From: Candidatus Bathyarchaeota archaeon
Lineage (GTDB): Archaea; Thermoproteota; Bathyarchaeia; Bathyarchaeales; Bathycorpusculaceae
DNA length: 64,000 bases
Assembly (NCBI GenBank): GCA_963826715.1
Contig: CAWGYA010000005.1
Coordinates: 125,239-189,238, forward strand
Reading direction: 5' to 3'
Shown here piece after piece: positions 1 through 64,000 of this stretch; the stretch's first letter is position 1; the number at the start of each line of letters is the position of its first letter. The notes below the pieces were generated by a model. The model was not told where the DNA came from and did not search any database. It saw nothing but the letters and a program-made list of their open reading frames with translations. Both the position numbers and the translations under genes were made by a program.

Positions 1-32
1 CTGAATTTCCGATAATTTACGATTTTGTAAAG

Positions 33-485
33 TTGGCTTTCCAAACCGCAAAAGTGGCCAATGGAAATGAATCAAATTATGTAGATAAACTTCGTAAAGG
101 CAACAATTACTTACCTGAGCTCGCGCTGGTAGCGGAAGAAGGTGGCGAAATTATCGGGCATATCATGTTGACTAAAGCCTTTGTGACCTGTGAGGATTCA
201 AAATTTGAATCATTATTGTTAGCTCCTCTTTCAGTAGCGTTAGGGCACCGCAATTGTGGTATTGGCTCGAAACTTGTTCTATCCAGCTTTGATTTAGCTA
301 AAAAACTCGGGTACTCGGCGGTTTTTGTAGTTGGCGACCCGGATTATTATTGCAGATTTGGGTTTATGTCATCTGCCAACTTTGGCATTGTACATGTTCC
401 AGAGATTCCTTCTCAATATGTGATGGTCTGCGAATTGGTTACTGGTGTATTAGTCGGTTTTTCTGGAACTGTGACTTTCACTTAA
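33..485 (+). CDS. GNAT N-acetyltransferase (YhbS-like); true start probably upstream of the window
   Basis: LLLAPLSV...RNCGIGSKLV acetyl-CoA motif; VVGDPDYYCRFGF. Confidence 0.85.
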   Translation: MAFQTAKVANGNESNYVDKLRKGNNYLPELALVAEEGGEIIGHIMLTKAFVTCEDSKFESLLLAPLSVALGHRNCGIGSKLVLSSFDLAKKLGYSAVFVVGDPDYYCRFGFMSSANFGIVHVPEIPSQYVMVCELVTGVLVGFSGTVTFT

Positions 486-489
486 GGGT

Positions 490-846
490 TTATGTGTCTT
501 CTACTTCGACAAGATCAAAGCGGATTTTTGTTGGGTAAAATCGGAATGCCTTAATGAAATCTTCTATTTCTTGGTCAATGTCAACTGCTTCAAAGAAGCT
601 CAAAAAATCTTTTTCCACGTTCTCGAGGTTTTTTGAGGTGTAGATATTCAATGTAAACAGGTATTGGGTATCTTGTGCAAGATTTTTTATTTCAATGGCC
701 TCTGTTACATCAACGGTAAACATAAGATTTGTTAGGACGTCAAGAACCGCTATTTTACATGCGACTGTATTTATCTTCTTAATAGTAACTAACCTTTTCT
801 CAACAATTCTAAAGTTCCATTCACTTTCAACGTTAGAAGCAGACAT
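490..846 (-). CDS. hypothetical protein
   Basis: 118-aa ORF with ATG start and protein-like composition. Confidence 0.65.
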   Translation of the reverse strand: MSASNVESEWNFRIVEKRLVTIKKINTVACKIAVLDVLTNLMFTVDVTEAIEIKNLAQDTQYLFTLNIYTSKNLENVEKDFLSFFEAVDIDQEIEDFIKAFRFYPTKIRFDLVEVEDT

Positions 847-941
847 AAAAGTTCACATATAAGGAATAACTAATCAACCTTTAAAAACTCTAACATTAAC
901 TTGCTGCATTTTTCCCAAACTTATTGTTTCAATAGGACAAA

Positions 942-1160
942 TTATTTTGGTTCCGCTGATTTTTTTCGTTCTGCAACATCACGCAGATTCAACACAGGGG
1001 AATCCTCTCCATACCCCTGCTTTGCTTCGGTTTTACGTTTGTAGGTTTGCTCGGCAATTTTGGCTTTGCCTTCTTTGCTACTAAGCTCAACACTATTGCC
1101 CAGTTTATACAGAGTTCTGCCGAGGCGACGTTCCCCAACGGTTCTTGTGCATCTACCCAT
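942..1160 (-). CDS. small basic hypothetical protein
   Basis: ORF from ATG (MGRCTRTVGERRLG...) filling the gap between neighbours. Confidence 0.45.
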   Translation of the reverse strand: MGRCTRTVGERRLGRTLYKLGNSVELSSKEGKAKIAEQTYKRKTEAKQGYGEDSPVLNLRDVAERKKSAEPK

Positions 1161-1225
1161 AACTGAGGTATTTAACGTCAAAGGTTAAAAACCCTTCCAA
1201 CCTACAATGTACTTGTAGTGGTCAA

Positions 1226-1639
1226 TTGAAGCAAGAAGTAACAACAATAAAACAAACCATAATCATCCCAAATGTGCCCCCAAAACAGGTCTACGATGTA
1301 TATGTTGATCCCAAAAAACACAGTGAATTCACCGATAGCAAAGCGACAGGTAAACCAGTGGTCGGCGGCAAATACTCCTCTTGGGACGGCTACATTTTCG
1401 GTAAATACATACTTTTAGATGAAGGCAAGCGGGTGGTGCAAGATTGGACAACTACAGATTGGGAAGAAGGATACCATGCCTCAAAACTGGAGTTAACGTT
1501 CACACAGGTTCCTGAAGGTACAGAAATTGTAATGGTACACTCAGATGTTCCTCGTGCCCAAGCCGTAGAAGTTGAGCAGGGTTGGACAGAATATTACTGG
1601 AACCCCCTTAAAGAGTACTTCAGCAAAGCAAAACAGTAA
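1226..1639 (+). CDS. SRPBCC/AHSA1-like domain protein
   Basis: PPKQVYDVYVDPKKHSEFT...GWTEYYWNPLKEYF pattern. Confidence 0.85.
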   Translation: MKQEVTTIKQTIIIPNVPPKQVYDVYVDPKKHSEFTDSKATGKPVVGGKYSSWDGYIFGKYILLDEGKRVVQDWTTTDWEEGYHASKLELTFTQVPEGTEIVMVHSDVPRAQAVEVEQGWTEYYWNPLKEYFSKAKQ

Positions 1640-1641
1640 GG

Positions 1642-1869
1642 TTACTCATTAATTCTCTTGTTCGGTATTACGCCAATAATACTTTTCACAGTCTCTTCGC
1701 AGACTTCTGGTTTCCAATTGCAGATACCCTCAATTATCTCGTCGAGATAATGCGCCAATTCATCACTTTTCACGTCTTTAGCGCAGTCAACTTTGAAGTC
1801 GATTTCTCCGTTCCTTCTACTTACCCTAATAGAAACTAATACTTCTTCTGCCATATTCGGGTGCCTCAT
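1642..1869 (-). CDS. small hypothetical protein
   Basis: 75-aa ORF convergent with the SRPBCC gene; start may be the second Met. Confidence 0.55.
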   Translation of the reverse strand: MRHPNMAEEVLVSIRVSRRNGEIDFKVDCAKDVKSDELAHYLDEIIEGICNWKPEVCEETVKSIIGVIPNKRINE

Positions 1870-2001
1870 CTGCTTATTTGAAATGCTTAAAATTTAAGGT
1901 TTTTTGATAACGCCGAAAGCATTCCTGTTCTTCAGGAAATCTAAACCTAACAACCTTTAAATCGCAATTCAGCCAAACTAAAAAACCACTGGGTAAAGGC
2001 A

Positions 2002-3210
2002 ATGGATAAACTGAGCTCAGCACTATCAGCTACATTCCAAAAGTTTGTATCGCTGAGAATTCGCTACAAACTTATCATCATAACCCTTGCAGCCCTTCTG
2101 GTGTTTGTACTCTCTAAAGGTCCACCGCCTGGTCAGAACCACTTTGTCTATTTAGCTGACGCTTTTCTTCATGGGCAACTAGGGCTCTCAGGGGGCGGTA
2201 CGGCTCTCGCTGAAATTATTCCCTATCACGGAAACTTTTATGTCGTTTACCCTCCAATGCCTGCTGTTTTGCTTTTACCATTTGTCGCGGTTTTCGGTAC
2301 ATCATTTGATCAGGGGATACTATCAATTCTGCTTGCAAGCCTAGCTGTTTCAGCTACGTGGCTGATGATTAAGAAAACTGTTACTAACCAAAACAAAGCT
2401 CTCTGGTTAACAGCCCTTTTTGGCTTCGGAACCTGCTTTTGGTACATTGCTTCAATCGGCTCAGCATGGTACATTGAGCATGTAGTCGCTGTATTGTTCC
2501 TCACATCAGCCATCATCTTATCCCTGTATAAGAAAAACAGCTTTCTCATCGGGTTAATGCTAGGTTGCGCAACACTTGCCCGTCTCCCCGTAGTCCTGTC
2601 TTTTCCTTTTTTTCTGCTTATGATTTATGGGCAACATTCTGAGTGGAAACAAAGACTGCGTCAGGCAGCCTATTTTCTATTAGGCTTAGCTATACTTGTA
2701 GGATTAAATGCGCTCTATAATTTCGCTCGCTATGGCGTTTTCACAGATATTGGTTACAGCCTCATACCTGGCATTCAAACTGACCCTTATTACGCTGAGG
2801 GTATCTTTAGTCTTAGTTATATTCCACGGCACATCTATGCCATTTTCTTCCAGGGGCCTATTCTTCTAGATAAGTTCCCATATTTTGAGCCCTCACTCAT
2901 GGGTCTTGGTCTCTTCTTTACCACACCAGCCTTCATCTACATTTTCAAAGGTCCATGGAGTAACCTCAGCAAAAAAGCAGCCCTATCAGTTGTGTGTATT
3001 TTGCCGATTTTAATCACTCATGGCACCGTAGGCTTTACCCAGTTTGGCTATCGCTTCAGCCTCGATTTCACACCGTTTCTGATGCTGCTAGTGGCCAAGG
3101 GCATGCGGGAAGATTTGGGTTGGTCTGAAAAGGTGTTGATTCTTCTGTGTTTGCTGGTTAACCTTTGGGGAGTCGTTGCAATCATCGGTTTTGGCTTTTC
3201 TAGTTTCTAG
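2002..3210 (+). CDS. multi-pass membrane protein, probable GT-C fold glycosyltransferase
   Basis: Many TM helices; YLADAFLHG, YPPMPAVLLLPF, QFGYRFSLDF. Confidence 0.65.
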   Translation: MDKLSSALSATFQKFVSLRIRYKLIIITLAALLVFVLSKGPPPGQNHFVYLADAFLHGQLGLSGGGTALAEIIPYHGNFYVVYPPMPAVLLLPFVAVFGTSFDQGILSILLASLAVSATWLMIKKTVTNQNKALWLTALFGFGTCFWYIASIGSAWYIEHVVAVLFLTSAIILSLYKKNSFLIGLMLGCATLARLPVVLSFPFFLLMIYGQHSEWKQRLRQAAYFLLGLAILVGLNALYNFARYGVFTDIGYSLIPGIQTDPYYAEGIFSLSYIPRHIYAIFFQGPILLDKFPYFEPSLMGLGLFFTTPAFIYIFKGPWSNLSKKAALSVVCILPILITHGTVGFTQFGYRFSLDFTPFLMLLVAKGMREDLGWSEKVLILLCLLVNLWGVVAIIGFGFSSF

Positions 3211-3339
3211 TTAAATGGTCAATCTACAGATAGCCAATTATGTGCTAATTTGGGTAAAAATCTGTAAGCTTCTGGGCTTAATTTTGAAAAATTGTTTAAT
3301 AAACGATCAGATACCTTGCAGTTGATAGGAGGTGTAAAA

Positions 3340-3888
3340 ATAAACAAAAAAACTCTCGCAGTAAGTCTGATACTGCTGGCAACAGTTGCCGCAGTAATGG
3401 GTGCATTAGCAGCAACAACATTGGCATCAGCAGACACAAACTCCATTACAAAGGATAACGCAATCGCACCTCAAACAACAATCCAAGACGAGAATAGTCC
3501 ACAATCACTCAATGGAATCTTTATTTTGAATTCACAGGGATTCGGCGGACCACGTAACCGACAATGTGAACCAAGACTTGGACCAGTAGGTGGCATGGGC
3601 GGCATAGACGTCAGCTCTGAATACACCGCAAACGTTAACACTATCTTAAACAGCGACACAGATGTAGCAAACTTGATTTCACAAGGCTATAACGTGACAG
3701 CAATTCGTCCTATTGTTAAAACTGTACTTCAAGGTGACGGAACACTAATAACCCACGCAACAAGCGCCGTCGTGTTAATGATAAACGGTCCCTCAGGATA
3801 CGCAACTGTCAACATTGATATCGCAAACTCGCATGTAACAACAATAACCACGGTAACCAGAACTGTAATTGACAAATCTAGCAGCTAA
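3340..3888 (+). CDS. secreted hypothetical protein, probable ATA start
   Basis: SD GGAGGTG at 3328-3334, then in-frame ATA-AAC-AAA-AAA and a signal-peptide-like segment. Confidence 0.7.
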   Translation: MNKKTLAVSLILLATVAAVMGALAATTLASADTNSITKDNAIAPQTTIQDENSPQSLNGIFILNSQGFGGPRNRQCEPRLGPVGGMGGIDVSSEYTANVNTILNSDTDVANLISQGYNVTAIRPIVKTVLQGDGTLITHATSAVVLMINGPSGYATVNIDIANSHVTTITTVTRTVIDKSSS

Positions 3889-4378
3889 TATGCCAAAAAC
3901 AAGACAACCAGAAAGCTCATTTCCTCTCCCATCTTTCAACTAGAAGGACAGCTGAAGTAGTTCTGGAGGAAAACTTATTTTTAGTTTAGTGTTTCCTTCT
4001 CAAATCCCTACCTCCAGACCTCACCTCAGTAATCCAGAGCATTTTTTTTGATTAAACTACATAGGTAGCTCTCATAATCATCTGTTGTTTTTGGTAAATA
4101 TGATTATAAATGCGAAACCAAATCTGTGTTTTAAAACAAATTTGGGTTAATTTAAAAATCTCAGTTTTGCACTGATGATACTTCTTTTTTTAGTTTCTTG
4201 GTTAAAACTAACCCACGGCGGTTTCAAATAATTTTTTATATTCAAGAGAAGAAGAAGGGCGGTGGGGGGGTTGTTTCTTCTTCTTTGACTTTTAATTTGT
4301 CAAAAGTAAAAAATTGAGGTTTTTTATTAAAATAAATATTTTAGTTATTTGTTTTTGAAAAAAAATTGTTGGAGGTGG

Positions 4379-4732
4379 CTAGACATATTTTTTGTCGTTG
4401 TAGCAATACCATCTTTGATATTGCGGTATCCAGGTGAGAGGCTTTTGGCATGTTGGGCAAATCGGTTGAGTTGGTTGCTCAGTAACTTTTGCTTGTTGCT
4501 GGGGTACACTTTGGGCTTGGGCTGTTTTTAGGATGATGAAATCTGCCGCTGCCTGAACTTCTTCCCAAGAAACATTCTGTAATGAACCGTCTTTTTTCTC
4601 GACAGTTAAGGAAATGCCTGATTTGCCAATTGAAAAGGCTAGATCCTTAACTTTTCCAAGTAGCTGACCGTATGAATTGATAACCTGCATGCCAATTAAC
4701 GCGTCTCTTGTTAACGGGTTTTCTGTTTCCAT
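4379..4732 (-). CDS. PRC-barrel protein with C-terminal Zn-ribbon-like motif
   Basis: LIGMQVINSYGQLLGKVKDL; CPTCQKPLTWIPQYQRWYCY. Confidence 0.8.
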   Translation of the reverse strand: METENPLTRDALIGMQVINSYGQLLGKVKDLAFSIGKSGISLTVEKKDGSLQNVSWEEVQAAADFIILKTAQAQSVPQQQAKVTEQPTQPICPTCQKPLTWIPQYQRWYCYNDKKYV

Positions 4733-5088
4733 TTATTTTCATCCTCCAATGTTCATTGTTTATGAAGCTTAAAAATTTTATTACCCTTCAAAAAGCAGAA
4801 GGCATAGCTTCAGACAAAACTACTATTATTTATTTGACTCTGTTCAACTGAAGTTGAGCTGAGTAATTCACTTGTTTTCGGATACAGTGAATCTTTGCTA
4901 TTTGATTTTGTAAACAACCCTATTTTTATTGGCTGCCGAAGAATAATTCATATGTTTTGCTTTCAAATTGATAGTAAATATGCTATAAATATTTGTAATT
5001 ATTGATCCAAATATAAAATTATAAATACATCTAGCTCTCAAATAATGAGATTGCACTTTATGTGCTATAATATTCAGGAAGAAAAATC

Positions 5089-7659
5089 TTGAAAACAATA
5101 AAAAAAGTAATATCTTGTGCAATTCTATTTGTTCTACTATCATCTCTACTGACTGTATTTAATATAACCGCTGCTCAAACAACAGACTCACTTGAGACCT
5201 ATCCATATATCGGCGCTGTACCCAACCCAGTTGGTATTGGTCAAGAAGTGTTGCTTCACGTAGGCATTACGCAACAACTATCATTTTCCACGGAAGGCTG
5301 GACAGGCTTAACCATAACTGTCACTGATCCTGATAATAAAACAAACACTTTGGGACCATTTACCACTGATTCAACCGGCGGAACAGGCACTGTTTTTATC
5401 CCAGATAAAATAGGTACTTATTACCTGCAAACTAACTTCCCGGAACAAAAAACCCCCAGTGAAATTAGAGCTTTTGCTGGAATCTCAATACCTGCTGGCA
5501 CCACAATGAAAGCAAGCGATAGCGAAAAATTACCCCTCGTCGTTCAAGACACACCCATTCAATATTACCCCAATTTACCCCTACCATCTGAATACTGGTC
5601 ACGTCCCATAGATGCACAGATCAGGGAATGGTACACCATCGCAGGAAACTGGCTTACAACTCCCCCTAACTTCTATGCTCCATATAATGATGATGCACCT
5701 GAAAGCTCACATGTGCTTTGGACTCAACCCTTCACTTCAGGCGGAATGGTCGGTGGCACCTTAGGAAATCCCTATGACGACGAAGCAATGGGCTACCATT
5801 CATATGAAATGGGAGATGCATACGAAGGAAAATGGACTGGATCAATAATTATGGGTGGAAAACTGTACTACCAAAAATACGCAAATCCTGATCAATTCAA
5901 AGAAATAGTTTGTGTAGATCTACACACAGGCGAGCAATTATGGTCAAAATCGCTATTGAACAATTTAACCATTACCCGCGGACAATTAATGTATTGGGAC
6001 ACGTATGACTATCACGGAGTTTATGATTACATTTGGGCCACAGCCAATGCACAAACGCGAGACTTACTAGGGCTACCATCTTCAGCAGGCACTACATGGT
6101 GTGCATTTGACCCATACACTGGAGACTTCGTATATGCACTATATGGAATTCCCTCAGGAACAACAACATATGGTCCAAAAGGCGAAATCCTTGTTTATAC
6201 TTTAGACCAAAACCGCGGTTTAATGACACTTTGGAACTCAAGCAACATACCCCAACTATACGCAAGCACCCAATACGCCTCAATGGGCTGGGGAGAGTGG
6301 CGCCCTATGGGCAAAATCCAAAATGCTACCGAATCAATTACATCACCGACAACACCTACAGGCTTAGCTGGATATACTTGGAATAAGACTATCGACACAT
6401 CTCTACCCGGAAGTGTCCGTGCTGTCTTTCCCGGTGACAAAGTGGTTGGGTCATTCTACAACTCAACACAAGTTACCGTTTGGGCTTTAAGTCTAAAATC
6501 TGGCCAAGAAGGCACGCTTCTCTACAAAAGTACTTGGAATGCCCCTTCGGAATGGACAACAGGAAACCAATACATAAGTTCTGGAGCTGTAAGTTCAGAC
6601 GATAACCTCTACGTACTTTGGTCAAAAGAGGCACGGAAATACTACGGGTTTAGCACTGAAACTGGAAAGTACCTGTGGACAACAGCTGAATCGGAATATT
6701 ATTTGCAGTCTTATGTTTCTACTGTCAACGCAATTGCTAATGGCAAACTATTCTCTACAGGTGCAAGCGGCATAGTTTACTGTTATAACGCAGCAACAGG
6801 AGAGCGCCTTTGGGCATACGAAGCAACTGATGAGTATTCTGAAATCTTGTGGGCCAATCAGTGGTGGAACCGCATTCAATTCATCACAGACGACAAAATC
6901 TATGTTGGTCATGAAGAACACTCACCTATTGATCCAAGACCACGCGGTGGACCCTACATCTGTCTAAACGCAACTACTGGAGAGGTCATCTGGAGAGCTG
7001 ACGGATTATTCCGACAAACCCATTGGGGTGGACGATCAATAATCGGTGATAGCATAATTGCAGGTCAAGATACCTACAGCCAAAGAGTATTTGCGATAGG
7101 AAAAGGTCCTAGCGCTCTAACAATCAACACACCCGACGTCTCAATTGAACAAGGTAAATCAGTGATCGTAAAAGGAATGATAACAGACATCTCTCCTGGA
7201 ACCAACACCTATGAAGTGAGTGCACGATTCCCAAGTGGCGTACCAGCTGTCTCAGATGAAAGCATGAATGACTGGATGCTCTATGTCTACAAACAATTCC
7301 CAAGACCAAGCGACACCACTGGACTCGAGATAACCTTGAGTGTAGTAGACGCAAACGGTAACTATCGAGATATCGGAACAACTAATAGCGATGCAGATGG
7401 CTTCTATAGCTTCTCTTGGCAACCGGACATCGATGGCAAATACACAGTATATGCCTCATTTGGTGGTAGTGCATCTTACTATCCTTCACATGCAGTATCT
7501 GCTTTCTTAATTGACCTACCAACACAAACACCAGCTCAAACAGCAGATCCTCAGCAGTTGGTCTCTGAAATGTACTTTATTCCGGCAGTTATAGCTATTA
7601 TAATCGCAATAATTGTTGGCTTTGCTCTGACAATACTAGTACTAAGAAAGCGCCAATAA
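5089..7659 (+). CDS. secreted PQQ-like beta-propeller surface protein with C-terminal TM anchor
   Basis: Signal peptide; repeated xDxxTGExLW motifs; C-terminal TM helix followed by RKRQ. Confidence 0.85.
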   Translation: MKTIKKVISCAILFVLLSSLLTVFNITAAQTTDSLETYPYIGAVPNPVGIGQEVLLHVGITQQLSFSTEGWTGLTITVTDPDNKTNTLGPFTTDSTGGTGTVFIPDKIGTYYLQTNFPEQKTPSEIRAFAGISIPAGTTMKASDSEKLPLVVQDTPIQYYPNLPLPSEYWSRPIDAQIREWYTIAGNWLTTPPNFYAPYNDDAPESSHVLWTQPFTSGGMVGGTLGNPYDDEAMGYHSYEMGDAYEGKWTGSIIMGGKLYYQKYANPDQFKEIVCVDLHTGEQLWSKSLLNNLTITRGQLMYWDTYDYHGVYDYIWATANAQTRDLLGLPSSAGTTWCAFDPYTGDFVYALYGIPSGTTTYGPKGEILVYTLDQNRGLMTLWNSSNIPQLYASTQYASMGWGEWRPMGKIQNATESITSPTTPTGLAGYTWNKTIDTSLPGSVRAVFPGDKVVGSFYNSTQVTVWALSLKSGQEGTLLYKSTWNAPSEWTTGNQYISSGAVSSDDNLYVLWSKEARKYYGFSTETGKYLWTTAESEYYLQSYVSTVNAIANGKLFSTGASGIVYCYNAATGERLWAYEATDEYSEILWANQWWNRIQFITDDKIYVGHEEHSPIDPRPRGGPYICLNATTGEVIWRADGLFRQTHWGGRSIIGDSIIAGQDTYSQRVFAIGKGPSALTINTPDVSIEQGKSVIVKGMITDISPGTNTYEVSARFPSGVPAVSDESMNDWMLYVYKQFPRPSDTTGLEITLSVVDANGNYRDIGTTNSDADGFYSFSWQPDIDGKYTVYASFGGSASYYPSHAVSAFLIDLPTQTPAQTADPQQLVSEMYFIPAVIAIIIAIIVGFALTILVLRKRQ

Positions 7660-7837
7660 GAAACCAAACCTTCCATTTTCTTTTTTTATTAATAATTTTT
7701 TAATATATCTTGGCAGTTTTTTTTATCATTTCTAATATTGAAGACTTGATCAGAGGCTACCTTAATTTAGAAATATTTTCAGAACAAGTTTTATTTGAAG
7801 ACTCACATCTTCTCCTTAAAGTTGTTAAGAGCAAGAG

Positions 7838-9322
7838 ATGACCCACTTGGGCGGCAGATTTGACGTATTAATAATAGGCGCAGGCGTGATTGGTTGTGCC
7901 ATAGCGCGGGAACTGGCAAAATTCAAAATTAACGTTGTGCTTTTGGAAAAGGAGAGCGATGTTGCATCTGGCGTTAGTAAAGGTAACAGTGGCGTGCTTC
8001 ACACAGGGCTTTATTATCCCAAAGGGAGCTTGAAGGCTAAACTGTGTGTTGAAGGACGCTTAATGTTTCCAGAGTTGGCGAAACAACTTGGTGTTCCCTT
8101 TAAGCTCTGTGGGAAACATGTGATTGCTCGTACAGACGCGGAACTCAAAGACTTGGAAGCGTTAAAAGCCGTTGGAGAAGCAAACGGCGTGAAAGGATTA
8201 ACGATAATCTCTGGGGAAGAACTTAAAAAGAAAGAACCCAACTTGGATGCCCTCTATGCTTTATATTCTCCTGTAGCTGGAATTGTTCCCCCTTCGCTTT
8301 TTACCATTGCTTTGGCTGAAAATGCTTTAAACAATGGTGTGAAAGTTCACGTCAACACCCAAGTGTCAGCAATAAGGCAAGTAAGCAACGGTTATGAAAT
8401 TACAACAAATCAGGGAGCTTTCCAGGCAGATCTCGTCGTGAATAGTGCTGGGCTCTTTGCAGATCGAATCTCTGCTATGATAGGTGTTGATAGTTACAAA
8501 CTCTATCCTTGTAGAGGCGAATATCTTATTCTTGAAAAGAATTGTCGCGACTTAATCAACAGTATGGTCTATCCTGTCCCACCAAAAATTGCAGGAGTCC
8601 TGGGTGTTCATCTTACGCCCACGTTAGATGGAAACATATTGATTGGACCAAGCGAAGAATTCATCGATGATCGAGAAGACACAAGAACGACCAAAGAAAA
8701 AATTATACAATTAGTTGAGGGCGCTAAGAATCTTTTGCCATCTATTCCCTTAAACCAAGTTATATACGGGTTTTCTGCAGTGAGATCCAAGATTACTTCA
8801 CCAGAAGAGAAGGGATCCCGTGACTTCATTATTCGAGAAGACGCTGAGAACTTTATCAACATGATAGGGATGGAATCCCCTGGTCTCACATCCTCGCCTG
8901 CCATTTCAAAATTGATTGTTCAGATGATTAAAGAGAAGACGGATATGGAAGAAAAAACAAATTTTAATCCTATTCGTAAACGCACAATCCCGTTTAGTGA
9001 AGCATCAAGAACAACGCAATCTTCTCTAATTAAAGCAAATCCTGCATATGGTGAAATCGTTTGCAGATGCGAACATGTGTCCAAACTGGAAATTATCGAA
9101 GCGCTAAATAACCCAATTTCAGAAAAAACCATCTCAGCCGTCAAATATCGTACCCGCGCCGGCATGGGCAGATGCCATGGAGGTTTTTGCTTACCAAAAA
9201 TTGTGGAGATTCTTCACGAAGAATATGGACTATCCCCTGAAGAAATCAAGCTGAAAAATGCCGATTCGCCATTGTTCTTAGGTAAAACTAAAGATTTGAG
9301 GGAGAGTAAAAAAAATGAGTGA
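7838..9322 (+). CDS. FAD-dependent oxidoreductase (GlpA/LhgO-like) with C-terminal BFD-like [2Fe-2S] domain
   Basis: GAGVIG, SKGNSGVLHTG, CRCEHV...RAGMGRCHGGFC. Confidence 0.9.
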   Translation: MTHLGGRFDVLIIGAGVIGCAIARELAKFKINVVLLEKESDVASGVSKGNSGVLHTGLYYPKGSLKAKLCVEGRLMFPELAKQLGVPFKLCGKHVIARTDAELKDLEALKAVGEANGVKGLTIISGEELKKKEPNLDALYALYSPVAGIVPPSLFTIALAENALNNGVKVHVNTQVSAIRQVSNGYEITTNQGAFQADLVVNSAGLFADRISAMIGVDSYKLYPCRGEYLILEKNCRDLINSMVYPVPPKIAGVLGVHLTPTLDGNILIGPSEEFIDDREDTRTTKEKIIQLVEGAKNLLPSIPLNQVIYGFSAVRSKITSPEEKGSRDFIIREDAENFINMIGMESPGLTSSPAISKLIVQMIKEKTDMEEKTNFNPIRKRTIPFSEASRTTQSSLIKANPAYGEIVCRCEHVSKLEIIEALNNPISEKTISAVKYRTRAGMGRCHGGFCLPKIVEILHEEYGLSPEEIKLKNADSPLFLGKTKDLRESKKNE

Positions 9323-10568
9323 TTTAAAGTCTCAAGATATTGATTTGGTTGTGATAGGTGCTGGACCTGCAGGTCTATCTGCAGCCATAAGTGCAAAGAA
9401 AAATGGCATTCAAAACGTAGCAATTATTGAAAGGAACAATTGGCTTGGTGGAATTCTTCCTCAATGCATACATGATGGTTTCGGACTTGGACTCTTTAAA
9501 AAACAAATGACTGGTCCGGAATACGCTCAAAAATTTATCAACAAACTAAAAAGATTAAAAATTCCAATTTTGCTTAACAGTATGGTCCTTGAGGTTACGC
9601 CTGAAAAGAAGGTATTTGTTGCTAGTCCTAAGGGTCTGTTTTGTTTTGATGCCAAAGCTATAGTTCTTGCAATGGGCTGTCGCGAACGAACCCGCGGGCA
9701 GATTTGCATCCCAGGAACAAGACCTGCAGGAGTATATACTGCTGGCGTAGCCCAGAACCTCATCAACCTGAAGAATATGATGGTTGGCAAAGATGTCGTT
9801 ATTCTCGGTTCTGGGGACGTTGGTTTGATTATGGCTCGTCGGCTAATTCTAGAAGGCGCCAAAGTCCACGCCGTAGTGGAAATTCTTCCTCATGCTAATG
9901 GTTTGCCTCGAAACATTCAGCAGTGCCTAATTGACTATGATATTCCTCTTGTTCTCTCACACACAGTTACTGAAATCCATGGCCAGAATAGGGTTGAAGC
10001 AGTCACGATCTCTCCAGTAGATAAGGATTTAAAACCCATCAAAGGAAAAGAACAAAAAATTGCCTGTGATACTCTCCTTCTCTCCATAGGTTTGATCCCA
10101 GAAAATGATCTGTCGAAAAATTGTGGTGTGGTCCTCAGTCAAATAACTGGAGGTCCAGTAGTGGATGATACTCTTGAAACTTCTGTGTCTGGTGTTTTTG
10201 CGTGTGGAAACGCTCTCCATGTTCATGATGTAGTGGATTTTGTTACTCTTGAAGCTGAGGTGGCGGGAAAAAGGGCGGCGGAATATGTTCTTGGAAAAAT
10301 TCGAAAGATGGATCGAATCCCCGTTGCAGTAGGCAATAAAATCAGATACGTTTTGCCACAAAGCATTCATTGTGGAGTTGACTGTGACTTGTCGATTCGT
10401 GTAAACATCCCTGGCGAAGATGTGACGGTTGGGTTCTTTGATTGTGAAAAACTGATAAAGACAAAAAAGTTACGTAAGGTTCATCCAGCTCAAATGATTA
10501 AGATAAAGCTAAAGGGAAACGAAACCAGCACTATTAACTCAATTAAAGTAGAGGTTCTGAAAAAATGA
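9315..10568 (+). CDS. FAD/NAD(P)-dependent oxidoreductase, partner subunit
   Basis: GAGPAGLSAA, GGILPQCIHDGFG, GSGDVGLIMARR; overlaps the upstream gene. Confidence 0.9.
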   Translation: MSDLKSQDIDLVVIGAGPAGLSAAISAKKNGIQNVAIIERNNWLGGILPQCIHDGFGLGLFKKQMTGPEYAQKFINKLKRLKIPILLNSMVLEVTPEKKVFVASPKGLFCFDAKAIVLAMGCRERTRGQICIPGTRPAGVYTAGVAQNLINLKNMMVGKDVVILGSGDVGLIMARRLILEGAKVHAVVEILPHANGLPRNIQQCLIDYDIPLVLSHTVTEIHGQNRVEAVTISPVDKDLKPIKGKEQKIACDTLLLSIGLIPENDLSKNCGVVLSQITGGPVVDDTLETSVSGVFACGNALHVHDVVDFVTLEAEVAGKRAAEYVLGKIRKMDRIPVAVGNKIRYVLPQSIHCGVDCDLSIRVNIPGEDVTVGFFDCEKLIKTKKLRKVHPAQMIKIKLKGNETSTINSIKVEVLKK

Positions 10569-10933
10569 AAAAGGAACTGATCTGCATTGGTTGCCCCATG
10601 GGGTGTTATCTAAATGTTGATTATGTTGGGTCAAAAATAAATAATTTTAGTGGAAACCGCTGCAAATTTGGATTAAAATACGCAGAGAAGGAGATTTCCA
10701 ATCCAGAAAGAACCTTGACAACAACTGTGAAAGTGAAACATGGCTATCTTCCTTTGGTTAGTGTGAGAACAAATAAACCAATGCCGAAAAGCAGAATCTT
10801 CGACGCTATGACTTTACTGGCAAAAGTTGAAGTAGAGGCACCAATAAAAATTGGAGATACCATTATCCAAAATATCTTTGATACAGGCGTAGATGTAGTT
10901 TCTACAAAGAACGTTTCAAAAAAGACGCGCTAA
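10565..10933 (+). CDS. DUF1667-like CxxCPxGC metal-binding protein
   Basis: CIGCPMGC, GNRC, PERTLTTTV; usual third gene of this operon type. Confidence 0.85.
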   Translation: MKKELICIGCPMGCYLNVDYVGSKINNFSGNRCKFGLKYAEKEISNPERTLTTTVKVKHGYLPLVSVRTNKPMPKSRIFDAMTLLAKVEVEAPIKIGDTIIQNIFDTGVDVVSTKNVSKKTR

Positions 10934-11055
10934 CACATTTTGGTAGCAGCATTGATAAGTTGAAGTATCCTGCGAATTGAACTCAAAAATGTGGAGATGC
11001 CTTCCGCAATTTCATCTTTTAATTATTGGGTTTTTTGAACAAAAAAAGAAGAGGG

Positions 11056-11229
11056 TTAGAGTTTTTCAGGGGCGCAGAGATTTTCTCCTTTGGCAGCTGT
11101 TCGCATACACCCTTTACAGATGTATTTTGCATCTTTCACAAGTGGCTTTATCTTCTCTATAGATACTTTGTCCTCTACCATTTTGCAGAGGTGATTTTCA
11201 TGTCCAGGATGAGGTTGAGCTTTCGACAA
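11056..11229 (-). CDS. small Cys/His-rich protein (57 aa), absent from the ORF track
   Basis: TTG start; MSKAQPHPGHENHLCKM...YICKGCMRTAAKGENLCAPEKL. Confidence 0.7.
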   Translation of the reverse strand: MSKAQPHPGHENHLCKMVEDKVSIEKIKPLVKDAKYICKGCMRTAAKGENLCAPEKL

Positions 11230-11721
11230 AACATAACACCTAAGCTATTGGGGGCTATAATGTTAAATATACTATTGTGATTGTGCCCTCACAGTAACAA
11301 AATAGAATGCTATTTTCAAAGCTTTACTATCTTTCGAAATTTTATTTAAAAGAGAAATGAGGCTATTTTACCATACTTATGCAACAAATAATGTTGCAAA
11401 AGTGGAAAACCAAATAAAGGGTACATTTTCAATTAAAATGTATGGTAAAAAAGTTTTAAAACTTTTGATTTTGCGACAATTTTTAGGGAAAGCGATTTAA
11501 CCATAATTTGAGCTTTATTTGCAAAACAAACAAAAATAAGAAAAAATAGTAAAAAAGAATTGAAAAGTTACCCCTCATTTAGGGTACAATTTGTAAAACC
11601 TAAGGTTCTGATTGGTTAAATTATTGCCATTTTTTCCATTAATTTTAGAGTGAGTTTACAAATATGATTGACCAAGAAGAGATACAGCGTTAAGGTAAAA
11701 TCTTAGTTAGTTTTCTCATAT

Positions 11722-12177
11722 TTGGTAATGTTGGCAGAGACAGAACAAATACTTAATGCATCAACATTTCAAACCTACGTCTATCTTGTTAAGGTTGGAA
11801 AACCAGTTGGACCAAGAGATGTAATGCGTGGCGCTAACCTAAGTAGTCCAAGTGTAGCTTATAGAAACCTACAAAAACTTATGGAATTGGGTCTAGTTAC
11901 TAAAGACCCATATGGAAATTATGTTGCTAAGGAAAAGATGGGCCTGAAAGGTTATGTTTGGGTTGGAAAAACGCTGATTCCAAGGTTTGCCGTTTTTGGT
12001 TTGATTTTCATAGGAGTGTTAATCACTGAATTTGTAGTTCTTCTGCCGCATTTATTCTTTGGTGCTTCAATTGAAGGGGCATTTTGGCTTTTGATCATAG
12101 TTACAATCGTTTCGGCAACGATTTTTATGGTCGAAGCTTTAAAATTTCGAAAGAAGACTAAATTAGCGAAATCTTGA
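11722..12177 (+). CDS. winged-HTH protein with two C-terminal TM helices
   Basis: VGPRDVMRGANLSSPSVAYRNLQKLMELGLV followed by hydrophobic helices. Confidence 0.8.
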   Translation: MVMLAETEQILNASTFQTYVYLVKVGKPVGPRDVMRGANLSSPSVAYRNLQKLMELGLVTKDPYGNYVAKEKMGLKGYVWVGKTLIPRFAVFGLIFIGVLITEFVVLLPHLFFGASIEGAFWLLIIVTIVSATIFMVEALKFRKKTKLAKS

Positions 12178-12270
12178 CTTGGTTCAATTATGCTGTTCCA
12201 GTTCTGGAACATTTTGTTCTGTGAGTAGAACTAAATCAGAGTTTGTCAACTCTTCGATTGGTGAACTCTT

Positions 12271-13281
12271 ATGAGTAACATTCAAGAAAAATACTCTTTC
12301 AAAATCCGGTTCTGCATATTCATCACAGTAATAGTCTATCTTGTTTATTCGGTGTTTTTTGCACTTTATGGTTTACAGTTTAGTGTTCAACTTTCCAAGG
12401 ATACTTATGTTTACGACTTGATTTCTAAGAACCCACTTTTTTGGCAGATACTGTATTACCTCAGTGAGGGTGTAACGGGTTCAATTGCTATTGTTCTTAG
12501 GGCTTTTGCTGCTTTTTTTGCTGTTATTGCCGCATACTTGTATTGGCGGAAAAAAGATGTAGCGATGTTATCAGTTCGTAAATATGCTTCAAGGGCGCTG
12601 CTTTTAGAAACATCTTTTTTCTTGGCGATTATGCCTTCAATTATTGCTGCGATTGTCTACAACTTACCAACTAGTGATTACCTTTTTTACTTTGATCACT
12701 CTCCCGAACAGATATTGCTTTTCGGCACAGCCATCCCCTGTCTAGCTATGACTATTACTACAGTTCCGTTGCTGCTTAAACTTCGATCCAAAATTAATGC
12801 TGATGCTCCTCAAAAGGAGATTATAAAGTGGGCTAGTCTTGCTGGAATTGCATACGTTATTGTTGTTTTCTGGTTCAACTATTGCATGCTCTGGATAGCT
12901 AACATGGTGCCCTATCCGCGTGCTAATCAAGTGTTTGGTTTAGATTTTCTTCTTCAACCAATTAACTTGGTGTCCTTTGTTGTCACAGTATTTGGACTAT
13001 TTGTAATAGGTTTAGCTGCTGTGTGGACGCTTCGTCCAGCAATAGACGGAAAAGTAGGTGAAGTTAACCTTAAAGCCCTAGGCGGAGTAATGATTGCATT
13101 CTCATGCTACTTTATTTTCAATACACTCTACTATATAGCAACTGGCGGTTATGAGGCGCATCCAAGTGTCTGGTACGAAGTTATCAGTCCAATGCATAAT
13201 GCTAACCTATGGACCATAGCTCTGATAATTATTGGGGTACCCTTGCTTTTTTCGGGTATGAAGAATGAGGTTATTACATGA
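12271..13281 (+). CDS. polytopic membrane protein
   Basis: About 8 hydrophobic segments. Confidence 0.75.
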   Translation: MSNIQEKYSFKIRFCIFITVIVYLVYSVFFALYGLQFSVQLSKDTYVYDLISKNPLFWQILYYLSEGVTGSIAIVLRAFAAFFAVIAAYLYWRKKDVAMLSVRKYASRALLLETSFFLAIMPSIIAAIVYNLPTSDYLFYFDHSPEQILLFGTAIPCLAMTITTVPLLLKLRSKINADAPQKEIIKWASLAGIAYVIVVFWFNYCMLWIANMVPYPRANQVFGLDFLLQPINLVSFVVTVFGLFVIGLAAVWTLRPAIDGKVGEVNLKALGGVMIAFSCYFIFNTLYYIATGGYEAHPSVWYEVISPMHNANLWTIALIIIGVPLLFSGMKNEVIT

Positions 13282-13723
13282 TGAGAAAAGATCTTCGGTA
13301 ACTTCCTTGAGACATTTTAAGGCATGCTCTATACTTTCTTTTCGAAGGTATTCTTTTGAGGTAACTTTTCGCATCTTTTTACCCTTCACAATAAATCATA
13401 GGTTGCTATTTCATGAGGCGTAATTTCTTTATTATTTTATACCCTAAACTAAATATACTATCCTATCCACCTACAAACGTCAATTTGTGTGTGTGAGGGA
13501 CTAAATTTTGGTCCTCAAATATCTGCCCTGAATACTTCTCACCAAGATTTTTTAGAAAGGCCCAAGAGTTTCATTTACCGCCCTTTTGTTTTTCCAAAAT
13601 TTTTACTTTTGCAAAAAACCTATAATATTTAAAAACTATTCGTTAAATGAACATTTTTCTTAAAATAATGTTCATCCGCAAGTTTTATTATATAAAAACC
13701 GCAAATTAACTTGAGTGCATTTT

Positions 13724-14233
13724 ATGCCGACACAAAAAGAAAATGAACTAAGCCGCGAAAATAAAATAATGAATGCAGTAATTAATACTAGTATAATTCT
13801 AATGAGTACCTTAATGGATGGTTTTGGTGAACTTATAATTGGTGCAGCAGGCGCAATGGCATCGGGAATGGCTGAAATTGCAGGCGGAGAAGGCGCTAAA
13901 GAAGAAACCGAAAAAGAATTCAAACAAAAACTACCCCAAGTCTCTGACAAAATGAGAGCAATGATATCAGATATAAGAAAAGACTTATATGAACAGAGGG
14001 AACAAAAAAGATTAGAAATAAAACCATTTTTATCAGATCCCCTTTTCGATGTTGGACCAGAAACCATTGAAAAATACGATTTTGGTATTCCAAAACTAAC
14101 ACAAGAACTCGACGATAACGTCCTTGCACAGTATTCTTATCTGCTTCTCAGTGAAGATGGAACATTTGGTGAACTCTTTAGGTCTCTTGGAGAGTGGTTG
14201 AACAACCTGCCCACTTTTCCAGAGAAAAAATAG
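13724..14233 (+). CDS. hypothetical protein
   Basis: Long open frame with ATG at 13724. Confidence 0.7.
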   Translation: MPTQKENELSRENKIMNAVINTSIILMSTLMDGFGELIIGAAGAMASGMAEIAGGEGAKEETEKEFKQKLPQVSDKMRAMISDIRKDLYEQREQKRLEIKPFLSDPLFDVGPETIEKYDFGIPKLTQELDDNVLAQYSYLLLSEDGTFGELFRSLGEWLNNLPTFPEKK

Positions 14234-14261
14234 AGCATACGTCATATTAACGAGTCAGTCT

Positions 14262-15311
14262 TTGATGCTAAGAATTACTCACAAAATAATTGCGGAAAAA
14301 ATCGCGAGTAATTTGAGCTTTTCACCTCAAAATTCAAATATTTTTGTTGATGGAGTGCTAGGTCCAGATACCCACGGAGATTTCCCACACAAAACAGGAA
14401 AAGATAGCAAAATCCTTCAAAAGATCAGTGAAGCACGCCAAATCTTTTTCTTGAATGACGATTGTTCTTATGGAGAACTTGGGACTGCATTACATTATAT
14501 CCAGGATAAATGGGTAGACGATTTCAAGTTTGTTAATCAAACGAACCTACCCATAGATGATGACTCAGTATTCACAGAAAAAATTGAACATAAACAAATG
14601 CCTGAAAACCTCAAGCAAGAATATCTTAAAATTGCAAAAATGCTTTTTAGAATAAAAGATTTTGGAATTGACTCATGGTTTAATCATCAGTGGGGCATTT
14701 GGCATAAAGACTTCGCAAGTTGTGTCCTCGTGTTTGCAGACATAGTGGAAATAATGATGTCTACTTTGCAACCAAAAAGTACAATATTAAATGACAAAAC
14801 AAAACTAAAACAATACGTTCTATCAGAAGCATTTAAAACGGCAATTAACGATGGCTTTTTTGCCTCATTAAAAACAAATTATCTTTATCCAAAAATACAA
14901 GGCTACACAGCAGCAATGTTTACACTCTCACTGGTTAGTCCCCCATCAAATCAGAATTACCCTGAGATTAACCTTCAAATAGTCTATAGACTTAGCCAAG
15001 AAATCGCAAGATACACACTTGCTAAACCTGAACAATTCAACTACCCCGATGACTGGACACATAAAATTGATCTACGACCTGCAAAAATTGGTTTACTGAA
15101 ACCACACTATTTAACTCTAATAGAGCGACCAATACAGGAAGTCCACAAAGAGAGGCTATTCAATTTCTTTGGCGAAAACCAACATTTTCAGCTTGAATAC
15201 CTAAATATTCAAAATACGCTATCAACAATAAAACGATCTGAAACCTGGAAGATTATACTTTCAGAACTAATGGAAATACTCAAAAGAGAAGAAAATAGGT
15301 TGCTATTATAA
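14262..15311 (+). CDS. protein with N-terminal Zn-dependent phospholipase C/S1-P1-like motifs
   Basis: THKIIA, GVLGPD..H, LGTALHYIQD metal-ligand pattern. Confidence 0.55.
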   Translation: MMLRITHKIIAEKIASNLSFSPQNSNIFVDGVLGPDTHGDFPHKTGKDSKILQKISEARQIFFLNDDCSYGELGTALHYIQDKWVDDFKFVNQTNLPIDDDSVFTEKIEHKQMPENLKQEYLKIAKMLFRIKDFGIDSWFNHQWGIWHKDFASCVLVFADIVEIMMSTLQPKSTILNDKTKLKQYVLSEAFKTAINDGFFASLKTNYLYPKIQGYTAAMFTLSLVSPPSNQNYPEINLQIVYRLSQEIARYTLAKPEQFNYPDDWTHKIDLRPAKIGLLKPHYLTLIERPIQEVHKERLFNFFGENQHFQLEYLNIQNTLSTIKRSETWKIILSELMEILKREENRLLL

Positions 15312-15857
15312 GAAAACGTTCAAGGCACGCTTATATCCCCAAATTATACTAATCAACGCCCGCTTAACTTTAGAACACGTTTCATAGAAATCCCTGGCAC
15401 CTGCTTCTTTAATGAAGAGGCGCGCTTGTACTTCCCAAGCATCAGGATCAAACTCATCCGGACCAAACACCGTGAAATCAACACCCATAAGAAGCAAGTT
15501 CAACTTAAGATCCCATATGAGTTCTTTAAATCGACCCAAATCACTTCTTTTTAATAAATCACGATCAGATTTTGGAATGTTTACTCTACTAATCAGCAAA
15601 AAATATGCATCCGTCGGCTTCTGATGAACAAGTTGTACTTGAGGAAAATTTTTACTTTCAAAAAAATTTATAACAAAACTAAACTTTGAATAAGGAGACG
15701 AATCAAATGTAAATCCAGTCTCCGTAATCCAGCCTTTAACCTCAAAAATAAGTTGTTCACGGTCAAACGATAACATTTTAACCAAACTTATGTTAAGGAG
15801 ATAGTTATTTATAACCAATCCGTGAATTTGTCTCAATTTATGTACTGAAACTTGCAA
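15306..15857 (-). CDS. conserved archaeal protein (DUF2299-like); true start probably at MLSFDRE
   Basis: VKGWITETGF...FKELIWDLKLNLLLMGVDF. Confidence 0.55.
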   Translation of the reverse strand: MQVSVHKLRQIHGLVINNYLLNISLVKMLSFDREQLIFEVKGWITETGFTFDSSPYSKFSFVINFFESKNFPQVQLVHQKPTDAYFLLISRVNIPKSDRDLLKRSDLGRFKELIWDLKLNLLLMGVDFTVFGPDEFDPDAWEVQARLFIKEAGARDFYETCSKVKRALISIIWGYKRALNVFL

Positions 15858-16070
15858 ATTTAAGATATTTTTTCTTAAACATGCAGTAGATTTTAGGCTT
15901 CATCGGTCTTCAAAAAATTGGATAGTCATAGCAATCGATTACGAGCGGTGGGGGATTTAACTCTTAATATATTGACCCAAACAAGAAAATTATTGAGACC
16001 ACTTTGATCTTCCTAAGTGACTTTCCTTTTTCAAAGAAAATTTAGTTTTCACAATATAGAGCTTCGTCAT

Positions 16071-19000
16071 TTAGGAATGAAAATTGAGGGTGAATTTTGT
16101 CCCCTTTTCGCTTTCACTCTCAAAAGTCACGGTTCCACTCATTGCTTCTGTCAGTTTCTTAACTACGGCTAAGCCGAAGCCTTGACCTTTAGCTTTAGTA
16201 GTAAACAATGGCTTGAACATGTTGCTCTTAGCTTCTTCAGGTATGCCAGTCCCGTTATCTTCAACAGTAATAATTGCATTATCTTTCTGGCGGCAAGCTC
16301 TTATTGTCAGTTTACCTGTAATGGGCATAGCTTGAACCGCATTGGAAACTAGATTTGTTATTATCCTCTTCAAATAAGACTCATCTAAAATGAGCATCGG
16401 GAAGTTTTTTTCCATTAAAATAGAGACAGTTATCCGTTGAGGAATATTGGCTTCCGATAATATTTCTTGAATTATTTCTTTCACGTTAACTGGGGCTAAT
16501 TGAGGTACCTGTTTTCTTGCAAAATCTTGAAGGTCAGAAACTATCTTGTTGATGTAACCCAAGTTCTTTTCTATGCTCCCTAAACTCTCACTGATACTCT
16601 TTTTCTCTTCGCTTTCAGGAATAGAAGCCAAATCTGACTTGACCAAATAAATATCACAGGTAATCGCTTGTAATGGATTACGAATATCGTGACCCACCAT
16701 GCCTGCAGTTTTTCCGATAGTTGCCAAAATTTCAGAGTCCACAAGTTCCCCCGCTTGTTCTATAACTTGATGTTCCAAAGTTGCGGTGTGAAGTTTCCGG
16801 TTATTTTCCCATACCTTAATCTCCGTTATGTCAGAAAAGGACAAGACTGCTCCACCTACCTTCTTTTCATAGGTTATATAGGGGCGAATCCTCATCTGGT
16901 ACCATCGGTCCTTCGCATTAATTTCTTTTCTAATTATAATTAGTTTAGTTGTCACTTCTGAAAGTTCTTTTTCCAATTCTTCCGTCGGAATACCCAGCCG
17001 AATCTCAACTATTGAATGTTCAATATCGCTGGAGGTAAGCCTTAAAAGCTCTTGAGCTGAACTCGTAAAGCGTTTTATCTTAAATTCATTGTCAACAATA
17101 ACTACAGCTGTGTCAATGTTGTCCATAAGGTTGACAAGGTCATCATTCAAATTCGAAACAGTTTGATTGCGATTCTTAAGTTCATCATTTAAAGTAGTCA
17201 GTTCCTCATTAGTCGACTGCAGCTCTTCTTTAGCAGTTTCTAACTCCTCGTTGGTGCTCATCATCTCTTCATTGCCAGATTGGAGTTCTTCCAAAGAAGA
17301 ATTGAGCTCCTCATTGGTTGCTTCTTGCTGTTCTATAACAGTCTGCAATGTTTGCTTAGTAGATTCTAACCATTCACTTAACTCTTTGATTTGTTGGTCC
17401 TTTACACTTTCAGTTTCGAGTTGAACGTTTGTGAGTTCAGTCGATTGGTGCGAAGGTATTATTTTGGTGTCTTCCTTGAACAACACAAGAAAGAAACTAT
17501 CTTCTTTTTCCGAAATGATTATGGGTTTTATTTTGATTGTAACAGTTTTTGTTTGATTATTCTGTTCAACGCAAACGGTCTCTGTTTTTTCTTTTTTATC
17601 TTTTTTTGCTCTATAAACAGCCGACTGAAGGGCAGGTCGTAGTTCTTTTTGAACTATTTTAGTTACGTTTAAAGTTGCTGTGCCTGCCTCAATTGATAGG
17701 TAGGGGTCAACTTTCCCTCGGAACCCCAACACATCCAAGTTACTATTAATAACCAGGGAAGCCGGAACAAATTCCGACATTAAAAGTCGATCAACTTCCT
17801 TTTCCAACAGTGTTATCGAATCGTTTTTACGGGGTTGCTCAAATGTTTTTTTCAAAAAGTATGGTTGGGAGACTTCCGTTCGAAAATCCATTCTGGGTTG
17901 AGTTAGTTTCTTCTTAAAAATCACACCCTTACTCGTCATTGGTTCAAAGAGATAGGTGAATTTTCCTATGCTTTCAGATTCTCCCAGCGTTAGGTAGCCG
18001 TTGGGTTTTAATCCATAGTGGAAGAAGGGTATTATTTTTTCTTGGAGCTTTGTGTCAAAATATATGAGTAAATTTCTGCAGACAATCAGGTCCAGATTCG
18101 AAAATGGGGGGTCATTTGTCAGGTCATGTTTTGCGAATATGCACATATCACGAATTTGCTTTGTTATCTGGTAATTCCCATTGATTGCTAAGAAGAACTT
18201 TTTTATTCGTTTTTCTGAAATACTGCCTTCTATGGTTTTGAGATAGATTCCCCGCCGTGCTTTTTCGATGTTTTTATCGTTAACATCTGTTCCAAAAACT
18301 TGGATTTGAGTATCAAGTATATTTTTTTCTTCCAGAAATTCTTGGATTGCTATTGCGATGGAATAGGCTTCTTCTCCTGTTGAGCATCCGGGAACCCAAA
18401 CTCGTATGAGTTGGTTGGATGGTTTTTTTTCAGTTAGTGTATGGAAGATATTCTTTTTTAAAAGTGAGAATGTTTGGGGTTCTCTGAAAAAACCTGTTAC
18501 TCCTATTAGTAGGTCTTCAAACAGGGCTTGAACTTCATCTTTATGGGTTCTCAAGTATTCAACGTATTTTTTTAAGGATTCAATATTTTTCAGGACCATG
18601 CGCCGACTTATACGTCGGTCTGTTGTGGTTTTTTTGTAGTTCGTGAAATTCACGTTCAAAGTTGCTTTTAGGATAGCAAATATTGCTTGTTTGTCATTTC
18701 CTCCCTCTTCAGATTGCACTCCGGTGGGTTCTATTTTTTGGCGGATGATCTCGGGGTGCTTGGCGATTTCAGCTAGTTCGTGGGCTATCTTTACTGGAGG
18801 TAGCACGATGTCTACAGTATCTTCAGAAATAGCATTGTTGGGCATGTCGGGGTACTGGGCGGATTTTGGGTCTTGGGCAAATGTGATTCCGCCTTCCCCT
18901 TTTATGAACTTTAATCCTTCTGTTCCATCGGAGCCTGTTCCTGAAAGTATGATTCCTCTTGCCTGAGTTTTGCGCTCTTGGGCTAACGAAACAAGAAATT

Positions 19001-19385
19001 CATCGATGGGTTTATTAAATTCACGTTTTGGTTTAAGCTTTAGCGTGCCATCTTCAATAGTCATAGTTACTCCGGAAGGAATTACATAAATACGATTTGA
19101 TTCAATTTTTTCTCCATTTTCAACTTTATCTACTGGCATTTTGGTGAATCTGGAGAGTATTTCAGGCAACATGCTTTCTTGACCCGCCGCAAGGTGCTGA
19201 ATAACTACAAAGGCAAATCCAGTGTTTTCAGGTAAATTCTCCAACAATAATTTGATTGCCTCAAGACCGCCTGCTGAAGCTCCTATCCCGACAATCGGGA
19301 AAGTTAAGTTAGGATTGCTAATAACTTCCATTTTTTTGCTTTCTAGACGCACACCAATATTTTGCAAAAATAAACCTTCAAACAA
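16071..19385 (-). CDS. CheB-CheR-coiled coil-PAS-histidine kinase fusion (host copy); start uncertain
   Basis: GIGASAGG, QH, GTGSDG (CheB); WVPGCSTGEEAYS, CRNLLIYF (CheR); GHDIRNPL H-box; NAVQA, DNGTG, GQGFGL. Confidence 0.92.
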   Translation of the reverse strand: MFEGLFLQNIGVRLESKKMEVISNPNLTFPIVGIGASAGGLEAIKLLLENLPENTGFAFVVIQHLAAGQESMLPEILSRFTKMPVDKVENGEKIESNRIYVIPSGVTMTIEDGTLKLKPKREFNKPIDEFLVSLAQERKTQARGIILSGTGSDGTEGLKFIKGEGGITFAQDPKSAQYPDMPNNAISEDTVDIVLPPVKIAHELAEIAKHPEIIRQKIEPTGVQSEEGGNDKQAIFAILKATLNVNFTNYKKTTTDRRISRRMVLKNIESLKKYVEYLRTHKDEVQALFEDLLIGVTGFFREPQTFSLLKKNIFHTLTEKKPSNQLIRVWVPGCSTGEEAYSIAIAIQEFLEEKNILDTQIQVFGTDVNDKNIEKARRGIYLKTIEGSISEKRIKKFFLAINGNYQITKQIRDMCIFAKHDLTNDPPFSNLDLIVCRNLLIYFDTKLQEKIIPFFHYGLKPNGYLTLGESESIGKFTYLFEPMTSKGVIFKKKLTQPRMDFRTEVSQPYFLKKTFEQPRKNDSITLLEKEVDRLLMSEFVPASLVINSNLDVLGFRGKVDPYLSIEAGTATLNVTKIVQKELRPALQSAVYRAKKDKKEKTETVCVEQNNQTKTVTIKIKPIIISEKEDSFFLVLFKEDTKIIPSHQSTELTNVQLETESVKDQQIKELSEWLESTKQTLQTVIEQQEATNEELNSSLEELQSGNEEMMSTNEELETAKEELQSTNEELTTLNDELKNRNQTVSNLNDDLVNLMDNIDTAVVIVDNEFKIKRFTSSAQELLRLTSSDIEHSIVEIRLGIPTEELEKELSEVTTKLIIIRKEINAKDRWYQMRIRPYITYEKKVGGAVLSFSDITEIKVWENNRKLHTATLEHQVIEQAGELVDSEILATIGKTAGMVGHDIRNPLQAITCDIYLVKSDLASIPESEEKKSISESLGSIEKNLGYINKIVSDLQDFARKQVPQLAPVNVKEIIQEILSEANIPQRITVSILMEKNFPMLILDESYLKRIITNLVSNAVQAMPITGKLTIRACRQKDNAIITVEDNGTGIPEEAKSNMFKPLFTTKAKGQGFGLAVVKKLTEAMSGTVTFESESEKGTKFTLNFHS

Positions 19386-19575
19386 ATAATAATACTTTTT
19401 AGGTGACTTTTAGCAATAAAGTTTGCGGTAATTGAGGAAACGACTTCTTAACTTTCTTGAAGAAGCGCAAAAGAGCTTCAAGCTAAAGATTGTTAGGTAT
19501 GTGCTGTTGACCATTGAAATATGGTTCCTTAACTAAACATCGGTATAGTCGTCCAAGTAATGAGGTGGCTTATTA

Positions 19576-19731
19576 TCATTCTTTATATAATGATTCTTTT
19601 GCTTCTTCTGTGAGGTCTTTTTCTTCTTCAACAAATTCGTCAAGAGATTTTGCAAGAAGCTCTGCTTGTTCCTCAGTAAAACCATATTCTATTAACGATT
19701 TCTTGAAACGCGTTCGATCCTCAAATGGCAT
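19576..19731 (-). CDS. small acidic hypothetical protein (51 aa), absent from the ORF track
   Basis: MPFEDRTRFKKSLIEYGFTEEQAELLAKSLDEF..., preceded by GGTG. Confidence 0.5.
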   Translation of the reverse strand: MPFEDRTRFKKSLIEYGFTEEQAELLAKSLDEFVEEEKDLTEEAKESLYKE

Positions 19732-19934
19732 CCAAGGCACCAATATATCATAAGTCGCTCAATCTAATTAACAATTTCCAAAAATCTGCCAATAGATGAC
19801 ATTGGAATGTGAACACGAAGATATTTTCCCCGTAATCCACTCTTTTAATGCGCCCACTTTGTTTGAATATTAACTGTTTGTGAAATTGTTATAAATTGCT
19901 TGTAGGTAAGTTATAGTTTCAGAGGTTGTTTTAG

Positions 19935-20156
19935 TTGAAATTTAAAATTGAAATTGATAGAGAGAACTGTATTGCTTGTGGAACATGTTACTCTTTAGAC
20001 CCTGTTCATTTTGAACCTAGCGAAGACCGAAAATCAAAAGTGGTGGGTGGAAGTACCAATGAAAAATCTGAAGGCTCATTTGATGATGATAAACTGGATG
20101 ACGCTCAAGAAGCTGAAGAATCTTGCCCTGTAAACGTCATAAAAGTTACGACTTAG
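19935..20156 (+). CDS. monocluster ferredoxin
   Basis: CIACGTC...CPVNVI. Confidence 0.9.
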   Translation: MKFKIEIDRENCIACGTCYSLDPVHFEPSEDRKSKVVGGSTNEKSEGSFDDDKLDDAQEAEESCPVNVIKVTT

Positions 20157-20426
20157 TCCTAACCTAACATGCAATATGGTAATTCCTGTGCTTATTTTAT
20201 CCCACGTTAGTTGAAACTCTCTTCGGGTCTGAGGGTTCAACATCAACCAATTTTCTATCCACAAAAGGATAAAGATCGACGAATAAGAAATTTCAATTTC
20301 TTCTTTATCTAACAAATCATTCTAAGTATGTTTTTGACAATGGAAACAAACACAAAATAGATAAACCCTGTTTGACGGCAGAGGGTCCTTAAGGACCAAC
20401 AAAAAATGTTGGAAATTTATTGTTTA

Positions 20427-20714
20427 TTAAGGCTTTGCGAGGGTTATTTCCATCGTGGAAACCATTCGAGATCTGTTTTCGCCTTCACGTGGTGGCATTT
20501 CAACGGTGCCAATTGCCAGGTTTTTCACTTTCAGGTCTTTTATGAAGCGGTGCCTTGCGATTTCTGCGCAGTCAACTGCAGTGGTGATTGCTTGGCCTCT
20601 TGCTTTTAGAGTTATTTCTTTTTGGGATCCGGAAAATGCGGTTATGATGGCGAGTACATAGCTCATTGGTGGTTTGTTTCCGACGAAAATTACGTCATTA
20701 GATTTTTCAGTCAT
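20427..20714 (-). CDS. albA: chromatin protein Alba
   Basis: IFVGNKPPMSYVLA, LKARGQAITTAVDCAE, VSTMEITL. Confidence 0.96.
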   Translation of the reverse strand: MTEKSNDVIFVGNKPPMSYVLAIITAFSGSQKEITLKARGQAITTAVDCAEIARHRFIKDLKVKNLAIGTVEMPPREGENRSRMVSTMEITLAKP

Positions 20715-20950
20715 ATACTTTTCACTTCTGAGTTTTAATGTAATCCTTGATTATATAACTACCGCTGTTTCAGAAACTTCTGAAGGGATTGTGTAGGGAA
20801 TTCTATTGAGCAAGGTCCTATTCTAAATCTAATATTAGAAAAAATAAGAATAATTAATGAAAGTCTGTTTCTATTCTCCACAATCCATTAATCATTTTAC
20901 AGAAATGAACACTTTTAAGACTGTTTTTGCAGTAATATTTTGGGATATCC

Positions 20951-21481
20951 ATGGATTTTAATGATGTTGTTTCATCAAGAAAAAGCGTTCGAGGATATTC
21001 AGACAAACCCGTTGAAGAAGAAAAACTCATGAAAGTACTCGAGGCTGCAAGGTTAGCACCTTCGTGGGCGAATAAACAATGTTGCAGGTACATCGTTGTC
21101 AAAGACGCGATCAAAATTCAAGAACTCTCCGGAAACTTTGGATGGCTCAAGCAGGCCCCTATCATATTAGTTGCCTGTGCTGATCCAAAAGATTCAGGTG
21201 ATCGAAACGGCATGAAATATTTTCTTGTAGATGTGGGTATTTCTATGCAGCAACTGGTTTTGACAGCAACCAATTTAGAACTCGGGACATGTTGGATTGG
21301 CGCATTTGATGAAGAAAAAATCAAAAGAGCTTTGAACATTCCAGAAAACGTCAAGGTCGTAGCGATGACACCTTTAGGTTACCCCGACAAAGAGGGGATT
21401 GGAAGCAAAATTCTTAAAGCTGCTATAGGAAGTGGAAAACGAAAAACTTTAGAGGAAATTGTTCACCGCGAAAAATGGTGA
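20951..21481 (+). CDS. nitroreductase family protein
   Basis: RKSVRGY, ARLAPSWANKQ, LGTCWIG, PLGYP. Confidence 0.92.
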   Translation: MDFNDVVSSRKSVRGYSDKPVEEEKLMKVLEAARLAPSWANKQCCRYIVVKDAIKIQELSGNFGWLKQAPIILVACADPKDSGDRNGMKYFLVDVGISMQQLVLTATNLELGTCWIGAFDEEKIKRALNIPENVKVVAMTPLGYPDKEGIGSKILKAAIGSGKRKTLEEIVHREKW

Positions 21482-21533
21482 AGGCTAAAGTACCCGAACA
21501 GGATACCGAAGCTAAATAATTTAGTAATTGAAG

Positions 21534-21827
21534 TTAAACATGTGGTGCCGTGAGCAGTTTGGTGGCTTCAGCCTCAGTCCATGCTTTCATCGTCATTGTG
21601 CGGATGTTTCCAATACTGGCTGTGCACAAAGCAATTGCTGCCATGTCTTCATCCTTTGGAATTTCAACTAGAAGAACAAAATCATATTTTCCCATTGTTG
21701 TGAAGAACTGCATTTTACCTCCGGCCTTTTCAATCATTTTTCTGCTTTGATTGAGTCTTTCCGGAAGCTCCACGATATTTTTTATTCCTTGTTCGGTCCA
21801 GTTTCCTAAAACAATAAAATTCGACAA
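21534..21827 (-). CDS. GYD domain protein
   Basis: WTEQGIKN, TMGKYDFV, GNIRTMTMKA. Confidence 0.85.
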   Translation of the reverse strand: MSNFIVLGNWTEQGIKNIVELPERLNQSRKMIEKAGGKMQFFTTMGKYDFVLLVEIPKDEDMAAIALCTASIGNIRTMTMKAWTEAEATKLLTAPHV

Positions 21828-22079
21828 AAATTATCACCAATATGACTTTGAAAAATTGGCTATAAAAGGATTCTGGACGTCGAAAAACACCTTTCTAAAT
21901 TCTCACAACTTCGCATTATGTTTTTTCGATATTTCTGTGGTTTAGAAAATCTTACCAAGAACTATTTTGTTCATTTCACTTAGTCTGAGCGAGGAGCTTG
22001 AACTGTATTGTTGTTCTACACATAAACTATATTGTGTAGTGATTAATATGATTTAATAGATTCTTTCTATAATCCATAT

Positions 22080-22322
22080 TTGGAGACAATATTGAAACAA
22101 ACGGTTATAGAAAATTACCGAATCAGCGTCGTCATAAATTGTGTAAAATTTGGTTTAGACGCCTTCTTAATTGTTGCCGGTGTTTACCTAAGTGTTTATG
22201 CTGAATTCATAAATATTTCTCCAGCACACGAGATTATAAAATTCTTTATTTTAGGTATTTTTTGTATAGCCACTGGGTTAACTTCTATCGCTACCTTGAT
22301 CTATAGGAACTACCGCAAATGA
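22080..22322 (+). CDS. small membrane protein
   Basis: Two hydrophobic helices. Confidence 0.5.
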   Translation: METILKQTVIENYRISVVINCVKFGLDAFLIVAGVYLSVYAEFINISPAHEIIKFFILGIFCIATGLTSIATLIYRNYRK

Positions 22323-22341
22323 TATGGTTAAATTTTGTATT

Positions 22342-23448
22342 TCAAGATCCATGCAAAATCCATTTCTTTTTTCTAAAATAAAATAACATTCCAATTGTGA
22401 TTATAACCATGGAAAGTAAAACAAGTGGATATCCCCAGATAGAATTGAGCTCAGGCATGTAAGCAAAGTTCATCCCATAAATTCCAGCAATTAATGTCAG
22501 CGGTATGAAAATAGTTGCGATTATAGTAAGTACTTTCATTACCTCATTCATTCTGTTGCTGACACTGGAAAGATAAATGTCTAACATTCCCGCGAGGGTA
22601 TCACGAAAAGTTTCCACCGAATCGATTACTTGAATTGTATGGTCATATACATCTCTCAGATAGATGTCGGTGGTTTCTTTTATTAGCCCAGATTCACATC
22701 TTTCTAAATTATTAACGAGCTCTCTTAAAGGCCAAACAGATTTCCTTAGCGCAATACTTTGCCTTTTTAAGTTGTGAATAGTCTGCACCGTTGCAGGTTG
22801 TGGATTTGCAATTAATTGGTCCTCTATGTCTTCAATTTTAGCTCCCATTTTCTCGAGAACAGTAAAATAGTTATCCACGACAGCATCAATTAAAGTATAA
22901 ACTAAATAGTCCGCGCCCATCTTTCTGATTTTTCCCTTATCGTTTCTTAGTCTGTCTCTAATGGGGTTAAAAACATCGCCTTCATTTTCCTGAAACGATA
23001 TAACTAAGTTTGAACCCAAAACTACGCTGAGTTGTTCAGATGTTATTTCATTTTCCTTTTGGTCATATTGCAGCATCCTCAATACGATGTAAATATAATT
23101 CTCAAAGTCTTCGATTTTTGGACGTTGCTCAGTATTAGCAATATCTTCTAGAGTGAGAGGGTGAAGATTGTAATGTTTTCCGATTTTTTCAATATTTTCA
23201 ACTTTCTGTAGACCGTCAATATTTATCCAAGTAATTCCCGGTTTACTGCTAAAGTTAAATGCCTCTTCAATTTTTTTTGCTTCTTTTTCTTCAAAAGATG
23301 ATTCGGTATAATTAGTTATTCTGATCCGTGTTTTTTCGTTTTTCTGTTTGCCAACATAGACAATGGTCCCCGGGGGGAGTCCAGCTTTCTTTGCGCTACC
23401 TTTATGCAAATGAAGATTCATAAATTCATTAATCAAGGTAAGAATCAT
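22342..23448 (-). CDS. corA: magnesium/cobalt transporter CorA (start may be slightly downstream)
   Basis: GLPPGT, HPLTLEDI, QRPK, YGMNF signature, MPEL. Confidence 0.95.
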   Translation of the reverse strand: MILTLINEFMNLHLHKGSAKKAGLPPGTIVYVGKQKNEKTRIRITNYTESSFEEKEAKKIEEAFNFSSKPGITWINIDGLQKVENIEKIGKHYNLHPLTLEDIANTEQRPKIEDFENYIYIVLRMLQYDQKENEITSEQLSVVLGSNLVISFQENEGDVFNPIRDRLRNDKGKIRKMGADYLVYTLIDAVVDNYFTVLEKMGAKIEDIEDQLIANPQPATVQTIHNLKRQSIALRKSVWPLRELVNNLERCESGLIKETTDIYLRDVYDHTIQVIDSVETFRDTLAGMLDIYLSSVSNRMNEVMKVLTIIATIFIPLTLIAGIYGMNFAYMPELNSIWGYPLVLLSMVIITIGMLFYFRKKKWILHGS

Positions 23449-24024
23449 ATAAGTTTTTTATAAAGACTGATTCTTCCTAACTTCTTGTTTTATTTAACTA
23501 TTAAGAATGAACGAATCGAAATTTGCTTTGAAAGCAAATCTGAATAGAAACAAAACGAAGTTTTCAGAAAACGCAAATTGTAGCTCCAAAGCTGGAGATG
23601 TATGACAAAGAACTGGTGGATGGGCTTTTGAGTTGAAGTACGATTCCTGACCCCGGTTAGACTTCACGGGAGTGGCTTGCATACATATTATCGATCCTCC
23701 AGTAGCTGACTGGCTTATAAAAACGAGCTTCGTCCTCCAATAGGGGTTGGATTCGAACCCTCTGTGAATGGAGAAATCACCCGAAGACTTAACTTATTAA
23801 TTAGTTTTTTGAATAATATGATATACGCATTATAAAATGAGACGCTTTGCAATAAATATCTTCTGTAAAAATTTTGATTAGTGAATAGGCTTACTTTCAG
23901 CGGTGCATCTTAGGAATGAAAGAAAAGATTGGAATCCAGGAACTCAAAATTTCTACCTCTGCGCGCGCGGTAAAAAGGGTTAAATGATAACAAAAGAATT
24001 AGTAGAATAGATAAAGAGGAGATT

Positions 24025-24489
24025 TTGATGGCATTAGAAGAGAATAAAGCAATTATTCTTAGATTACTTGAGGCTGTTAACAAACAAGACTTATCGCTAT
24101 TGGATGATTTACTAGCGCCTAATTATGGGAACAAGACAATAGGGTTGAAAGGTCGAGAAGATCTCAAAAAATTATTGCGTGTGCAATATGAAGGTTTTCC
24201 AGATATTCATCGAACTATTGAGGATATCATCGCAGAAGGAGATCAAGTATGGGTTCATGTAAAAATCACAGGAACACATACCGGAAATTATCGGGGTTTA
24301 GCTCCTACTGGCAAAAAGATTGTTATAGCAGCTGTTCCCACTTATCGTGTTATTGATGGCAAGATTGTAGAGGGATGGTCAGTTTGGGATGCTTTAGATA
24401 TGTTCAAAGTACTGGGTGTTATTGAGTACAAAGGATTTCCAGATGATTCGCAAGAAAACTTGGCGAGTAATTTATCATCGGAGAAGTAA
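24025..24489 (+). CDS. SnoaL-like ester cyclase family protein
   Basis: EENKAII, FPDIHRTIEDIIAEGDQV, GTHTG...APTGK. Confidence 0.88.
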   Translation: MMALEENKAIILRLLEAVNKQDLSLLDDLLAPNYGNKTIGLKGREDLKKLLRVQYEGFPDIHRTIEDIIAEGDQVWVHVKITGTHTGNYRGLAPTGKKIVIAAVPTYRVIDGKIVEGWSVWDALDMFKVLGVIEYKGFPDDSQENLASNLSSEK

Positions 24490-24688
24490 CTTTTCTTTTA
24501 AGAGATTACCAACAATTCTTTCCCTTTTATTTTATTCTGGAGCCTTTTCTTGTATATCGAATTTTACTTGAGTTGTTGGTTACCCATTAAGCAGATCCAT
24601 GGTTCTTTGACGCCTTTGATTACGCACGCTAATTTATTAGGAAAACTGTGTGCGGACTTTATAAGTGAGAGTAAGCAGAGAAAATAAA

Positions 24689-25111
24689 TTAATGCTTTGC
24701 TGGCTTGCCAAACTCTGGTAATGCGCCGATTTGTTGCATCCAGCTCAAACGGTCGGGAGAATTCCACCACTCAGCAATCTTACCATTGATAATCTTCGCA
24801 AATCCGATAATAGGCACGATTATTCGCTTATCAGTCGCTGGTACGCCCATAAACTCTGCTGTGTGAACCGTTCGGACAACACCTCGAAAAGCGACCCTGT
24901 CCCCCTCTGCAATCAAATCTTCAATTATTGTTTCGGTATCTGAAAAACTGGCGTAATAATTTGTTTGGTACCGTTCAAAAGCCTATAGATCAAGAGTTGA
25001 TGTTCCATCGATATGAGCCATAAAATCCTTCGTGCACATCTCAACAGGTGTTCTTCTATCACGGTTGGCTTTCTCAAAAAAATTTCTTACGAGAATCTTG
25101 TTTTCTTCCAT
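24689..25111 (-). pseudogene. second SnoaL-like ester cyclase, interrupted by one in-frame TAG
   Basis: MEENKILVRNFF... is in frame with IEDLIAEGDRV...GVPATDK; TAG at 24983-24985 (codon 43). Confidence 0.75.
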
Positions 25112-25778
25112 CAAAGCATAACCATCCTCTAATGTTATAAACTGATATATCACCAACGCTTTTATTAAAATATCAAGTTTGCTCGCTTTCTATTGTGCGC
25201 GCACTTTTAATAATATGTGATAACTCAAGTAAAAACTTGAGAGATCACCTGCAACCCCTTTTTTTATTGTTTGTTAATGTCAATAATTTGCATATTTTAA
25301 GTGTGCCTGGCGCATTCGTTAGGAAAAAGTTCTAAACACCATTACTTGAAGGTTATCTGTGTCTTGTTTTGAGATTACCGTCGGGTTGGCAGTGTCCTGA
25401 CATTAAATTCAGAGAAAAGGACTATTTAACCTGATTAGTTATTTTTTGGTGGCCTCTCCATTTGAAACGGGTAAAAATGTATCAATTCTCTTGGTGTTTT
25501 GATTTTTCTTTTTAACCTCTTTGGTTCTATAATCAAAGTTTGTTTTGATTTTTAAGTCGTTTACTTTTGCTTTTTTTGATGTCATTTCTTTTTTACCTCT
25601 AAAGATTTTTTGTTTCGAAGAATTTGATTTCTATCGGGCACGAAAACATTGTTTCCATTAATACCTCATCGGAGGGTAGTGTTTAAGCAATTCTGGTTTC
25701 ATATTCCTTGAGACTTCTGCTCAAGTAACAGTGACTTAACAGAATCACCCAAAAGATTCTGTTACCTACGACTCATTG

Positions 25779-25937
25779 TTACAACTCTTCTGCTGGAACA
25801 ATGAACGTGGGGTATTCTGTTTTTCCATCTTTGTTATTGTGGCCACTAGTGCATTTCATGCCGTATTTTGTTTTATCTTTGCTTTCCCATATTTTCTCAG
25901 TATTTTTTCCACAAATTTCACACTTAAAATCCTTCAC
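25779..25937 (-). CDS. small Zn-finger-like protein (52 aa), absent from the ORF track
   Basis: GGGGA then GTG; MKDFKCEICGK...MKCTSGH... Confidence 0.5.
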   Translation of the reverse strand: MKDFKCEICGKNTEKIWESKDKTKYGMKCTSGHNNKDGKTEYPTFIVPAEEL

Positions 25938-26361
25938 GATAAGTCCCCGCTATTTTAATAGGTTTTATGACAGATTCGCCTTTTTTGAAAGAGAATTAAC
26001 TAATCTTCCAGTTTAACAGATGCATCTTTAGTTAATATAGCTATTTTCTGGCTCGTCACTTAATCTAATTTTTCGCAAAGAGTTTTAGAAAAAATGAAGA
26101 AAAGTTGCAATTTAAGGGGGATAATCTAAAATCGAAGTTACTTCTAGACTCTTAGAATTGTTGAAGCCCGAAGGTTTGGGCTTTTCTTTAATCGGAGATA
26201 GTGAAAGAATTAAGCGTAAAGGCTGCCTGTACTGAGAGTACAGTTTACTATGATTTTGAGACTTGTGGCAAGTTGGCCGCTGGTAATTGTTTTGAGCCCG
26301 CTGGATTTGAACCCTATGACGAGTGGAGATGTCTCCCGCGTTCCCCTTTTTTTCGTGAACT

Positions 26362-27429
26362 TTAGCTTGCGGGAACTCTTAGAGTGCGTGAATGGGCTAT
26401 TCTATTTCTTATGAAAAACCAAACAAACGCGACAACCACAACGATAACTGCAATTATGATAATAAGATAGTCAGGAGGAAAAACAGCAATTTCTTGCCAG
26501 CGATATACTCCATCAGCTCCTACAATCCACCCGTCACTTGAGCTAACCATATCCACACATGATAACCATGCATTAGTTGGACTGGTTACATCTCTCCAAC
26601 TGTTTCCGTCCCAATGGATTATGCAACCGTCTGAGCCTACTGCCCATCCGTTGATCGAGTTTACCATGTTAACCGAAAACAAGTGTTTGTCGACTGGAAT
26701 TGGACTTGTTACATTATTCCACTCTGTCCCATCCCATCTTAGTATTATTCCACTGTCGCCAACTATCCACCCATCAGTCGAACTTATCATATCAATCGAC
26801 CATAATGTTCGGGTTCTAACGATCTTAGGGCTTTCAACGATGTTCCAGTCAGTTCCATTCCAATGAAATATACCTGAATTATATTTGTTGGAGCCTACCG
26901 CCCAAGCGTCTGTTGCACTAATAACACTTATTGATTCTAAGGGGGTGTTAGTTGGGTTTTCTATCTGAGTCCAGTTTATTCCATTCCATCTAATTGTTAA
27001 TCCCCCATACCCCACTGCCCACCCATCAGTCGAACTTATCATATCTATTGACTTGAGATAACTTTGGGGGGTTGTTACGTTCTTCCAGCTTGCTCCATCC
27101 CATCGGATTACGGATTCATTAATTGGAACCGCTTCAACGAAGGCTACTGAGTAAACTTCATTTGAGTTGATCACGTTCACTGCTCTTAGGTTGGCGGTAG
27201 TTGGACTGCCAATGTTGTTCCATCGTATTCCATCCCAATGGACTACTGTTCCTTTGGATCCTACTGCCCACCCATCAGTCGAGCTGACCATGTCGACAGA
27301 CTGTAAATTGACGTTGTCTGCCATTTTAGTCCAGCTCCAGCTTTCAGCTTTCACAGTCACCATAGACGTTGTCATAAGGCTCATTGAAACTAAAAAGAAT
27401 AGAAGTTTTAGGAGCGCATCTTTTTTCAT
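26362..27429 (-). CDS. secreted beta-propeller repeat protein with C-terminal TM anchor
   Basis: About 7 repeats of L.SVDMVSSTDGWAVG..G.I.HWDG..W; signal peptide from MKKDALL. Confidence 0.85.
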   Translation of the reverse strand: MKKDALLKLLFFLVSMSLMTTSMVTVKAESWSWTKMADNVNLQSVDMVSSTDGWAVGSKGTVVHWDGIRWNNIGSPTTANLRAVNVINSNEVYSVAFVEAVPINESVIRWDGASWKNVTTPQSYLKSIDMISSTDGWAVGYGGLTIRWNGINWTQIENPTNTPLESISVISATDAWAVGSNKYNSGIFHWNGTDWNIVESPKIVRTRTLWSIDMISSTDGWIVGDSGIILRWDGTEWNNVTSPIPVDKHLFSVNMVNSINGWAVGSDGCIIHWDGNSWRDVTSPTNAWLSCVDMVSSSDGWIVGADGVYRWQEIAVFPPDYLIIIIAVIVVVVAFVWFFIRNRIAHSRTLRVPAS

Positions 27430-28061
27430 ATTGACTTCATATCTATTGCGGATATAATAAACTATAGATAAAGAACAATTTGGCAAAATTTCTCAAATTT
27501 GAATGATTCAATTCAAAATATTTATGGTGAAAGGTGGACTTGAACACCAATTTCTCCACCAAATTGTTCAGCAAACACATAATTATAAAAAGTCAATCAA
27601 AATGGACTCCATGGAGCATGGTGGAAAGGCATATTACCACTTTCGGGTTTAAAGAAGTGGCTTGCATAGGGATTAAAAGCTTCTTTCACTGGGTAAAAAC
27701 ATACTTCAATCAGCGGTAAATCAATAAAACCAGTAGCTCTTTATTTAACAGAGAGTAGCCGTGTCGTCACGCCATTTATTTGCGTAGCGAAGAAGAATTT
27801 ATCTCTAACTGCTCCGAGTTTGGGTGGTTTTATGCGGGTCTGTTGTACAGTTCTTAAAGTGTAAAAATTAAGGTCAAAATATGGTTTTCTGAATAAAGGT
27901 TTACGTATCGAATTGTTTTTGCGTTCGACAAGTGGGGTTTTGGTATGCTTTTGGTATGTACGAGGGTTTAATTGGTGGTTTACGTACATTGATGATATAA
28001 GAAATGTGTCTAAAAGAGACACATTGTACAAGAGTACAACACAACAGCGGAGAATTTCAAC

Positions 28062-28220
28062 ATGAAAAATAAACGTAACGTTATTAGTAATTCTTCTGGC
28101 AAAAAAAACATGCCTAAACAACGGATCGAAAAAAAAGAGCTCGTTTTTAAACGATTAGTAACCGATGCAGGGTACTCCAAAAAAGTTGCAGACGGCATCT
28201 TGAAGTTGTATGATAATTAA
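28062..28220 (+). CDS. small basic hypothetical protein (52 aa)
   Basis: ATG ORF after GGAG, ending ...DAGYSKKVADGILKLYDN; 9-bp inverted repeat upstream at 28003-28025. Confidence 0.4.
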   Translation: MKNKRNVISNSSGKKNMPKQRIEKKELVFKRLVTDAGYSKKVADGILKLYDN

Positions 28221-28467
28221 AAGGTGAAAGGTACAAAGTTTAGTAACCCTAATTCTAACTGATTGGTGTGGTATCCTTAATCAAATAGATTGAAGATACA
28301 ATAAAAACGATGAGGAAGGTTTCATGATTTGGTTGGACTTCCACCCTTGTACTTTTTCCTCAGGTAACCTTTGTAAAGAACCCGATGCGCAACCGTTTTT
28401 AACTATGGCATTCTTGGCTACTATGAGAATCACACTTTAGCACCATCATTAATCTCTTAATGTCTTT

Positions 28468-28860
28468 TTACTGTTGATTCAACGTCTTTTGACTCAGGAA
28501 TAGAGGGGTGGGTACATCCTTCTGTGGGAAAAGGTTGAATTGAAAGAAGATCCAAGTTTGCTCTTGTTTTTCGTTATTTCTTACCATTTTTATGATGAAG
28601 AATAGATTTATTGCTGTAGAAGCAAAAAAGAGAATGAGAGGAAAGTTTATCATTTCCCCAAGTGCTCCCACTGCAACCCAGTTGCCATTGACAAAAGACC
28701 CTGCAAGATTGTACTGAATCAAAAAAGGATTCCAATGAATGTAGTATAAGCTATCAGGATAGCTATTGAATTCATTTCCTATGCTATAATCTGCATAAAC
28801 AAAGAGTAAGATTAGAATGATATTTATCAATAAAATAGTTCTAAGCTTTTTTGTTGACAT
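28468..28860 (-). CDS. membrane protein
   Basis: Two hydrophobic segments. Confidence 0.6.
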   Translation of the reverse strand: MSTKKLRTILLINIILILLFVYADYSIGNEFNSYPDSLYYIHWNPFLIQYNLAGSFVNGNWVAVGALGEMINFPLILFFASTAINLFFIIKMVRNNEKQEQTWIFFQFNLFPQKDVPTPLFLSQKTLNQQ

Positions 28861-28916
28861 CTTTTAACAGATTTGTCTAATTCAAACTTGCTTTAAGAAA
28901 TTTGCGATATTAGAGG

Positions 28917-29402
28917 GTGGGTACACCTCATCGTTGGAAAAGGTCAAAGCATAGGTTAATAGCCTTGAAACAAAAGATGGTTGACGAATCAAGAATGAAA
29001 AGAAGCACTCTGATGAAAATATCTGGGATTCTGCTTATTGCTGCTTCTATGACTTCGCTTATCTTAGGAATATTACTGCTGAATTCCTATAGGTCATCTT
29101 TAGCAACATTATATTATATCTATTATAGTGCCTTAACTGGTGGCATTTTAAATCTTGTTGCCTTTCCATTTGAATTATTGTCAGGAGCATTATTGCTGAG
29201 ACAAAAATCTGTTAGGTTAACAGTAATCTTGAATGTTGCCATAATAGTTATTGGGCTTGCCTCTCCAATAATACTTCATTTTGAAGGGTATTTTTGGGAG
29301 ACTGGTTTATTGTTTGGTTCACCGATGATTATTTTCTCTATTGCAGCTTTGACTTTTGAAGTTATAGCCCAAAAAACCGATAACAGCCAAATCAAAAGAT
29401 AA
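28917..29402 (+). CDS. four-TM membrane protein (start probably downstream, at MKRSTL)
   Basis: Four hydrophobic helices. Confidence 0.65.
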   Translation: MGTPHRWKRSKHRLIALKQKMVDESRMKRSTLMKISGILLIAASMTSLILGILLLNSYRSSLATLYYIYYSALTGGILNLVAFPFELLSGALLLRQKSVRLTVILNVAIIVIGLASPIILHFEGYFWETGLLFGSPMIIFSIAALTFEVIAQKTDNSQIKR

Positions 29403-29576
29403 TACACTCAAAATGTAAAAATGAATAAACGCTTGGAGAAGGAGTTTGGGGAGTGTGTTGTGGAAAAGCATGGTTGGCATTGGGTGCTAACAAAAGATGA
29501 GTTCGAGTCTTGGATCAAAATAGATGATCCCAAAACTTAAATTGAGTTTTACCGCCATAATTATTGAGGGAAAAAA

Positions 29577-29891
29577 TTGGTTGTTTGTCCAAAGTGCGGT
29601 AGCAACCTTCAAGCACGAAAGCTACTTGGGCTCACTAACCAAAATGCAATCAGATGCCACGTTTGTTCTTCAAAGCTTCGGGTAAAAAACAAGGCTACTA
29701 GTAGTGCTATAGGTGGAACTTTAGGTGGACTAGGTGCTGGTCTAGGAACCTTGCTGTTCATGCTGTATTTTTGGACGGGTAATATCGTTTACTTTGGGTT
29801 AAATTTACTGTGGTTTGTTGGCGTTTTTGTATTTGCTTGGCTGTTAGTTATGAAATTTGTTAAGGTTAAATTAGATGAAAGCTCAAAATAG
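29577..29891 (+). CDS. Zn-ribbon plus two-TM protein
   Basis: CPKC...CHVC followed by TM helices. Confidence 0.7.
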   Translation: MVVCPKCGSNLQARKLLGLTNQNAIRCHVCSSKLRVKNKATSSAIGGTLGGLGAGLGTLLFMLYFWTGNIVYFGLNLLWFVGVFVFAWLLVMKFVKVKLDESSK

Positions 29892-29894
29892 TAG

Positions 29895-30270
29895 TTGTAT
29901 CGTTTGTTTCTTCATCCCAACCTCTTAACCACTGAAAGTATTTTCTGATAGCGCCTTTGTAATCATGCTTGGTATTATCGGCGTAATTTGATATATTGAT
30001 TTGGCTAATAATTTTCTCCATGCCTTCCTGTCAAAGTTACCTAAAGGCTTGCCTGGCGGTATTTAGTACAAATCCTGCAACAACAATCAGCTGATTCATA
30101 TATTTCACAACCCGTAATGGGGTCATGTTCTTAGCCAAAAGGTGGTCGACAAGCTCATGTGTCTTTGTTTTGTCCTCTTCGGGTATTTCGGTTGATGTTT
30201 GCAGCCGTATAAGGGCTGTTTGAAGGATTTTCTCTACTCTATGTATGTCGATTTTTTTGGGTTCGTGTTG
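29895..30270 (-). pseudogene. truncated N-terminal part of an archaeal tyrosine integrase
   Basis: KIDIHRVEKILQ...IPEEDK...RVVKYMNQL, then stops/frameshift, then MEKIISQINISNYADNTKHDYKGAIRKYFQWLRG; next to the att site; no catalytic domain; ends approximate. Confidence 0.6.
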
Positions 30271-30319
30271 TTTGTACCTTAAGAGAAATAGAGATTGGTT
30301 TGGAAACTAGAATAGAATT

Positions 30320-30350
30320 ATGGAGCTGGGGATGGGAATTGAACCCATAT
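30320..30350 (-). repeat. left attachment site: duplicated tRNA 3' end (T-arm, acceptor strand, CCA)
   Basis: Minus strand ATATGGGTTCAATTCCCATCCCCAGCTCCA; 30320-30338 is identical to 63982-64000. Confidence 0.9.
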
Positions 30351-30471
30351 CCGTTGTCGATATCGCCAATTATGCTTATCCTAAGCAGCTTCTCTCCCTT
30401 TTTAACGATATAGGTTTCTTATCAAGACTGATTGTTTCAGGGAAAATTGGGTCGATAGGAGGTTCTTAAAT

Positions 30472-30726
30472 TTGGAGTTGGTTGACCAGCAGGAGTTTTA
30501 CCTTAAGGGTATTTATCCTGTCGACGTTCTTTCTGAGGTGAAAGATGGTTTAGTTGAGGTTCGGGCGAAAACTACTTTTCTGCATACCAGCGCATATTCA
30601 GAGGGAAAGCGCCAGGTTCGAGTCGGCGTAACTGAAAAGCGTTGGGTCAGGCGAGGGGAGGTTTTGAAGGTACCCTTTCGTCATGTTTGGTCGCATCGAC
30701 GTCGTGTAGCTTCTGGGCATGCTTGA
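30472..30726 (+). CDS. viral hypothetical protein
   Basis: GGAGG upstream of a TTG start. Confidence 0.6.
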   Translation: MELVDQQEFYLKGIYPVDVLSEVKDGLVEVRAKTTFLHTSAYSEGKRQVRVGVTEKRWVRRGEVLKVPFRHVWSHRRRVASGHA

Positions 30727-30746
30727 CTATATGTTAACTGTTATAT
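30723..30746 (+). promoter_or_regulatory. viral promoter-like motif, copy 1
   Basis: TTGACTATATGTTAA-ctg-TTATAT; repeated at 36824 and 44669. Confidence 0.65.
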
Positions 30747-30781
30747 TGGCAACTCTAAAGAAGGGATTGTTTGATGCTGCA

Positions 30782-31057
30782 ATGCTCAAACTGAACTATG
30801 AGGTTCTCGCTTCAAAGATTCATCTCAGTATGCAAGGCCATAGGGACAATAAGGGCAAGTTTGATTGGGCAAGTGCTGTTCTCGACGCTGGCATTATCAG
30901 CGGTATCACTTTTTGTACGGGGTTAGGTACTTTGGCGTCTAGTAGTGCCATTTCTTCTACGAGCTTTTGTGTGCTTCTCAGTGCAGTTGGGGCTGAGTTT
31001 CTGGGGATCTTAGCGACTAAAAGAGGACTCATACAAAAACCCGTTGGGGGCTGTTAA
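30782..31057 (+). CDS. small two-TM viral membrane protein
   Basis: Two hydrophobic segments; ATG 45 nt after the end of the motif core. Confidence 0.6.
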   Translation: MLKLNYEVLASKIHLSMQGHRDNKGKFDWASAVLDAGIISGITFCTGLGTLASSSAISSTSFCVLLSAVGAEFLGILATKRGLIQKPVGGC

Positions 31058-31060
31058 GAA

Positions 31061-31627
31061 TTGGAAGCTAAGACGGCTTTGCGTGTACCTGACTTCATGA
31101 AGCCTATTCTTGAAGACATTAGGCTTTTGCAATCAGACGGAAACAACCCAAACCGGATGACAAACAAGCAAAAAGAGGAACTATGGAAAAGCCTAAAAGA
31201 GTTCGGCTGGACTGACCCCATCCTAACAAACCAAGAGGGCGTTTTCACTGATGGGGAACAACGGGTTAGCGTCTGCATTGCCCATGGAGAATTTTATGCG
31301 CCAGTATATCGTATGAATGACCTCTCTGAGGTACAGCGACGCCGACTCAGATTGATCGCCAACGAATTGAAGGGCAAGCACAACAAAGAACTAGAAGAAG
31401 AGGAATGGCAGCGCATTATCGAGTTAGGACAACGCGAAGAGCTACAATGTTTTTTGGATTCGATTGGGGAAAAGCTGCCTGAAACATTAAGGGATGAACA
31501 CGAAAAAGTTTCCATTATCCCTGAAACTTACGAGTTAATTGTGGAATGCAAAGATGAAGCCGACCAGAAAACCAAGTTAGAGGAGCTACAGGCTAAAAGT
31601 TGGAAGGTTCGAGTTCTAAATCTTTAG
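31061..31627 (+). CDS. ParB/Srx N-terminal domain protein
   Basis: NNPNRM...SLKEFGWTDPIL...DGEQR. Confidence 0.85.
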   Translation: MEAKTALRVPDFMKPILEDIRLLQSDGNNPNRMTNKQKEELWKSLKEFGWTDPILTNQEGVFTDGEQRVSVCIAHGEFYAPVYRMNDLSEVQRRRLRLIANELKGKHNKELEEEEWQRIIELGQREELQCFLDSIGEKLPETLRDEHEKVSIIPETYELIVECKDEADQKTKLEELQAKSWKVRVLNL

Positions 31628-31638
31628 GAGGCTTCAAA

Positions 31639-32388
31639 GTGGATTTTGATTTAACTCACCGGTGGCAAGCTGGCAATTCATTCCGTGAAGAAGCCGTTAA
31701 AGGCACCTATGACCTCAGGGACGTCAAGTTGGAGAAGCATATCTGCGGAAGCCTTCCAATTGAGGGCTTGAATTGGCAGATCGGCGTTATAGTCGGGTCC
31801 AGCGGCAGCGGAAAAACCAGCATAGCCCGCCATCAGTGGCCTGAGGCTTACTTTGCAGATTTAGGGGAGCGCTATAAGCAACCTTGTTTTCTCAACGATT
31901 TCCCATCTGAACTAAGCATCAAAGACATCGAAACTGCCCTGTGTAGCAGCGGATTTAGCGAGCCGCCGTCTTGGCTAAAAAGCTATTCGGTGTTAAGTCA
32001 GGGTCAGAAGATGCGTGTGGATGTTGCCCATGCGCTTTGTCTTCCCCAAAACTTAGTTGTTTTCGATGAGTTCACAAGCACCGTGGATCGCACTGTAGCT
32101 CAAATCGGCAGCTATGCGATTAGCCGTGCCGTTCGAAAGCATCCTGGTAAACAGTTTATCGCCGTAACCTGCCATTTCGACGTGCTGGATTGGCTTGAGC
32201 CTGACTGGGTCTATGATGTAGACGCTAACGTTTTTTGGGATTACACAGGCACATTGCCGGACCAAAAGACAGCTTTAGGAACCCAAGTTAGGATTGTAAA
32301 AAAAAACGACGTCACCCGCCAATCAACTTATCAGTGCATAGGTGCAACCTTGCCCTGTGGCAGGTGTTTAGGGAACATCACTATCTAA
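31639..32388 (+). CDS. soluble ABC-type ATPase (N-terminal half of a probable ATPase-GNAT fusion)
   Basis: GSSGSGKT, LSQGQ, VVFDEFTS, VTCH; GGAGG SD then GTG at 31639. Confidence 0.88.
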   Translation: MDFDLTHRWQAGNSFREEAVKGTYDLRDVKLEKHICGSLPIEGLNWQIGVIVGSSGSGKTSIARHQWPEAYFADLGERYKQPCFLNDFPSELSIKDIETALCSSGFSEPPSWLKSYSVLSQGQKMRVDVAHALCLPQNLVVFDEFTSTVDRTVAQIGSYAISRAVRKHPGKQFIAVTCHFDVLDWLEPDWVYDVDANVFWDYTGTLPDQKTALGTQVRIVKKNDVTRQSTYQCIGATLPCGRCLGNITI

Positions 32389-32789
32389 ACACTAAGGCTC
32401 TTGGGGCTGGCATACGATGTTATGTCGCCAAATATGGGGATAAACCCATTGCGTTTATTGCAGTTGCAAATGTGCACATGAAGGTACAGTATTATCGGGT
32501 CAGTCGGCTTGTTGTCCTTCCAGATTATCAAGGCATCGGTGTAGGCAAGCGGCTATTGAATTTTATGGCGGATCTCTACACAAGGCAGACTAAGCGTCCT
32601 TTCTATATTGTAACAAGCAATCCTCAACTTGCACGTGGCTTGGCGAATTGGAAGGTTAAGCGGTTTGGGCATGGCAGTTCGGGAAGAAATAACACAAGAA
32701 TAAATCGGGGGTTGGTTAAAGCGAACAGTAGAGGGCGCTTGACATTCACATTAGAGTATGTTCCAAATATGGGAGCGCCTAAACAATGA
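32298..32789 (+). CDS. GNAT acetyltransferase in the -1 frame, reached via an A9C slippery site
   Basis: KRRHPPINLSVHR...WQVFREHHYL...RVSRLVVLPDYQGIGVG. Confidence 0.85.
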   Translation, partial: KKKRRHPPINLSVHRCNLALWQVFREHHYLNTKALGAGIRCYVAKYGDKPIAFIAVANVHMKVQYYRVSRLVVLPDYQGIGVGKRLLNFMADLYTRQTKRPFYIVTSNPQLARGLANWKVKRFGHGSSGRNNTRINRGLVKANSRGRLTFTLEYVPNMGAPKQ

Positions 32790-32813
32790 CTTTTATCGCT
32801 TTCTTGGACAATT

Positions 32814-33350
32814 ATGTCCAAAATATGGGGGTACCCCATGGAACCTGAGTTGTTTAAGCGACGTCAAAGAATGCTTAGGCTATTGGCTGTCGGAAACTCG
32901 CTAAGCGCTATTGTCCAGACTCTAAGTGCAGAGTTTCATGTTAGCGAATGGGTAATTTACAAAGACCATAAACGGATGAAAACCTGGGTTCATGCTTTCG
33001 AGCAAGACGAGGTACTGGCATCTATTTTGCGGGCACGGTTGGACTTCTTGAATCGCGAAGCCATGGGTCTTCTAACTGAAGGCGACGACAAGAAGCCGCT
33101 AAGCGTCAAAGATAAGTTTGTGAAAATTGGCGCTCTAAATACTGCTCTCAAAATTACCGTTGAGCAAATTAAGGTCGGGCAGGAACTTGGGCTGATTGAG
33201 AGAAAACCCGAAGTAATTCAATCCGCGGTTAGTTTGGCTATGCCGTTTGAGGCGTCGCCCGAGATTAAGGCTGCCTACATCAAATTCGCTGAATCTCAAA
33301 GGGCTGACAAAGATGCCACAACAAAAGCTGAACCTGACGCCGGGAACTGA
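32814..33350 (+). CDS. terS: probable terminase small subunit
   Basis: N-terminal HTH-like segment; overlaps the TerL start. Confidence 0.65.
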   Translation: MSKIWGYPMEPELFKRRQRMLRLLAVGNSLSAIVQTLSAEFHVSEWVIYKDHKRMKTWVHAFEQDEVLASILRARLDFLNREAMGLLTEGDDKKPLSVKDKFVKIGALNTALKITVEQIKVGQELGLIERKPEVIQSAVSLAMPFEASPEIKAAYIKFAESQRADKDATTKAEPDAGN

Positions 33351-34581
33351 TTTCCTCCGATACTGCCCTCATCCTGCCCAGCTTCCTTTTCACGCAGGCA
33401 AAGGCATCTATAGCCAACGGGCTTGTCTCTGTGGAACGGGTTCGGGAAAGACAAAATGCGGGTTGGCTGAGGATATTCGCTGGGCGCTGGATTATCCTGG
33501 GAGCGTCGGCTTCATTTTTGAGCCATCTTACCCAATGATGAAGCGTATTCTCTTCCCAACATTGGAGAGCAAAGATTTCTTTGGCTGCCGCTATCCTTTT
33601 ACGCAAAATCCCTACGTGGCTGACTTTAACCGTGGGGACATGCGGCTGGATTGGTTTAACGGTTCGCAGTGGTGGTTTGTCTCGCTTGACGATCCAGAAA
33701 AAGCCGAGGGTCCTAACGTTGATTATGCGCATGTCGATGAGGCGCGGCTTGTTCGCCACTTCGACACAGCGTGGCTTACAGTTGTGCGTAGGCTTCGCAA
33801 AAGTGGCCGCTGCATGGTTCCAATTAATCCGGGCATTTGGCTTACGACAACGACCGATTCTCCCGGCAGCCCTTTGTATAATATCACGGAGAACCCTGAG
33901 ACGAATTCGCCTAATATGCGGATTTACCGTTGGAGCATCTTTGAGAACCCAACGTTGCCCAAAGAATTTTTGGCAGAAATTGTACGGACTCACACGGGTG
34001 GCTTAGCTGACCGCTTTATCTATGGCAAATTTGCCACTGTCGCCGCGGGTAGCTTGCCCTTTGACTCTTCAAAGCATATTCGGGAGTTGACTGATAAGGC
34101 GTTGATTAATCGGGTTAGCTTTGGCGTTGACTTCGGTTGGAGTGCACCCAGCGCTATTGTGGTGAACGTTTTTGATCCTGACGGCAGAGCCTACGCAGTG
34201 GATGAATTCTATAAACGTGAAACTACAGATGAAGAGTTAGCGGAGGCAGCCAAAGACTTGCAAGAGACATGGGGTGAGGGAACGTTTTGGTGCGATGCCC
34301 GCTTTCCCCAGTCAATTTTAAAGCTTTGCCGTGCAGGATTAGACGCTAAGCCCTACACTTTCAAACGGGACGATGGGCTGAGGGAACTTGGCAGCCGCCT
34401 GACTCCTGCGAGCGATGGGAAGCCTCGCCAGTTTGTAAGCAAACGCTGTGTCAACCTTATCAGCGAGTTGTTGGAGTATCGGGAAGACATCAAGGAGAAT
34501 GACCATGCGACTGATGCTCTGCGGTATAGTTTGCCGCTGGAGCAAGAAGAGAAGCCGTTTTTGTATGTAGTTAGGCGTTGA
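33313..34581 (+). CDS. terL: terminase large subunit
   Basis: GTGSGKT, AHVDEA, GVDFGWSAP, ENDHATDALRY. Confidence 0.95.
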   Translation: MPQQKLNLTPGTDFLRYCPHPAQLPFHAGKGIYSQRACLCGTGSGKTKCGLAEDIRWALDYPGSVGFIFEPSYPMMKRILFPTLESKDFFGCRYPFTQNPYVADFNRGDMRLDWFNGSQWWFVSLDDPEKAEGPNVDYAHVDEARLVRHFDTAWLTVVRRLRKSGRCMVPINPGIWLTTTTDSPGSPLYNITENPETNSPNMRIYRWSIFENPTLPKEFLAEIVRTHTGGLADRFIYGKFATVAAGSLPFDSSKHIRELTDKALINRVSFGVDFGWSAPSAIVVNVFDPDGRAYAVDEFYKRETTDEELAEAAKDLQETWGEGTFWCDARFPQSILKLCRAGLDAKPYTFKRDDGLRELGSRLTPASDGKPRQFVSKRCVNLISELLEYREDIKENDHATDALRYSLPLEQEEKPFLYVVRR

Positions 34582-34621
34582 CGCCCTCAAATAGCAAGAA
34601 TATAAGCACTTAGCAAGTGAA

Positions 34622-34858
34622 CTATTCTTCTATTTTGAAGAATTCGCCAATTTGAGTGAGATGCAAATTAGCTCTGTCAAGAATAGGTTGTAAGGACTGT
34701 CTTGTACAAGTATCAAAAGAGCCTTTGAGCATTAGAGAGCATACGCCTTTATCATCATTAATAGAGATCGAGTTAAAGTCGATTTTGTATTCGGAAGTAT
34801 TTAGAATTTCTTTGAGAACCACTAACGCCTTATCTCTATTCATAGCAGAGTTCTCCAC
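34622..34858 (-). CDS. small hypothetical cargo protein
   Basis: Co-oriented downstream of the kinase; AT-rich. Confidence 0.55.
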   Translation of the reverse strand: MENSAMNRDKALVVLKEILNTSEYKIDFNSISINDDKGVCSLMLKGSFDTCTRQSLQPILDRANLHLTQIGEFFKIEE

Positions 34859-34947
34859 TAACTTGAGTCACATGATATTGTTTAAAAGGTTTAGGTATTT
34901 GGCAACATAGGGCTTAGTTGATGTGCAAAAATACATCAACAAGGAAG

Positions 34948-36669
34948 TTAATTCTGCGGTAGCTCGATTGTGAACTTTGTGCCCTTGTCTTCTTGGCTTT
35001 CAAAAGTGACGGTTCCACCCATTGCTTCGGTCATACGCTTGACTACTGCTAAGCCGAAGCCTTGCCCCTTTGATTTTGTGGTAAACATTGGCGTAAACAA
35101 TTTAGCTTTCGCCTTCTCTGGTATGCCAACGCCCGTATCTTCCAAAGTTATAATGACATTGTTTTTCTTTTTGTCTTTATAGGCATGTATTGATAGTTTT
35201 CCACCCATGGGCATGGCTTGAATCGCATTATTTACCAAATTAAACAGTATACGATTTAAGAATGAAGAATCAGCTCTGATTCTTCGGACCTCGCTTTCCA
35301 CCTTAACACTTATCTTAACATTCTCTGCCAAAACATTCTTTGACAGCAAATCATCAATTACAAGTTTTGTATCAATATCCTCGAAAGTTGGGGTGAGTGC
35401 TCTGGCAAAGTCTTGCAAATCAGCCACGATCTTGTTAATGTAGTAAACGTTCTTCTCAATTCCCTCCAAACTTTCATGGACATTTTGCTTCGTTTCGCAT
35501 TCGGGCATTGTACTCAGATCAGACTTAAGCAAATATACATCACTGGCAATCGCCTGCAATGGATTACGAATATCATGACCGACCATACCCGCAGTAGCAC
35601 CGATAGCGGCCAAACGCTCAGAATCTTTAAGCTGCTTAGTGCGCTCTTCAACAATCTTCTCTAAATTCGTAGTGTATTTCTGCAATTCTATTTGCGCTTG
35701 CTGTAATACTTCTTCAGCTTTTCTGCGCTCTGTTATATCTTGGACTGTACCAAAACCACCGAGTAATTCGCCTTTTTGGTTGGATTCCAACTCAGCTTTT
35801 TCTCTTACCCATATAACATTTCCATTAACAATAATCCTATGTTCAATATCATAGGGCTTGCCTTTTAGAGCTGCATCCCATTGCTGATTAACATATTCAC
35901 AGTCGTCAGGATGAACCCTTTGCAGGAACTTATCATACGACATTTTAGTGCCTGTTGGAATACCAAAAATGTGGTAAGTCTCATCAGACCAGAATAAATC
36001 TCCTTTAATCGTGACTCTCCAGCTACCAGTTTTAGCTACAGCCTGCGCACGGTTCAAATCATTACGGCTTTCTGTTAGCTGTTCCTTGATTTTAGTCTCC
36101 TCTTCGAGCATTTCTGCCAATTTGAGGTTTGCTAACCCTTTCTTTGATAACATCTTCGTTAGGTCGGTATAAAACGACATCAGGCGCTCTACTTCGGCAC
36201 GCTTCAATCTTGGGACATTTTTGAGGGCGCAAAGATACTCTTTCTTATCAAAGCCGTATTTCTCTGCCTGAGCAAGGAAGCGGTTAATATCCTCTGGCTC
36301 TTCCTCAAAGAAAAATTGCCCTGAGAAAATGTTGCCAACGTGTTTTCCGCCTATAAACAATGGCGTCACTGTATCGATAAGACCGTTTTTACACTTGTAG
36401 ATTCGGTATTCGCCCTCTTTTACTCCCTTTGTTAGTTCAAGGTCGCTTTCTCGGCAGTTGTTGAGTGTTTGAGGGTTTTTGCGATGGAACTTTGCACATA
36501 TATCTTGCCAGCTTGTACCGATTAGTATTTTTCCATCGAGGTCAAGAAGGTAAAAACCTATTCCGGTAATCTTAGTTAAATCTTCCATCATTGCTTGTAG
36601 TGCAGGTAGGTCTATTATCTTGGCGATGTCTTGGGCGTTAACGCCTACGCTGGAAGCTTCCGTAGCCAT
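34948..36669 (-). CDS. PocR-PAS histidine kinase (proviral cargo)
   Basis: WQDICAKFHR...CRESD...YKCKNGL (PocR); WSDETYHIFG, VHPDD (PAS); GHDIRNPL; HATPase boxes. Confidence 0.92.
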   Translation of the reverse strand: MATEASSVGVNAQDIAKIIDLPALQAMMEDLTKITGIGFYLLDLDGKILIGTSWQDICAKFHRKNPQTLNNCRESDLELTKGVKEGEYRIYKCKNGLIDTVTPLFIGGKHVGNIFSGQFFFEEEPEDINRFLAQAEKYGFDKKEYLCALKNVPRLKRAEVERLMSFYTDLTKMLSKKGLANLKLAEMLEEETKIKEQLTESRNDLNRAQAVAKTGSWRVTIKGDLFWSDETYHIFGIPTGTKMSYDKFLQRVHPDDCEYVNQQWDAALKGKPYDIEHRIIVNGNVIWVREKAELESNQKGELLGGFGTVQDITERRKAEEVLQQAQIELQKYTTNLEKIVEERTKQLKDSERLAAIGATAGMVGHDIRNPLQAIASDVYLLKSDLSTMPECETKQNVHESLEGIEKNVYYINKIVADLQDFARALTPTFEDIDTKLVIDDLLSKNVLAENVKISVKVESEVRRIRADSSFLNRILFNLVNNAIQAMPMGGKLSIHAYKDKKKNNVIITLEDTGVGIPEKAKAKLFTPMFTTKSKGQGFGLAVVKRMTEAMGGTVTFESQEDKGTKFTIELPQN

Positions 36670-36823
36670 ACAAGTGACCCTTTAAAAAAAGTACGGTAAC
36701 TTCGTTCATATAAAAACATTTGTTGTAGCAAACTAGCAACCACAAACAACCCCACCAAGCACATGCGTTCCAGAAAAGCTTTCATCAGCCTCCAACTCTG
36801 ATTTCTCGTTTTCAGCTTCAGCG

Positions 36824-36848
36824 TTGACTATATGTTAATTCTTATAAA
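36824..36848 (+). promoter_or_regulatory. viral promoter-like motif, copy 2
   Basis: TTGACTATATGTTAA-ttc-TTATAAA. Confidence 0.65.
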
Positions 36849-36977
36849 CTAACTTTGGTGATAGGGCTATTTTGTGTAGGCAGCTCTGGGGAAAGCGGTA
36901 AGCTTTAACCTCTCCCCGGGGCTGCGGGCTTGCTGTTTTCCCCATGGGTTGACCGAGACTTCAGGTCTGTTGCTAAA

Positions 36978-37838
36978 TTGAGTGAAGGTTCGGGCTGTGG
37001 GAAATGCAAGCGAGTTCATGAGCAGATAGCTCAGATTCTGCCTTTTCGAGTTCTGGAAGCCGCTGAAGGTAAGCCATTGCGGATTGCAGGCGTCGCTATG
37101 ACTGCAGGCATGTCCCGTAATCATAACGTTTACACTTCTGAAGAGTTGGAGGCTTTTGCTCCAAAACTTGTTGGGGCACCCATCTATCTTGAGCATGTCG
37201 CCGTTGAATCAGCCATCGGAAAGGTTACTAACTGCGTTTTTGATGCCCCATCCAAGAGCTTACGGTACGAAGCGGAGATTTACGACGCAGCTATGGCTGA
37301 GAAGATCCGTCAGGGTTTGATTCAGCATGTGAGTGTTGGGGCAGACTACGATGCACTTGATACAGCCAACGTGCCGCATGGGTTGCATAACGCGGAGATG
37401 TCGCTTGTTGCAGTGCCCGGTATTCCTGAAACCAACATCCAGGTTCTAGAAGCTTTACAGAAGGGGGTTAGGGGTTTGGAAGAAAAGGAGATTGAAAAGG
37501 TCGCTGAGAAAGTCGCTGCCAAGATCGGCGAGAAAAATTCTCTTGAAATTGAGGGTCTAAAAACAAAGCTTTTGGAAGCGGAGGGTAAGTTGGTGGCTGC
37601 TGAGGGTAAACTTGCCGAAGCCAACAGGACAGTTGAGCAGTTAAAGCAGCTTGTACCCGGTGTAGACTTGCTGAAGAATCCGCCCAAACTGATGCCTGTT
37701 TCTGAGGCTGTCAATATGGTTAAGGAAGCAATGCCTGCGTCGATGATTCAGCGTTCATGGGGACTTGGCCCTCAACGCATGTGTCAGGACCTGCAGCGTG
37801 TCATCCAGAAACTTGAAACTAGGGCTGGTGGCAAGTAA
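36978..37838 (+). CDS. prohead protease with C-terminal scaffold-like coiled coil (start uncertain, 36930-36978)
   Basis: IAGVAMTAGMSRN, IYLEH, VSVG, EMSLVAVPG; EGKL repeats. Confidence 0.85.
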   Translation: MSEGSGCGKCKRVHEQIAQILPFRVLEAAEGKPLRIAGVAMTAGMSRNHNVYTSEELEAFAPKLVGAPIYLEHVAVESAIGKVTNCVFDAPSKSLRYEAEIYDAAMAEKIRQGLIQHVSVGADYDALDTANVPHGLHNAEMSLVAVPGIPETNIQVLEALQKGVRGLEEKEIEKVAEKVAAKIGEKNSLEIEGLKTKLLEAEGKLVAAEGKLAEANRTVEQLKQLVPGVDLLKNPPKLMPVSEAVNMVKEAMPASMIQRSWGLGPQRMCQDLQRVIQKLETRAGGK

Positions 37839-38050
37839 TGGCTGAGAAATCTGCCGAGGGAAAACTCCACGAAGTCGATGATGTCGAAGCTGATGCGGTT
37901 ATTGAGTTTGCAAGTAGGGCTATTCCTCATAACGAGATGCTTGGTCGTGTTATCCGCAACATGTACAAGCGCATTCAGGAGTTAGAAGCCCAAATTAAGG
38001 ACCTACAAGCGAAGCAAAAAAAGGCCACCGCTAAAGTTGGAGGTCCATAG
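37838..38050 (+). CDS. small coiled-coil viral protein
   Basis: Translationally coupled (TAATG). Confidence 0.65.
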   Translation: MAEKSAEGKLHEVDDVEADAVIEFASRAIPHNEMLGRVIRNMYKRIQELEAQIKDLQAKQKKATAKVGGP

Positions 38051-38128
38051 TTTTGCTCACTTTTGTGGGGCTAGTAGCGCCAGGACGAACTGGTGTGAAC
38101 GCAGAAAGAATAAGGAGATTGATTTTAG

Positions 38129-38554
38129 ATGACTGATTTAACTGGAAAATCTTGGATGGCTGTAGGAGAAACTGACGATCCAAACGCTGTTATAGAATCT
38201 TTTGAAGCAGGTGCAGGCATCACTAAAGGCTCACCGGTTTACTTAAGTGCAGACGATAAGGTTTCCGCCAGCCCAGGCGGAGACAACGCAGTAGGAATTG
38301 CTATGAAAACCGTTTTGACTGGTCAGCGGTGCCCAGTGCTAACCCATGGGAGAGTCAAAGTGACAGCTGGCGGCGCTATAGCAAGAGGTACAGCGGTCTG
38401 CAGTGCTGCTGCTGGCAAAGTGATTCAACTTGTCGATCAAGCTGTTGACGAGGGCGGCGCTGCGAAATACACCATTTTCTTCAACCGCAGACTTGGCTAT
38501 GCACTAGAGACTACTACGCAGGACACCGACCTCCTGTTCATTGAGGTGGGATAA
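38129..38554 (+). CDS. capsid decoration/cement protein (DUF2190-like)
   Basis: AGAGITKGSPV...AVGIA...GRVKVTAGGAIARG; immediately upstream of the MCP. Confidence 0.75.
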   Translation: MTDLTGKSWMAVGETDDPNAVIESFEAGAGITKGSPVYLSADDKVSASPGGDNAVGIAMKTVLTGQRCPVLTHGRVKVTAGGAIARGTAVCSAAAGKVIQLVDQAVDEGGAAKYTIFFNRRLGYALETTTQDTDLLFIEVG

Positions 38555-39507
38555 TGAAGCCCAAACTCTACGAGTCATTGATGCAGAAAGACGCTGGATT
38601 CAAAGAAGTCATGGAAAAACTCAAACTGAAAACCGACCATCCATTCCTGAAACGATATTCCGCTTTGGGAGTGAAGGAAGGCTTCTTCAGCGACATGTCA
38701 GGCGCTCTTGGCAGAATGCATGATACGATGGTTGATGCTGCATGGCCTGAACTGATTGGCCGTAGCATAATCAACGTAATGCCAACCAACGAAGCCATGG
38801 AACGCTTCCCAATCGATGCAGGCGCAACCGCTTACGAATACGCTGAAGGCACCATTACCCGGCTCTCAGGCAAAAAAGCCTCAACTGTTGACATCAACGC
38901 AAACATTCTGGCAGACTCTTCAGACGAGTGGACAAGGGAATACCTTGAAGACGCATCTTGGAACGTCATGGACCGTGCAACACAGAACATCGGCAACGCC
39001 CTAGGAGTCAAAGAGACCGAGAAGATTCTGGCGCTATACACTGCTGTCTTAGCTGCTGACCTGGCTACCGGTGCAGACTTGGCAGGCGGCGGTACTGTGA
39101 TGAGCTGGACAAAGCTGCTTAGCTTGTGGCATGCTGTTAAGTCTGAGAAGCGAAGAGCAACTGTTATCGCCCTAAACGATATGCAGGTTGCACAGCTCCT
39201 CAACGATAGCACCTTCACAAACGCACAGTCTCTACCAGCAGCACAAACCGACCTCGAAGCAGGCGTTGTCAGTGGCGCACTGGGCATGAAGATTGTTTCA
39301 AGCCCACTTGTCACCAACGGTGTTGCATTCGCCATCGATACACGTGTTGCCTCCGCGATGCTTCTACGCCGAGACGTAACTGTCGAGGACTGGGAAGATG
39401 TCAAGAACGGCAAATACGATGTCAGAGCCACAACTCGCTTTGGCTTAGGCGTCCTGGATTCCAAAGGTATTGCAAGAATGACAAACATCAAGACGACAAT
39501 CACTTAA
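38554..39507 (+). CDS. major capsid protein, HK97 fold
   Basis: Position and size; EWTREYLED, GALGMKIVSSPLV, RFGLGVLDSKGIA. Confidence 0.88.
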   Translation: MKPKLYESLMQKDAGFKEVMEKLKLKTDHPFLKRYSALGVKEGFFSDMSGALGRMHDTMVDAAWPELIGRSIINVMPTNEAMERFPIDAGATAYEYAEGTITRLSGKKASTVDINANILADSSDEWTREYLEDASWNVMDRATQNIGNALGVKETEKILALYTAVLAADLATGADLAGGGTVMSWTKLLSLWHAVKSEKRRATVIALNDMQVAQLLNDSTFTNAQSLPAAQTDLEAGVVSGALGMKIVSSPLVTNGVAFAIDTRVASAMLLRRDVTVEDWEDVKNGKYDVRATTRFGLGVLDSKGIARMTNIKTTIT

Positions 39508-39518
39508 ACGGCGTATTG

Positions 39519-39538
39519 CCTGTTTTTCCCTTTTTTTG
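39519..39538 (+). terminator. oligo-T terminator-like tract after the MCP gene
   Basis: TGTTTTTCCCTTTTTTT. Confidence 0.4.
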
Positions 39539-39565
39539 GGTATCAAATCATTGGGGGTCTAAGCA

Positions 39566-40813
39566 TTGAGTAACGTTTACAGAAAGATCCGTGAGGTCCT
39601 CTCCTATGCGCCTGTTTCAGGCGTGGCAAAGCCGAATGGTAGAGTTTTCTTTGATACTTCCTGCATTCCCCTAATTGATGTTATGAAGCTCTATGACCGT
39701 GACCCAACCTGCAAGGCAAGCGTGGATCTGTTGGCTGCTTCTACAGTTGGCATGGGCTTCTACACTACAGTTGACGAAACCTATGATAAAGCGAAGGAAG
39801 CCAAAGCCGCTGTGGATAATTTCTGCGAAGACATCAACTTGGACGGCTTGCTAAACGATATGGCAAAGCCGCTGATTGGCTGCGGGAACGATTTTTGGCT
39901 TAAATTAACTCCTGACAAACTCACCGAAACCTTGCGCATGCCCATAGATGCCGTGCAGCGTATTGGGCTTAGCAGTGTGCCCGACCTAAAGCTTCCTTAC
40001 AAGGTTACAGGTTATCAACTTAGGAGCATCTATCGAGGTAATAGCAACCAAGACGGGGAACTAAAGCCAGAAGCGGTTATTCACTGGCACCTAGACGGCG
40101 ACATTCCCTCTGGCTACGGCGTTGGCTTGCTACAGGTGCTTTTGCACACATTAACCGTTGATTCGGATAAACGCCCGGCTGTTGCTTGGATGAAAGCCAA
40201 AATCGAGCGCATCATGCCAAAGATTTTCGAGAAATACGCGGGACCCGACGTTTTGGCAATGCTGGAGGGCGTCGATGAACAGACGGTGAAGTCTTTTGAG
40301 CAGGCCATCAAGAACCGTGATGAAGAGGGCGCTTGGCTATTCTACAACAAAAAAATCGATTTAAAGCCGGTTACGATTGACCCACGAGCGCAGGGCTTTG
40401 TTTACTACATCGACCATATCATTAACCAGTTCTATTTGGGCTTGGAAACGCCTCTGCCGAGGTTGTTTAGCACTCCAGGCTTTACTGAAGCATCGGCTAG
40501 GGCAGCGTTGGATTTGCAGGATATGCTCATAAAACCCGTCCAACGCTATATCAAACGCCAAGTGGAACGGGAAATCTTCTTACCCATTGTTACTCAAGCT
40601 GGGCTTGACCCTGTTAAGGCTAAGGCGAGGTTGAATTATGGTAGCCCCGAAACGCCAGAGTTGAGTTCAGCCGATCTCATCAAGGCTGCTGAAGCTGGGT
40701 TGATTCGCCAAGAGGAGTTCCGTAAGAACGCCGTGAAATTTGGTTGGGAACTTTGGGAAGAGAAGTCAAACGTGCGACATGATAGCAGTAAACAGCTTGT
40801 CCAAAGAGGATAA
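39566..40813 (+). CDS. portal protein
   Basis: 415 aa; GCGNDF, EAVIHW...GYGVGLL, LGLETP, IKPVQRYIKRQVE; head-module context. Confidence 0.8.
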   Translation: MSNVYRKIREVLSYAPVSGVAKPNGRVFFDTSCIPLIDVMKLYDRDPTCKASVDLLAASTVGMGFYTTVDETYDKAKEAKAAVDNFCEDINLDGLLNDMAKPLIGCGNDFWLKLTPDKLTETLRMPIDAVQRIGLSSVPDLKLPYKVTGYQLRSIYRGNSNQDGELKPEAVIHWHLDGDIPSGYGVGLLQVLLHTLTVDSDKRPAVAWMKAKIERIMPKIFEKYAGPDVLAMLEGVDEQTVKSFEQAIKNRDEEGAWLFYNKKIDLKPVTIDPRAQGFVYYIDHIINQFYLGLETPLPRLFSTPGFTEASARAALDLQDMLIKPVQRYIKRQVEREIFLPIVTQAGLDPVKAKARLNYGSPETPELSSADLIKAAEAGLIRQEEFRKNAVKFGWELWEEKSNVRHDSSKQLVQRG

Positions 40814-40908
40814 AAAACGCTCTCTTTTCGCTCGTTCAAGTAGCGTCTTGCGAATAAACCTGATTTCACGTCGAAACGCTTTTACCTTTAAAAATAGATT
40901 TTATTAAT

Positions 40909-41265
40909 GTGACAAATTCTGACAGTATTATGGTTTGTGTAATCGATAATGTGTTAAGATCCCTTCCTGAAAAGGATCACTTCTATATAGAGCTCCAAAA
41001 ATTGGGGCTTACCCTTGAAGATATACCCGAAAACCTGTACAGTTTCCATGAAGTCCTAAAAAACACGTTTGGAAAACATCATTACTCCGTTGAAAATCAA
41101 ATAATCAAATTTCTGCATGAAAATGTTAAACAGGGAATCTATGAAGAGAAAGACGCCTCTAAGATAGCCATCCAACTAATCGATGTATTTACTAAAGAAC
41201 ACAAAAAAGAGATAGAAGCAACCAAGGATGCGTTGAGTCAAAACACTTACTTGCGAATGCACTAA
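40909..41265 (+). CDS. DUF3227/NitrOD5-like small protein (cargo)
   Basis: IDNVLRSL...EDIPENLYSFHEVLKNTFG...ENQIIKFL pattern; upstream of the kinase. Confidence 0.55.
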   Translation: MTNSDSIMVCVIDNVLRSLPEKDHFYIELQKLGLTLEDIPENLYSFHEVLKNTFGKHHYSVENQIIKFLHENVKQGIYEEKDASKIAIQLIDVFTKEHKKEIEATKDALSQNTYLRMH

Positions 41266-41309
41266 GTTAATAAAAGAAGAATCGCTTTTTTAATTATTAA
41301 TTTGGGTGA

Positions 41310-44300
41310 ATTGTTACGCTAGACAAAACAGAAGCGCCTTCAAAAGAAGTTCTTGACCAAAAGGATGACGAATTCCCAATCGTTGGTATCGGCGCTTCTG
41401 CAGGCGGATTAGAGCCTATTAGGGAACTGCTGGGGCATCTTCCAAGTGATTTAGGTTTATCTTTTGTAATTATTCAACATTTAGCGGCTGGACAAGAAAG
41501 CCTACTCCCCGAGATTCTTGCAAGGTCGACGAAAATGCAAGTTGTTCAAGTTACAGATAACATGAAAGTTCTAGAAAACCACGTCTATGTTATCCCACCC
41601 GGAACAACGATGACCTTAGAAAACGACTACCTAAAGCTTGTGCCAAAAGTCGACTCGCCGAGACCGATTAACGCATTCTTTGCTTCTTTAGCGCTGGAAA
41701 GAAAAACACAGGCAATCGGAATAGTACTTTCTGGGCTAGGTAACGACGGAACTGAAGGATTAAAAGCAATTAAAGCCGAAGGCGGAATAACCTTTGCACA
41801 AGAACCAAAAACCGCTCAATATACAGATATGCCCCGCAACGCCATTGACTCACAAGTCGTAGATTTTATTCTCCAACCTGAGAGAATGGCAAAAGAATTG
41901 TCGATTTTAGCCAAACACCCTAACCTCATTCATGCCAAAGCAAAGGAACTTGGGATTCAACTATCCAAAGAAGAAACTGATCTAAGAAAAATACTCATGA
42001 TAGTTAAAACCGCTTTCGGTGTAGATTTTACCCATTACAAACAAACTACTATTAACCGACGAATAACCCGACGTTTGGTTATCAACAAATCAGAAAACTT
42101 GCACCAATATGGGAATGTTTTGCGTTCTAACAAAAAAGAGCTGCAGGCATTATTTGATGATCTGCTGATAGGTGTTACAAGCTTTTTTAGAGAGCCCAAA
42201 ACGTTTGAAATCCTTAAACAAAAAGTATTCCCCCAGATAGTACAAGACAGATCACCAAGCACTGAAAAGCTGCGTTTTTGGGTTCCAGCATGCTCAACTG
42301 GTGAAGAAGCATATTCTCTTGCAATCGCTCTTCAAGAATTTCTTCAAGATAACGATATAGTCAATATTAGCGTGCAGATATTTGGAACCGATGCAAACGA
42401 AAAAAGCATCGAGAAGGCACGCCAAGGAACTTATCCCAAAGCTATAGAAGAGAACGTTTCTGAAGTTAGACTTAAGCAGTTTTTCACCAAGTTTGATGGA
42501 CGATATCAGATAGCAAAGCCCATACGTGATATGTGTGTTTTTGCAAAACACGACATAACCACTGACCCGCCATTCTCTAATTTGGACCTTATTGTTTGCC
42601 GCAATTTGCTAATCTACTTTGACCCCTACCTCCAAGAAAGAGTCCTGCCTGTGCTACACTACGGGCTAAAACCTGACGGTTTCCTAGTTTTAGGTGAATC
42701 GGAAAGCGTCGGCAAGTTTCAATACCTCTTTGAACCGCTCAGCACTAAAAGCATCATTTTTAAGAAGAAACGAGCCCAGCCACAAGCAGCCATAGAGACC
42801 GGAACTTTTGTACCATATACTGATAAAAAAACCTATAATCCGCCTCAAAAAACAGATACAATGACTTCATTAAAGCAAGAAATCGATAATGAGTTAATCG
42901 AGCAGTATGTTCCTGCAACATTGCTAACTAACAGCAATTTAGATATTCTCTTTTTCCGTGGTCAAGTTAACCCATACCTGATACATGAATCTGGCGCCGC
43001 AAGCTTCAACGTCAATAAAATCGTTAAAAAAGAATTAAGACCACAAGTTCAAATGGCCATTCTTAGAGCAAAAAAAGAAAACAAAGCAGCTACTGAAAGA
43101 GTTACATTCGAAGAAAAAGAAATAAACAGAATAGTTGAAATCCAGGCTAAACCGTTTAACGCGCCAGAGTTCGACGAGACTTTCTTTTTTATAAGCTTTA
43201 AAGAATCATCAGTTCCTGCGCTTAAAACTCCCATCAATGAGGAAGGGTCGAAACCCCTGGGCGGGGATTTACGAGAAAAACAAATTCGTGAGCTTACTGA
43301 AGATTTAATCTCTTCTAAGCAGACCTTACAATCTATTATTGAGTCGCATGAAGCAACAACAGAAGAGTTACGCTCAACAATAGAAGAAGCTCAATCAAGT
43401 AACGAAGCCCTTCAGAGTACTAATGAGGAATTGGAAACAGCTAAAGAGGAGTTGCAATCAAGCAATGAAGAGTTACAAACCCTCAACGAGGAATTAAAAA
43501 ATCGCAACGAATTACTAACAACAACAAACGATGACTTGGCAAATTTGATAAAAAATGTTGATACCACAGTTGTTATTGTAGATAATAGTTTTATAATAAG
43601 GCGGGCAACCGCGACGGCTTGGGGTGTGCTTAACATTCAGCCATCGGATATTGGGCATGCTATTTTTGCAACAAATATTGGAAACTTCATCAAGGACTTA
43701 GAAACCAAGCTAAATAACGTGACTACAAACTTTACGCAGGTAGTGCAAGAAGTAGCAGGGCAAAATGGGTTGTACTATGAGCTTCGAATCCGTCCATATT
43801 TGACTTCTAGCAAAAAAATTGCTGGAGCAGTCTTAACCTTCGTTAATATTACGGAAAGAAGGCTTCTTGAAATACAGCAAAAAGGTCACACTGAGAAGCT
43901 TGAGGCTCACGTTAGAACCCAAGACGCCAAATTGATTGATTCCGAACGCATGGCAGCTATTGGCCAAACCGCTGGAATGGTTGGACATGACCTCCGCAAT
44001 CCTTTGCAAACATTAGTCGGCGAATTATACTTGGCAGAAAAGACTTTAGAGGAATTACCGGATAGTGAGCAAAAAGGCAGCCTACATGAAAGCATAGCAG
44101 CCATTACTGAACAGACCCAATACATGGATAAGATAGTTAGCGATTTACAAACTTTCGTCAAGCCAGTTGAGACACATAAAGAAAAAGTCCTACTAAAGCA
44201 ACTAATCGCAGGCGTTTTAGCTACCATAGACATACCAAATATCATTAAAATTAATGTTGAAGTCAGCGAAGATTTAGTGATCGATGCCGACCCTCAACTA

Positions 44301-44612
44301 CTCAAAAGAGTGCTCATAAATCTTGTAACCAATGCGATTCAAGCTATGCCAAATGGAGGACATATAACCATCGAAGCAGAACGTATCAATAACGGACAAG
44401 TGAAGATTGTTGTTGGGGATACAGGTATAGGCATCGCAGATGAGACTAAACCAAAAATTTTTACGCCACTATTCACAACCAAGTCACGTGGTCAAGGCTT
44501 CGGTTTAGCGGTATGTAAGAGGGTAATTGAAGCCCAAGGCGGGACGATAGAATTTGAGAGCGAAGTCGGCAAAGGAACAAAATTCATAATACAACTGCCA
44601 ATCACCCAATAA
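41310..44612 (+). CDS. CheB-CheR-coiled coil-PAS-histidine kinase fusion (proviral cargo); non-canonical start likely
   Basis: Frame open from 41310 and includes FPIVGIGASAGG upstream of the first ATG (41535); CheR, H-box and ATPase motifs intact. Confidence 0.9.
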   Translation: MVTLDKTEAPSKEVLDQKDDEFPIVGIGASAGGLEPIRELLGHLPSDLGLSFVIIQHLAAGQESLLPEILARSTKMQVVQVTDNMKVLENHVYVIPPGTTMTLENDYLKLVPKVDSPRPINAFFASLALERKTQAIGIVLSGLGNDGTEGLKAIKAEGGITFAQEPKTAQYTDMPRNAIDSQVVDFILQPERMAKELSILAKHPNLIHAKAKELGIQLSKEETDLRKILMIVKTAFGVDFTHYKQTTINRRITRRLVINKSENLHQYGNVLRSNKKELQALFDDLLIGVTSFFREPKTFEILKQKVFPQIVQDRSPSTEKLRFWVPACSTGEEAYSLAIALQEFLQDNDIVNISVQIFGTDANEKSIEKARQGTYPKAIEENVSEVRLKQFFTKFDGRYQIAKPIRDMCVFAKHDITTDPPFSNLDLIVCRNLLIYFDPYLQERVLPVLHYGLKPDGFLVLGESESVGKFQYLFEPLSTKSIIFKKKRAQPQAAIETGTFVPYTDKKTYNPPQKTDTMTSLKQEIDNELIEQYVPATLLTNSNLDILFFRGQVNPYLIHESGAASFNVNKIVKKELRPQVQMAILRAKKENKAATERVTFEEKEINRIVEIQAKPFNAPEFDETFFFISFKESSVPALKTPINEEGSKPLGGDLREKQIRELTEDLISSKQTLQSIIESHEATTEELRSTIEEAQSSNEALQSTNEELETAKEELQSSNEELQTLNEELKNRNELLTTTNDDLANLIKNVDTTVVIVDNSFIIRRATATAWGVLNIQPSDIGHAIFATNIGNFIKDLETKLNNVTTNFTQVVQEVAGQNGLYYELRIRPYLTSSKKIAGAVLTFVNITERRLLEIQQKGHTEKLEAHVRTQDAKLIDSERMAAIGQTAGMVGHDLRNPLQTLVGELYLAEKTLEELPDSEQKGSLHESIAAITEQTQYMDKIVSDLQTFVKPVETHKEKVLLKQLIAGVLATIDIPNIIKINVEVSEDLVIDADPQLLKRVLINLVTNAIQAMPNGGHITIEAERINNGQVKIVVGDTGIGIADETKPKIFTPLFTTKSRGQGFGLAVCKRVIEAQGGTIEFESEVGKGTKFIIQLPITQ

Positions 44613-44668
44613 TTTTGGTTTAGCGTTTAAACGGTTTTATAGTTCTATCGTCAGGGCATCCGTACGTT

Positions 44669-44692
44669 TTGCTTATATGTTAAGTCTTTTAT
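44669..44692 (+). promoter_or_regulatory. viral promoter-like motif, copy 3
   Basis: TTGCTTATATGTTAA-gtc-TTTTAT; TTG start 45 nt after the core. Confidence 0.6.
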
Positions 44693-44727
44693 GCGGTTTA
44701 TTGCGTAACCTCAAACTTAAGGTTTAG

Positions 44728-45087
44728 TTGGCTTTGGCTGCGGTTACGGTTGAGGACGTTTGGGATACTTTGAATGTTGGCGATTCGGATATGTCTGAGG
44801 CTAAAGTTCTCAAGATGATTAAGCGAGCCGAAGTGACTTTAGCGCTTGAACTCAACGTAGAAATTGACTATGCAAACTGTTCGGATGCCAAAAAGGAAGC
44901 TATAACGGTTTTGGCTGCGATGTATGCGCTGTGCTTCTTGACTGGCGGGTCAACTGTTGGGTTGAACTTTAGCGTAGGCGACCTTAATGCCAGCCAGCCT
45001 TCGAAGCTGCCGAGCATGGATGTGCTGCAAGGCGAATTTTCCCGTCTGCTAGACAAGCTAAAAACGCCCTATATCGGGGTGGCTTAG
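44728..45087 (+). CDS. head-tail adaptor (HK97 gp6/SPP1 gp15-like)
   Basis: VTVEDV..L N-terminus; size; first gene of the neck/tail block. Confidence 0.65.
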   Translation: MALAAVTVEDVWDTLNVGDSDMSEAKVLKMIKRAEVTLALELNVEIDYANCSDAKKEAITVLAAMYALCFLTGGSTVGLNFSVGDLNASQPSKLPSMDVLQGEFSRLLDKLKTPYIGVA

Positions 45088-45089
45088 CC

Positions 45090-46712
45090 ATGGGCACAGT
45101 TCCAAACGCCTATTTTCAGTTTGTAATGCACTACGCGCCCTACTACTACGTTGTTCCCACTAACTTGGCTGCGGATGCGGCTGCCGGGCAGAGAAACGTC
45201 ACTGTTGCGGACGGTTCGAAGTTTCAAGCTAATTTTCCCGTTGAAATCAAGGATTACTCCCATAGCGAATGGAATGAGATTGAGAGCGTTCTTGGCAATG
45301 TTGTAACCCTCAAGAACAATCTGGCCAATAGCTACTTTATTGCAAAGGCTGGATTGATGGAAGGTCCTGACCCCGCGTTTGGTCGTGGCACTTTTGCCGC
45401 TGCTTTCGCCATCGAGTTTCTCTGCGAAGCCTACTCCGCCCCTCAATTCATAAGCCAACAAAGTAGCATACTCGCCAAAATTGTGGAGTTAGCCGACTGG
45501 TTGCTAACCCAGCAATGTACCGATCCAGCGAGGACTGCGTATGGCGGTTTCAAAAGCGGAGAGTCATCGACTGACTATTGGAGTATTGACGCTGGCAGGG
45601 CTATTCCTGCACTGCTGAAGGCTTACGCCGTTACGTCAACGGCTGCATACTTGGCTGCGGCTAAGCTGGCGGGCTACCCTTTTCTCTACAACATGCAGCG
45701 TCTGCCGGTGGTTTTGGGTTTGCATGACTGCTACTATGGCGGCTTTGCTTCATACGTTACCATCGGTGATGGTTGGGAGGCGTCGATGTATGTCGAGAAC
45801 CTCTATTGCCTCATAGGCTTAAAGATGCTCGCCGATACTTACGACACCGCTAACGCCCCAACCTACAACGGGGTGATGAGTGACGCGGTTGGTTTCCTTC
45901 GGGACGGTTTGGAGGGGCTTTGGCTCTATTTCTATCCTTTGCCCTCTGGGGATGGCGCTTGGCACCGGGTAGGCTTGAATAACACTGAGGTTTATGATGA
46001 CCCGATAAGCTTTGCCCTGCTTGGCTTGTACACCTGTGAGGGTTGGACGGCTAGTTGCCAACGCGTCTATAACGGCGTGCAGAGTATCAAGTCAAGTGGT
46101 CAGTATCCCGCCTATGTTCCTGACGTCTGCTGGCCTGGCTACATAGATGTGGTTTCAAGGTTTCCCGCCTGCAGCTACTATGACGGTGTCACGATTGGGA
46201 TTCTTTGGAAAATCCGCAAAGACCGCGACCCTCCGGGCTACAAGTTAGCATATGATATTGCTGAGGAGTACGCCGATGAATTCATGGCTTGGGGTCCGCT
46301 CTTCACGGATTATAGCCCAATTACGCTTGCCAAAGCTATGGCGAATGTAAGCTGGATCGCCCGCATGTTTCTAAATTATAGCGAGCCTGCAACCCAATTT
46401 ATGAGGATTCTTAAGAGTAAGGGTGAAGTGGTTCTGCTTTATCCAGTGCGCCAAGCGGTTGAAACCGTTGATTATGGCGACCCTCTTGAACTGTTAGCCG
46501 TGGTTTCTCAGCTCAAAGCTGAACAGGTCTTCATAGAGCCTGGGTACTACCAAAACGACTATTTGGCGTTCTACACGTTTTTGCCCGTGCGCAGTCACGA
46601 TAAGATAAGACGTCAAGGCGAAGACTATGAGGTGCAGACTGTGTCGCCCTCTACTTTTGGTAATCAGCGGCTCTACTTCAAGAGCATGGCAAGGAGGCTG
46701 CTTACCAGTTGA
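45090..46712 (+). CDS. putative alpha/alpha-barrel domain fused to a C-terminal head-closure-like domain
   Basis: ADWLLTQQ...YGGF, ALLKAY.VT...YL.AA; C-terminal ...DKIRRQGEDYEVQTV; lies between adaptor and terminator. Confidence 0.6.
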   Translation: MGTVPNAYFQFVMHYAPYYYVVPTNLAADAAAGQRNVTVADGSKFQANFPVEIKDYSHSEWNEIESVLGNVVTLKNNLANSYFIAKAGLMEGPDPAFGRGTFAAAFAIEFLCEAYSAPQFISQQSSILAKIVELADWLLTQQCTDPARTAYGGFKSGESSTDYWSIDAGRAIPALLKAYAVTSTAAYLAAAKLAGYPFLYNMQRLPVVLGLHDCYYGGFASYVTIGDGWEASMYVENLYCLIGLKMLADTYDTANAPTYNGVMSDAVGFLRDGLEGLWLYFYPLPSGDGAWHRVGLNNTEVYDDPISFALLGLYTCEGWTASCQRVYNGVQSIKSSGQYPAYVPDVCWPGYIDVVSRFPACSYYDGVTIGILWKIRKDRDPPGYKLAYDIAEEYADEFMAWGPLFTDYSPITLAKAMANVSWIARMFLNYSEPATQFMRILKSKGEVVLLYPVRQAVETVDYGDPLELLAVVSQLKAEQVFIEPGYYQNDYLAFYTFLPVRSHDKIRRQGEDYEVQTVSPSTFGNQRLYFKSMARRLLTS

Positions 46713-47707
46713 GTGAGCTAGAAGACCCCGTAACTACCTTGCTAAGGCTGATTAATAGTCGAATCCGCGTAACCAAAGATAACGGTGATGCTGCTAAGCT
46801 ATTGGCTTCGGAGGCAGCGTTTGACCGTGAACTCCTTCTCAAAGAGTATGACGCCCAAATTGCTCTTCAAGTTGACCCTGTTTTGGGTGTGCAAGACCAG
46901 AAGCTAAACTTGTCGGGCAGCAAGAGGCGTTTGGTGCATTTCTTCAAGTGCACGGTCCACTCCATCGATAAGACTGCTCCCGGTTCTGATTTGGGTCGAG
47001 TGATGCGGAACAAGGTTACTGAGCAGATTAAGGCGATTGTCCGTGAGAACAGGACTTTGCCTTATGAGACGATTTATAATTTTGCTGGGCTCGGCTATCC
47101 ATCGGGTGAACCGCACAAGGCATATGCTGTAGGTGCCGCTTCTGAGTTGGCGCCGTCTAGTGGTTCTTGGGCTGAGCTTTCCGCCGTTGATTATCAGGGC
47201 ATTTGGTACAGTGACAATGTCCGCTACTCCAAAAGCATAGCCGTCAACAATCAGTACGGCTTGATGCTTTTCAGGTTCAAGGTTGGGCCAAGAGAGCAAT
47301 GCGTCAAGTCTTTGGTGCTGAGCTTCGAGGGCTATGGCACTGCGCCCGGTGGCAACGGTGTAACGGTTAAGGTTTGGAATCATGTCGCGGGTGCTTGGCA
47401 GTATGCGCAGTATGGAACCGCAGGCACGGACGAAACCCTAACAATTACGATTTCGGCGAACCTGACGGATTACGTGGACTCGGATGGCTATGTTTGGATG
47501 TTTGCCCGAACCACAAATCCCAGCAATGGCGTAACATCCGCCGTGGTCTACTGTGACTACCTGCAGTTGACCGTTCAGGTTCTCGGAATCACTAACTGCG
47601 ATGTCGTGAGCTACAAGCCCTCAGACATCGTTGAGGTTAAGCCGTTTCTCTTCAAAACAGAGCTCACTTTGAAGGGTTGGGCTTTCGAGGAAATAACTTT
47701 AGGCTAA
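46709..47707 (+). CDS. tail terminator-like protein with an inserted beta-rich domain
   Basis: Position before the tail tube gene; central ~165-aa beta-rich insert. Confidence 0.55.
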   Translation: MSELEDPVTTLLRLINSRIRVTKDNGDAAKLLASEAAFDRELLLKEYDAQIALQVDPVLGVQDQKLNLSGSKRRLVHFFKCTVHSIDKTAPGSDLGRVMRNKVTEQIKAIVRENRTLPYETIYNFAGLGYPSGEPHKAYAVGAASELAPSSGSWAELSAVDYQGIWYSDNVRYSKSIAVNNQYGLMLFRFKVGPREQCVKSLVLSFEGYGTAPGGNGVTVKVWNHVAGAWQYAQYGTAGTDETLTITISANLTDYVDSDGYVWMFARTTNPSNGVTSAVVYCDYLQLTVQVLGITNCDVVSYKPSDIVEVKPFLFKTELTLKGWAFEEITLG

Positions 47708-47713
47708 TGGAGT

Positions 47714-48592
47714 ATGGAAAAGATGGTTGAAACCTACAGTACCGACCAAGAACGCATTTACTATATAGCGGAAGCAACCAAAGGCACAACCCCAACAGTG
47801 ACGCCGGCAATGCTTGGAGTACCGCATGAATCTATCAACCCAGGCTTTAGCCCAAACAACCTGCTTCTGAGAAGCGGCGGAAACTATGACCTCTTTGCCA
47901 TCAAAAAAGGCACCCGCATGCCCTCCCTCAAAGTCTCCTACATCGTGCCCTCAGCTGCTCCAATCGACCTGCTGCAATACGCCAAAATAGACCTGGATAA
48001 GACCCTAAGCGTTCAAGTATTGTACTATAAGGGCGCTTGGGCATCAGCAACAGACATCCTTTCGCTACTTTACAATTATATGCGGATTGGCAAGGCGAGC
48101 GTTAGCTGCGAAATTGATGATGTAGTCAAAGCAACCCTCGAAATGGTGGGGCAGAACCTCACCACTGGCACGGCTAAGCTGACTGATGCAACCTACACCG
48201 ATTATGCTGGGGCTGTAGCATTCAACGAAACAGACGTCACCATTGGGGGAGTTGCAAACGACCGTGTTGTAAGCTGGAAGTTCGATGTAAACAACAATCC
48301 CAAGCAAGTGCCCGTTATTCGTAGCACCAACGGCTATCTCGCTAAGTACATTCCTTTTGGCAATCGACAGCTAAGCGGTGAAGTCCGCTTCGAGTTTGAG
48401 AGCAAAGCAGAGATGGACAATGCCCTCGCCGACACAGAGTTCAATATCAGATTTGGGCTTGGGGGCACCGCGTATGCTCAGATGGATGCTGCCAAGTGGA
48501 GTAACATAACAAGCGAGAAGTGGCTTGATGACCTAATCGCGGTTAGGGCTCAGTTTGACGCTAAAGGACCGCTTAGCATAGCGGCAAGTTGA
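47714..48592 (+). CDS. major tail tube protein
   Basis: YYIAEATKGTTP, SWKFDVNNN, GNRQLSGEVRFEF. Confidence 0.8.
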   Translation: MEKMVETYSTDQERIYYIAEATKGTTPTVTPAMLGVPHESINPGFSPNNLLLRSGGNYDLFAIKKGTRMPSLKVSYIVPSAAPIDLLQYAKIDLDKTLSVQVLYYKGAWASATDILSLLYNYMRIGKASVSCEIDDVVKATLEMVGQNLTTGTAKLTDATYTDYAGAVAFNETDVTIGGVANDRVVSWKFDVNNNPKQVPVIRSTNGYLAKYIPFGNRQLSGEVRFEFESKAEMDNALADTEFNIRFGLGGTAYAQMDAAKWSNITSEKWLDDLIAVRAQFDAKGPLSIAAS

Positions 48593-48601
48593 GGTGAGAA
48601 A

Positions 48602-48778
48602 ATGGAAGAAGTGAAAGTGGAAGACTGGCTTAAAATATGGGAGAAAATAGGCGTTCGTCTCCTTCAGCTTCCGAAGTGGATGCAACAAATCGTACTTGAA
48701 GACATCAACACAGCCATCAGTAACAGACTTGCAGTAATGGAGGTAATCAACAATGTACACAGAAAAAATACGGATTAA
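48602..48778 (+). CDS. small viral protein (58 aa), absent from the ORF track
   Basis: SD GAGGTGA; MEEVKVEDWLKIWEKIG... Confidence 0.65.
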   Translation: MEEVKVEDWLKIWEKIGVRLLQLPKWMQQIVLEDINTAISNRLAVMEVINNVHRKNTD

Positions 48779-49276
48779 CGAGCGTTTCGGCGAGCAATTT
48801 GTAGGCGACTATGAATTCCGCCAAATTACTCAGGGAGAGTATGAGCGGGTACTGGTTAGCTATATGGATGCAGCGGGCAAGGTTCCCAAACAGGACATTC
48901 TCAAAGTTAACCGGGAATGCCTCTGGATGTCAATCGTCAGTCAGCCCGCCTCTAAACCTCTCTTCAAAGACCTCATAGTTCAAGGGCGTCTCCCCTATGG
49001 TCTTAGCCTAAAGTTGCAGGAAATCTACGACAACGTCAACGGCATCGAGATGGACGAGCAGCGTTTTTTATCATCGCCATCAGACGAAAGCAACCAAACC
49101 CCAGACTCACAAAGTTCGTCATGTGTGAACGATTCGGATGGACAGAGCAAGAATACAACGCCACAAGCAGACAAACCATAGCTGAGTTTTCACTAATCCT
49201 TCGCACTTTAGAAGAGATGGCAGAGGACGAAGCAAAAAAAGCAGAACAGGAAAAAAGAAAATGTCCGTCGAGGTAG
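48753..49276 (+). CDS. tail assembly chaperone G/GT pair (G ends at 49181, GT via -1 shift ends at 49276)
   Basis: In-frame T TTT TTA at 49064-49070; -1 frame reads ...MCERFGWTEQEY... Confidence 0.8.
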
Positions 49277-49629
49277 CATTTGACATTCAAGGCGTGGACG
49301 AATTTGTCCAGGCAATGCAGCGACTAGATAAGGATATGCAGGAGAGAGTCCGCGCTTGGCTCTACGATTGGGCTCAGCGAGTAGTTGATGAAGCCAAACG
49401 TAATGCTCCTGTACGCACGGGTTATCTTCAAAGCAAAATCTACGCCATGGCTCAGGAATGGGTTGTTGAAATCGGGGCAGGGGCAGCGTATAGCTACTTT
49501 GTGGAGTTCGGGACCCGCTACATGTCCGCCCACCCGTTTCTATATCCTGCAGTGCAAGCGTTTCTCCCAGAGCTAGAAACCAACATCATAGGTGCAATTG
49601 AGCAGGCAAAAGCGGAGGCTGGATTGTGA
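49261..49629 (+). CDS. HK97 gp10-like tail completion protein
   Basis: AKRNAPVRTGYLQ, YSYFVEFGT, HPFLYPA. Confidence 0.9.
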   Translation: MSVEVAFDIQGVDEFVQAMQRLDKDMQERVRAWLYDWAQRVVDEAKRNAPVRTGYLQSKIYAMAQEWVVEIGAGAAYSYFVEFGTRYMSAHPFLYPAVQAFLPELETNIIGAIEQAKAEAGL

Positions 49630-50168
49630 GTTTTAGAGAAATTACAATGTCTATTCGGGCAATCAACCGAGCAAGCAGTGAGTTTAATCGTATTCAAACA
49701 GACGCCGAGCTTATGACGGCACGCATCAAAAGCTTTGGTGCTGCTCTTGCCGGCATAGGCGCAGCGGGCACAGCCATTGGGTACATGGCCAATCAATTTG
49801 GGATTTTAAACGATGAGCAAACCAAAGTCGTCACAGGCACCATGATGCTTGTTTCAGTCATGGGTATGTTTCTGCGTACAAGCACCGGACTAGCTGTAGC
49901 TCAAAAAGTCTATGCCGCCGCATGCGCGTTTGCAACGGCAGTTCAAAACGCCCTAAACATCAGCTATGCAACGTTTTTGGCACTAACAGGCGTAGGCATC
50001 GCCGTTATAGCAGCCGCTGCAGTAGCGATGTATGCCTTCGCCAACAGCATGAATACAGCAACGGCAAGCGTGCAGAACTTCAATGCATCGGCAGCCGAGA
50101 CGCCGACCCGCGTTAAGGGCATTACTCGTGCAGGAGACGCAGAACTAGCCCGGCGAGGGATTGAGTAA
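49626..50168 (+). CDS. very short tape-measure-like protein
   Basis: IRAINRAS..F N-terminus; Ala/Gly-rich helices with hydrophobic stretches; expected position. Confidence 0.65.
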   Translation: MSFREITMSIRAINRASSEFNRIQTDAELMTARIKSFGAALAGIGAAGTAIGYMANQFGILNDEQTKVVTGTMMLVSVMGMFLRTSTGLAVAQKVYAAACAFATAVQNALNISYATFLALTGVGIAVIAAAAVAMYAFANSMNTATASVQNFNASAAETPTRVKGITRAGDAELARRGIE

Positions 50169-52556
50169 ATGTCCACCGCTTCCCCAAGTATCGCTTTGGT
50201 TTTTGGTGCCATTGCGCCTCCCCAAGCTGATGTTGTTGAGCTTCTGGTGCATTTAGGCTGTAGCAAAGAAGTCAGCAGCTACGACATCACGCTACATAAT
50301 CACAACGGCAAGTACAGCCCAAACGGAGCAACACCCATAACCGTGGGCATGGACGGCTCAATCAGCTTAGGGCGAACACCAAACTGTCCCCTGCTCTTGA
50401 CGTTGCGGGTTGAAAAAGTCCATTACCAAAGCTCGCCTACCGAAAGTTACTTGACTGTTTCTGGGCGTTGCTGGGGCGAGCGGCTGTTCCGCCGAGTAGT
50501 CACGGCAACCTATTCAGGCATGAAGGGCGAGGAAATAATCAAGGACCTGATGGATTACTACGCGGGTCTTAGCCACAACAGAAGCGGCGTTGAACTTATC
50601 GAAAACACGGACACCACCTATTCAGAATTGGAATATGAGGACTCTCCAGTCTGGGACATCCTCAAATACGTTGCCGAATCCGCCGATAAATCAGGCGTGA
50701 TAGGCTTTGATTTTCGGGTTTCCCCAGATGGCAAATTTGAGTTTTTCCCCAAACTCTCCAAAACCAATTCAACAGTAATCACAGAGAACATCGATACCAC
50801 GGCAGAGTATGAAAAAGAAATCACTCGGATAAGAAACAAAGTTACTGTTTATGGCTTAGCGGACAAGAGCAGGCCAGCGGATAAGGTTTCTTGGACCCGC
50901 CAATTGTCACCTACGGATGGTACCTGGACGGCAAGCGCTGGATCTGTAAGCGTTGATGGCTCAGGTGCGCCTGACGGTGGGGCATGTGTCAAACTCTATG
51001 CGCCCAGCAACTATTTTGGAAGCGCAAACTTCACCTTAAACCCGGGGTATCTGCTTAATTGTGAGCAATATCCCATTTTGGCGTTGATGCTCAAGGCAGA
51101 GGCGGCTTTCGGCGGAACTGGCACGCTAACGCTCTATGATAACTCTTACAAGGTGGCTGCCAAAGAAGTCTCGATTTCTCCAGACGCAGCTTGGCGTGGC
51201 ATTGAAACGGGTGTAGGCTCAGCCTACGCCAACCAATGGAACTCCGTTCAATCAGGGTTTGATTGGACACAAATCCTCGTAGTGCGCATGACCCTTTGGT
51301 TTCCTGGAACGGTTGGGACGGGTAGCTTCTGGATTCATCAACTCTACATCGGAGGACGACGCTACTCTGGACTCTCTCAGGATGCAGCAAGCCAGGCAGC
51401 CTATGGCCTGCGGGAATATGTGGAAGTTGATGAGGAACTGTGGAGCGATGGCGAATGCAACCGCCGCTCAGCCGCACTCTTGGCGTATCTCAAAGACCCA
51501 GCCGAACACCTGCACATAATTAGCACTGTTTTGGATTATGGGACGTCGCCGATTAAGGCAGGCGATAAAGTGCACGTGGAACTTCCAACAGAGGGCGTTA
51601 ACAGTGACTTTAGGGTTGAGTGCATCGAGTACCTTGTGCCAAAAGAGGACCCTACAAAACTCGAATTAACATTGGAGCTGGGCAAGGAGCCACCGCAACT
51701 AGCCGATTACCTCTATGGCTTGCGTACCCACACGCCCAACGTTGAGAAACTTAGCAGAACAAAGCTTGGCAAACGAGGCGTCCCTGTGGCTTCTGGCGGC
51801 GGAGGCGGGGGAAGCAGTGGCAGCTACTTTAACAGTAACGCGGAAATCGACAAAGCCTCTCCCTGCCTAAACCTAATGACGACAAGAGTGCTGAAGGCAG
51901 CGTTTGGGCATGACGGCGCCAACACGTTTCTAGTCTCCTATGCAGGGGACTTAATCGCCTACTCAGCGAATCATCTTATCCGCCCAATCACAGACGGAAG
52001 CGATGACTTAGGCAACGGATCCTTCCGTTTCGGCTCAGCATACCTCAAAAACAACCTCTTTGTTGCAGGCTGGGAAGTCGTAGCCAACACGGGCAGAATA
52101 AACATGTCTTCGATGCCTCGTGATAACTCGGGTCTGGTTCTGGAAGCCCAAGGTCTAAGCAACTATCCGACGTACGTTGACCCCAACGGCAGATACACCC
52201 CAGCAGCCCATAACCATGCCAACATGTACCCTGCAGGCGGCAACAACACCGGATCATGCGGAGACACATCGACTTACTGGCATGTCGTAGCAGGCGATAG
52301 CGTCTGGTACAATGCGCTAGGACACATGGACTACATGGATGACCTATCCGTAATCAAGAGCATTCGAATGAGTGAGAACGTCGATAAACTCGGCGTACCT
52401 CTGATCGATAACAGGAGCCTGCCTGAAGCTATGCGCTCAAAAGAAGGATTGGTTCATAGTGGCCATCTTTTGGGGTTAACTCTTGGAGCCATTAAGCAGC
52501 TGAACAGAAAAGTTGAGACGTTGGAAAAAGAGTTAGAGAAAATGCGTTCGTCTTAA
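50169..52556 (+). CDS. tail tip/hub fused to a receptor-binding fibre
   Basis: Hub-like N-terminus (LTVSGRCWG, FDFRVSPDG, IRNKVTVYG), CBM-like insert, poly-Gly linker, fibre-like repeats, chaperone-like C-terminal coil. Confidence 0.7.
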   Translation: MSTASPSIALVFGAIAPPQADVVELLVHLGCSKEVSSYDITLHNHNGKYSPNGATPITVGMDGSISLGRTPNCPLLLTLRVEKVHYQSSPTESYLTVSGRCWGERLFRRVVTATYSGMKGEEIIKDLMDYYAGLSHNRSGVELIENTDTTYSELEYEDSPVWDILKYVAESADKSGVIGFDFRVSPDGKFEFFPKLSKTNSTVITENIDTTAEYEKEITRIRNKVTVYGLADKSRPADKVSWTRQLSPTDGTWTASAGSVSVDGSGAPDGGACVKLYAPSNYFGSANFTLNPGYLLNCEQYPILALMLKAEAAFGGTGTLTLYDNSYKVAAKEVSISPDAAWRGIETGVGSAYANQWNSVQSGFDWTQILVVRMTLWFPGTVGTGSFWIHQLYIGGRRYSGLSQDAASQAAYGLREYVEVDEELWSDGECNRRSAALLAYLKDPAEHLHIISTVLDYGTSPIKAGDKVHVELPTEGVNSDFRVECIEYLVPKEDPTKLELTLELGKEPPQLADYLYGLRTHTPNVEKLSRTKLGKRGVPVASGGGGGGSSGSYFNSNAEIDKASPCLNLMTTRVLKAAFGHDGANTFLVSYAGDLIAYSANHLIRPITDGSDDLGNGSFRFGSAYLKNNLFVAGWEVVANTGRINMSSMPRDNSGLVLEAQGLSNYPTYVDPNGRYTPAAHNHANMYPAGGNNTGSCGDTSTYWHVVAGDSVWYNALGHMDYMDDLSVIKSIRMSENVDKLGVPLIDNRSLPEAMRSKEGLVHSGHLLGLTLGAIKQLNRKVETLEKELEKMRSS

Positions 52557-52591
52557 CAAGGCTGCAGAGTTTAACTTCAACTGTTCGAGTT

Positions 52592-55135
52592 TCATTTTAC
52601 CTCTCTTTTATCCACCTTTTGCAAATAATTTTTCATTAGACTTTCGGTATCTAAGCTGAACTCTTTTAGCTTTTGAACGATTAACTCCTCGGAAAGAACA
52701 CTGCCTGAAAGCGAATTGAAGAACCTAACGGTACTACCCTTAAACTGCTCTAACGAAACTGCCTTGAAAACCCAAAACGGTTGAGTGGGATAAGCATCGC
52801 TTTTCAGCATGTCAGCCGGGTGTACCATTATAGGTACTCCTTCACACCCTTCATAATATTCGCTAAACCAGCCTATGTCATTACTTAATTGTCCTATTTC
52901 ACTTTTCGAAATGCCTGTTCTTTCAGCGGAAACCATGTTTTTGCACTCAATTATCCAGTATTTGTTTGTATCAACCTGCCAAAAGTTATCAGGTCCTCTT
53001 CCGGTTTGTTTTTCAGGTCTTTGTGTAGCAAAGCCAATGGCTTTACCGATCTCGTCGATTCCTTCCTCAAATTCATCTGAGACAGCATTGAAGGCTAGTT
53101 TATCCATTATGTTAGCGATTTTTACGACTAGCGCGCTGTGAGATTCAAAGCCTTTAACCCAATCTATTATCCGTGTTGCTCTATTGAGCTTGGTTGAAGC
53201 TAGTTTTGAGTAGGCAACTCCTGTTTCTGGACGGAAAAGCTGCGGGTTTTCGGAATGTGCCTTTAGCTGCTTATCCATAGATGCGGTTGAATTAACAGGG
53301 TAAAGATAAGTTGCCATCAATTGTAAGAACCAGCCGCCATCTGTCTTATCCGATTCTCCCACCAATTTCTGGAGGGTCGCAACTGCTTTATCAGGGTGAC
53401 CCTGCTGGTATAGGATTTCAGCGTCACGTTCCAGTAGTGAACGATTTAACTGTTCTTTGCTAATTTGTTCGGTCCTTAACTTTGCCATTCGCTGTTTGTA
53501 GTATTCTTTCCACTTATCATCGCGCTTCAGGCATTGATTAATCAGCGTTTCTACTACACTTAATTTCGTTCCTTCGCTCTTCATCGCCTCGGCGAGTTCT
53601 TCGCCTATCTTAATTTGCATTTGCGCTTCTTTGGAAAGGAATGCTCTTTTGGAATTTTCTGATAGAAAATCGGTTAAGTTATTGCCGATGGGAACGACTA
53701 TGCACCAGTCGCTACTGCCTCGGATTGCACGTCCCATTCCTTGTTCAACTCGCTGGGCTAGTTGTTGGCGCAGACGCAGAGAACCCGGCCTAATTTCCTG
53801 CATATATCTGTCGATTAATGAGTTGTATGAAGGTAATGAGTCTAAGCACAATATTCGGCAAGTGCTATCGGGTAAGTCAACCCCATCATATTCGTTTACT
53901 AGCACGAGTGTCTTGTTGGCTGTTTTTTTCTTGACCTCGTTTTTTAAATCATTTATATTGTTGTATAGATTTTTGACGTTGGTACTATTTGCCCCTAGTT
54001 CTTCCCATTTCTTTGCATGCGCGAAAGATGGAGTAATGGCAACAACTCCAAAATCACCATGCTTGGAAGCAAGCGCAGACACCCATTCAACCAATTTTTC
54101 TCTTTTCAAGGAAGTGTCTACTAGTGTCGGCATTAGAATGAGCCGTTCACCGCAGTAAGGAACATCACCAACCGAAAGAGGGTTTGTTACGCTTTCTGTG
54201 CTTATTCCTAAGTCCCTAACTAGAAATGCGTCCTCGGCTAATGTAGCAGAAAGGAAAATACGTCTTTGGGCTTGAGTGAATGACGGGATCAATTCCAAGG
54301 GAAGAAGACGAGGTGCAATTTCAATCCGATTTCCCGAGAAAACGCAAGTTGTCTGATCGAGCCTATCTTTAAGTAAGTCCCAAACGTAAAGAAGCTCTCC
54401 TTCTTGTTTGTGCTCTTCCAAGATTTTTAATGCTTCTTTACGTTTATCGTGCCATGTCCAGAAGGGAACTGCCATTAGACAGTCTTTTCCATGGGCAATG
54501 TCTAAGCAAGTGCCTTCTCTTTGCCTTCTGATGGATTCTTCAAAAATCGTCCATAGTTCTGAATATAATGCGTTTGGCTTGCCGTCTTTATCATCCCTTT
54601 TTATGACAAAAGAAAATGCTTCTCGAATTATCTGCAGACATTTGTGTGCGTCATCAATTACGATAGCTCCTATTTGGATCGGTTCCTTACCTGACCCAGA
54701 TACGCCGAAGACTGATTTTCCATTAAAGAGCTTGTTGCAGTTTATTACCAGAATCGCTTCTGAGTTAAGGAATTCTCTTGGAAGTTTAAAGTCAGGGGAA
54801 ACTTGCACAATTTTAAATCCAAAAGAACGGGCTTGTTCAACTGTTTGATTAACTAGGTAATTGTTGGGACAAATGTAAACTGCAGGTCCAAGCCCTTCGT
54901 TAATGTATGATTGTAGGATCGCCAATCCGATTAGGGTTTTGCCTTGACCAGTATGCAATTTAATGATTGTATCCTTTTCTGACCGGAGTTTTTCATGCCA
55001 AGCCTTTAGTACTGACTCTTGGGGAGGACGCAGGTATTCTTTGCCGCTTTCTTTATCCAAGTTAGCGAAAATTGCGAGAGGGTCAATATCTTTGACAATC
55101 TCAGTTTTACCAAGTAATTTATCGAAATCTACCAA
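52592..55135 (-). CDS. SF2 helicase with C-terminal PD-(D/E)xK nuclease, Hna-like antiviral protein
   Basis: KLHTGQGKT, IDDAH, LSAT, QGMGRAIR; GPDNFW...IIECKN. Confidence 0.8.
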   Translation of the reverse strand: MVDFDKLLGKTEIVKDIDPLAIFANLDKESGKEYLRPPQESVLKAWHEKLRSEKDTIIKLHTGQGKTLIGLAILQSYINEGLGPAVYICPNNYLVNQTVEQARSFGFKIVQVSPDFKLPREFLNSEAILVINCNKLFNGKSVFGVSGSGKEPIQIGAIVIDDAHKCLQIIREAFSFVIKRDDKDGKPNALYSELWTIFEESIRRQREGTCLDIAHGKDCLMAVPFWTWHDKRKEALKILEEHKQEGELLYVWDLLKDRLDQTTCVFSGNRIEIAPRLLPLELIPSFTQAQRRIFLSATLAEDAFLVRDLGISTESVTNPLSVGDVPYCGERLILMPTLVDTSLKREKLVEWVSALASKHGDFGVVAITPSFAHAKKWEELGANSTNVKNLYNNINDLKNEVKKKTANKTLVLVNEYDGVDLPDSTCRILCLDSLPSYNSLIDRYMQEIRPGSLRLRQQLAQRVEQGMGRAIRGSSDWCIVVPIGNNLTDFLSENSKRAFLSKEAQMQIKIGEELAEAMKSEGTKLSVVETLINQCLKRDDKWKEYYKQRMAKLRTEQISKEQLNRSLLERDAEILYQQGHPDKAVATLQKLVGESDKTDGGWFLQLMATYLYPVNSTASMDKQLKAHSENPQLFRPETGVAYSKLASTKLNRATRIIDWVKGFESHSALVVKIANIMDKLAFNAVSDEFEEGIDEIGKAIGFATQRPEKQTGRGPDNFWQVDTNKYWIIECKNMVSAERTGISKSEIGQLSNDIGWFSEYYEGCEGVPIMVHPADMLKSDAYPTQPFWVFKAVSLEQFKGSTVRFFNSLSGSVLSEELIVQKLKEFSLDTESLMKNYLQKVDKREVK

Positions 55136-55265
55136 ACCTCGTCCCCCAGACTATCTCTCTACTGATGGTATGAGCTATTTCTTACTGTTACCTCGCCTTT
55201 CAACTTTTCGACAGAGCCTTTCATGGTCCTGTAATGGCCTTGAATTCGTAACTGAGATTGTTAGG

Positions 55266-57491
55266 TTATCCCGAGGGTATCGTCATCGACTGAAGGTATG
55301 CTTCCAAGGGCTTAGTTATTCGCTTTCTTTCTTGGGAGATGGCATCGTAAATGTTTAACCTCTTGTTTGGATCCTCAAGGGTTATAACGACTGCATATTC
55401 CTGTTCTTCATTTGCCCCAGTTATCAGTTTTTTGAATCGAACTCTAGGCGTAATCATTAAAGTCCATTCCATTCCCCATCCGCTTTTCTGCCATCGGAAA
55501 ACATCAGTCTTTACATTATCCCATGGATTTCGGAAATAGTTATCCCATTTCATTTGCTTTTTAAATTCGCCGTTCTTAGCTTGTTTGAGCAGTGCAAAGT
55601 CAAGGTCAACTAAATTGTATCCAACTACGCCCATATGAACGGGAGGATTGTACACTAAGGTTACACGGATTCTTTTTTCGCCGAAAATGGAGCTCATTGC
55701 GTAAGGGACATATATCGGAATAAAGGCAACCTCGTCATATCTAACGGCGTCTTCAATGATGTATGCAGGTGAAAAGTTCTGTGAAAAAGCGCTTTTTTCA
55801 AATTCGGGAGTTCCTTTGCCATACAAAGACTTTTTCAAATCACTGTCTGCTGGAAGTGAAAGATTGTTTTCATGCCAAAATGCAGAATGTATAAGAAGCG
55901 CTTTTAGAAGGTTCGGACTAGCGTCAGGATATTCCTTGAGTAGTCTAGCCAGTATATTTGAAACAGCTGGTGTTGAATAACTAGTTCCTATACCGTATGC
56001 TAACGTTTTGTTAGATAACCCTAAAGAAATCACGCCGAGGTGTTGGTTATCAGAACCTAAATTACGTGATGCATCAATTTCGAGGTTTCCTGCGCTTGAG
56101 ACGACGTCAGGTTTTCCTCTTAACCCAAATTCTCCGCGTCTTGTAAAAGGACTCGGTTGACCCACCTTCGCGATTGACATGGGGGATTCTTTATGAGCCA
56201 AACCTCCGACTGTTACCGCCATGCTTGCTTCGGCTCCGCAGAAAACCTTACAGGCGCTATCTTGCAAATAGGTCGGATAAGGTAACGACTTTGCTAAAGC
56301 AGCCAATTCGTCTTTTACATTTCCGCTACTGACCACAAAAGTCACTCTATATTCTCGGGATAACTTGTCTATAGTGTAGGCTAGGTCTGAAGGTAAAGAG
56401 GTATTGCTACATTTTGGGTAGTTTACTGATAGGGAGAAAATTTTTGCCTGCTCGTGAAAGGTTTGAACTGCCTGTTCTATTCTTTTTTCCAGATATGGAT
56501 ATTCATTGTTCTTTAGACCGTGAACTTTGACACTAATCAGGTTTGCCGAAGCTTGGGGATCCCTGCGGTTTTCCAAATTTCCGTAAGCAGCAAGACCAGC
56601 TACAAATGTTCCGTGCCCCTTGAAATCTTTAGGATCACCATCTTTGGTCAAATCAATCGAGTTAAGTAAAATATGCTTCAAGAAGGGTTGTTCAGTATCG
56701 ACGCCTGAGTCCAAGACACAGATTGTTTTTACGTCAGGCTCTGGCATTTTAGGAGATGGCATTTCCTTAATATCCATACTTTGAGGCTCTTCGCTAAGAA
56801 TTTCTGGTGCGATCCGAGTTTGCCATACTGAATCCATGCCTTGTAAAATTGCCCTAGCTGTTTGGGGATTAGCATATGTTCTAATGGAGGCAATGTGGTC
56901 ATCAATTCTTGAGTCGAGAATCAGCGCATTATTTTTTCTTAGGAAGTTTGTTAGTTCTGCGATTAAATAGGTATAGTTTTCGCGTCCCAAGTTCGGGAAC
57001 ATTTCAATTTCAATATACTCAGGAGTTCCAGAGTTTATCCATTCACTAAGTTCTGGGCTGACTCGGTTAATTCCGATAACGGATATGCGTTCGATTTGGT
57101 TGACATAAGATCTTAGTTTAGAGGTGTTTTTGTAGACTTCTATGTCGCTTCTGAGTCTTTCTAAGCCTTGCTTATCTACAGAAACAACTGCTGAATAATC
57201 GTTAACCTGGAGGGAAAACCGCATAGATAGTCTATCCAATACGCTATCCTCGTAGGAAAGTGGTTTCGCCGTCTGTACAGTAAAAAAGACATTTTCTCCG
57301 GGCATAATTTTTTCTTTTCTTTGCGATAATTTGACTGATTCCTCAAGTTGTTCAGCTAAATATTTTCCTTGCTCACCATACTCTTTCTTCTCGCCCATTT
57401 CAGGTGGAGGACCTCTCGATTTTTTAGGGCGTCGACTAATGTTATCGGTTGGTATACGAATATGCCGATGGTTAGCCCAATTTTGAGACAT
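55266..57491 (-). CDS. S8 subtilisin-like protease, IetS-like, no signal peptide
   Basis: VLDSGV, GHGTFVAG, SSGN, GTSYSTPAV, KALLIHSA, RVTLVYNPP. Confidence 0.88.
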   Translation of the reverse strand: MSQNWANHRHIRIPTDNISRRPKKSRGPPPEMGEKKEYGEQGKYLAEQLEESVKLSQRKEKIMPGENVFFTVQTAKPLSYEDSVLDRLSMRFSLQVNDYSAVVSVDKQGLERLRSDIEVYKNTSKLRSYVNQIERISVIGINRVSPELSEWINSGTPEYIEIEMFPNLGRENYTYLIAELTNFLRKNNALILDSRIDDHIASIRTYANPQTARAILQGMDSVWQTRIAPEILSEEPQSMDIKEMPSPKMPEPDVKTICVLDSGVDTEQPFLKHILLNSIDLTKDGDPKDFKGHGTFVAGLAAYGNLENRRDPQASANLISVKVHGLKNNEYPYLEKRIEQAVQTFHEQAKIFSLSVNYPKCSNTSLPSDLAYTIDKLSREYRVTFVVSSGNVKDELAALAKSLPYPTYLQDSACKVFCGAEASMAVTVGGLAHKESPMSIAKVGQPSPFTRRGEFGLRGKPDVVSSAGNLEIDASRNLGSDNQHLGVISLGLSNKTLAYGIGTSYSTPAVSNILARLLKEYPDASPNLLKALLIHSAFWHENNLSLPADSDLKKSLYGKGTPEFEKSAFSQNFSPAYIIEDAVRYDEVAFIPIYVPYAMSSIFGEKRIRVTLVYNPPVHMGVVGYNLVDLDFALLKQAKNGEFKKQMKWDNYFRNPWDNVKTDVFRWQKSGWGMEWTLMITPRVRFKKLITGANEEQEYAVVITLEDPNKRLNIYDAISQERKRITKPLEAYLQSMTIPSG

Positions 57492-57872
57492 TAGTTTACA
57501 CCTGAATTCTATGCTCGACCAGAGTCGGCTGGCGCGCGCGTTTTAACGAACATATTAAAAGAAATTGTATATCATACTTTCGGAGACCCTAAATTAAATT
57601 ACTTTTGTTTAAATGAATTAAAATAAGAAAATCAAAAGAAACGGCATTTATTAGTAGCGCGCGCTCGGTACTATCGTTCGCTTTGATGAGTTGTTGTAAC
57701 ACTAGTATTCATTTGTGTAATTTCTCATCGAATGTTTTCACTTTCACTCACCCCTCCCCTGCTATAAGATGTCGTTTCATCAACAGCTTAAAAGGACCAG
57801 TGGACGCAACTCTGGTTGCCAAGCAAGGATGGACGACAATGGGAGAAAATGGGGTTAACGGGGTAAGCAAGT

Positions 57873-58148
57873 ATGGTTTTGCTGATTCTTAGAAGAACGG
57901 TAAGGCGCCAGTTAAAAATTGAAGGGGGAGCGACCAGTAAACCTTGCAGTCAACTCGAAGACGTTGAGTTTGTCTTCCCAAAGAAATACAATAAAATGCT
58001 AAAACCACTATTCAATGGAAAGTATGACTATGAAGCAAGAGAAGAAAACGGCAGTTTAACTTTTATACTAACACCGACAAAATGCACTGAAGACGAACCG
58101 CTAATCCCAGAAGAGACGGTGAAATGCCCGAACCTGGAGGAGCCTTAA
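57873..58148 (+). CDS. small hypothetical protein, possibly AbrB-like
   Basis: Beta-rich small ORF resembling the next one in layout. Confidence 0.5.
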   Translation: MVLLILRRTVRRQLKIEGGATSKPCSQLEDVEFVFPKKYNKMLKPLFNGKYDYEAREENGSLTFILTPTKCTEDEPLIPEETVKCPNLEEP

Positions 58149-58152
58149 TTGA

Positions 58153-58365
58153 ATGGTAATAAAAATTCGGCTGCGCATGGTGAAAAGAGTGTACAAAGGG
58201 TTTCATTCCTACCCACGATGCTGGATGGAGTTTCCTAAAAAAATTTATAAAAAGTTAGAACCTCATATCGCTAAGAATTTCGACGACATCGACGTCACAT
58301 ACGAAGAGAACTCAAATCAAGAAATCGTAAAAATAATCTTGATCAAGAAAAAAGCACCTACTTAA
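58153..58365 (+). CDS. small basic hypothetical protein, possibly AbrB-like
   Basis: VYKGFHSYPRCWMEFPKKIYKKLEP. Confidence 0.55.
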   Translation: MVIKIRLRMVKRVYKGFHSYPRCWMEFPKKIYKKLEPHIAKNFDDIDVTYEENSNQEIVKIILIKKKAPT

Positions 58366-58437
58366 GAAGACAAGCCAAAACTCGTTTGAGCTCCAATTCG
58401 CCCCCGCAATAAGAATTTCAGAAGCGTAACTGCCCTA

Positions 58438-58613
58438 CTACATGTAGAAAAGCCCTCGGTAAAACGTTTCTACATGTAGGAATACGCCTGAAAAAAACGG
58501 GCAAAAGTGCACGCCGAGCCCTCTAACTGGCTCTGGTTTTAACAGGAAAATGCTAGTTTTGACAACATACTTTTAGTTTGAGCATTTTATCCATGCTTTT
58601 CCTACATGTAGAA
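58438..58613. promoter_or_regulatory. three CTACATGTAG palindromes, candidate operators
   Basis: Copies at 58438, 58470 and 58602, upstream of the wHTH gene. Confidence 0.6.
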
Positions 58614-58701
58614 GAATTTTACCTGCAGACAAGAGCGCTTGAAATGGCTGGGTTAATGTGATAAGTAACTTCTTAGCAAAATCGAAGTTTGCGGTCTTAC
58701 C

Positions 58702-59109
58702 TTGCTTGGCAAAAAAAGGTCTATGGCTGCAAGCAACAGCGAAGGCACCGAGCTTGCGGTGTTCAAAGGCATAAAAGTAGACTTAACCCAGGCTATACTC
58801 CGCATCCTATCTGATGAGGTGCTCGTAAAATATGACGTTCACAAAAAACTGGTCAAGCAAGGTTTCAAACGCACCCGTTATGGTACTGTCAAAAAAAGGA
58901 TTACGGCGCTGGAGGAAGGCGGCTACCTCAAACAGGCAGGCGTAAGGAAAACGCAGCCGGGCAATGAAGGCATCCTGTACGAGACAACCTTCACGGGACT
59001 TTTGGCGCTAAAATTGAGTGCAACCAACTTGGACAAGCTATTCGAGAATATGGATGACAACATAGCTTTAACGCTACTAGCAGCCCTGGAGCAAGTGCAG
59101 AAAAAATAG
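58702..59109 (+). CDS. winged-HTH transcriptional regulator
   Basis: AILRIL...KYDVHK...YGTVKKRITALEEGGYL...LYETT..G. Confidence 0.75.
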   Translation: MLGKKRSMAASNSEGTELAVFKGIKVDLTQAILRILSDEVLVKYDVHKKLVKQGFKRTRYGTVKKRITALEEGGYLKQAGVRKTQPGNEGILYETTFTGLLALKLSATNLDKLFENMDDNIALTLLAALEQVQKK

Positions 59110-59229
59110 GCTCCGCAGTAAGGGGTTTTAGAGATACTATTTTAGAAAAGGCATTTTGTAAAATACTATTTCTTGCAAGCGGCAGAATTCCTTTATTTTT
59201 TCTGGGCGACCTAGTCTTAGGTGTATAAA

Positions 59230-59472
59230 ATGGTTAACTTGATTGAGGACTGGGAGGTCCTCGAAGAATACGCTGGCGAAAAACTGGGCTTCTACCAGCT
59301 TCTCGCCATCGACGGGTCCGTTGAGATCCGTGTCATGACCGGAAGAATAGGTTTCAAAAAAGAGTTTAAGGATAGCAACGACAAACTGCTAAACCAAATT
59401 CTTGATTACTGCAGGAAACGCCGCTTCATACAGATCAGCGACCACCTCCGAGACGAGGACTTTTTCAAATAA
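59230..59472 (+). CDS. viral hypothetical protein
   Basis: First gene of the replication operon. Confidence 0.65.
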   Translation: MVNLIEDWEVLEEYAGEKLGFYQLLAIDGSVEIRVMTGRIGFKKEFKDSNDKLLNQILDYCRKRRFIQISDHLRDEDFFK

Positions 59473-59496
59473 GCCAGGAGCAACCGGGGAGTAACC

Positions 59497-59874
59497 ATGG
59501 ATAAGCAAGTTGAATTTCTTGTAAAACTCAGAGATGCCAGCCTAATGCTTGCCGACGCAGCAAACCAATACATAGACGAATTAGCGCCAGCAGGATGCAA
59601 GCGAGAAGAAACCAAACAAACCCTCGTAATCCAAGAGTCAAACTTTAACCTCCTAAAATTTGACGTCCAGCAAAGCGCCAAACTAGGCGAATACGAAATC
59701 GCCAATAAGCAAGGCAGTCCAGCTGACAAATGGAGTAGCGTCTATAATATTCTAAAAGGCGGCAACGCAACCATCAAAGACCGTTACCATTGTGAAGGCT
59801 ACCAATACAGCTACTGGCTATATGGTGAGGACAAAATCTACCGCCAAAAACTCAAACCGAAAAATCAAGGCTAA
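59497..59874 (+). CDS. viral hypothetical protein
   Basis: GGGGAG SD and ATG start. Confidence 0.65.
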   Translation: MDKQVEFLVKLRDASLMLADAANQYIDELAPAGCKREETKQTLVIQESNFNLLKFDVQQSAKLGEYEIANKQGSPADKWSSVYNILKGGNATIKDRYHCEGYQYSYWLYGEDKIYRQKLKPKNQG

Positions 59875-59899
59875 TCGACGTGGACCGGGGACACTTTTC

Positions 59900-60928
59900 A
59901 TGAGTCAAGTCAACATACTAAAGGAAATCTTCGTCAACCGCACAGACTGCTACTGCATCCAGCTAAAACAAGGATACTCCAAAATAGCCGAGCCACTAAC
60001 CGACGAAACACTGCTTAAGCACCTGTCGGGCGAAATAACAGTAGGATCATACCAGCTTGACAGCTGCAGCTATGTTAAGTGGCTGTGCTTTGACTTTGAC
60101 CCTGAAAAGTTGCCTGACCCTAAAAACGCTGCGAAACAGGTCTTAGAAGTTCTATTGCAAAAGCGAAAAGAAGAGGACGGCATCGAGCGACCAAGAGTAT
60201 GGCCAAACTGCATCATCTTGGAAGCATCTCGTTACCCAGATTCCTCATACCACATATGGGTTCTCTTTCTCCTCCCGGTCAAAGCTAAAGTGGCAAAATG
60301 GCTAGGGCTTCGGGTCCTGGAAATGGCAAATCTAAACCCCAAATTAATGGAAGTTTTTCCAAAGCAGAATGAAGTCACCTCCGAAAAGCCCTATGGGAAC
60401 TTTGTTAAACTGCCCCTTGGCAAACACCAGGTCGAAGGCAAATGGAGCAGAATACTTGACGTTGAAACCTTCGAGCCGTTACCCAGCGAGGAACTAGAGA
60501 ACAAGCATGGTCTAAGCTTCAGTGAAAAAGACCTGGAAACTCTCGAAGCCATGGAAACCAAACGAAACGTCCAAGTCATGTTTGAAGCCCCGCAAACCTT
60601 CAAGAGGCTAAGCGACAAAGACCAAGAGAAAACAGTGCTGTTTCTAACTCGTTACTGGCAGCCAGGCTACAGAAACGACCTCTCTTTGAGCTTCTGCGGC
60701 ATGTGCATCAAACAAGGCATTAGCTGCGAGTCAGCAAAGCGGGTAATCGAAGAAGTCTGCAAGAGAACAGGCACCTCTTCGCTGGACACAGCGGAGTTTC
60801 TTGGCAAAGTAGACTACCAATTTACCCACCGCATGAAAATCGGAAACCTCAAGGGCACCTCAGGAATCCGAGACGTCGTAGATGCCATTCGCAGTGCAAA
60901 AGCATCTCAGAAGGAGCGAGGTCAATGA
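59900..60928 (+). CDS. archaeo-eukaryotic primase (primase-polymerase-like)
   Basis: HLSGEITVGSY, WLCFDFD, SYHIWV, EVFPKQ, GNFVKLPLG; C-terminal GYRND helical domain. Confidence 0.85.
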   Translation: MSQVNILKEIFVNRTDCYCIQLKQGYSKIAEPLTDETLLKHLSGEITVGSYQLDSCSYVKWLCFDFDPEKLPDPKNAAKQVLEVLLQKRKEEDGIERPRVWPNCIILEASRYPDSSYHIWVLFLLPVKAKVAKWLGLRVLEMANLNPKLMEVFPKQNEVTSEKPYGNFVKLPLGKHQVEGKWSRILDVETFEPLPSEELENKHGLSFSEKDLETLEAMETKRNVQVMFEAPQTFKRLSDKDQEKTVLFLTRYWQPGYRNDLSLSFCGMCIKQGISCESAKRVIEEVCKRTGTSSLDTAEFLGKVDYQFTHRMKIGNLKGTSGIRDVVDAIRSAKASQKERGQ

Positions 60929-62547
60929 TAAGCGGCAAACTAAATAAGATAGAGAAAGAGGTTGAAGAAAAAGACGTCTATATCCCAAGGCCCACAGTCG
61001 TCACCCCTCAGTTCATAGCAGAGGAAATTTGGAACCGAAGAGACCCGCCGCAATACCTAGTCTACCGCTTTAATGAAGACCGATTTGAAACACTATGGGA
61101 AATTTCTCTGGGAGAAACTAACGCCAAAGGGCAAAACATCATCTATACACCTGTCTTCAATGACTCACTCAAAAAAGGCTTAGTCATCGTCCCCACAGGA
61201 TACGCCGAAACTAGTTTTACGGAGATATTTCGGGAGATAGACGAATTTGCCCTTCTAAGCTACGACCCATGCGGCCAAGACGCACTCGTGAAACTGTTAT
61301 CAAGAATATGTGTTGGATCTTGGTTTCTTGATCGCTTCGTCGCCGACCCAGCCTATGATATAGCTGGCAGCGGAAAGTTTGCCCCAATAATTCCTATCCG
61401 TGGACCAAGCCAAAGCGGCAAAAACCGATTAGCCTTCGTTTTGCGACTGCTAAGCTACAAACCTTACTTTGAAATGTCCACATATAGAATCCCAAGCCTC
61501 TACCGCCCAATGGACCTATGGCAAGGCACCTTAGTGCTTGACGAGGCAGACTTTGCGAACACGAACGAGAAAAGCGAATTGGTTCATTTCCTAAACTGTC
61601 GGGCGACGGGAACGCCGTTGAGCAGGCAAAACCCAACCAACTGTAATATCACTGATACATTCAGCAACTTTGGCTTAACTATCCTAACGCAACGCAAACC
61701 CTTCGACGACAACGCAACAGAGAGCCGAGCCCTACCCTTCTACAGCGAAACCAGCGACAAAAAACTTCCAGTAATCGAAACCGATGAGATGCTCAAACGC
61801 GGGCTGGAACTGCAAAATAAGCTCCTCTATCTAAGGATGAAATACTACCGTCTTGTCACTATCAACAAGGAAGAATGGGTTAACGAATTATGTGACCACC
61901 GCTTAGTGGCTTCTCTACTTCCGCTTCTGGCTTTGAGTAACCATGAACCAAGCCTAAAGGAAACTATTACCAAGACAGCAAAAGAGGTTGAGAGGGCTAA
62001 AGTTGAAGAAAAAGCCAACAGCATGGACGGCTTAATCGTCAATTTCCTCTGGGAAAAAATAGGCGACCGCCTATTTGAGAAGTGGCGCCCAAACATCTTC
62101 TATTTCCTAGAAAAAACAGAAATTGAAACCGTTGGCGAAATAGAAACCGAGCATAAGACAGCTCTGACCACCAAACATCTTTCAGACCAATTCAAATGGA
62201 GCTCTCAAGCTATTCGCAAAGCATTGGCGAGTTTGGGAATCGTTGAAAAAGGCTTAGTTAACTCCGTTAAAGTAGACGGGCGCACTCAGCGGGTTATATT
62301 CTTCGATCCAGCAAGGCTTGAGAAGCGACTCAGAGAATTCGTAGTCAACTACAAACCCAACACGGTTACAGAAGTTACGGGAGTTACAGATTCTAAGCCC
62401 AGCCTACAAGACAGCCCTCTATTCAATGGTGGAACAAAAAGCGATGCACCGCCCAAAAAAACCGTAACTTCCGTAACTAGCGTAACCGAAGATCAACCTT
62501 CCGATTTTATGGACAACTTTGAACTGCCAGGAGACGAACCCGAATGA
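60925..62547 (+). CDS. P-loop NTPase, putative replicative helicase
   Basis: GPSQSGKN, LVLDEAD, ATESRAL; C-terminal wHTH-like region; coupled to the primase. Confidence 0.7.
   Translation: MISGKLNKIEKEVEEKDVYIPRPTVVTPQFIAEEIWNRRDPPQYLVYRFNEDRFETLWEISLGETNAKGQNIIYTPVFNDSLKKGLVIVPTGYAETSFTEIFREIDEFALLSYDPCGQDALVKLLSRICVGSWFLDRFVADPAYDIAGSGKFAPIIPIRGPSQSGKNRLAFVLRLLSYKPYFEMSTYRIPSLYRPMDLWQGTLVLDEADFANTNEKSELVHFLNCRATGTPLSRQNPTNCNITDTFSNFGLTILTQRKPFDDNATESRALPFYSETSDKKLPVIETDEMLKRGLELQNKLLYLRMKYYRLVTINKEEWVNELCDHRLVASLLPLLALSNHEPSLKETITKTAKEVERAKVEEKANSMDGLIVNFLWEKIGDRLFEKWRPNIFYFLEKTEIETVGEIETEHKTALTTKHLSDQFKWSSQAIRKALASLGIVEKGLVNSVKVDGRTQRVIFFDPARLEKRLREFVVNYKPNTVTEVTGVTDSKPSLQDSPLFNGGTKSDAPPKKTVTSVTSVTEDQPSDFMDNFELPGDEPE
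62363..62488. repeat. inverted 3x9-bp iteron-like arrays, candidate origin
   Basis: GTTAC at 62365/62374/62383 and GTAAC at 62464/62473/62482. Confidence 0.65.
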
Positions 62548-62687
62548 GTGAATCTTCCGCTGACTCTGAAGTTTACCCCGACGGCTATGAGGAAGCCTTA
62601 GCGGACTGCACCGTCCTAGCTGCACAACTCCTCAAAATGGCACTAAAAGCAGCAGAAACCAAAAACGGAAAACCCAGAGACGATTAG
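62544..62687 (+). CDS. small hypothetical protein (47 aa)
   Basis: ATGA overlap with the helicase stop. Confidence 0.45.
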   Translation: MSESSADSEVYPDGYEEALADCTVLAAQLLKMALKAAETKNGKPRDD

Positions 62688-62701
62688 GAGAGTGGGAGGG
62701 A

Positions 62702-63958
62702 ATGGCTGGACTTACACCGAAAGAAAGCATATTTGGCAACAAAGCCGAAACAGACGGTAAGTCGCCTCCAGGCGGAGACGTCGGCTCCAGCCCCCTATGC
62801 CCACGATGCCACTCCAAAAGAGTATGGAAAGACGCCAAACGCTACACACCTATTGGCTTTGAGATTCAACGCTGGTCCTGCAGAGACTGCGGAATGCGCT
62901 TCTCAGACCCAAACGACTCTAAAAGAGCCAAAGAAGCAGCGACTAGAGACGTTGAAACAGTTGATACGAAGTCATTAAAAAGCAAAACTGGCATAGTTAC
63001 TACTCGCCAAATATGCGTAACGGAGACGAAAAACTTGGCAGCAGAACAACAGAAACCTGAAGTTCTGCTTAGGAACGAAGCAGCGATAACCAACGGAAAA
63101 ATCGTCGAATACGAGTTCTGGATGCTGAAAAGAGGATATGCGCAGAGTACTATTGAAGGCAGAGTAAAAATCATGAAGCGCCTATTCAAGCTTGGAGCAA
63201 GCTTGTTTGACCCAGAGTCGATAAAAGATGTTCTAGCAAAACAGACATGGAGCGACGGCAGAAAAGAATACGTCACCGAAGCCTACACTAACTTTCTGAT
63301 AATGGTAGGCGGCAAATGGGATCCACCAAGATACTGCAGAGTTGAAAAGATACCTTTCATACCTACTGAACAAGAAATCGACCAACTCATCGCCGGATGC
63401 GGAGGAAAAACATCGGTAGTCCTTCAGATACTAAAGGAGACGGCAATGCGGATAGGTGAAGCTTGGAAACTCAAATGGATCGACATAGACTTCGTAAACT
63501 CAACCATACGAGTTACACCAGAAAAAGGCAGCCACGCCCGAATGTTCAAAATGTCAAGCAAATTACTGGCGATGATTTCAGCGCTCCCAAGAAAAACAGA
63601 TAAGCTATTCGGCACCTACGACTTAAGAGGATTCAGAAGCTCCTTTATTAAGCAACGCAAAAGAACTGCTAACAAGCTCGGAAATCCACGGATGATACAG
63701 ATAACATTTCACACCTTCCGCCACTGGAAAGCAACCATGGAATACCATAAGACCAAAGACATCTTACACGTCATGCGACTACTCGGTCACAAGAACATCA
63801 AAAACACGCTCATCTATACCCAGCTAGTAACTTTCGAAGATGACGAGTATATTTGTAAAACAGCCGAGAACGTAAAAGAAGCCAAAGAACTTATCGAAGC
63901 AGGCTACCAATACGTATGTGACATGGAGAGCCTAAAACTCTTCAGGAAACGAAAATGA
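62702..63958 (+). CDS. int: tyrosine integrase with N-terminal Zn ribbon
   Basis: CPRC...CRDC; TAMRIGE, HTFRH, LLGH, TLIY; ends ~24 bp from the att site. Confidence 0.93.
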   Translation: MAGLTPKESIFGNKAETDGKSPPGGDVGSSPLCPRCHSKRVWKDAKRYTPIGFEIQRWSCRDCGMRFSDPNDSKRAKEAATRDVETVDTKSLKSKTGIVTTRQICVTETKNLAAEQQKPEVLLRNEAAITNGKIVEYEFWMLKRGYAQSTIEGRVKIMKRLFKLGASLFDPESIKDVLAKQTWSDGRKEYVTEAYTNFLIMVGGKWDPPRYCRVEKIPFIPTEQEIDQLIAGCGGKTSVVLQILKETAMRIGEAWKLKWIDIDFVNSTIRVTPEKGSHARMFKMSSKLLAMISALPRKTDKLFGTYDLRGFRSSFIKQRKRTANKLGNPRMIQITFHTFRHWKATMEYHKTKDILHVMRLLGHKNIKNTLIYTQLVTFEDDEYICKTAENVKEAKELIEAGYQYVCDMESLKLFRKRK

Positions 63959-63982
63959 TGCAAAAGTATATGGATTTATCCA

Positions 63983-64000
63983 TGGAGCTGGGGATGGGAA
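63983..64000 (-). tRNA. 3' end of the target tRNA (right att site); the gene probably continues beyond the window; isotype undetermined (U73 fits Cys or Thr)
   Basis: Minus strand TTCCCATCCCCAGCTCCA, identical to the left att copy. Confidence 0.6.

Follow-up and report, generated by a model that had tools for sequence, protein, structure and literature searches.

A probable temperate HK97-lineage tailed virus integrated at the tRNA-Cys gene of a soil Bathyarchaeia genome

Described Bathyarchaeia viruses and comparable elements

Bathyarchaeia are abundant and almost all uncultured, and few of their viruses have been defined end to end. Head-tailed viruses of this group have been described as 'Fuxiviridae' and 'Kunpengviridae' (Duan et al. 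2024, PMC10848311), and eight complete Bathyarchaeia proviruses have been found by their major capsid protein (MCP), integrase, tRNA and direct repeat (PMC11705971). As far as the available text of these reports goes, the provirus analysed here resembles the published viruses in its HK97 MCP, portal, large terminase subunit (TerL) and tail tube, in integrase-mediated lysogeny at a tRNA gene and in its Bathyarchaeia host, and it has a genome size near 32 kb in common with Fuxivirus. On the same basis, and comparing descriptions only, it differs from Fuxiviridae and Kunpengviridae of hot springs and hydrothermal vents in coming from soil populations, and from the published viruses in that no Type IV CRISPR, Cas4 or family B polymerase was seen in it.

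Haloarchaeal tailed viruses (HFTV1, HSTV-1, Humcor1, BJ1) provided the best structural match for the portal (HFTV1) and the best TerL matches. However, identity is 13-14% for the portal and at most 27% for TerL, and both the host phylum and the gene order differ, the portal lying after the MCP here.

We take the mode of integration to be bacterial-style, by an unsplit pNOB8-type tyrosine integrase at a tRNA 3' end. As in that type, the whole integrase gene lies beside the att site, the core is the tRNA 3' end and the tRNA would be regenerated. Unlike the partitioned genes of SSV-type archaeal integrases, that of the present provirus is in one piece, and in contrast to pNOB8-type integration the same core is used by two elements whose integrases are 50% identical. 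P2- and lambda-like phages carry defence cargo at the junction between tail and lysogeny genes. The present element likewise has a two-gene, opposite-strand, lower-GC block with strong PADLOC matches between its tail genes and early region.

We analysed a window of 64,000 nucleotides and conclude that the element at 30351-63981 is probably a temperate HK97-lineage tailed virus (Caudoviricetes) integrated in a soil Bathyarchaeia chromosome at tRNA-Cys(GCA). The element's tyrosine integrase, whose gene lies at the right end, would have recombined the 3'-terminal 30 nt of the host tRNA-Cys(GCA) gene with a viral attP bearing a 31-bp copy of the tRNA 3' end, thus duplicating the core at both ends and leaving the tRNA whole. 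Three lower-GC, host-like cargo blocks would have been inserted at module junctions of the viral backbone, and a second element with a related integrase would use the same tRNA-Cys, either in tandem or in different cells. This is an ordinary kind of element that leaves the current picture of temperate tailed viruses unchanged, and its value is descriptive, not conceptual. It is of note mainly for its host-like kinases and defence genes and for an insertion site common to a second mobile element.

Attachment sites and the shared tRNA-Cys gene

The sequence-only reading had reported a 19-bp direct repeat matching a tRNA 3' end, and this holds: 30320-30338 is identical to 63982-64000. A 17-nt core of the repeat has two sites in the whole 2.64-Mb assembly, both being these two copies, and the left copy, used as a 24-nt query with up to 3 mismatches, gave one match in the window and none in any of 100 shuffles. 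The left att repeat reaches 31 bp (30320-30350, minus strand) and is the reverse complement of the 3' end of tRNA-Cys(GCA) plus one base; over 30321-30350 it is identical at 30 of 30 positions to the T arm, acceptor strand and CCA of this tRNA in a related genome. The target of the provirus is the 3' end of the tRNA-Cys(GCA) gene, with a 31-bp core. The att repeats equal the tRNA 3' end at both ends, the right one (63982-64000, minus strand) being visible for the first 19 of its 31 bp, and ARAGORN found zero whole tRNAs within the window. The right repeat had been described as cut by the window edge; it is indeed cut, but contig C5 itself ends at window position 64000, which leaves nothing for an extension towards a full tRNA. 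The right junction is thus out of view because the contig stops inside the core.

The left boundary could be set from natural empty sites. Three of four soil runs each yielded a contig that matches the flank at 99% identity or more, departs from the window sequence immediately after 30350 and then follows the reverse complement of the tRNA-Cys body known from another contig of the assembly, C2. Such contigs are a natural empty attB, in which host flank and tRNA-Cys body meet at 30350 with nothing in between, and we placed the boundary accordingly at 30350/30351. The contigs of the four runs included none on the provirus part, and neither an attP-spanning sequence nor a free contig of this viral genome was recovered. 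An unoccupied tRNA-Cys was also found in a same-genus genome (G017), its upstream side matching C2 and its downstream side the left flank of the window, and the flank shows synteny with the surroundings of tRNA-Cys in relatives. In a further genome (G009), an integrase 81% identical to that of the provirus lies directly beside a whole tRNA-Cys; among the IMG/VR relatives, no integrase-att-left-end arrangement was found. The locus offers base-exact provirus boundaries, a tRNA-Cys(GCA) target with its 31-bp core and a natural empty site. The integrase and its attP/attB pair could be tested in vitro, and might later become a genetic tool for Bathyarchaeia.

The sole tRNA-Cys of the assembly, on C2, is followed immediately by a different but homologous integrase (50% identical to the provirus integrase by alignment), which heads a restriction/defence island carrying type I restriction and GmrSD-like genes. 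Since the only tRNA-Cys stands beside another integrase, the site is either a tandem array or a strain mix, and the right repeat is accordingly an att between two stacked elements in the first case, and in the second a junction found in part of the population only. Were the array tandem, with three att copies, the neighbouring island might also be lost or rearranged upon excision.

It is quite possible, if short of probable, that provirus and island are not in tandem and that each fills the single tRNA-Cys in different strains of a mixed population, the assembler having broken C5 inside the shared att core. This alternative concerns the architecture only. It would account for a C5 that stops 19 nt into the core and a C2 that has the tRNA and then the other integrase; a third state, the empty site, is present in related samples, and a repeat of 31 bp would not by itself be expected to break an assembly of 8 contigs. 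However, the distal att of the island is not present on C2, and the end of this contig, inside the island or at its edge, would suit equally well two elements in tandem with an unassembled gap between them; both layouts agree with the junction sequences. In either layout, the virus and the restriction/defence island, whose integrases are related, are rivals for a single tRNA gene or are stacked there.

The viral backbone and its integrity

The element spans 33.6 kb between the repeats, with a backbone of about 22 kb, and has the features of Caudoviricetes, namely an HK97-fold MCP, TerL, portal and tail genes. The backbone genes given below lie on the plus strand. At the left end, two small ORFs of 84 and 112 aa (30472-31057), conserved in relatives and with no family match, precede a ParB-like nuclease-domain protein (31061-31627; phrog_620, E 2.5e-19). 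An ABC-type ATPase (31600-32388) and a GNAT acetyltransferase (32334-32789) follow in two overlapping frames within 31600-32789, with an A7 run at 32300-32306; this layout, which recurs in G015, G001, L054 and L073-L077, represents either overlapping genes or a programmed frameshift.

A candidate small terminase subunit (32814-33350) is proposed by its position directly upstream of TerL and has no significant family match. TerL (33247-34581) matches Terminase_6N above the Pfam cut-off and Terminase_6C just below it, has matches in 915 phage records and is 27% identical to a haloarchaeal virus TerL; translation likely begins at the first ATG, some 66 bases inside the ORF as listed. The head module continues with a head maturation protease or scaffold candidate (36930-37838), weakly matched to phrog_7015 (E 1.3e-4) with no Pfam match and having a homologue in all 55 related loci, and with a capsid cement/decoration protein (38129-38554; Phage_cement_2, E 3.5e-8). 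The HK97-fold MCP (38554-39507) scores 32.1 bits with Phage_capsid against a cut-off of 24.2 and also matches Phage_capsid_4; searched against 50,697 GenBank phage records, it had no match at E <= 1e-3. The portal (39566-40813) is weak by Pfam alone but is supported by the Pfam matches of its 88 homologues, 29 to Portal_Mu and 27 to Phage_portal. It is also supported by fold: its AF2 model (pLDDT 87.8) has the HFTV1 portal as best Foldseek match (E 1.2e-8), and the HFTV1, lambda and HK97 portals are all retrieved at probability 1.00. A head-tail adaptor candidate (119 aa) and two conserved structural proteins (540 and 332 aa) occupy 44728-47707; none has a firm family match, the conservation of each extends to 29-36 of 55 loci, and the 540-aa protein groups with viral hypothetical clusters.

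The tail module comprises a tail tube protein (47714-48592; Phage_tube_2, E 5.8e-16; phrog_290), a small ORF and a tail-chaperone-like ORF read from the sequence (48602-49276), an HK97 gp10-like component (49261-49629; HK97-gp10_like, E 6e-12), a short, hydrophobic protein (49626-50168) that would be tape-measure-like, with no family match and 97-100% conserved in close relatives, and a large distal tail, baseplate or fibre protein (50169-52556; phrog_400, a tail protein, with a YQBQ-like match near the cut-off). A T6 run lies upstream of the overlapping alternative frame at 49121-49276, an arrangement that may represent a programmed frameshift, and the tail-chaperone-like region is full length in G015. 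With these genes, the tail would be short and of non-contractile type. Further right lie small ORFs of a presumed regulatory or early region (57683-59874), which have no family matches and are partly common to the G001 relative, an AEP primase (59792-60928; AEP-TOTE, E 8.4e-22; PrimPol) and a P-loop NTPase (60925-62547), whose Walker A and B motifs were read from the translation and which belongs to clusters of which 25% carry DUF3631. The integrase had been called unsplit, and it is a single ORF (62702-63958; Phage_integrase, E 2e-19) with an N-terminal zinc-ribbon-like part. Its R, HxxR, H and Y positions, which we take to be the catalytic motifs of a tyrosine recombinase, are conserved in the alignment.

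Packaging, head, tail and replication genes are therefore all present, as first claimed, and make a complete-looking set. An independent copy is the provirus in a closed genome of the same genus (G015), 86-90% identical: 22 ORFs of 30719-52556, that is all but the two kinases and a 118-aa ORF, match it, and the structural ones are single-frame and full length. The element had also been said to bear no lesions beyond two slippery sites. This is nearly right: both frame overlaps are kept in relatives down to 50% identity, but the CheB-CheR-kinase cargo gene has no in-frame start for its N-terminal part. Judged from these comparisons, the backbone looks intact; excision of the provirus is plausible, and we infer that excision and virion formation may occur at the present day.

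We consider it unlikely that the element is a cryptic prophage, integrated in the same way but having lost excision or virion assembly and kept for its kinase and defence cargo. Such a fate would fit the roughly 10 kb of host-like cargo that interrupts and adjoins the morphogenesis modules, as well as the state of several relatives: the nearly identical G001 copy has its genes broken into several frames, G004 and G015 retain just integrase-plus-att remnants at comparable sites, and the host genome itself carries several partial relatives, such as tail genes only at 76.6-82.2 kb of C5. Moreover, profile searches of the element's proteins recognised no small terminase, lysis/egress gene, repressor or excisionase. 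Against this stand the full-length structural ORFs by comparison with the independent copy, the retained catalytic positions of the integrase, repeats that are exact over every comparable base, and near-identical strains without the element, which point to its recent gain or loss. The decay of G001 and the amount of cargo nevertheless indicate that the lineage can include long-standing or decaying residents. One soil Bathyarchaeia genome harbours several mosaic relatives of a single virus group.

The assignment to a Bathyarchaeia host made in the sequence-only reading is borne out by 23 of 26 related loci, which lie in MAGs named Bathyarchaeia or Bathyarchaeota, and by contig flanks of related loci that resemble the host DNA of the host assembly. 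The small backbone and the short tape-measure-like protein might suggest a domesticated particle system (gene transfer agent or tailocin) instead of a virus, or else a bin or assembly chimera. We regard this as highly improbable, since the element has its own integrase, primase-NTPase module, TerL, portal and capsid genes, all within the att repeats, lies on one contig with a host flank syntenic with the tRNA-Cys neighbourhood of relatives, and has collinear relatives in 29 IMG/VR viral contigs.

Host-type kinases and defence genes as cargo

Low-GC, host-like cargo, passed over in the sequence-only reading, makes up about 10 kb of the provirus, in three blocks at module junctions. The flank has a GC content of 0.38, the whole element 0.46, head and tail 0.49-0.50, and the cargo blocks 0.40-0.42. 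As these blocks show, the cargo of such viruses includes sensor kinases of host type as well as defence genes.

The first block (34948-36669, minus strand; GC 0.416) is a PocR-PAS-HisKA-HATPase sensor histidine kinase between TerL and the protease candidate. It is absent from this junction in five of six relatives holding both genes; in IMG/VR relatives with a 94% identical TerL, the two genes are 121-141 nt apart with no kinase between them. The second block (40909-44612, plus strand; GC 0.398) holds the 118-aa ORF and a CheB-CheR-PAS-histidine kinase, whose ORF as called starts at 41535. The N-terminal part of its CheB domain is in frame from about 41311 but without ATG, GTG or TTG; a host paralogue at 16071-19385 has the full domain.

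Kinases are found at the TerL/protease and portal/adaptor junctions in the provirus, G001 and G015, as copies about 50-67% identical and in differing orientations. This divergence and orientation would suggest repeated acquisition or turnover and not one inherited accident. It is conceivable, though we hold it doubtful, that one clade of temperate viruses of Bathyarchaeia takes up host-type sensor kinases time and again at two fixed hot spots in its head module, where they would be working viral genes, expressed from the prophage and tapping host two-component signalling to time induction or alter host behaviour. If this were true, they would be the first archaeal virus-borne sensor kinases.

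The third block (52592-57491, minus strand; GC 0.416), which also has Pfam domain matches, pairs a PDC-S28 helicase (52592-55135), matched in PADLOC by the PDC-S28 model at E 8.9e-287 over residues 1-842 of 847, with an S8 protease (55266-57491) matched by the IetS models at E 1.1e-66. We rejected its assignment to the described IetAS (Iet) system, because the IetS-like protease comes with no IetA match among the 7 proteins scanned; here it is paired with the PDC-S28 helicase instead. Expressed from the prophage, the helicase and the protease would most likely serve to exclude other viruses.

Target gene and boundaries of the element

The provirus lies between two identical 19-bp stretches, at 30320-30338 and 63982-64000, as the sequence-only reading had it. 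The 17-nt core of this repeat has no further copy in the 2.64-Mb assembly, and the left copy, taken as a 24-nt query with up to 3 mismatches, matched once in the window and never in 100 shuffles. We found that the last 30 nt of the tRNA-Cys(GCA) gene of the related genome G001 (T arm, acceptor strand and CCA) are identical at 30/30 positions to the minus strand of 30321-30350, which bears out the proposed origin of the repeat from a tRNA 3' end and names the gene. When the base after CCA is counted, the left copy is 31 bp long (30320-30350). The sole tRNA-Cys of the assembly is located on another contig, C2 (504616-504688), with T arm and acceptor strand as in the repeat. At 0.46, the GC content of the element exceeds that of the left 30 kb (0.38).

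The right copy is cut at 64000, as previously described; however, the cut is made by the end of contig C5 (189,238 bases) and not merely by the window edge, since the window covers positions 125239-189238 of this contig and 64000 is its last base. That C5 stops 19 nt into a 31-bp core suggests that the reads disagree at that point. The remainder of the core was not found at the other contig ends of the assembly, and ARAGORN detected no whole tRNA in the window or on C5. The earlier proposal that failure to find a full tRNA beyond 64000 would count against the element is not literally applicable, because the target tRNA has been identified but does not come next on the contig. Judged by eye, the first 60 bases of contig C3 start inside a tRNA-Asn-like sequence; here too a contig breaks within a tRNA gene, and this may be a further integration hot spot.

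The left boundary and the unoccupied site were seen in contigs from four soil-metagenome runs of one study, compared with 20400-40399. The host flank is represented by contigs of 99% or higher identity and, in three of the four runs, a contig departs from the window sequence exactly after 30350, its next 30 letters being the reverse complement of the body of the C2 tRNA-Cys. The flank is thus joined directly to a whole tRNA-Cys in near-identical strains, and we therefore regard this junction as an unoccupied attB and place the boundary of the element at 30350/30351. None of the four runs gave contigs over 30351-40399, an absence of cover that carries no weight on provirus activity.

Genomes of the same genus show further states of the site. 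In G017 the tRNA-Cys is unoccupied: the 4.6 kb upstream match C2 496458-504530 at 69-71% identity, and the downstream flank matches C5 155532-155369, that is, window 30294-30131. This synteny provides independent support for the empty site. G009 has a simple layout, with a whole tRNA-Cys followed directly by an 81% identical integrase, and the closed genomes G004 and G015 retain mere remnants consisting of an integrase tail plus core. The remnant in G015 (C1 ~1711690-1711800, L067) comprises the last ~100 nt of an integrase gene like that of the provirus and 17 nt of the tRNA-Cys core, and adjoins a different provirus, itself ending in a further tRNA-like fragment.

On C2, a second integrative element (504689-536262; L081, L082) sits directly beside the sole tRNA-Cys. 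Its 377-aa integrase, encoded immediately after the tRNA and on the opposite strand, is 50% identical to that of the provirus and shares with it the zinc-ribbon-like N-terminus and the catalytic positions. The 31.5 kb that follow, up to the end of C2, have a GC content of 0.35-0.40. They carry genes for a Schlafen/AlbA_2 protein, for the specificity, methylase and R subunits of a type I restriction-modification set, and for a GmrSD-like HNH nuclease. We found no virion genes among 10 proteins scanned from this island, and no distal att on C2, where the contig ends first. Taken together with the G017 synteny, the C2 tRNA-Cys and its island leave two candidate layouts: either a tandem array of tRNA, island, a gap, provirus and flank, or island and provirus residing in different cells of a strain mix. 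The junction sequences are compatible with both.

The DNA downstream of tRNA-Cys is highly variable among genomes of the genus, as seen when window 1-30319 is set beside G004 (L070) and G017 (L071). G004 carries homologues of window 491-1626 within ~4 kb of its tRNA-Cys, and all that G017 shares with the left half of the window is a flank of ~190 nt together with a short stretch near 23.6 kb. Given this variability, much of the low-GC left half may also be island DNA.

Gene content and intactness of the provirus

Packaging, head, tail and replication genes are all present, as first read, with TerL, the major capsid protein (MCP), portal, tube and AEP primase in the element. Two small ORFs at the left end are followed by a ParB-like protein, an ABC-type ATPase and a GNAT protein in overlapping frames, a candidate small terminase and TerL. 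Histidine kinase 1 comes next, on the minus strand, and precedes the head genes: a protease/scaffold candidate, a cement protein, the HK97 MCP and a 415-aa protein. After the latter come a 118-aa ORF and histidine kinase 2 (CheB-CheR-PAS-histidine kinase), then an adaptor-like protein and two conserved structural proteins of 540 and 332 aa. The tail module encodes the tube, a chaperone-like ORF, a gp10-like protein, a short hydrophobic tape-measure-like protein and a 795-aa tail protein. Beyond it lie a PDC-S28 helicase and an IetS-like S8 protease, both on the minus strand, then small early ORFs and, at the right end, the AEP primase, a P-loop NTPase and a single integrase gene, which is indeed unsplit. 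A sigma-70 promoter and terminator scan of the early region was set aside as not meaningful for an archaeon.

The 415-aa protein gave a weak Phage_portal match. HMM searches of PDB sequences returned nothing significant with either alignment (best portal E 0.14), and a first model, based on 16 close relatives, had too low a pLDDT (46.7) to be of use. A library-wide profile search collected 536 relatives at E <= 0.001, and among the 88 that were aligned, 29 match Portal_Mu and 27 match Phage_portal. The new model reached a pLDDT of 87.8, and its best Foldseek matches are the portals of Haloferax tailed virus 1, lambda and HK97 (E from 1.2e-8, probability 1.00). Model and relatives identify this protein as the portal; therefore the head module is complete, with the protease/scaffold as a candidate.

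In G015, a closed genome, the corresponding provirus is 86-90% identical over the packaging, head and tail modules, and all structural ORFs of the window match it at full length and in a single frame. The G001 copy, 91-92% identical, is split into several frames, which may reflect decay or assembly error. The ATPase/GNAT overlap, accompanied by an A7 run (32300-32306), recurs in G015 and G001 as well as in the loci L054 (50% identity) and L073-L077, and so counts as conserved rather than as a lesion. In the chaperone-like ORF, an alternative frame that looks coding follows a T6 run, a layout that would correspond to the usual frameshift arrangement of tail chaperones.

The claim of no lesions beyond these two slippery sites thus holds for the structural ORFs and the overlap, but the 5' end of kinase 2 is doubtful. 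Upstream of the called start, the N-terminal part of its CheB domain (41311-41534) continues the open kinase frame, which has no ATG, GTG or TTG there; an ATG at 41364 is off that frame by one base. A host paralogue at 16071-19385 has a complete CheB domain. Either kinase 2 is truly damaged at its 5' end or the assembly contains an indel there.

The element has been read largely correctly as a temperate tailed provirus, intact in appearance, that occupies a tRNA gene in a Bathyarchaeia host. The sequence-only reading also had it excisable; excision and virion production today we can only infer.

Kinase and predicted defence cargo

Three blocks inside the provirus, namely kinase 1, the kinase 2 block and the helicase/protease pair, have a GC content of 0.40-0.42, as against 0.49-0.50 in head and tail. 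Among the six loci with both TerL and protease genes, a kinase lies between them only in G001 (L020); in three IMG/VR loci whose TerL is 94% identical (L074, L075, L077) the gap measures 121-141 nt. At the second junction, portal and adaptor lie between 9 nt and 5.3 kb apart in 39 loci, one of which has a kinase in between, and G015 carries there a kinase in the opposite orientation (47-67% identical). At these two head-module junctions, no kinases were seen outside this provirus and the relatives nearest to it, G001 and G015. We therefore regard the kinases as variable insertions of recent date at two hot spots. The cassettes lack convincing flanking repeats, whether inverted or direct, and an invertible or transposon-like cassette is consequently not supported.

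The helicase is a full-length match to the PADLOC model PDC-S28 (E 8.9e-287) and the cargo S8 protease a match to IetS models (E 1.1e-66); none of the seven proteins scanned qualifies as an IetA partner. In the literature searched, we saw no histidine kinase mentioned as carried by an archaeal provirus, and the main text of PMC13573593 mentions no histidine kinase, two-component, tRNA-Cys or tandem.

Relatives, host and known viruses

Head-tailed viruses and proviruses of Bathyarchaeia are already known, and the present element belongs to this type. PMC10848311 describes 'Fuxiviridae' (31,982 bp) and 'Kunpengviridae', and PMC11705971 eight complete Bathyarchaeia proviruses, recovered by the same logic of MCP, integrase, tRNA and repeat as used here. 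The provirus MCP had no match at E <= 1e-3 in 50,697 GenBank phage records, and haloarchaeal virus terminases share no more than 27% identity with its TerL. What our analysis adds is the tRNA-Cys target with its 31-bp core, a natural empty site, a site shared or in tandem with a defence island, kinase and defence cargo, and host polylysogeny.

MCP matches were found at 26 loci in species-representative genomes and on 29 IMG/VR contigs. The inferred Bathyarchaeia-like host was confirmed, as 23 of the 26 loci are in Bathyarchaeia/Bathyarchaeota MAGs (two others in one Methanocella sp. MAG, one in an 'uncultured archaeon'), and non-viral flanks of the named Bathyarchaeia contigs match host DNA of the assembly (96% complete, 3% contamination) at 66-78% identity. 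Matches occur in 13 of 31 related genomes, this assembly counted, and in 8 of 18 other genomes of the genus. Across the 55 loci, which reach at most 10 kb either side of the MCP, the head-tail module is widely shared (protease 55, MCP 55, portal 51, tube 28), whereas the packaging, replication and integrase modules are not (TerL 2, primase 0, integrase 2, at 27-30% identity).

The IMG/VR contig with a 95% identical MCP (L027, G032) is linear and 40% complete by CheckV, with no integrase match. Likewise, in eight IMG/VR loci of free relatives, reached via the ParB-like gene in a search for attP, neither a similar integrase nor an att was found upstream of the left-end genes. A crude k-mer scan detected no CRISPR array in the assembly, hence no spacer evidence.

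The host itself is polylysogenic, with several relatives of one virus group in the assembly. Contig C7 carries mosaic relatives at ~66.8-103.5, 126.7-139.5 and 154.6-193.1 kb, the last of which ends beside tRNA-Pro, and C5 76.6-82.2 kb holds a remnant with tail genes only. One integrase among these relatives adjoins tRNA-Pro(GGG). Tail genes of these relatives reach 97% amino-acid identity, but their heads differ.

On contig C8, a homologue of the left-end 84-aa ORF (1258915-1259154, 87.5% identity) lies ~190 nt downstream of tRNA-Lys(CTT), which suggests a remnant of a related element at that gene. Within G001, the relative closest to the provirus is found beside tRNA-Lys(TTT).

What the first reader, a model, noticed from the sequence alone, without database searches (positions are those of the whole stretch)
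30723..44692. One promoter-like motif heads each of the three morphogenesis blocks
Seen: TTGACTATATGTTAA-ctg-TTATAT (30723), TTGACTATATGTTAA-ttc-TTATAA (36824) and TTGCTTATATGTTAA-gtc-TTTTAT (44669) precede the packaging, head and neck/tail blocks. In copies 1 and 3 the start codon lies exactly 45 nt after the core (30782, 44728). Inference: an activator site plus TATA box defining a late regulon. Separate promoters would explain how cargo can sit between blocks without polarity, so the kinase slots look like built-in insertion sites.
Basis: partly seen in the sequence, partly recalled or inferred. Interest (0 to 1): 0.7.

Follow-up and report, generated by a model that had tools for sequence, protein, structure and literature searches.

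The report
Shared late promoter in archaeal provirus
A 20-base promoter-like element stands in front of each of the three virion-building gene blocks of a tailed provirus in a Bathyarchaeia archaeon, stays fixed in related proviruses while the cargo genes just upstream of it change, and so probably switches the late genes on together.

Summary
The three copies are real, on the gene strand and non-coding. The 20-base pattern YTAYATGTTAA-N3-TTWTAW matches exactly 3 times in the window (4 matches at up to 2 mismatches, 0.36 expected by chance). The 2.64 Mb host genome has only two more strong copies, both in proviral remnants. In 120 genomes of the genus it occurs 45 times in 18 genomes, against 7 for a control pattern.

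Related proviruses keep it at the same three junctions. Information content is 1.7-2.0 bits per base in the motif and 0.3-0.4 just upstream, where homology stops and variable cargo begins.

The host is an archaeon. A promoter model learned from 1147 host upstream regions aligns its AA-N3-TTWWA core with the motif's 3' half, so GTTAA is BRE-like and TTWTAW is the TATA box. The virus-specific part is YTAYATGTT.

Best reading: a late core promoter with a conserved extension read by an unidentified common factor. The cargo-slot idea is supported: kinases and other genes swap at these sites. No transcript data exist, so start sites and activator versus repressor remain untested. This is a new member of a known kind, of moderate interest.

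The parts
30727..30746 (+). BRE-like AA at 30736-30737, TATA-like TTATAT at 30741-30746. Heads the packaging block.
36828..36847 (+). TATA-like TTATAA at 36842-36847. Heads the head block.
44673..44692 (+). TATA-like TTTTAT at 44687-44692. Heads the neck/tail block.
30782..34581 (+). Block 1: small membrane protein, ParB-like nuclease, ABC-type ATPase-like protein, GNAT, putative small terminase (by position only; no family match), large terminase.
34582..36827 (.). Cargo slot 2. Holds a PocR-PAS histidine kinase (34948-36669, minus strand) and a 78-aa ORF (34622-34858, minus strand). G+C 0.406.
36848..36977 (+). Conserved leader of the head block, with a long hairpin at about 36879-36954. The protease probably starts at TTG 36978.
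36930..40813 (+). Block 2: prohead protease, 70-aa ORF, cement/decoration protein, HK97-type major capsid protein, portal.
40814..44672 (.). Cargo slot 3. Holds a 118-aa ORF (40909-41265) and a CheB-CheR-PAS histidine kinase (listed ORF 41535-44612; frame open from 41310). G+C 0.397.
44728..52556 (+). Block 3: neck/connector, tail tube, HK97 gp10-like protein, and further tail proteins.
30472..30726 (+). It is highly conserved (67-91% identity) and present in all 8 relatives that have site 1. Its function is unknown.

Best explanation
The element is the core promoter of the late (virion morphogenesis) genes of a family of tailed proviruses of Bathyarchaeia. Its 3' half, GTTAA-N3-TTWTAW, is a host-type BRE plus TATA box. 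It would recruit the host's TBP, TFB and RNA polymerase, with initiation expected about 22-27 nt downstream. That predicts 5' leaders of about 10-20 nt at sites 1 and 3 and about 105 nt, strongly folded, at site 2.

Its 5' half, YTAYATGTT, is not a host feature. It replaces the A-rich distal BRE of host promoters and is nearly invariant at all three sites in all relatives. It is most simply a common recognition element for one trans-acting factor that couples the three blocks into one regulon. That factor could be a virus-encoded protein or one of the host's four TFB paralogues.

Because each block carries its own promoter, DNA can be inserted between blocks without cutting off downstream late genes. 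The three junctions have accordingly become cargo slots.

Shown: sequence, specificity, conservation, position, likeness to host promoters, and cargo turnover. Inferred: promoter activity, start sites, the existence and sign of the factor, and late timing.
For: - Three exact copies against 0.36 expected matches. Only 5 strong copies in the genome, all proviral.
- Genus-wide, 45 matches in 18 of 120 genomes against 7 for the reversed control pattern, and 102 genomes have none.
- The host is archaeal: 2 TBP and 4 TFB genes.
- Orthologous proviruses keep a copy upstream of the block-1 gene in 8 of 8 relatives that have that gene, and upstream of the neck gene in 5 of 5 relatives where it was detected. 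G389 adds a sixth site-3 copy. Site 2 is present by the way the loci were chosen.
- Footprint over 29 instances: 0.30-0.39 bit per base upstream, 1.74-1.98 in the motif, 0.80-1.13 downstream. Each site keeps its own N3 and TATA variant, so the shared part is held by selection and not by recent copying.
- A model learned by EM from 1147 host upstream regions, proviral areas excluded, is AA-N3-TTWWA. Its best placement in each viral site puts AA on the AA of GTTAA and TTWWA on TTWTA. Scores fall at the 41st, 74th and 78th percentile of host upstream regions.
- Host tRNA upstream regions show GTAAR plus TATA. The conserved tRNA-Ile upstream element TTCTTATAAAC is identical to site 2.
- Distant relatives keep a TATA box at the same place before the conserved leader, but with CACAGCAAA instead of the core.
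- A sister clade uses a different shared motif (GATATTATCGTGTTTWGGCTCTCAAG). It stands before the protease (10 hits in 9 loci) and before the neck gene (3 loci), and does not occur in this host genome.
- The site-3 19-mer stands before unrelated sequence in 3 of 7 IMG/VR contigs, as a portable promoter would.
Against: - There is no transcript evidence of any kind, so promoter activity and start sites are inferred.
- The host promoter model is weak (low information). The viral sites score only mid to upper range in it, so they are not unusually strong by that measure.
- No factor has been identified. The provirus and its relatives encode no TFB or TBP.
- The regulatory modules differ among relatives that share the motif.
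- Conservation of YTAYATGTT could reflect a DNA-shape or TFB contact requirement without any dedicated factor.
- Copies of site 2 persist in decayed remnants with no late gene behind them.
Confidence: 0.6

Rival explanations
1. The promoters are intrinsically active, and the conserved YTAYATGTT, which overlaps the BRE, is an operator. A lysogeny repressor binds it at all three late promoters and blocks TFB/TBP until induction.
For: The BRE-proximal AA and the TATA box match the host model and resemble tRNA promoters, so basal activity is plausible. A provirus must then silence its late genes. The conserved extension abuts and overlaps the BRE, a typical place for archaeal repressors (general knowledge, recalled). 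This provirus does have an operator-like cluster elsewhere, CTACATGTAG x3, sharing CTAYATGT with the motif.
Against: The palindrome cluster and its wHTH gene were found in only one (G405b) of the six relatives searched for them, while the late motif is in all of them. The late motif matches the palindrome at only 7 of 10 positions. No repressor conserved across all the relatives is evident.
Confidence: 0.15
2. These are plain constitutive promoters with no dedicated factor. The three copies descend from one ancestral promoter, and the whole 20-mer is kept because every base contributes to TBP/TFB binding or DNA bending.
For: The 3' 13 bases are host-like. The host tRNA-Ile upstream region even has TTTATGGTAATTCTTATAAAC, including a TATG before the BRE. 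No factor was found.
Against: Host promoters show no conservation at the positions of YTAYAT and prefer A, not T, at the two positions before AA. ATGTTAA-N3-TTWTAW occurs 6 times in the genome, and 5 of those appear to be the five proviral copies. Each site has kept its own N3 and TATA variant while the 5' part stayed the same across proviruses whose capsid proteins are down to 57% identical. Unregulated late genes in a provirus would be costly (inference).
Confidence: 0.2
3. The copies are not primarily promoters. They are module-boundary sequences: short conserved stretches at which related viruses recombine and exchange blocks and cargo.
For: Homology between relatives starts exactly at the motif and ends at the stop codon of the preceding block. 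Mosaics exist: G405b has two site-2 modules flanking a terminase 3' fragment, and L093 carries motif A and motif B in tandem.
Against: Twenty bases are short for homologous recombination. No recombinase family was found among the cargo ORFs of the slots. The element has the orientation, composition and spacing of a host-type promoter. A promoter would give the same boundary pattern simply by being the first constrained base of each block.
Confidence: 0.05

Closest known systems
Intergenic repeats of halovirus HF2 and other Haloferacalesviruses, which carry promoters (PMC8707807; I read the abstract and outline only)
   Same: Both are archaeal tailed viruses in which a short repeated intergenic sequence contains AT-rich promoter elements. 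In both, the repeat and its genomic positions are conserved among related viruses.
   Different: HF2 has two repeat classes of 58 and 29 bp, and all nine repeats tested in a reporter showed promoter activity. Here there is one 20-bp element in three copies, each at the head of a morphogenesis block and next to a cargo slot. There is no experimental test, and the host is an uncultivated Bathyarchaeia archaeon.
Archaeal BRE/TATA core promoters with a factor site directly upstream of the BRE, such as TFB-RF1 of Pyrococcus or Ptr2 of Methanocaldococcus (recalled, not looked up)
   Same: A conserved element abuts the BRE on its upstream side, and the distal BRE departs from the host's A-rich consensus.
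   Different: No cognate protein is known, no dyad or repeat symmetry is conserved, and activation is not shown.
Late promoters of bacteriophages that define a late regulon, such as T4 late promoters, lambda PR' with Q, and P2 Ogr-dependent promoters (recalled)
   Same: One shared promoter type coordinates packaging, head and tail genes. The head-block copy is followed by a conserved, strongly folded leader.
   Different: The transcription machinery is archaeal. There are three separate promoters instead of one long late operon. No late activator or antiterminator has been identified.
Phage morons, meaning cargo genes inserted between conserved late genes (recalled)
   Same: Genes of host-like composition and variable content sit at fixed junctions between conserved structural modules.
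   Different: Here the junctions lie immediately upstream of the block promoters, and the recurrent cargo is sensor histidine kinases with CheB/CheR domains.

Membership tests
Archaeal BRE/TATA core promoter | AT-rich TATA box with an A-rich BRE a fixed few bases upstream, as in the host's own promoters | tested here: met
   The host model learned from 1147 upstream regions is AA-N3-TTWWA. Its best placement in all three sites is in register with GTTAA-N3-TTWTAW, scoring at the 41st to 78th percentile of host upstream regions. tRNA upstream regions agree.
Archaeal BRE/TATA core promoter | Lies upstream of a gene, on its strand, in non-coding DNA, at a promoter-like distance | tested here: met
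   All three copies are on the + strand. The TATA centre is 38.5 nt before ATG 30782 and TTG 44728, inside the broad host peak of TATA-like words at about -28 to -67. The sequence between motif and start codon carries indels in relatives.
Archaeal BRE/TATA core promoter | Transcription starts about 22-27 nt downstream of the TATA box | not testable with these tools
   No RNA run was listed. The eight metagenome contigs holding the leader show no contig ends near the predicted start.
Activator-dependent archaeal promoter (upstream activating site) | Conserved sequence directly upstream of the BRE that is not part of the general promoter | tested here: met
   In YTAYATGTT, T2, A3, A5, T6, T8 and T9 are identical in 28-29 of 29 instances, and G7 in 28 of 29. 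Host promoters have no signal at those positions.
   The TTGA part varies freely among relatives.
Activator-dependent archaeal promoter (upstream activating site) | A cognate DNA-binding activator encoded with the sites | tested here: inconclusive
   A wHTH 58702 homologue was detected in only one (G405b) of the six relatives searched for it. The conserved 84-aa protein gives a modest model (pLDDT 71.9) with no significant structural match. No TFB or TBP is encoded in the proviruses.
Bacterial sigma-70 promoter (-35 TTGACT / -10) | A bacterial host, and 16-18 bp between the hexamers | tested here: not met
   The host encodes TBP and TFB. The spacer from TTGACT to TTATAT is 12 bp. TTGA is not conserved.
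Moron-like cargo slots between late modules | Variable gene content at fixed junctions, while the flanking modules are conserved | tested here: met
   Slot lengths are 0-1.7 kb, 1.1-5.5 kb and 2.8-7.5 kb across the relatives. Of 65 cargo ORFs from 7 relatives, 38 have no Pfam family. Sensor-kinase, CheB/CheR or receiver domains occur in 4 of the 7. Other cargo includes RelA/SpoT, PLD nuclease plus helicase, ParA and ArsR.
Moron-like cargo slots between late modules | Cargo composition differs from that of the virus | tested here: met
   Slot G+C is 0.406 and 0.397, block G+C is 0.479-0.502, and the host contigs are 0.396-0.42.
HF2-type promoter-bearing intergenic repeats | Reporter-proven promoter activity of the repeat | not testable with these tools
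   This needs an experiment. Only the conservation of sequence and position was tested and met.

The most novel reading that the evidence does not exclude
YTAYATGTT is the recognition element of a dedicated late-transcription factor of these archaeal tailed viruses. That factor would be either one of the host's four TFB paralogues co-opted as a 'late sigma', or an unannotated viral protein such as the ultra-conserved 84-aa product of 30472-30726. The conserved 75-nt hairpin leader behind the head-block copy would then be a second checkpoint, working by attenuation or antitermination, or as a small RNA. The virus would have a three-promoter chassis that has evolved to accept plug-in sensory kinases without disturbing late expression.
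Probability: 0.2. Interest if true: 0.75.

Novelty: new member of a known kind. Interest (0 to 1): 0.45.

Why it matters
Bathyarchaeia are abundant and almost entirely uncultivated, and nothing is known about how their viruses are transcribed. Word searches found 'promoter' 0 times in each of the three Bathyarchaeia virus or provirus papers I checked (PMC10848311, PMC11697101, PMC11705971).

This element provides three things:
- A first concrete cis-regulatory signature for one of their virus families. It can be used to mark late-module starts and cargo boundaries in metagenomic contigs.
- A defined 20-mer for pull-down or EMSA experiments to find the factor.
- An explanation of how these proviruses carry host-like sensor kinases and defence genes inside the structural region.

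The biology itself, a shared viral late promoter with moron-like slots, is of a familiar kind.

Tried and rejected
- RNA evidence: no RNA holder was listed for window 36700-45200.
- A scan of metagenome contigs for the leader gave 8 loci. None had a contig end near the predicted start.
- Rfam gave no family for the leader or anywhere else in 30300-45200. The only hit was a 13-bit tRNA-like 3' end at 30332-30348.
- Earlier findings of this scan: nothing to show.
- The bacterial -35/-10 reading is rejected. The host is archaeal, the spacer is 12 bp, and TTGA is not conserved.
- The dyad TTGAC/GTTAA is rejected.
- The inner TATAT as the TATA box is rejected. In 7 of 9 site-1 copies it reads TACAT, and distant relatives lose it but keep the downstream TATA.
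- wHTH 58702 as the binder of the late motif is disfavoured.
- A provirus-encoded TFB was looked for and none was found.
- The 84-aa protein: no Pfam or PHROG family. AF2 gave pLDDT 71.9 and Foldseek found nothing at E <= 0.001; the SH3-like rows are weak.
- Oligo-T terminators just upstream of the copies are present in some relatives only (T5-T6 in 3 of 8 site-3 copies, by eye), so I did not use them.
- Covariation for the leader fold is weak: 1 of 20 predicted pairs has a compensatory change.


Full report
**What is there**

The window is C5:125239-189238 of a 2.64 Mb, 8-contig genome. The genome encodes two TBP and four TFB genes, so the host is an archaeon. Public contigs that carry related capsid genes are titled Bathyarchaeia or Bathyarchaeota MAGs, apart from one MAG labelled Methanocella and one labelled 'uncultured archaeon'.

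From about 30.35 kb to the contig end lies a tailed provirus.
- Its left end carries a tRNA-like 3' fragment at about 30322-30350 on the minus strand.
- An 84-aa ORF follows (30472-30726).
- Block 1 is a membrane protein, a ParB-like nuclease, an ABC-type ATPase-like protein, a GNAT, a putative small terminase and the large terminase (30782-34581).
- A PocR-PAS histidine kinase lies on the opposite strand.
- Block 2 is protease, cement protein, HK97-type capsid protein and portal (to 40813).
- A 118-aa ORF and a CheB-CheR-PAS histidine kinase follow.
- Block 3 is the neck and tail (44728-52556).
- A helicase and an S8 peptidase lie on the minus strand.
- A replication/regulation module and an integrase at 62702-63958 close the element.

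**Is it more than chance?**

The 15-mer alone, at up to 3 mismatches, is not significant: 4 matches against 2.90 expected. The whole element is. The pattern YTAYATGTTAANNNTTWTAW has 3 exact matches and 4 at up to 2 mismatches, against 0.36 expected, and no shuffle of 100 reaches 4.

In the whole genome a weight-matrix scan returns five hits of 32.8-37.0 bits, then a gap to 22.0. The two extra hits, C7:190407 and C2:413177(-), lie in remnants of related proviruses, of which this genome holds several.

In 120 genomes of the genus the exact pattern occurs 45 times in 18 genomes. The same pattern read backwards occurs 7 times, and 102 genomes have no copy. The motif travels with the virus.

**Comparative anatomy**

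I used the site-2 region as a probe in 301 genomes of the family (31 with a match). I fetched about 28 kb around ten such places, plus one found by the 15-mer.

Every relative that has the block-1 gene carries a copy 43-51 nt before its ATG (8 of 8). Every relative in which the neck-gene homologue was detected carries one before it (5 of 5), and G389 has a copy before a diverged gene. Site 2 is present by construction, in 10 of 11 exactly and once with a 2-nt deletion.

I stacked the 29 instances (9, 12 and 8 for the three sites) on the motif. Mean information is 0.30-0.39 bit per base in the 50 nt upstream, 1.74-1.98 in the 20-mer and 0.80-1.13 in the 50 nt downstream.

The consensus is Y-T-A-Y-A-T-G-T-T-A-A-N-T-S-T-T-W-T-A-W. 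Each site keeps its own variant of the last nine bases across all the proviruses: YNG-TTATAT at site 1, TTC-TTATAA at site 2 and GTC-TTTTAT at site 3. Some of these proviruses have capsid proteins only 57% identical. The shared part is therefore held by selection and not by recent copying between sites.

**Which part is the promoter?**

Three lines of evidence point to GTTAA-N3-TTWTAW as BRE plus TATA box.
- At site 1 the inner 'TATAT' reads TACAT in 7 of 9 proviruses, while TTATAT is invariant.
- More distant relatives keep the site-2 leader and a TATA box at the same distance from it. Upstream they have CACAGCAAA instead of CTATATGTTAA.
- An EM model learned from 1147 upstream regions of host ORFs, proviral areas excluded, converges on AA-N3-TTWWA. 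Its best placement in each viral site is exactly in register. The scores are 4.7, 6.7 and 7.0 bits, at the 41st, 74th and 78th percentile of host upstream regions.

Host tRNA upstream regions show GTAAR followed by a TATA box. The tRNA-Ile upstream element TTCTTATAAAC, conserved in 30 genomes of the genus, is identical to site 2.

What the host model does not have is YTAYATGTT. Host promoters prefer A at the two positions before AA, where the virus has TT, and they carry no signal further upstream. ATGTTAA-N3-TTWTAW occurs 6 times in the genome, and 5 of those appear to be the five proviral copies.

**Cargo slots**

Homology between relatives begins at the motif and, on the other side, ends at the stop codon of the preceding block. 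Between these two points the content differs from provirus to provirus.
- Slot 1 is empty here and in G092, and 0.85-1.7 kb elsewhere.
- Slot 2 is 1.1-5.5 kb.
- Slot 3 is 2.8-7.5 kb.

Of 65 cargo ORFs from 7 relatives, 38 have no Pfam family. Sensor-kinase, CheB/CheR or receiver domains occur in 4 of the 7 relatives, in slot 2 or slot 3 and on either strand. Other cargo includes a RelA/SpoT-like protein, a PLD nuclease with a DEAD/MZB helicase, a ParA and an ArsR-type regulator. In the window the slots have G+C 0.406 and 0.397 against 0.479-0.502 for the blocks, which is like the host's 0.40-0.42.

In a sister clade (capsid 60-68% identical) three loci have the portal gene 3-33 nt from the neck gene, and four have 236-380 nt. 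None of these seven shows either motif there. Three sister-clade loci with 1.3-2.9 kb of cargo there (L093, L094, L096) carry a different shared element before the neck gene, GATATTATCGTGTTTWGGCTCTCAAG. The same element precedes the protease (10 hits in 9 loci) and does not occur in this host genome. Three loci with inserts (L095, L104, L109) show neither motif within 170 nt.

So the design 'one shared element per block, with cargo upstream of it' recurs with a second, unrelated sequence.

**What cannot be said**

No RNA run was listed, so promoter activity, start sites and timing are inferred.

Whether the conserved 5' part binds an activator, a repressor or a particular TFB paralogue is open. 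The wHTH gene at 58702 has its own operator-like cluster: the perfect palindrome CTACATGTAG at 58438, 58470 and 58602, the only three copies in the whole genome. That gene and one palindrome recur only in G405b, while the five other relatives searched keep the late motif without them. The proviruses encode no TFB. The strongly conserved 84-aa protein at the left end is present in all relatives that have site 1, but it has no recognisable fold match.

**The leader of the head block**

Behind site 2 lie about 130 nt that are conserved at the DNA level in 31 of 301 genomes searched. The stretch folds into a long hairpin: -50.5 kcal/mol, z = -3.37, and 0 of 200 shuffles fold as well. Covariation is weak, with 1 of 20 predicted pairs showing a compensatory change, and there is no Rfam family. 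The promoter-plus-hairpin unit also survives in remnants that have no protease gene behind it. It may be an attenuator, a small RNA or simply a recent relic.

**Comparison and verdict**

The nearest described case is the promoter-bearing intergenic repeats of halovirus HF2, which are conserved in sequence and position within that virus genus (PMC8707807; I read the abstract and outline). Three papers on Bathyarchaeia viruses or proviruses do not contain the word 'promoter' (PMC10848311, PMC11697101, PMC11705971; word searches). [quoted passage not shown]

The finding is real and specific. It is best read as a virus-specific late core promoter with an extension that awaits its factor. It is a new member of a known kind, and the cargo-slot inference is supported.

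Noticed in passing
window 58438-58447, 58470-58479, 58602-58611: The perfect 10-bp palindrome CTACATGTAG occurs three times within 174 bp, upstream of the wHTH gene at 58702. These are the only three copies in the 2.64 Mb genome. One copy recurs before the wHTH homologue of relative G405b. It looks like the operator cluster of that regulator, and it shares CTAYATGT with the late motif.
   Followed up: partly
window 36866-36985: The conserved leader behind site 2 has a roughly 75-nt hairpin (MFE -50.5 kcal/mol, z -3.37) whose 3' arm contains a T4-T5 run (TTTT in the window, TTTTT in several relatives). It has no Rfam family, and the promoter-plus-hairpin unit persists in remnants without a protease gene (C7:190391-190521 and C2:413101-413198). 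It could be an attenuator or a small RNA.
   Followed up: partly
L089-L106 (for example L094:4810 and L094:11018): A sister clade of these proviruses uses a different shared element, GATATTATCGTGTTTWGGCTCTCAAG, preceded by a similar half-repeat. It stands before the protease and, where cargo is present, before the neck gene. L093 carries both motif types in tandem.
   Followed up: partly
G000 C2:352700-352717 (L130), upstream of tRNA-Ile: The host tRNA-Ile upstream region reads ATGGTAATTCTTATAAAC, matching viral site 2 (ATGTTAATTCTTATAAAC) at 17 of 18 bases. TTCTTATAAAC is conserved in 30 genomes of the genus. This could be capture or convergence on a strong promoter.
   Followed up: partly
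window 41310-41535: The CheB-CheR-PAS kinase frame is open from 41310 and encodes the N-terminal part of the CheB domain, but it has no ATG, GTG or TTG before 41535. Either the start is unusual or the start codon has been lost.
   Followed up: no
window 30322-30350 (minus strand) and the contig end at 64000: A tRNA 3'-end fragment marks the left attachment site. The integrase (62702-63958) abuts the contig end, so the intact tRNA and the right end are not in the assembly.
   Followed up: no
window 30472-30726; G000 C8:1258915-1259154: An 84-aa basic protein is 67-91% identical across 81 database homologues, far more conserved than its neighbouring genes. A second copy sits beside tRNA-Lys on contig C8 with no other viral gene nearby.
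   Followed up: partly
G000 contigs C7 (about 63-103, 126-156 and 154-193 kb), C5:76-82 kb, C2:410-417 kb, C4, C8: The genome holds several further related proviruses or remnants. One tail block on C7 is 85-87% identical in DNA to 44785-50870, yet its neck-gene upstream region lacks the motif.
   Followed up: partly
window 52592-57491 (minus strand): An 847-aa DEAD/ResIII helicase and a 741-aa S8 peptidase lie between the tail block and the early region, with G+C 0.415. This is probably a further cargo or defence island.
   Followed up: no
L077/L078 (G405:C18): This relative has two site-2 modules flanking a terminase 3' fragment, and its kinase cargo in both slots is broken into several ORFs. 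It is a decaying mosaic provirus.
   Followed up: no

Follow-up and report, generated by a model that had tools for sequence, protein, structure and literature searches.

The window, i.e., the whole analyzed stretch of 64,000 nucleotides from a soil Candidatus Bathyarchaeota archaeon, carries an integrated HK97-type tailed provirus on the forward strand at positions 30450 to 64000, with an approximate left end and a right end lying off the contig. The left edge is marked by a rise of the GC content from 0.38 to 0.46–0.50, and the homology of related proviruses to the window starts at 30493–30774. The end of the window is also the end of the contig, which stops 42 bases past the integrase gene, so that no att sites are visible. 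The genes terL, portal, protease, HK97-fold capsid, tail tube and integrase form a Caudoviricetes (HK97-type) set in one block.

The conserved left end (31061..32789, forward strand) codes for a ParB-like nuclease (PHROG ParB-like, 2.5e-19), an ABC/SMC-like ATPase (Pfam ABC_tran, 3.3e-7) and a GNAT acetyltransferase (1e-9), with 94–95% amino acid identity to the two proviruses of the single-contig genome G014. It is followed by the terminase subunits (32814..34581, forward strand), of which the small one is putative and assigned by position, while terL (33247–34581) matches PHROG 2 terminase (3e-29) and Pfam Terminase_6N/6C. The head genes (36930..40813, forward strand) encode a prohead protease (36930–37838, PHROG protease, 1.3e-4), a cement protein (Phage_cement_2, 3.5e-8), an HK97-type major capsid protein (Phage_capsid, 1e-7) and a portal (39566–40813), and this block shows 91–98% amino acid identity to G014. 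The portal is below the cut-off in Pfam alone (Phage_portal, 0.0031), yet in relatives it keeps its syntenic place at 92% identity. The tail block (44728..52556, forward strand) comprises an ORF called adaptor by its position only (44728–45087), a 540-aa and a 332-aa protein, a tail tube (Phage_tube_2, 5.8e-16), small tail proteins and a 795-aa tail/baseplate protein; it matches PHROG tail families and is 92–99% identical to G014 at the amino acid level. Finally, a replication and integration module (59792..63958, forward strand) consists of an AEP primase (AEP-TOTE, 8.4e-22), a 540-aa protein and a tyrosine integrase (62702–63958, Phage_integrase, 2e-19). No integrase or primase of the window type was found within 60 kb in the G014 relative. 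For the major capsid protein and terL, dN/dS between the window and G014 is about 0.05, and the virus lineage is therefore under constraint now or was so recently.

In addition to the virion blocks, with GC contents of 0.478, 0.493 and 0.502, the provirus has three cargo islands of 0.405, 0.397 and 0.414, the genome having 0.415. Cargo slot A (34617..36827, reverse strand, GC 0.405) holds a 78-aa ORF (34622–34858) and a sensor kinase, named K1 here, between terL and the protease. Cargo slot B (40780..44666, forward strand, GC 0.397) holds the small gene orf118 and a second kinase, K2, between the portal and the adaptor ORF. Both kinases are where the earlier note had placed them, and its estimate of about 5.5 kb of kinase genes in a 34 kb genome is close to the 5.0 kb (5.4 kb with orf118) measured in the provirus of about 33.5 kb. 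The third island (52592..57491, reverse strand, GC 0.414) codes for a defence-type helicase and an IetS-like subtilase, matching PDC-S28 at full length (8.9e-287) and IetS (1.1e-66) in PADLOC.

Blastn comparisons of the window with the proviruses G014, L090, L042 and L037 break at 34577–34616, 36773–36828, 40758–40779, 44667 and 52538, and these junction positions are common to independent assemblies. With G014, L090 and L037, conserved virion DNA stops at the first and restarts at the second position, the edges of slot A, and stops again within the 3′ end of the portal gene and restarts at 44667, the edges of slot B. At 52538 the homology to G014 stops in front of the third island. One soil-metagenome contig parts from the window exactly at 36828.

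K1 (34948..36669, reverse strand) is a soluble PocR-PAS-HisKA-HATPase_c sensor kinase of 573 amino acids. It matches PocR (PF10114, 8.1e-51, covering profile positions 2–161 of 162), PAS_3 (8.7e-13), HisKA (6.4e-7) and HATPase_c (2.9e-27). With 29.8 bits for K1 and 29.1 bits for K2, both kinases are above the Pfam HisKA cut-off of 26.9 bits, and no membrane segment was seen in either translation. The transmitter of K1 is identical in 134 of 237 positions (57%) to that of a chromosomal CheB-CheR-PAS kinase gene (16071..19385, reverse strand) that lies to the left of the provirus at a distance of about 11 kb. This bears out the likeness reported before for the H-box region, and the quoted H-box strings were found. 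The nearest transmitters, with 70–72% identity, are those of CheB-CheR kinases of another species, and the DHp helix of K1 is nearly identical in sequence to those of nine orphan kinases of the host. A TATA-like run, judged by eye, lies 5′ of the K1 ATG.

K2 (41310..44612, forward strand) is a kinase of the order CheB-CheR-(EE-heptad coiled coil)-PAS_10-HisKA-HATPase_c, supported by Pfam matches to CheB_methylest (2e-33), CheR_N (5.4e-11), CheR (2.8e-52), PAS_10 (6.9e-14), HisKA (1.1e-6) and HATPase_c (4.4e-28). The coiled coil contains EE pairs at 685, 692, 706, 713, 720 and 727 and EA at 699, with a spacing of 7 residues. K2 shares this domain order, including the Glu-rich coiled coil, with the KEGG family K13924, which we take to be that of the CheB/CheR fusion sensor kinases. 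Unlike that family, K2 is borne by a provirus and lacks a canonical start before the CheB Ser and His. No functional study of CheB/CheR fusion kinases was found in the literature. The chromosomal gene at 16071–19385 is a full-length paralogue of K2, as had been noted, with 525 of 1025 positions (51%) identical end to end, and the two are in separate clades of the family tree.

The earlier statement that all catalytic motifs are intact holds for the transmitters: translation of either kinase shows recognizable H, N, G1, F and G2 boxes, with the H-boxes GHDIRNPL and GHDLRNPL. For the CheB domain of K2 it needs qualifying. The frame at 41310–44612 is open from stop to stop over 1100 amino acids, and its first ATG, GTG or TTG is located at 41535, which leaves a protein of 1025 amino acids. 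Therefore, Ser30 (GASAGG) and His57 of the CheB triad (S30, H57, D146), although in frame, lie upstream of any canonical start. Orthologues begin at the corresponding spot with ATG (G022) or TTG (G015). K2 may thus be impaired here, as suggested by the absence of a canonical start ahead of the CheB Ser and His.

The orf118 gene (40909..41265, forward strand) encodes a small all-helical protein without an assigned family. It had been called DUF3227/NitrOD5-like, which could not be upheld: no Pfam match was obtained even at E<=1, and the six homologues found in a large search are all without a Pfam domain. The sole trace of NitrOD5 is a weak atlas lead with a score of 0.83, in which the family occurs on 12% of the cluster. 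The predicted model has a pLDDT of 90.9 and gave no PDB match at E<=0.001. Homologues of orf118 adjoin a CheB-CheR kinase in G015 and also in slot B of L090, and the gene is a travelling companion of K2-type kinases. A TATA-like run is also seen by eye 5′ of orf118.

The cargo varies among proviruses with 85–93% identical virion DNA. In G014, slot A holds a 297-aa ORF of no assigned function and slot B another CheB-CheR kinase, in the other orientation, with a REC gene (E 8.7e-16) immediately behind it. L090 has a CheB-CheR kinase in each of the two slots, and an extra copy of a terL 3′ fragment. The slot A kinase cassettes of L090 and L037 are 97.3% identical over 3866 nt in proviruses that are otherwise mosaic. 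L042 carries GmrSD (7.2e-38) and a deacetylase-like gene, and further slot B cargo in relatives comprises HFX_2341/CARF-like, nSTAND3-like, DUF2971, ChaC-like, ParA-like and Kelch proteins. A census covered 67 distinct related loci, with slot A scored over the 4 kb that precede the protease. Of the 39 loci with a slot B span, 17 have at most 450 bp there and 20 have more than 1 kb. A look at the slots of relatives had been proposed before, and kinases were indeed found there, also in close relatives, but in a minority only, namely at 6 of the 51 loci scored for slot A and at 2 of the 39 scored for slot B; in the wider provirus family they are minority cargo. With their deviant composition and variable content at fixed junctions, the islands resemble a moron or cargo hot spot in these respects. 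The kinases lie within one provirus and not between two fragments, because relatives keep the virion gene order with an empty gap between portal and adaptor.

The host genome has 22 HATPase_c matches and 8 REC domains, and only two of the kinases adjoin a receiver; orphan kinases are the norm in this host. All 8 REC domains are located elsewhere, and the window is free of matches to PF00072, as had been stated. The conclusion drawn before, that the viral kinases must signal through host receivers, is valid for the window, but not for relatives: in G014 the kinase is followed by the REC gene mentioned above, whose closest match is the host stand-alone receiver at C7:203085 (43%), and in L113, too, a REC gene comes after the kinase.

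The nearest relative of K2, with 89% amino acid identity, is found in another species, G015. There it sits among chromosomal genes, namely ABC-transporter and thermosome genes. The G015 stretch has 86.5% nucleotide identity to the window over 40714–44630, and in a search of 60 kb a decayed 3′ end of the portal gene was detected (60 of 83 nt, E 1e-6). Because this portal end was kept, the G015 copy, and with it at least one chromosomal copy, is a provirus relic. A recent capture of K2 from the chromosome was considered and rejected for the G015 copy, as the portal remnant points to the direction from virus to chromosome there.

Virion genes or their fragments were found within 2 kb of 8 of 30 sampled CheB-CheR kinase genes, several of which are at contig ends, so that one flank is missing. 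For 20 of the 30, a protein search revealed no virion remnant within 2 kb, a number which includes G015, whose relic is visible at the DNA level only. Of the 22 kinase genes in G000, 5 fall within the 4.6% of its sequence that is at most 2 kb from a virion-protein match; the genome is strewn with virion gene fragments. In the tree of host and viral kinases, which the earlier note had proposed, proviral, relic-adjacent and other copies are interleaved, with 12 changes of context label compared to a mean of 11.7 after shuffling, i.e., not fewer. A monophyletic viral clade of these kinases is thereby rejected. The kinases are members of the genus's extensive set of orphan cytoplasmic kinases and have moved both ways between provirus and chromosome.

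In IMG/VR, no CheB-CheR kinases were found with a single-protein query or with an alignment of 11 members (two peptide patterns). A tblastn search of a phage collection yielded 128 records matching parts of K2 and 114 matching parts of K1, many of them short, unannotated or host-like. The match in a record labelled Microcystis phage sits among aspS, coaE and rnhC. No conclusion drawn here depends on these records.

Taken together, the kinases are probably exchangeable lysogen cargo, drawn from the orphan-kinase family of the genus and placed at fixed junctions of the virion modules, to the benefit of the lysogen. The cassettes would be swapped by recombination within the conserved flanks. In the lysogen, the kinases would be transcribed from promoters of their own, like phage morons, as the TATA-like runs called by eye suggest. 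They could supply new cytoplasmic inputs, by ligand sensing through PocR and PAS in K1 and by methylation of its own EE-heptad helix in K2. Their output would then reach a receiver shared with the look-alike orphan kinases of the host, and the beneficiary would be the lysogen and not a decision circuit of the virus itself.

Alternatively, recombination between similar transmitters could drag kinases as neutral passengers into the provirus hot spots, where they decay without service to virus or host. Lesions in proviral copies are consistent with this. Besides the missing start of K2, the frame of the slot B kinase in G014 shifts by +1 at a GGG run, possibly through an assembly error, and the G001 copy lacks an intact transmitter in a provirus with a broken major capsid gene. 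Furthermore, the interleaved tree and the host-like GC content fit a passenger, and virion gene fragments across the genome would offer plentiful recombination partners. Against it stands the dN/dS of 0.12 between K2 and its G015 orthologue over 1079 codons, with all catalytic boxes kept; the final 213 codons, with a value of 1.7, tell against the cargo reading instead. In an alignment of 11 members, proviral ones among them, no change is seen in the CheB triad, the CheR motifs or the EE heptads. One practically identical cassette was kept in two mosaic proviruses, and some cassettes include a matching REC gene. Neutral passage is thus considered unlikely.

The earlier note had also proposed that the virus uses the kinases to read the physiology of the host and to set lysis or lysogeny, or induction. 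K1 and K2 are soluble cytoplasmic sensors and some cassettes bring their own receiver, in line with such a role. However, proviruses with 85–93% identical virion DNA do not keep the same cargo, most relatives have no kinase, and elsewhere the slots hold GmrSD, STAND-like and other genes, including defence genes. Neither kinase has a DNA-binding output or a repressor linked to it, the phosphotransfer helix of K1 is like that of host orphan kinases, and the CheB domain of K2 has no canonical start, so that this role appears improbable.

Even less can be said for the kinases as cargo of anti-virus or inter-element conflict, a very improbable reading in spite of the GmrSD, CARF-like and STAND-like genes in the slots of relatives and the PDC-S28 and IetS-like protease genes of the third island. 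The PADLOC matches of the kinases are marginal and at domain level (7.8e-6 for K1, on the ATPase domain; 3.8e-4 for K2), and many family members are located far from defence genes. To our knowledge, no defence system has a CheB-CheR or PocR-PAS kinase architecture. Finally, a misjoining of host kinase contigs into the provirus, suggested by the frequent position of CheB-CheR kinases at contig ends of draft genomes, where they do break assemblies, is extremely improbable, as the same junctions with kinases occur in G014 and in two other assemblies and as the soil-metagenome contig diverges exactly at 36828.

A search of sequencing runs revealed no RNA run with the locus and two soil DNA runs with 5% of its words. 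Metagenome mapping recovered only short contigs of 90–95% relatives over virion genes, none of them across a junction, and therefore tests neither assembly nor expression.

Beyond the reading as lysogen cargo, the proviruses of the genus may act as a shuttle and nursery for kinases, a tentative idea that we hold to be possible rather than probable. In this case, cassettes would be swapped at the two head-module junctions, carried between host species and left behind after decay of the provirus. A sizeable part of the orphan repertoire of the host would be virus-delivered, and new sensor-transmitter combinations, like PocR-PAS on a CheB-CheR-type transmitter, would arise in transit.

Morons are carried by lambda and HK97, and hot spots are well known from phages of bacteria, in which their contents are mostly genes for defence, toxins or metabolism. 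Excerpts of two reports describe P2 and P4 hot spots with antiviral systems (PMC9122126) and hot spots of diversity across the genomes of phages (bioRxiv 10.1101/2024.10.15.618418). As far as these excerpts go, the islands described here resemble them in the fixed sites between virion genes, the varying contents among close relatives, the foreign composition, the defence genes among the cargo and the possibility of opposite strand and own signals. They differ in the archaeal host, in the large sensor kinases, which in relatives are joined by a receiver, and in the position of the slots inside the head module (terL/protease and portal/adaptor).

Phaeoviruses, and the endogenous copies of them in brown algae, also carry histidine kinases (PMC11890097, citing Delaroque et al. 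2001). According to the relevant part of that source, these are likewise integrating viruses with several sensor histidine kinase genes of no assigned role. However, those viruses are giants of eukaryotes, hundreds of kb in size, and their kinases are hybrid, whereas the virus described here is a 34-kb archaeal tailed virus that clearly exchanges its kinases with the family of its host.

The main texts on Bathyarchaeia proviruses (PMC10848311, PMC11705971, PMC11697101) describe integrase-bearing Caudoviricetes with defence and auxiliary genes, as found here. They mention no sensor or histidine kinase, although the supplements may list such genes. In the printed literature searched, no sensor kinase of an archaeal virus is described, although supplementary tables may list some.

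In the window, an archaeal tailed virus gives its hot spots over to large signal-transduction proteins. The comparative data tie this family of viruses to the way in which a whole family of kinases spread through an abundant, uncultured group of soil archaea. In addition, the locus offers natural swap variants for probing the function of CheB-CheR fusion kinases. If the chromosomal copies are largely relics, this would account for the many orphan kinases feeding few receivers, and if the kinases work in lysogens, viruses would alter what these archaea sense.

The window forms the final 64 kb of contig C5 in a genome of 2.64 Mb. At about 30.45 kb the GC content steps from 0.38 to 0.46-0.50, which lasts to the contig end, and this raised-GC stretch holds the gene set of an HK97-type tailed virus. 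It comprises genes for a ParB-like nuclease, an ATPase and a GNAT protein, terS (named by position), terL (PHROG, 3e-29), the prohead protease, a cement protein, the capsid protein (Phage_capsid, 1e-7), the portal, an ORF in the adaptor position, the tail tube (5.8e-16), a 795-aa tail protein, an AEP primase (8.4e-22) and a tyrosine integrase (2e-19). Three islands inside the provirus have a host-like GC content (0.405, 0.397, and 0.414, vs. 0.415 for the genome), and the first two are the sites of the kinase genes K1 and K2.

K1 (34948-36669, minus strand; PocR-PAS_3-HisKA-HATPase_c) lies at the junction of terL and the protease gene (slot A), followed downstream by a 78-aa ORF on the same strand (34622-34858, minus). 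K2 (41310-44612, plus strand; CheB-CheR_N-CheR-PAS_10-HisKA-HATPase_c) is located between the portal and adaptor genes (slot B), beside the small orf118 (40909-41265, plus). The earlier note had described K2 as a paralog of the host gene at 16071-19385 and the K1 transmitter as similar to it, and both statements were borne out (51% identity over 1025 residues and 57% identity, respectively). Its DUF3227/NitrOD5-like assignment of orf118 was not: no Pfam match was obtained even at E ≤ 1, only six homologues were found, none with a domain, and the confidently predicted all-helical structure has no PDB match. The one hint of NitrOD5 came from the atlas, as a weak lead.

Relatives of the capsid protein were found in 25 of the 61 genomes searched, among them 16 of the 36 other genomes of the genus. 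Together with IMG/VR and a genome collection, these searches gave a set of 74 related loci (67 distinct). DNA comparison with the closest relatives yielded the same breakpoints each time, at 34577-34616, 36773-36828, 40758-40779 (within the final codons of the portal gene), 44667, and 52538. Between them, the virion DNA is 86-90% identical to the provirus of genome G014, 91-93% to locus L090 and 85% to L042, and the first block is 91% identical to L037. The cargo of each of these four relatives is unlike that of the window. In the G014 provirus, slot A carries a 297-aa ORF without family, and slot B a CheB-CheR kinase that is distinct from K2, lies on the opposite strand and has a single-domain receiver after it. 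L090 has a CheB-CheR kinase in each slot, and the one in slot A recurs in slot A of the otherwise mosaic L037 (97.3% identity over 3866 nt). L042 holds GmrSD and a deacetylase-like gene in slot B. In addition, the terL 3′ end is duplicated in L090, where the extra copy lies beyond the kinase cassette of slot A (L090:7289-7429) and may have been left by recombination in the conserved flank.

Across the wider family, 17 of 39 loci have an empty slot B (≤450 bp), and in 20 it exceeds 1 kb, with CARF-like, STAND-like, DUF2971, ChaC-like, ParA-like, and Kelch proteins among its other contents. A kinase occupies slot B in 2 of the 39 loci, and 6 of 51 loci have one in the 4 kb that precede the protease gene, so that kinases are a recurrent but minority cargo. 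The best-supported reading is that the kinases, as members of the orphan-kinase family of the host genus, are morons, carried as cargo in exchangeable hot spots. Cargo hot spots are familiar from bacterial phages (PMC9122126; bioRxiv 10.1101/2024.10.15.618418), and histidine kinases are known in phaeoviruses (PMC11890097). The literature search found no published description of such kinase cargo, and the main texts of the papers searched on Bathyarchaeia or archaeal proviruses do not mention kinases.

The K1 transmitter is closest to CheB-CheR kinases of another species (70-72%), with a best match of 64% in its own host, and its PocR-PAS part reaches at best 57% identity across 60 relatives. 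The nearest relatives of K2 were found in genomes G015 (89% aa) and G022 (86%). The G015 copy is flanked by ABC-transporter and thermosome genes. Judged by its sequence, this chromosomal copy is a provirus relic, because it is co-linear with the window from 40714 to about 44630-44667, near the right junction of slot B, and has kept a decayed portal 3′ end (60/83 nt, E 1e-6). Of the 30 CheB-CheR kinase genes sampled, 8 have a protease, portal or adaptor gene, or a fragment of one, at a distance of ≤2 kb. In the window's own genome, 5 of 22 kinase genes fall in the 4.6% of the genome lying ≤2 kb from a virion-protein match; these five belong to three loci and are thus not independent. When 30 N-terminal regions were placed in a tree, proviral copies were interleaved with relic-adjacent and other ones, and no viral kinase clade was recovered.

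Contigs C2, C4, C5, C7, and C8 of the window's genome are strewn with provirus-family fragments of portal, 540-aa protein, adaptor, GNAT, and terL genes (e.g., C5:106008-107348 and C7:124203-125594). A second copy, at C7:133967-139553, is fairly complete, and its portal-adaptor gap is almost empty (318 bp). A further CheB-CheR kinase was observed at L107 (G014:C1:2445400-2465300), in a 6-kb low-GC patch (0.39-0.41) within surroundings of 0.46-0.50 that show no matches to this provirus family; another element may carry it as cargo.

A search for REC domains confirmed that the window encodes no response regulator. In the host genome, 22 HATPase_c matches stand against 8 REC domains. Four of these domains are parts of hybrid kinases and four are stand-alone receivers (at C7:203085, C2:268270, C8:833885 and C8:1061162), only two of which adjoin a kinase, so orphan kinases are the rule in this host. 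In its DHp helix, K1 almost matches nine host orphan kinases; K2 differs. The receiver behind the slot B kinase of the G014 provirus (L022:18705-19082, 125 aa, PF00072 8.7e-16), whose capsid protein is 98% identical to that of the window, is most similar, among the proteins of the window's genome, to the stand-alone receiver at C7:203085 (43%). Additionally, receivers like that of host C8:1061162 occur at L031:13091-13420, L036:12631-12960, L088:7109-7438, and L092:4005-4334. Those of L031 and L036 precede the protease gene by about 1 kb or less, that of L092 by about 4.4 kb. The kinase-receiver pair of C8:1061162 itself has virion-like matches 3-8 kb away.

Neutral hitch-hiking of the kinases is unlikely. 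K2 and its G015 orthologue show a dN/dS of 0.12 over 1079 codons, and the CheB triad, CheR motifs, and Glu-Glu heptads are invariant in an 11-member family alignment (in K2, EE pairs spaced by 7 residues from residue 685 to 727). The final 213 codons (43850-44612) have a dN of 0.24, a dS of 0.14, and a dN/dS of 1.7, vs. 0.07-0.13 in the remainder, with changes clustered between DHp and the N box and around the G1 box. Capsid and terL genes show a dN/dS of about 0.05 relative to G014, a sign that the lineage of the virus has not been dead for long. Lesions were found in 3 of 5 proviral CheB-CheR copies from cleaner assemblies and count against a function in the virus; one is a +1 frameshift in a G run and may be an assembly error. 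The proposal that the kinases inform the lysis/lysogeny decision found no support, and decision-making by the virus through them is improbable. The third island (52592-57491), directly after the tail gene, looks like defence cargo, with a full-length PDC-S28 helicase (8.9e-287) and an IetS-like subtilase (1.1e-66), beside which no IetA-like ATPase was seen; that the kinases too are conflict cargo is very doubtful.

Misassembly as the source of the kinases has a negligible probability. The note's statement that all catalytic motifs look intact does not fully hold for K2: its frame is open from 41310, but CheB Ser30 and His57 lie upstream of its first start codon, since the first ATG/GTG/TTG of the 1100-aa frame is at 41535. 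At the corresponding start spot G022 has an ATG and G015 a TTG, put in frame by a one-base difference; the window has neither. K2 may therefore be produced without a working CheB part, or the assembly may be in error there.

As morons of the orphan-kinase family, the kinases would travel between species with the virion modules and would at times be left in the chromosome. If they serve any purpose, it is most likely the lysogen that benefits, in which they would be expressed from promoters of their own.
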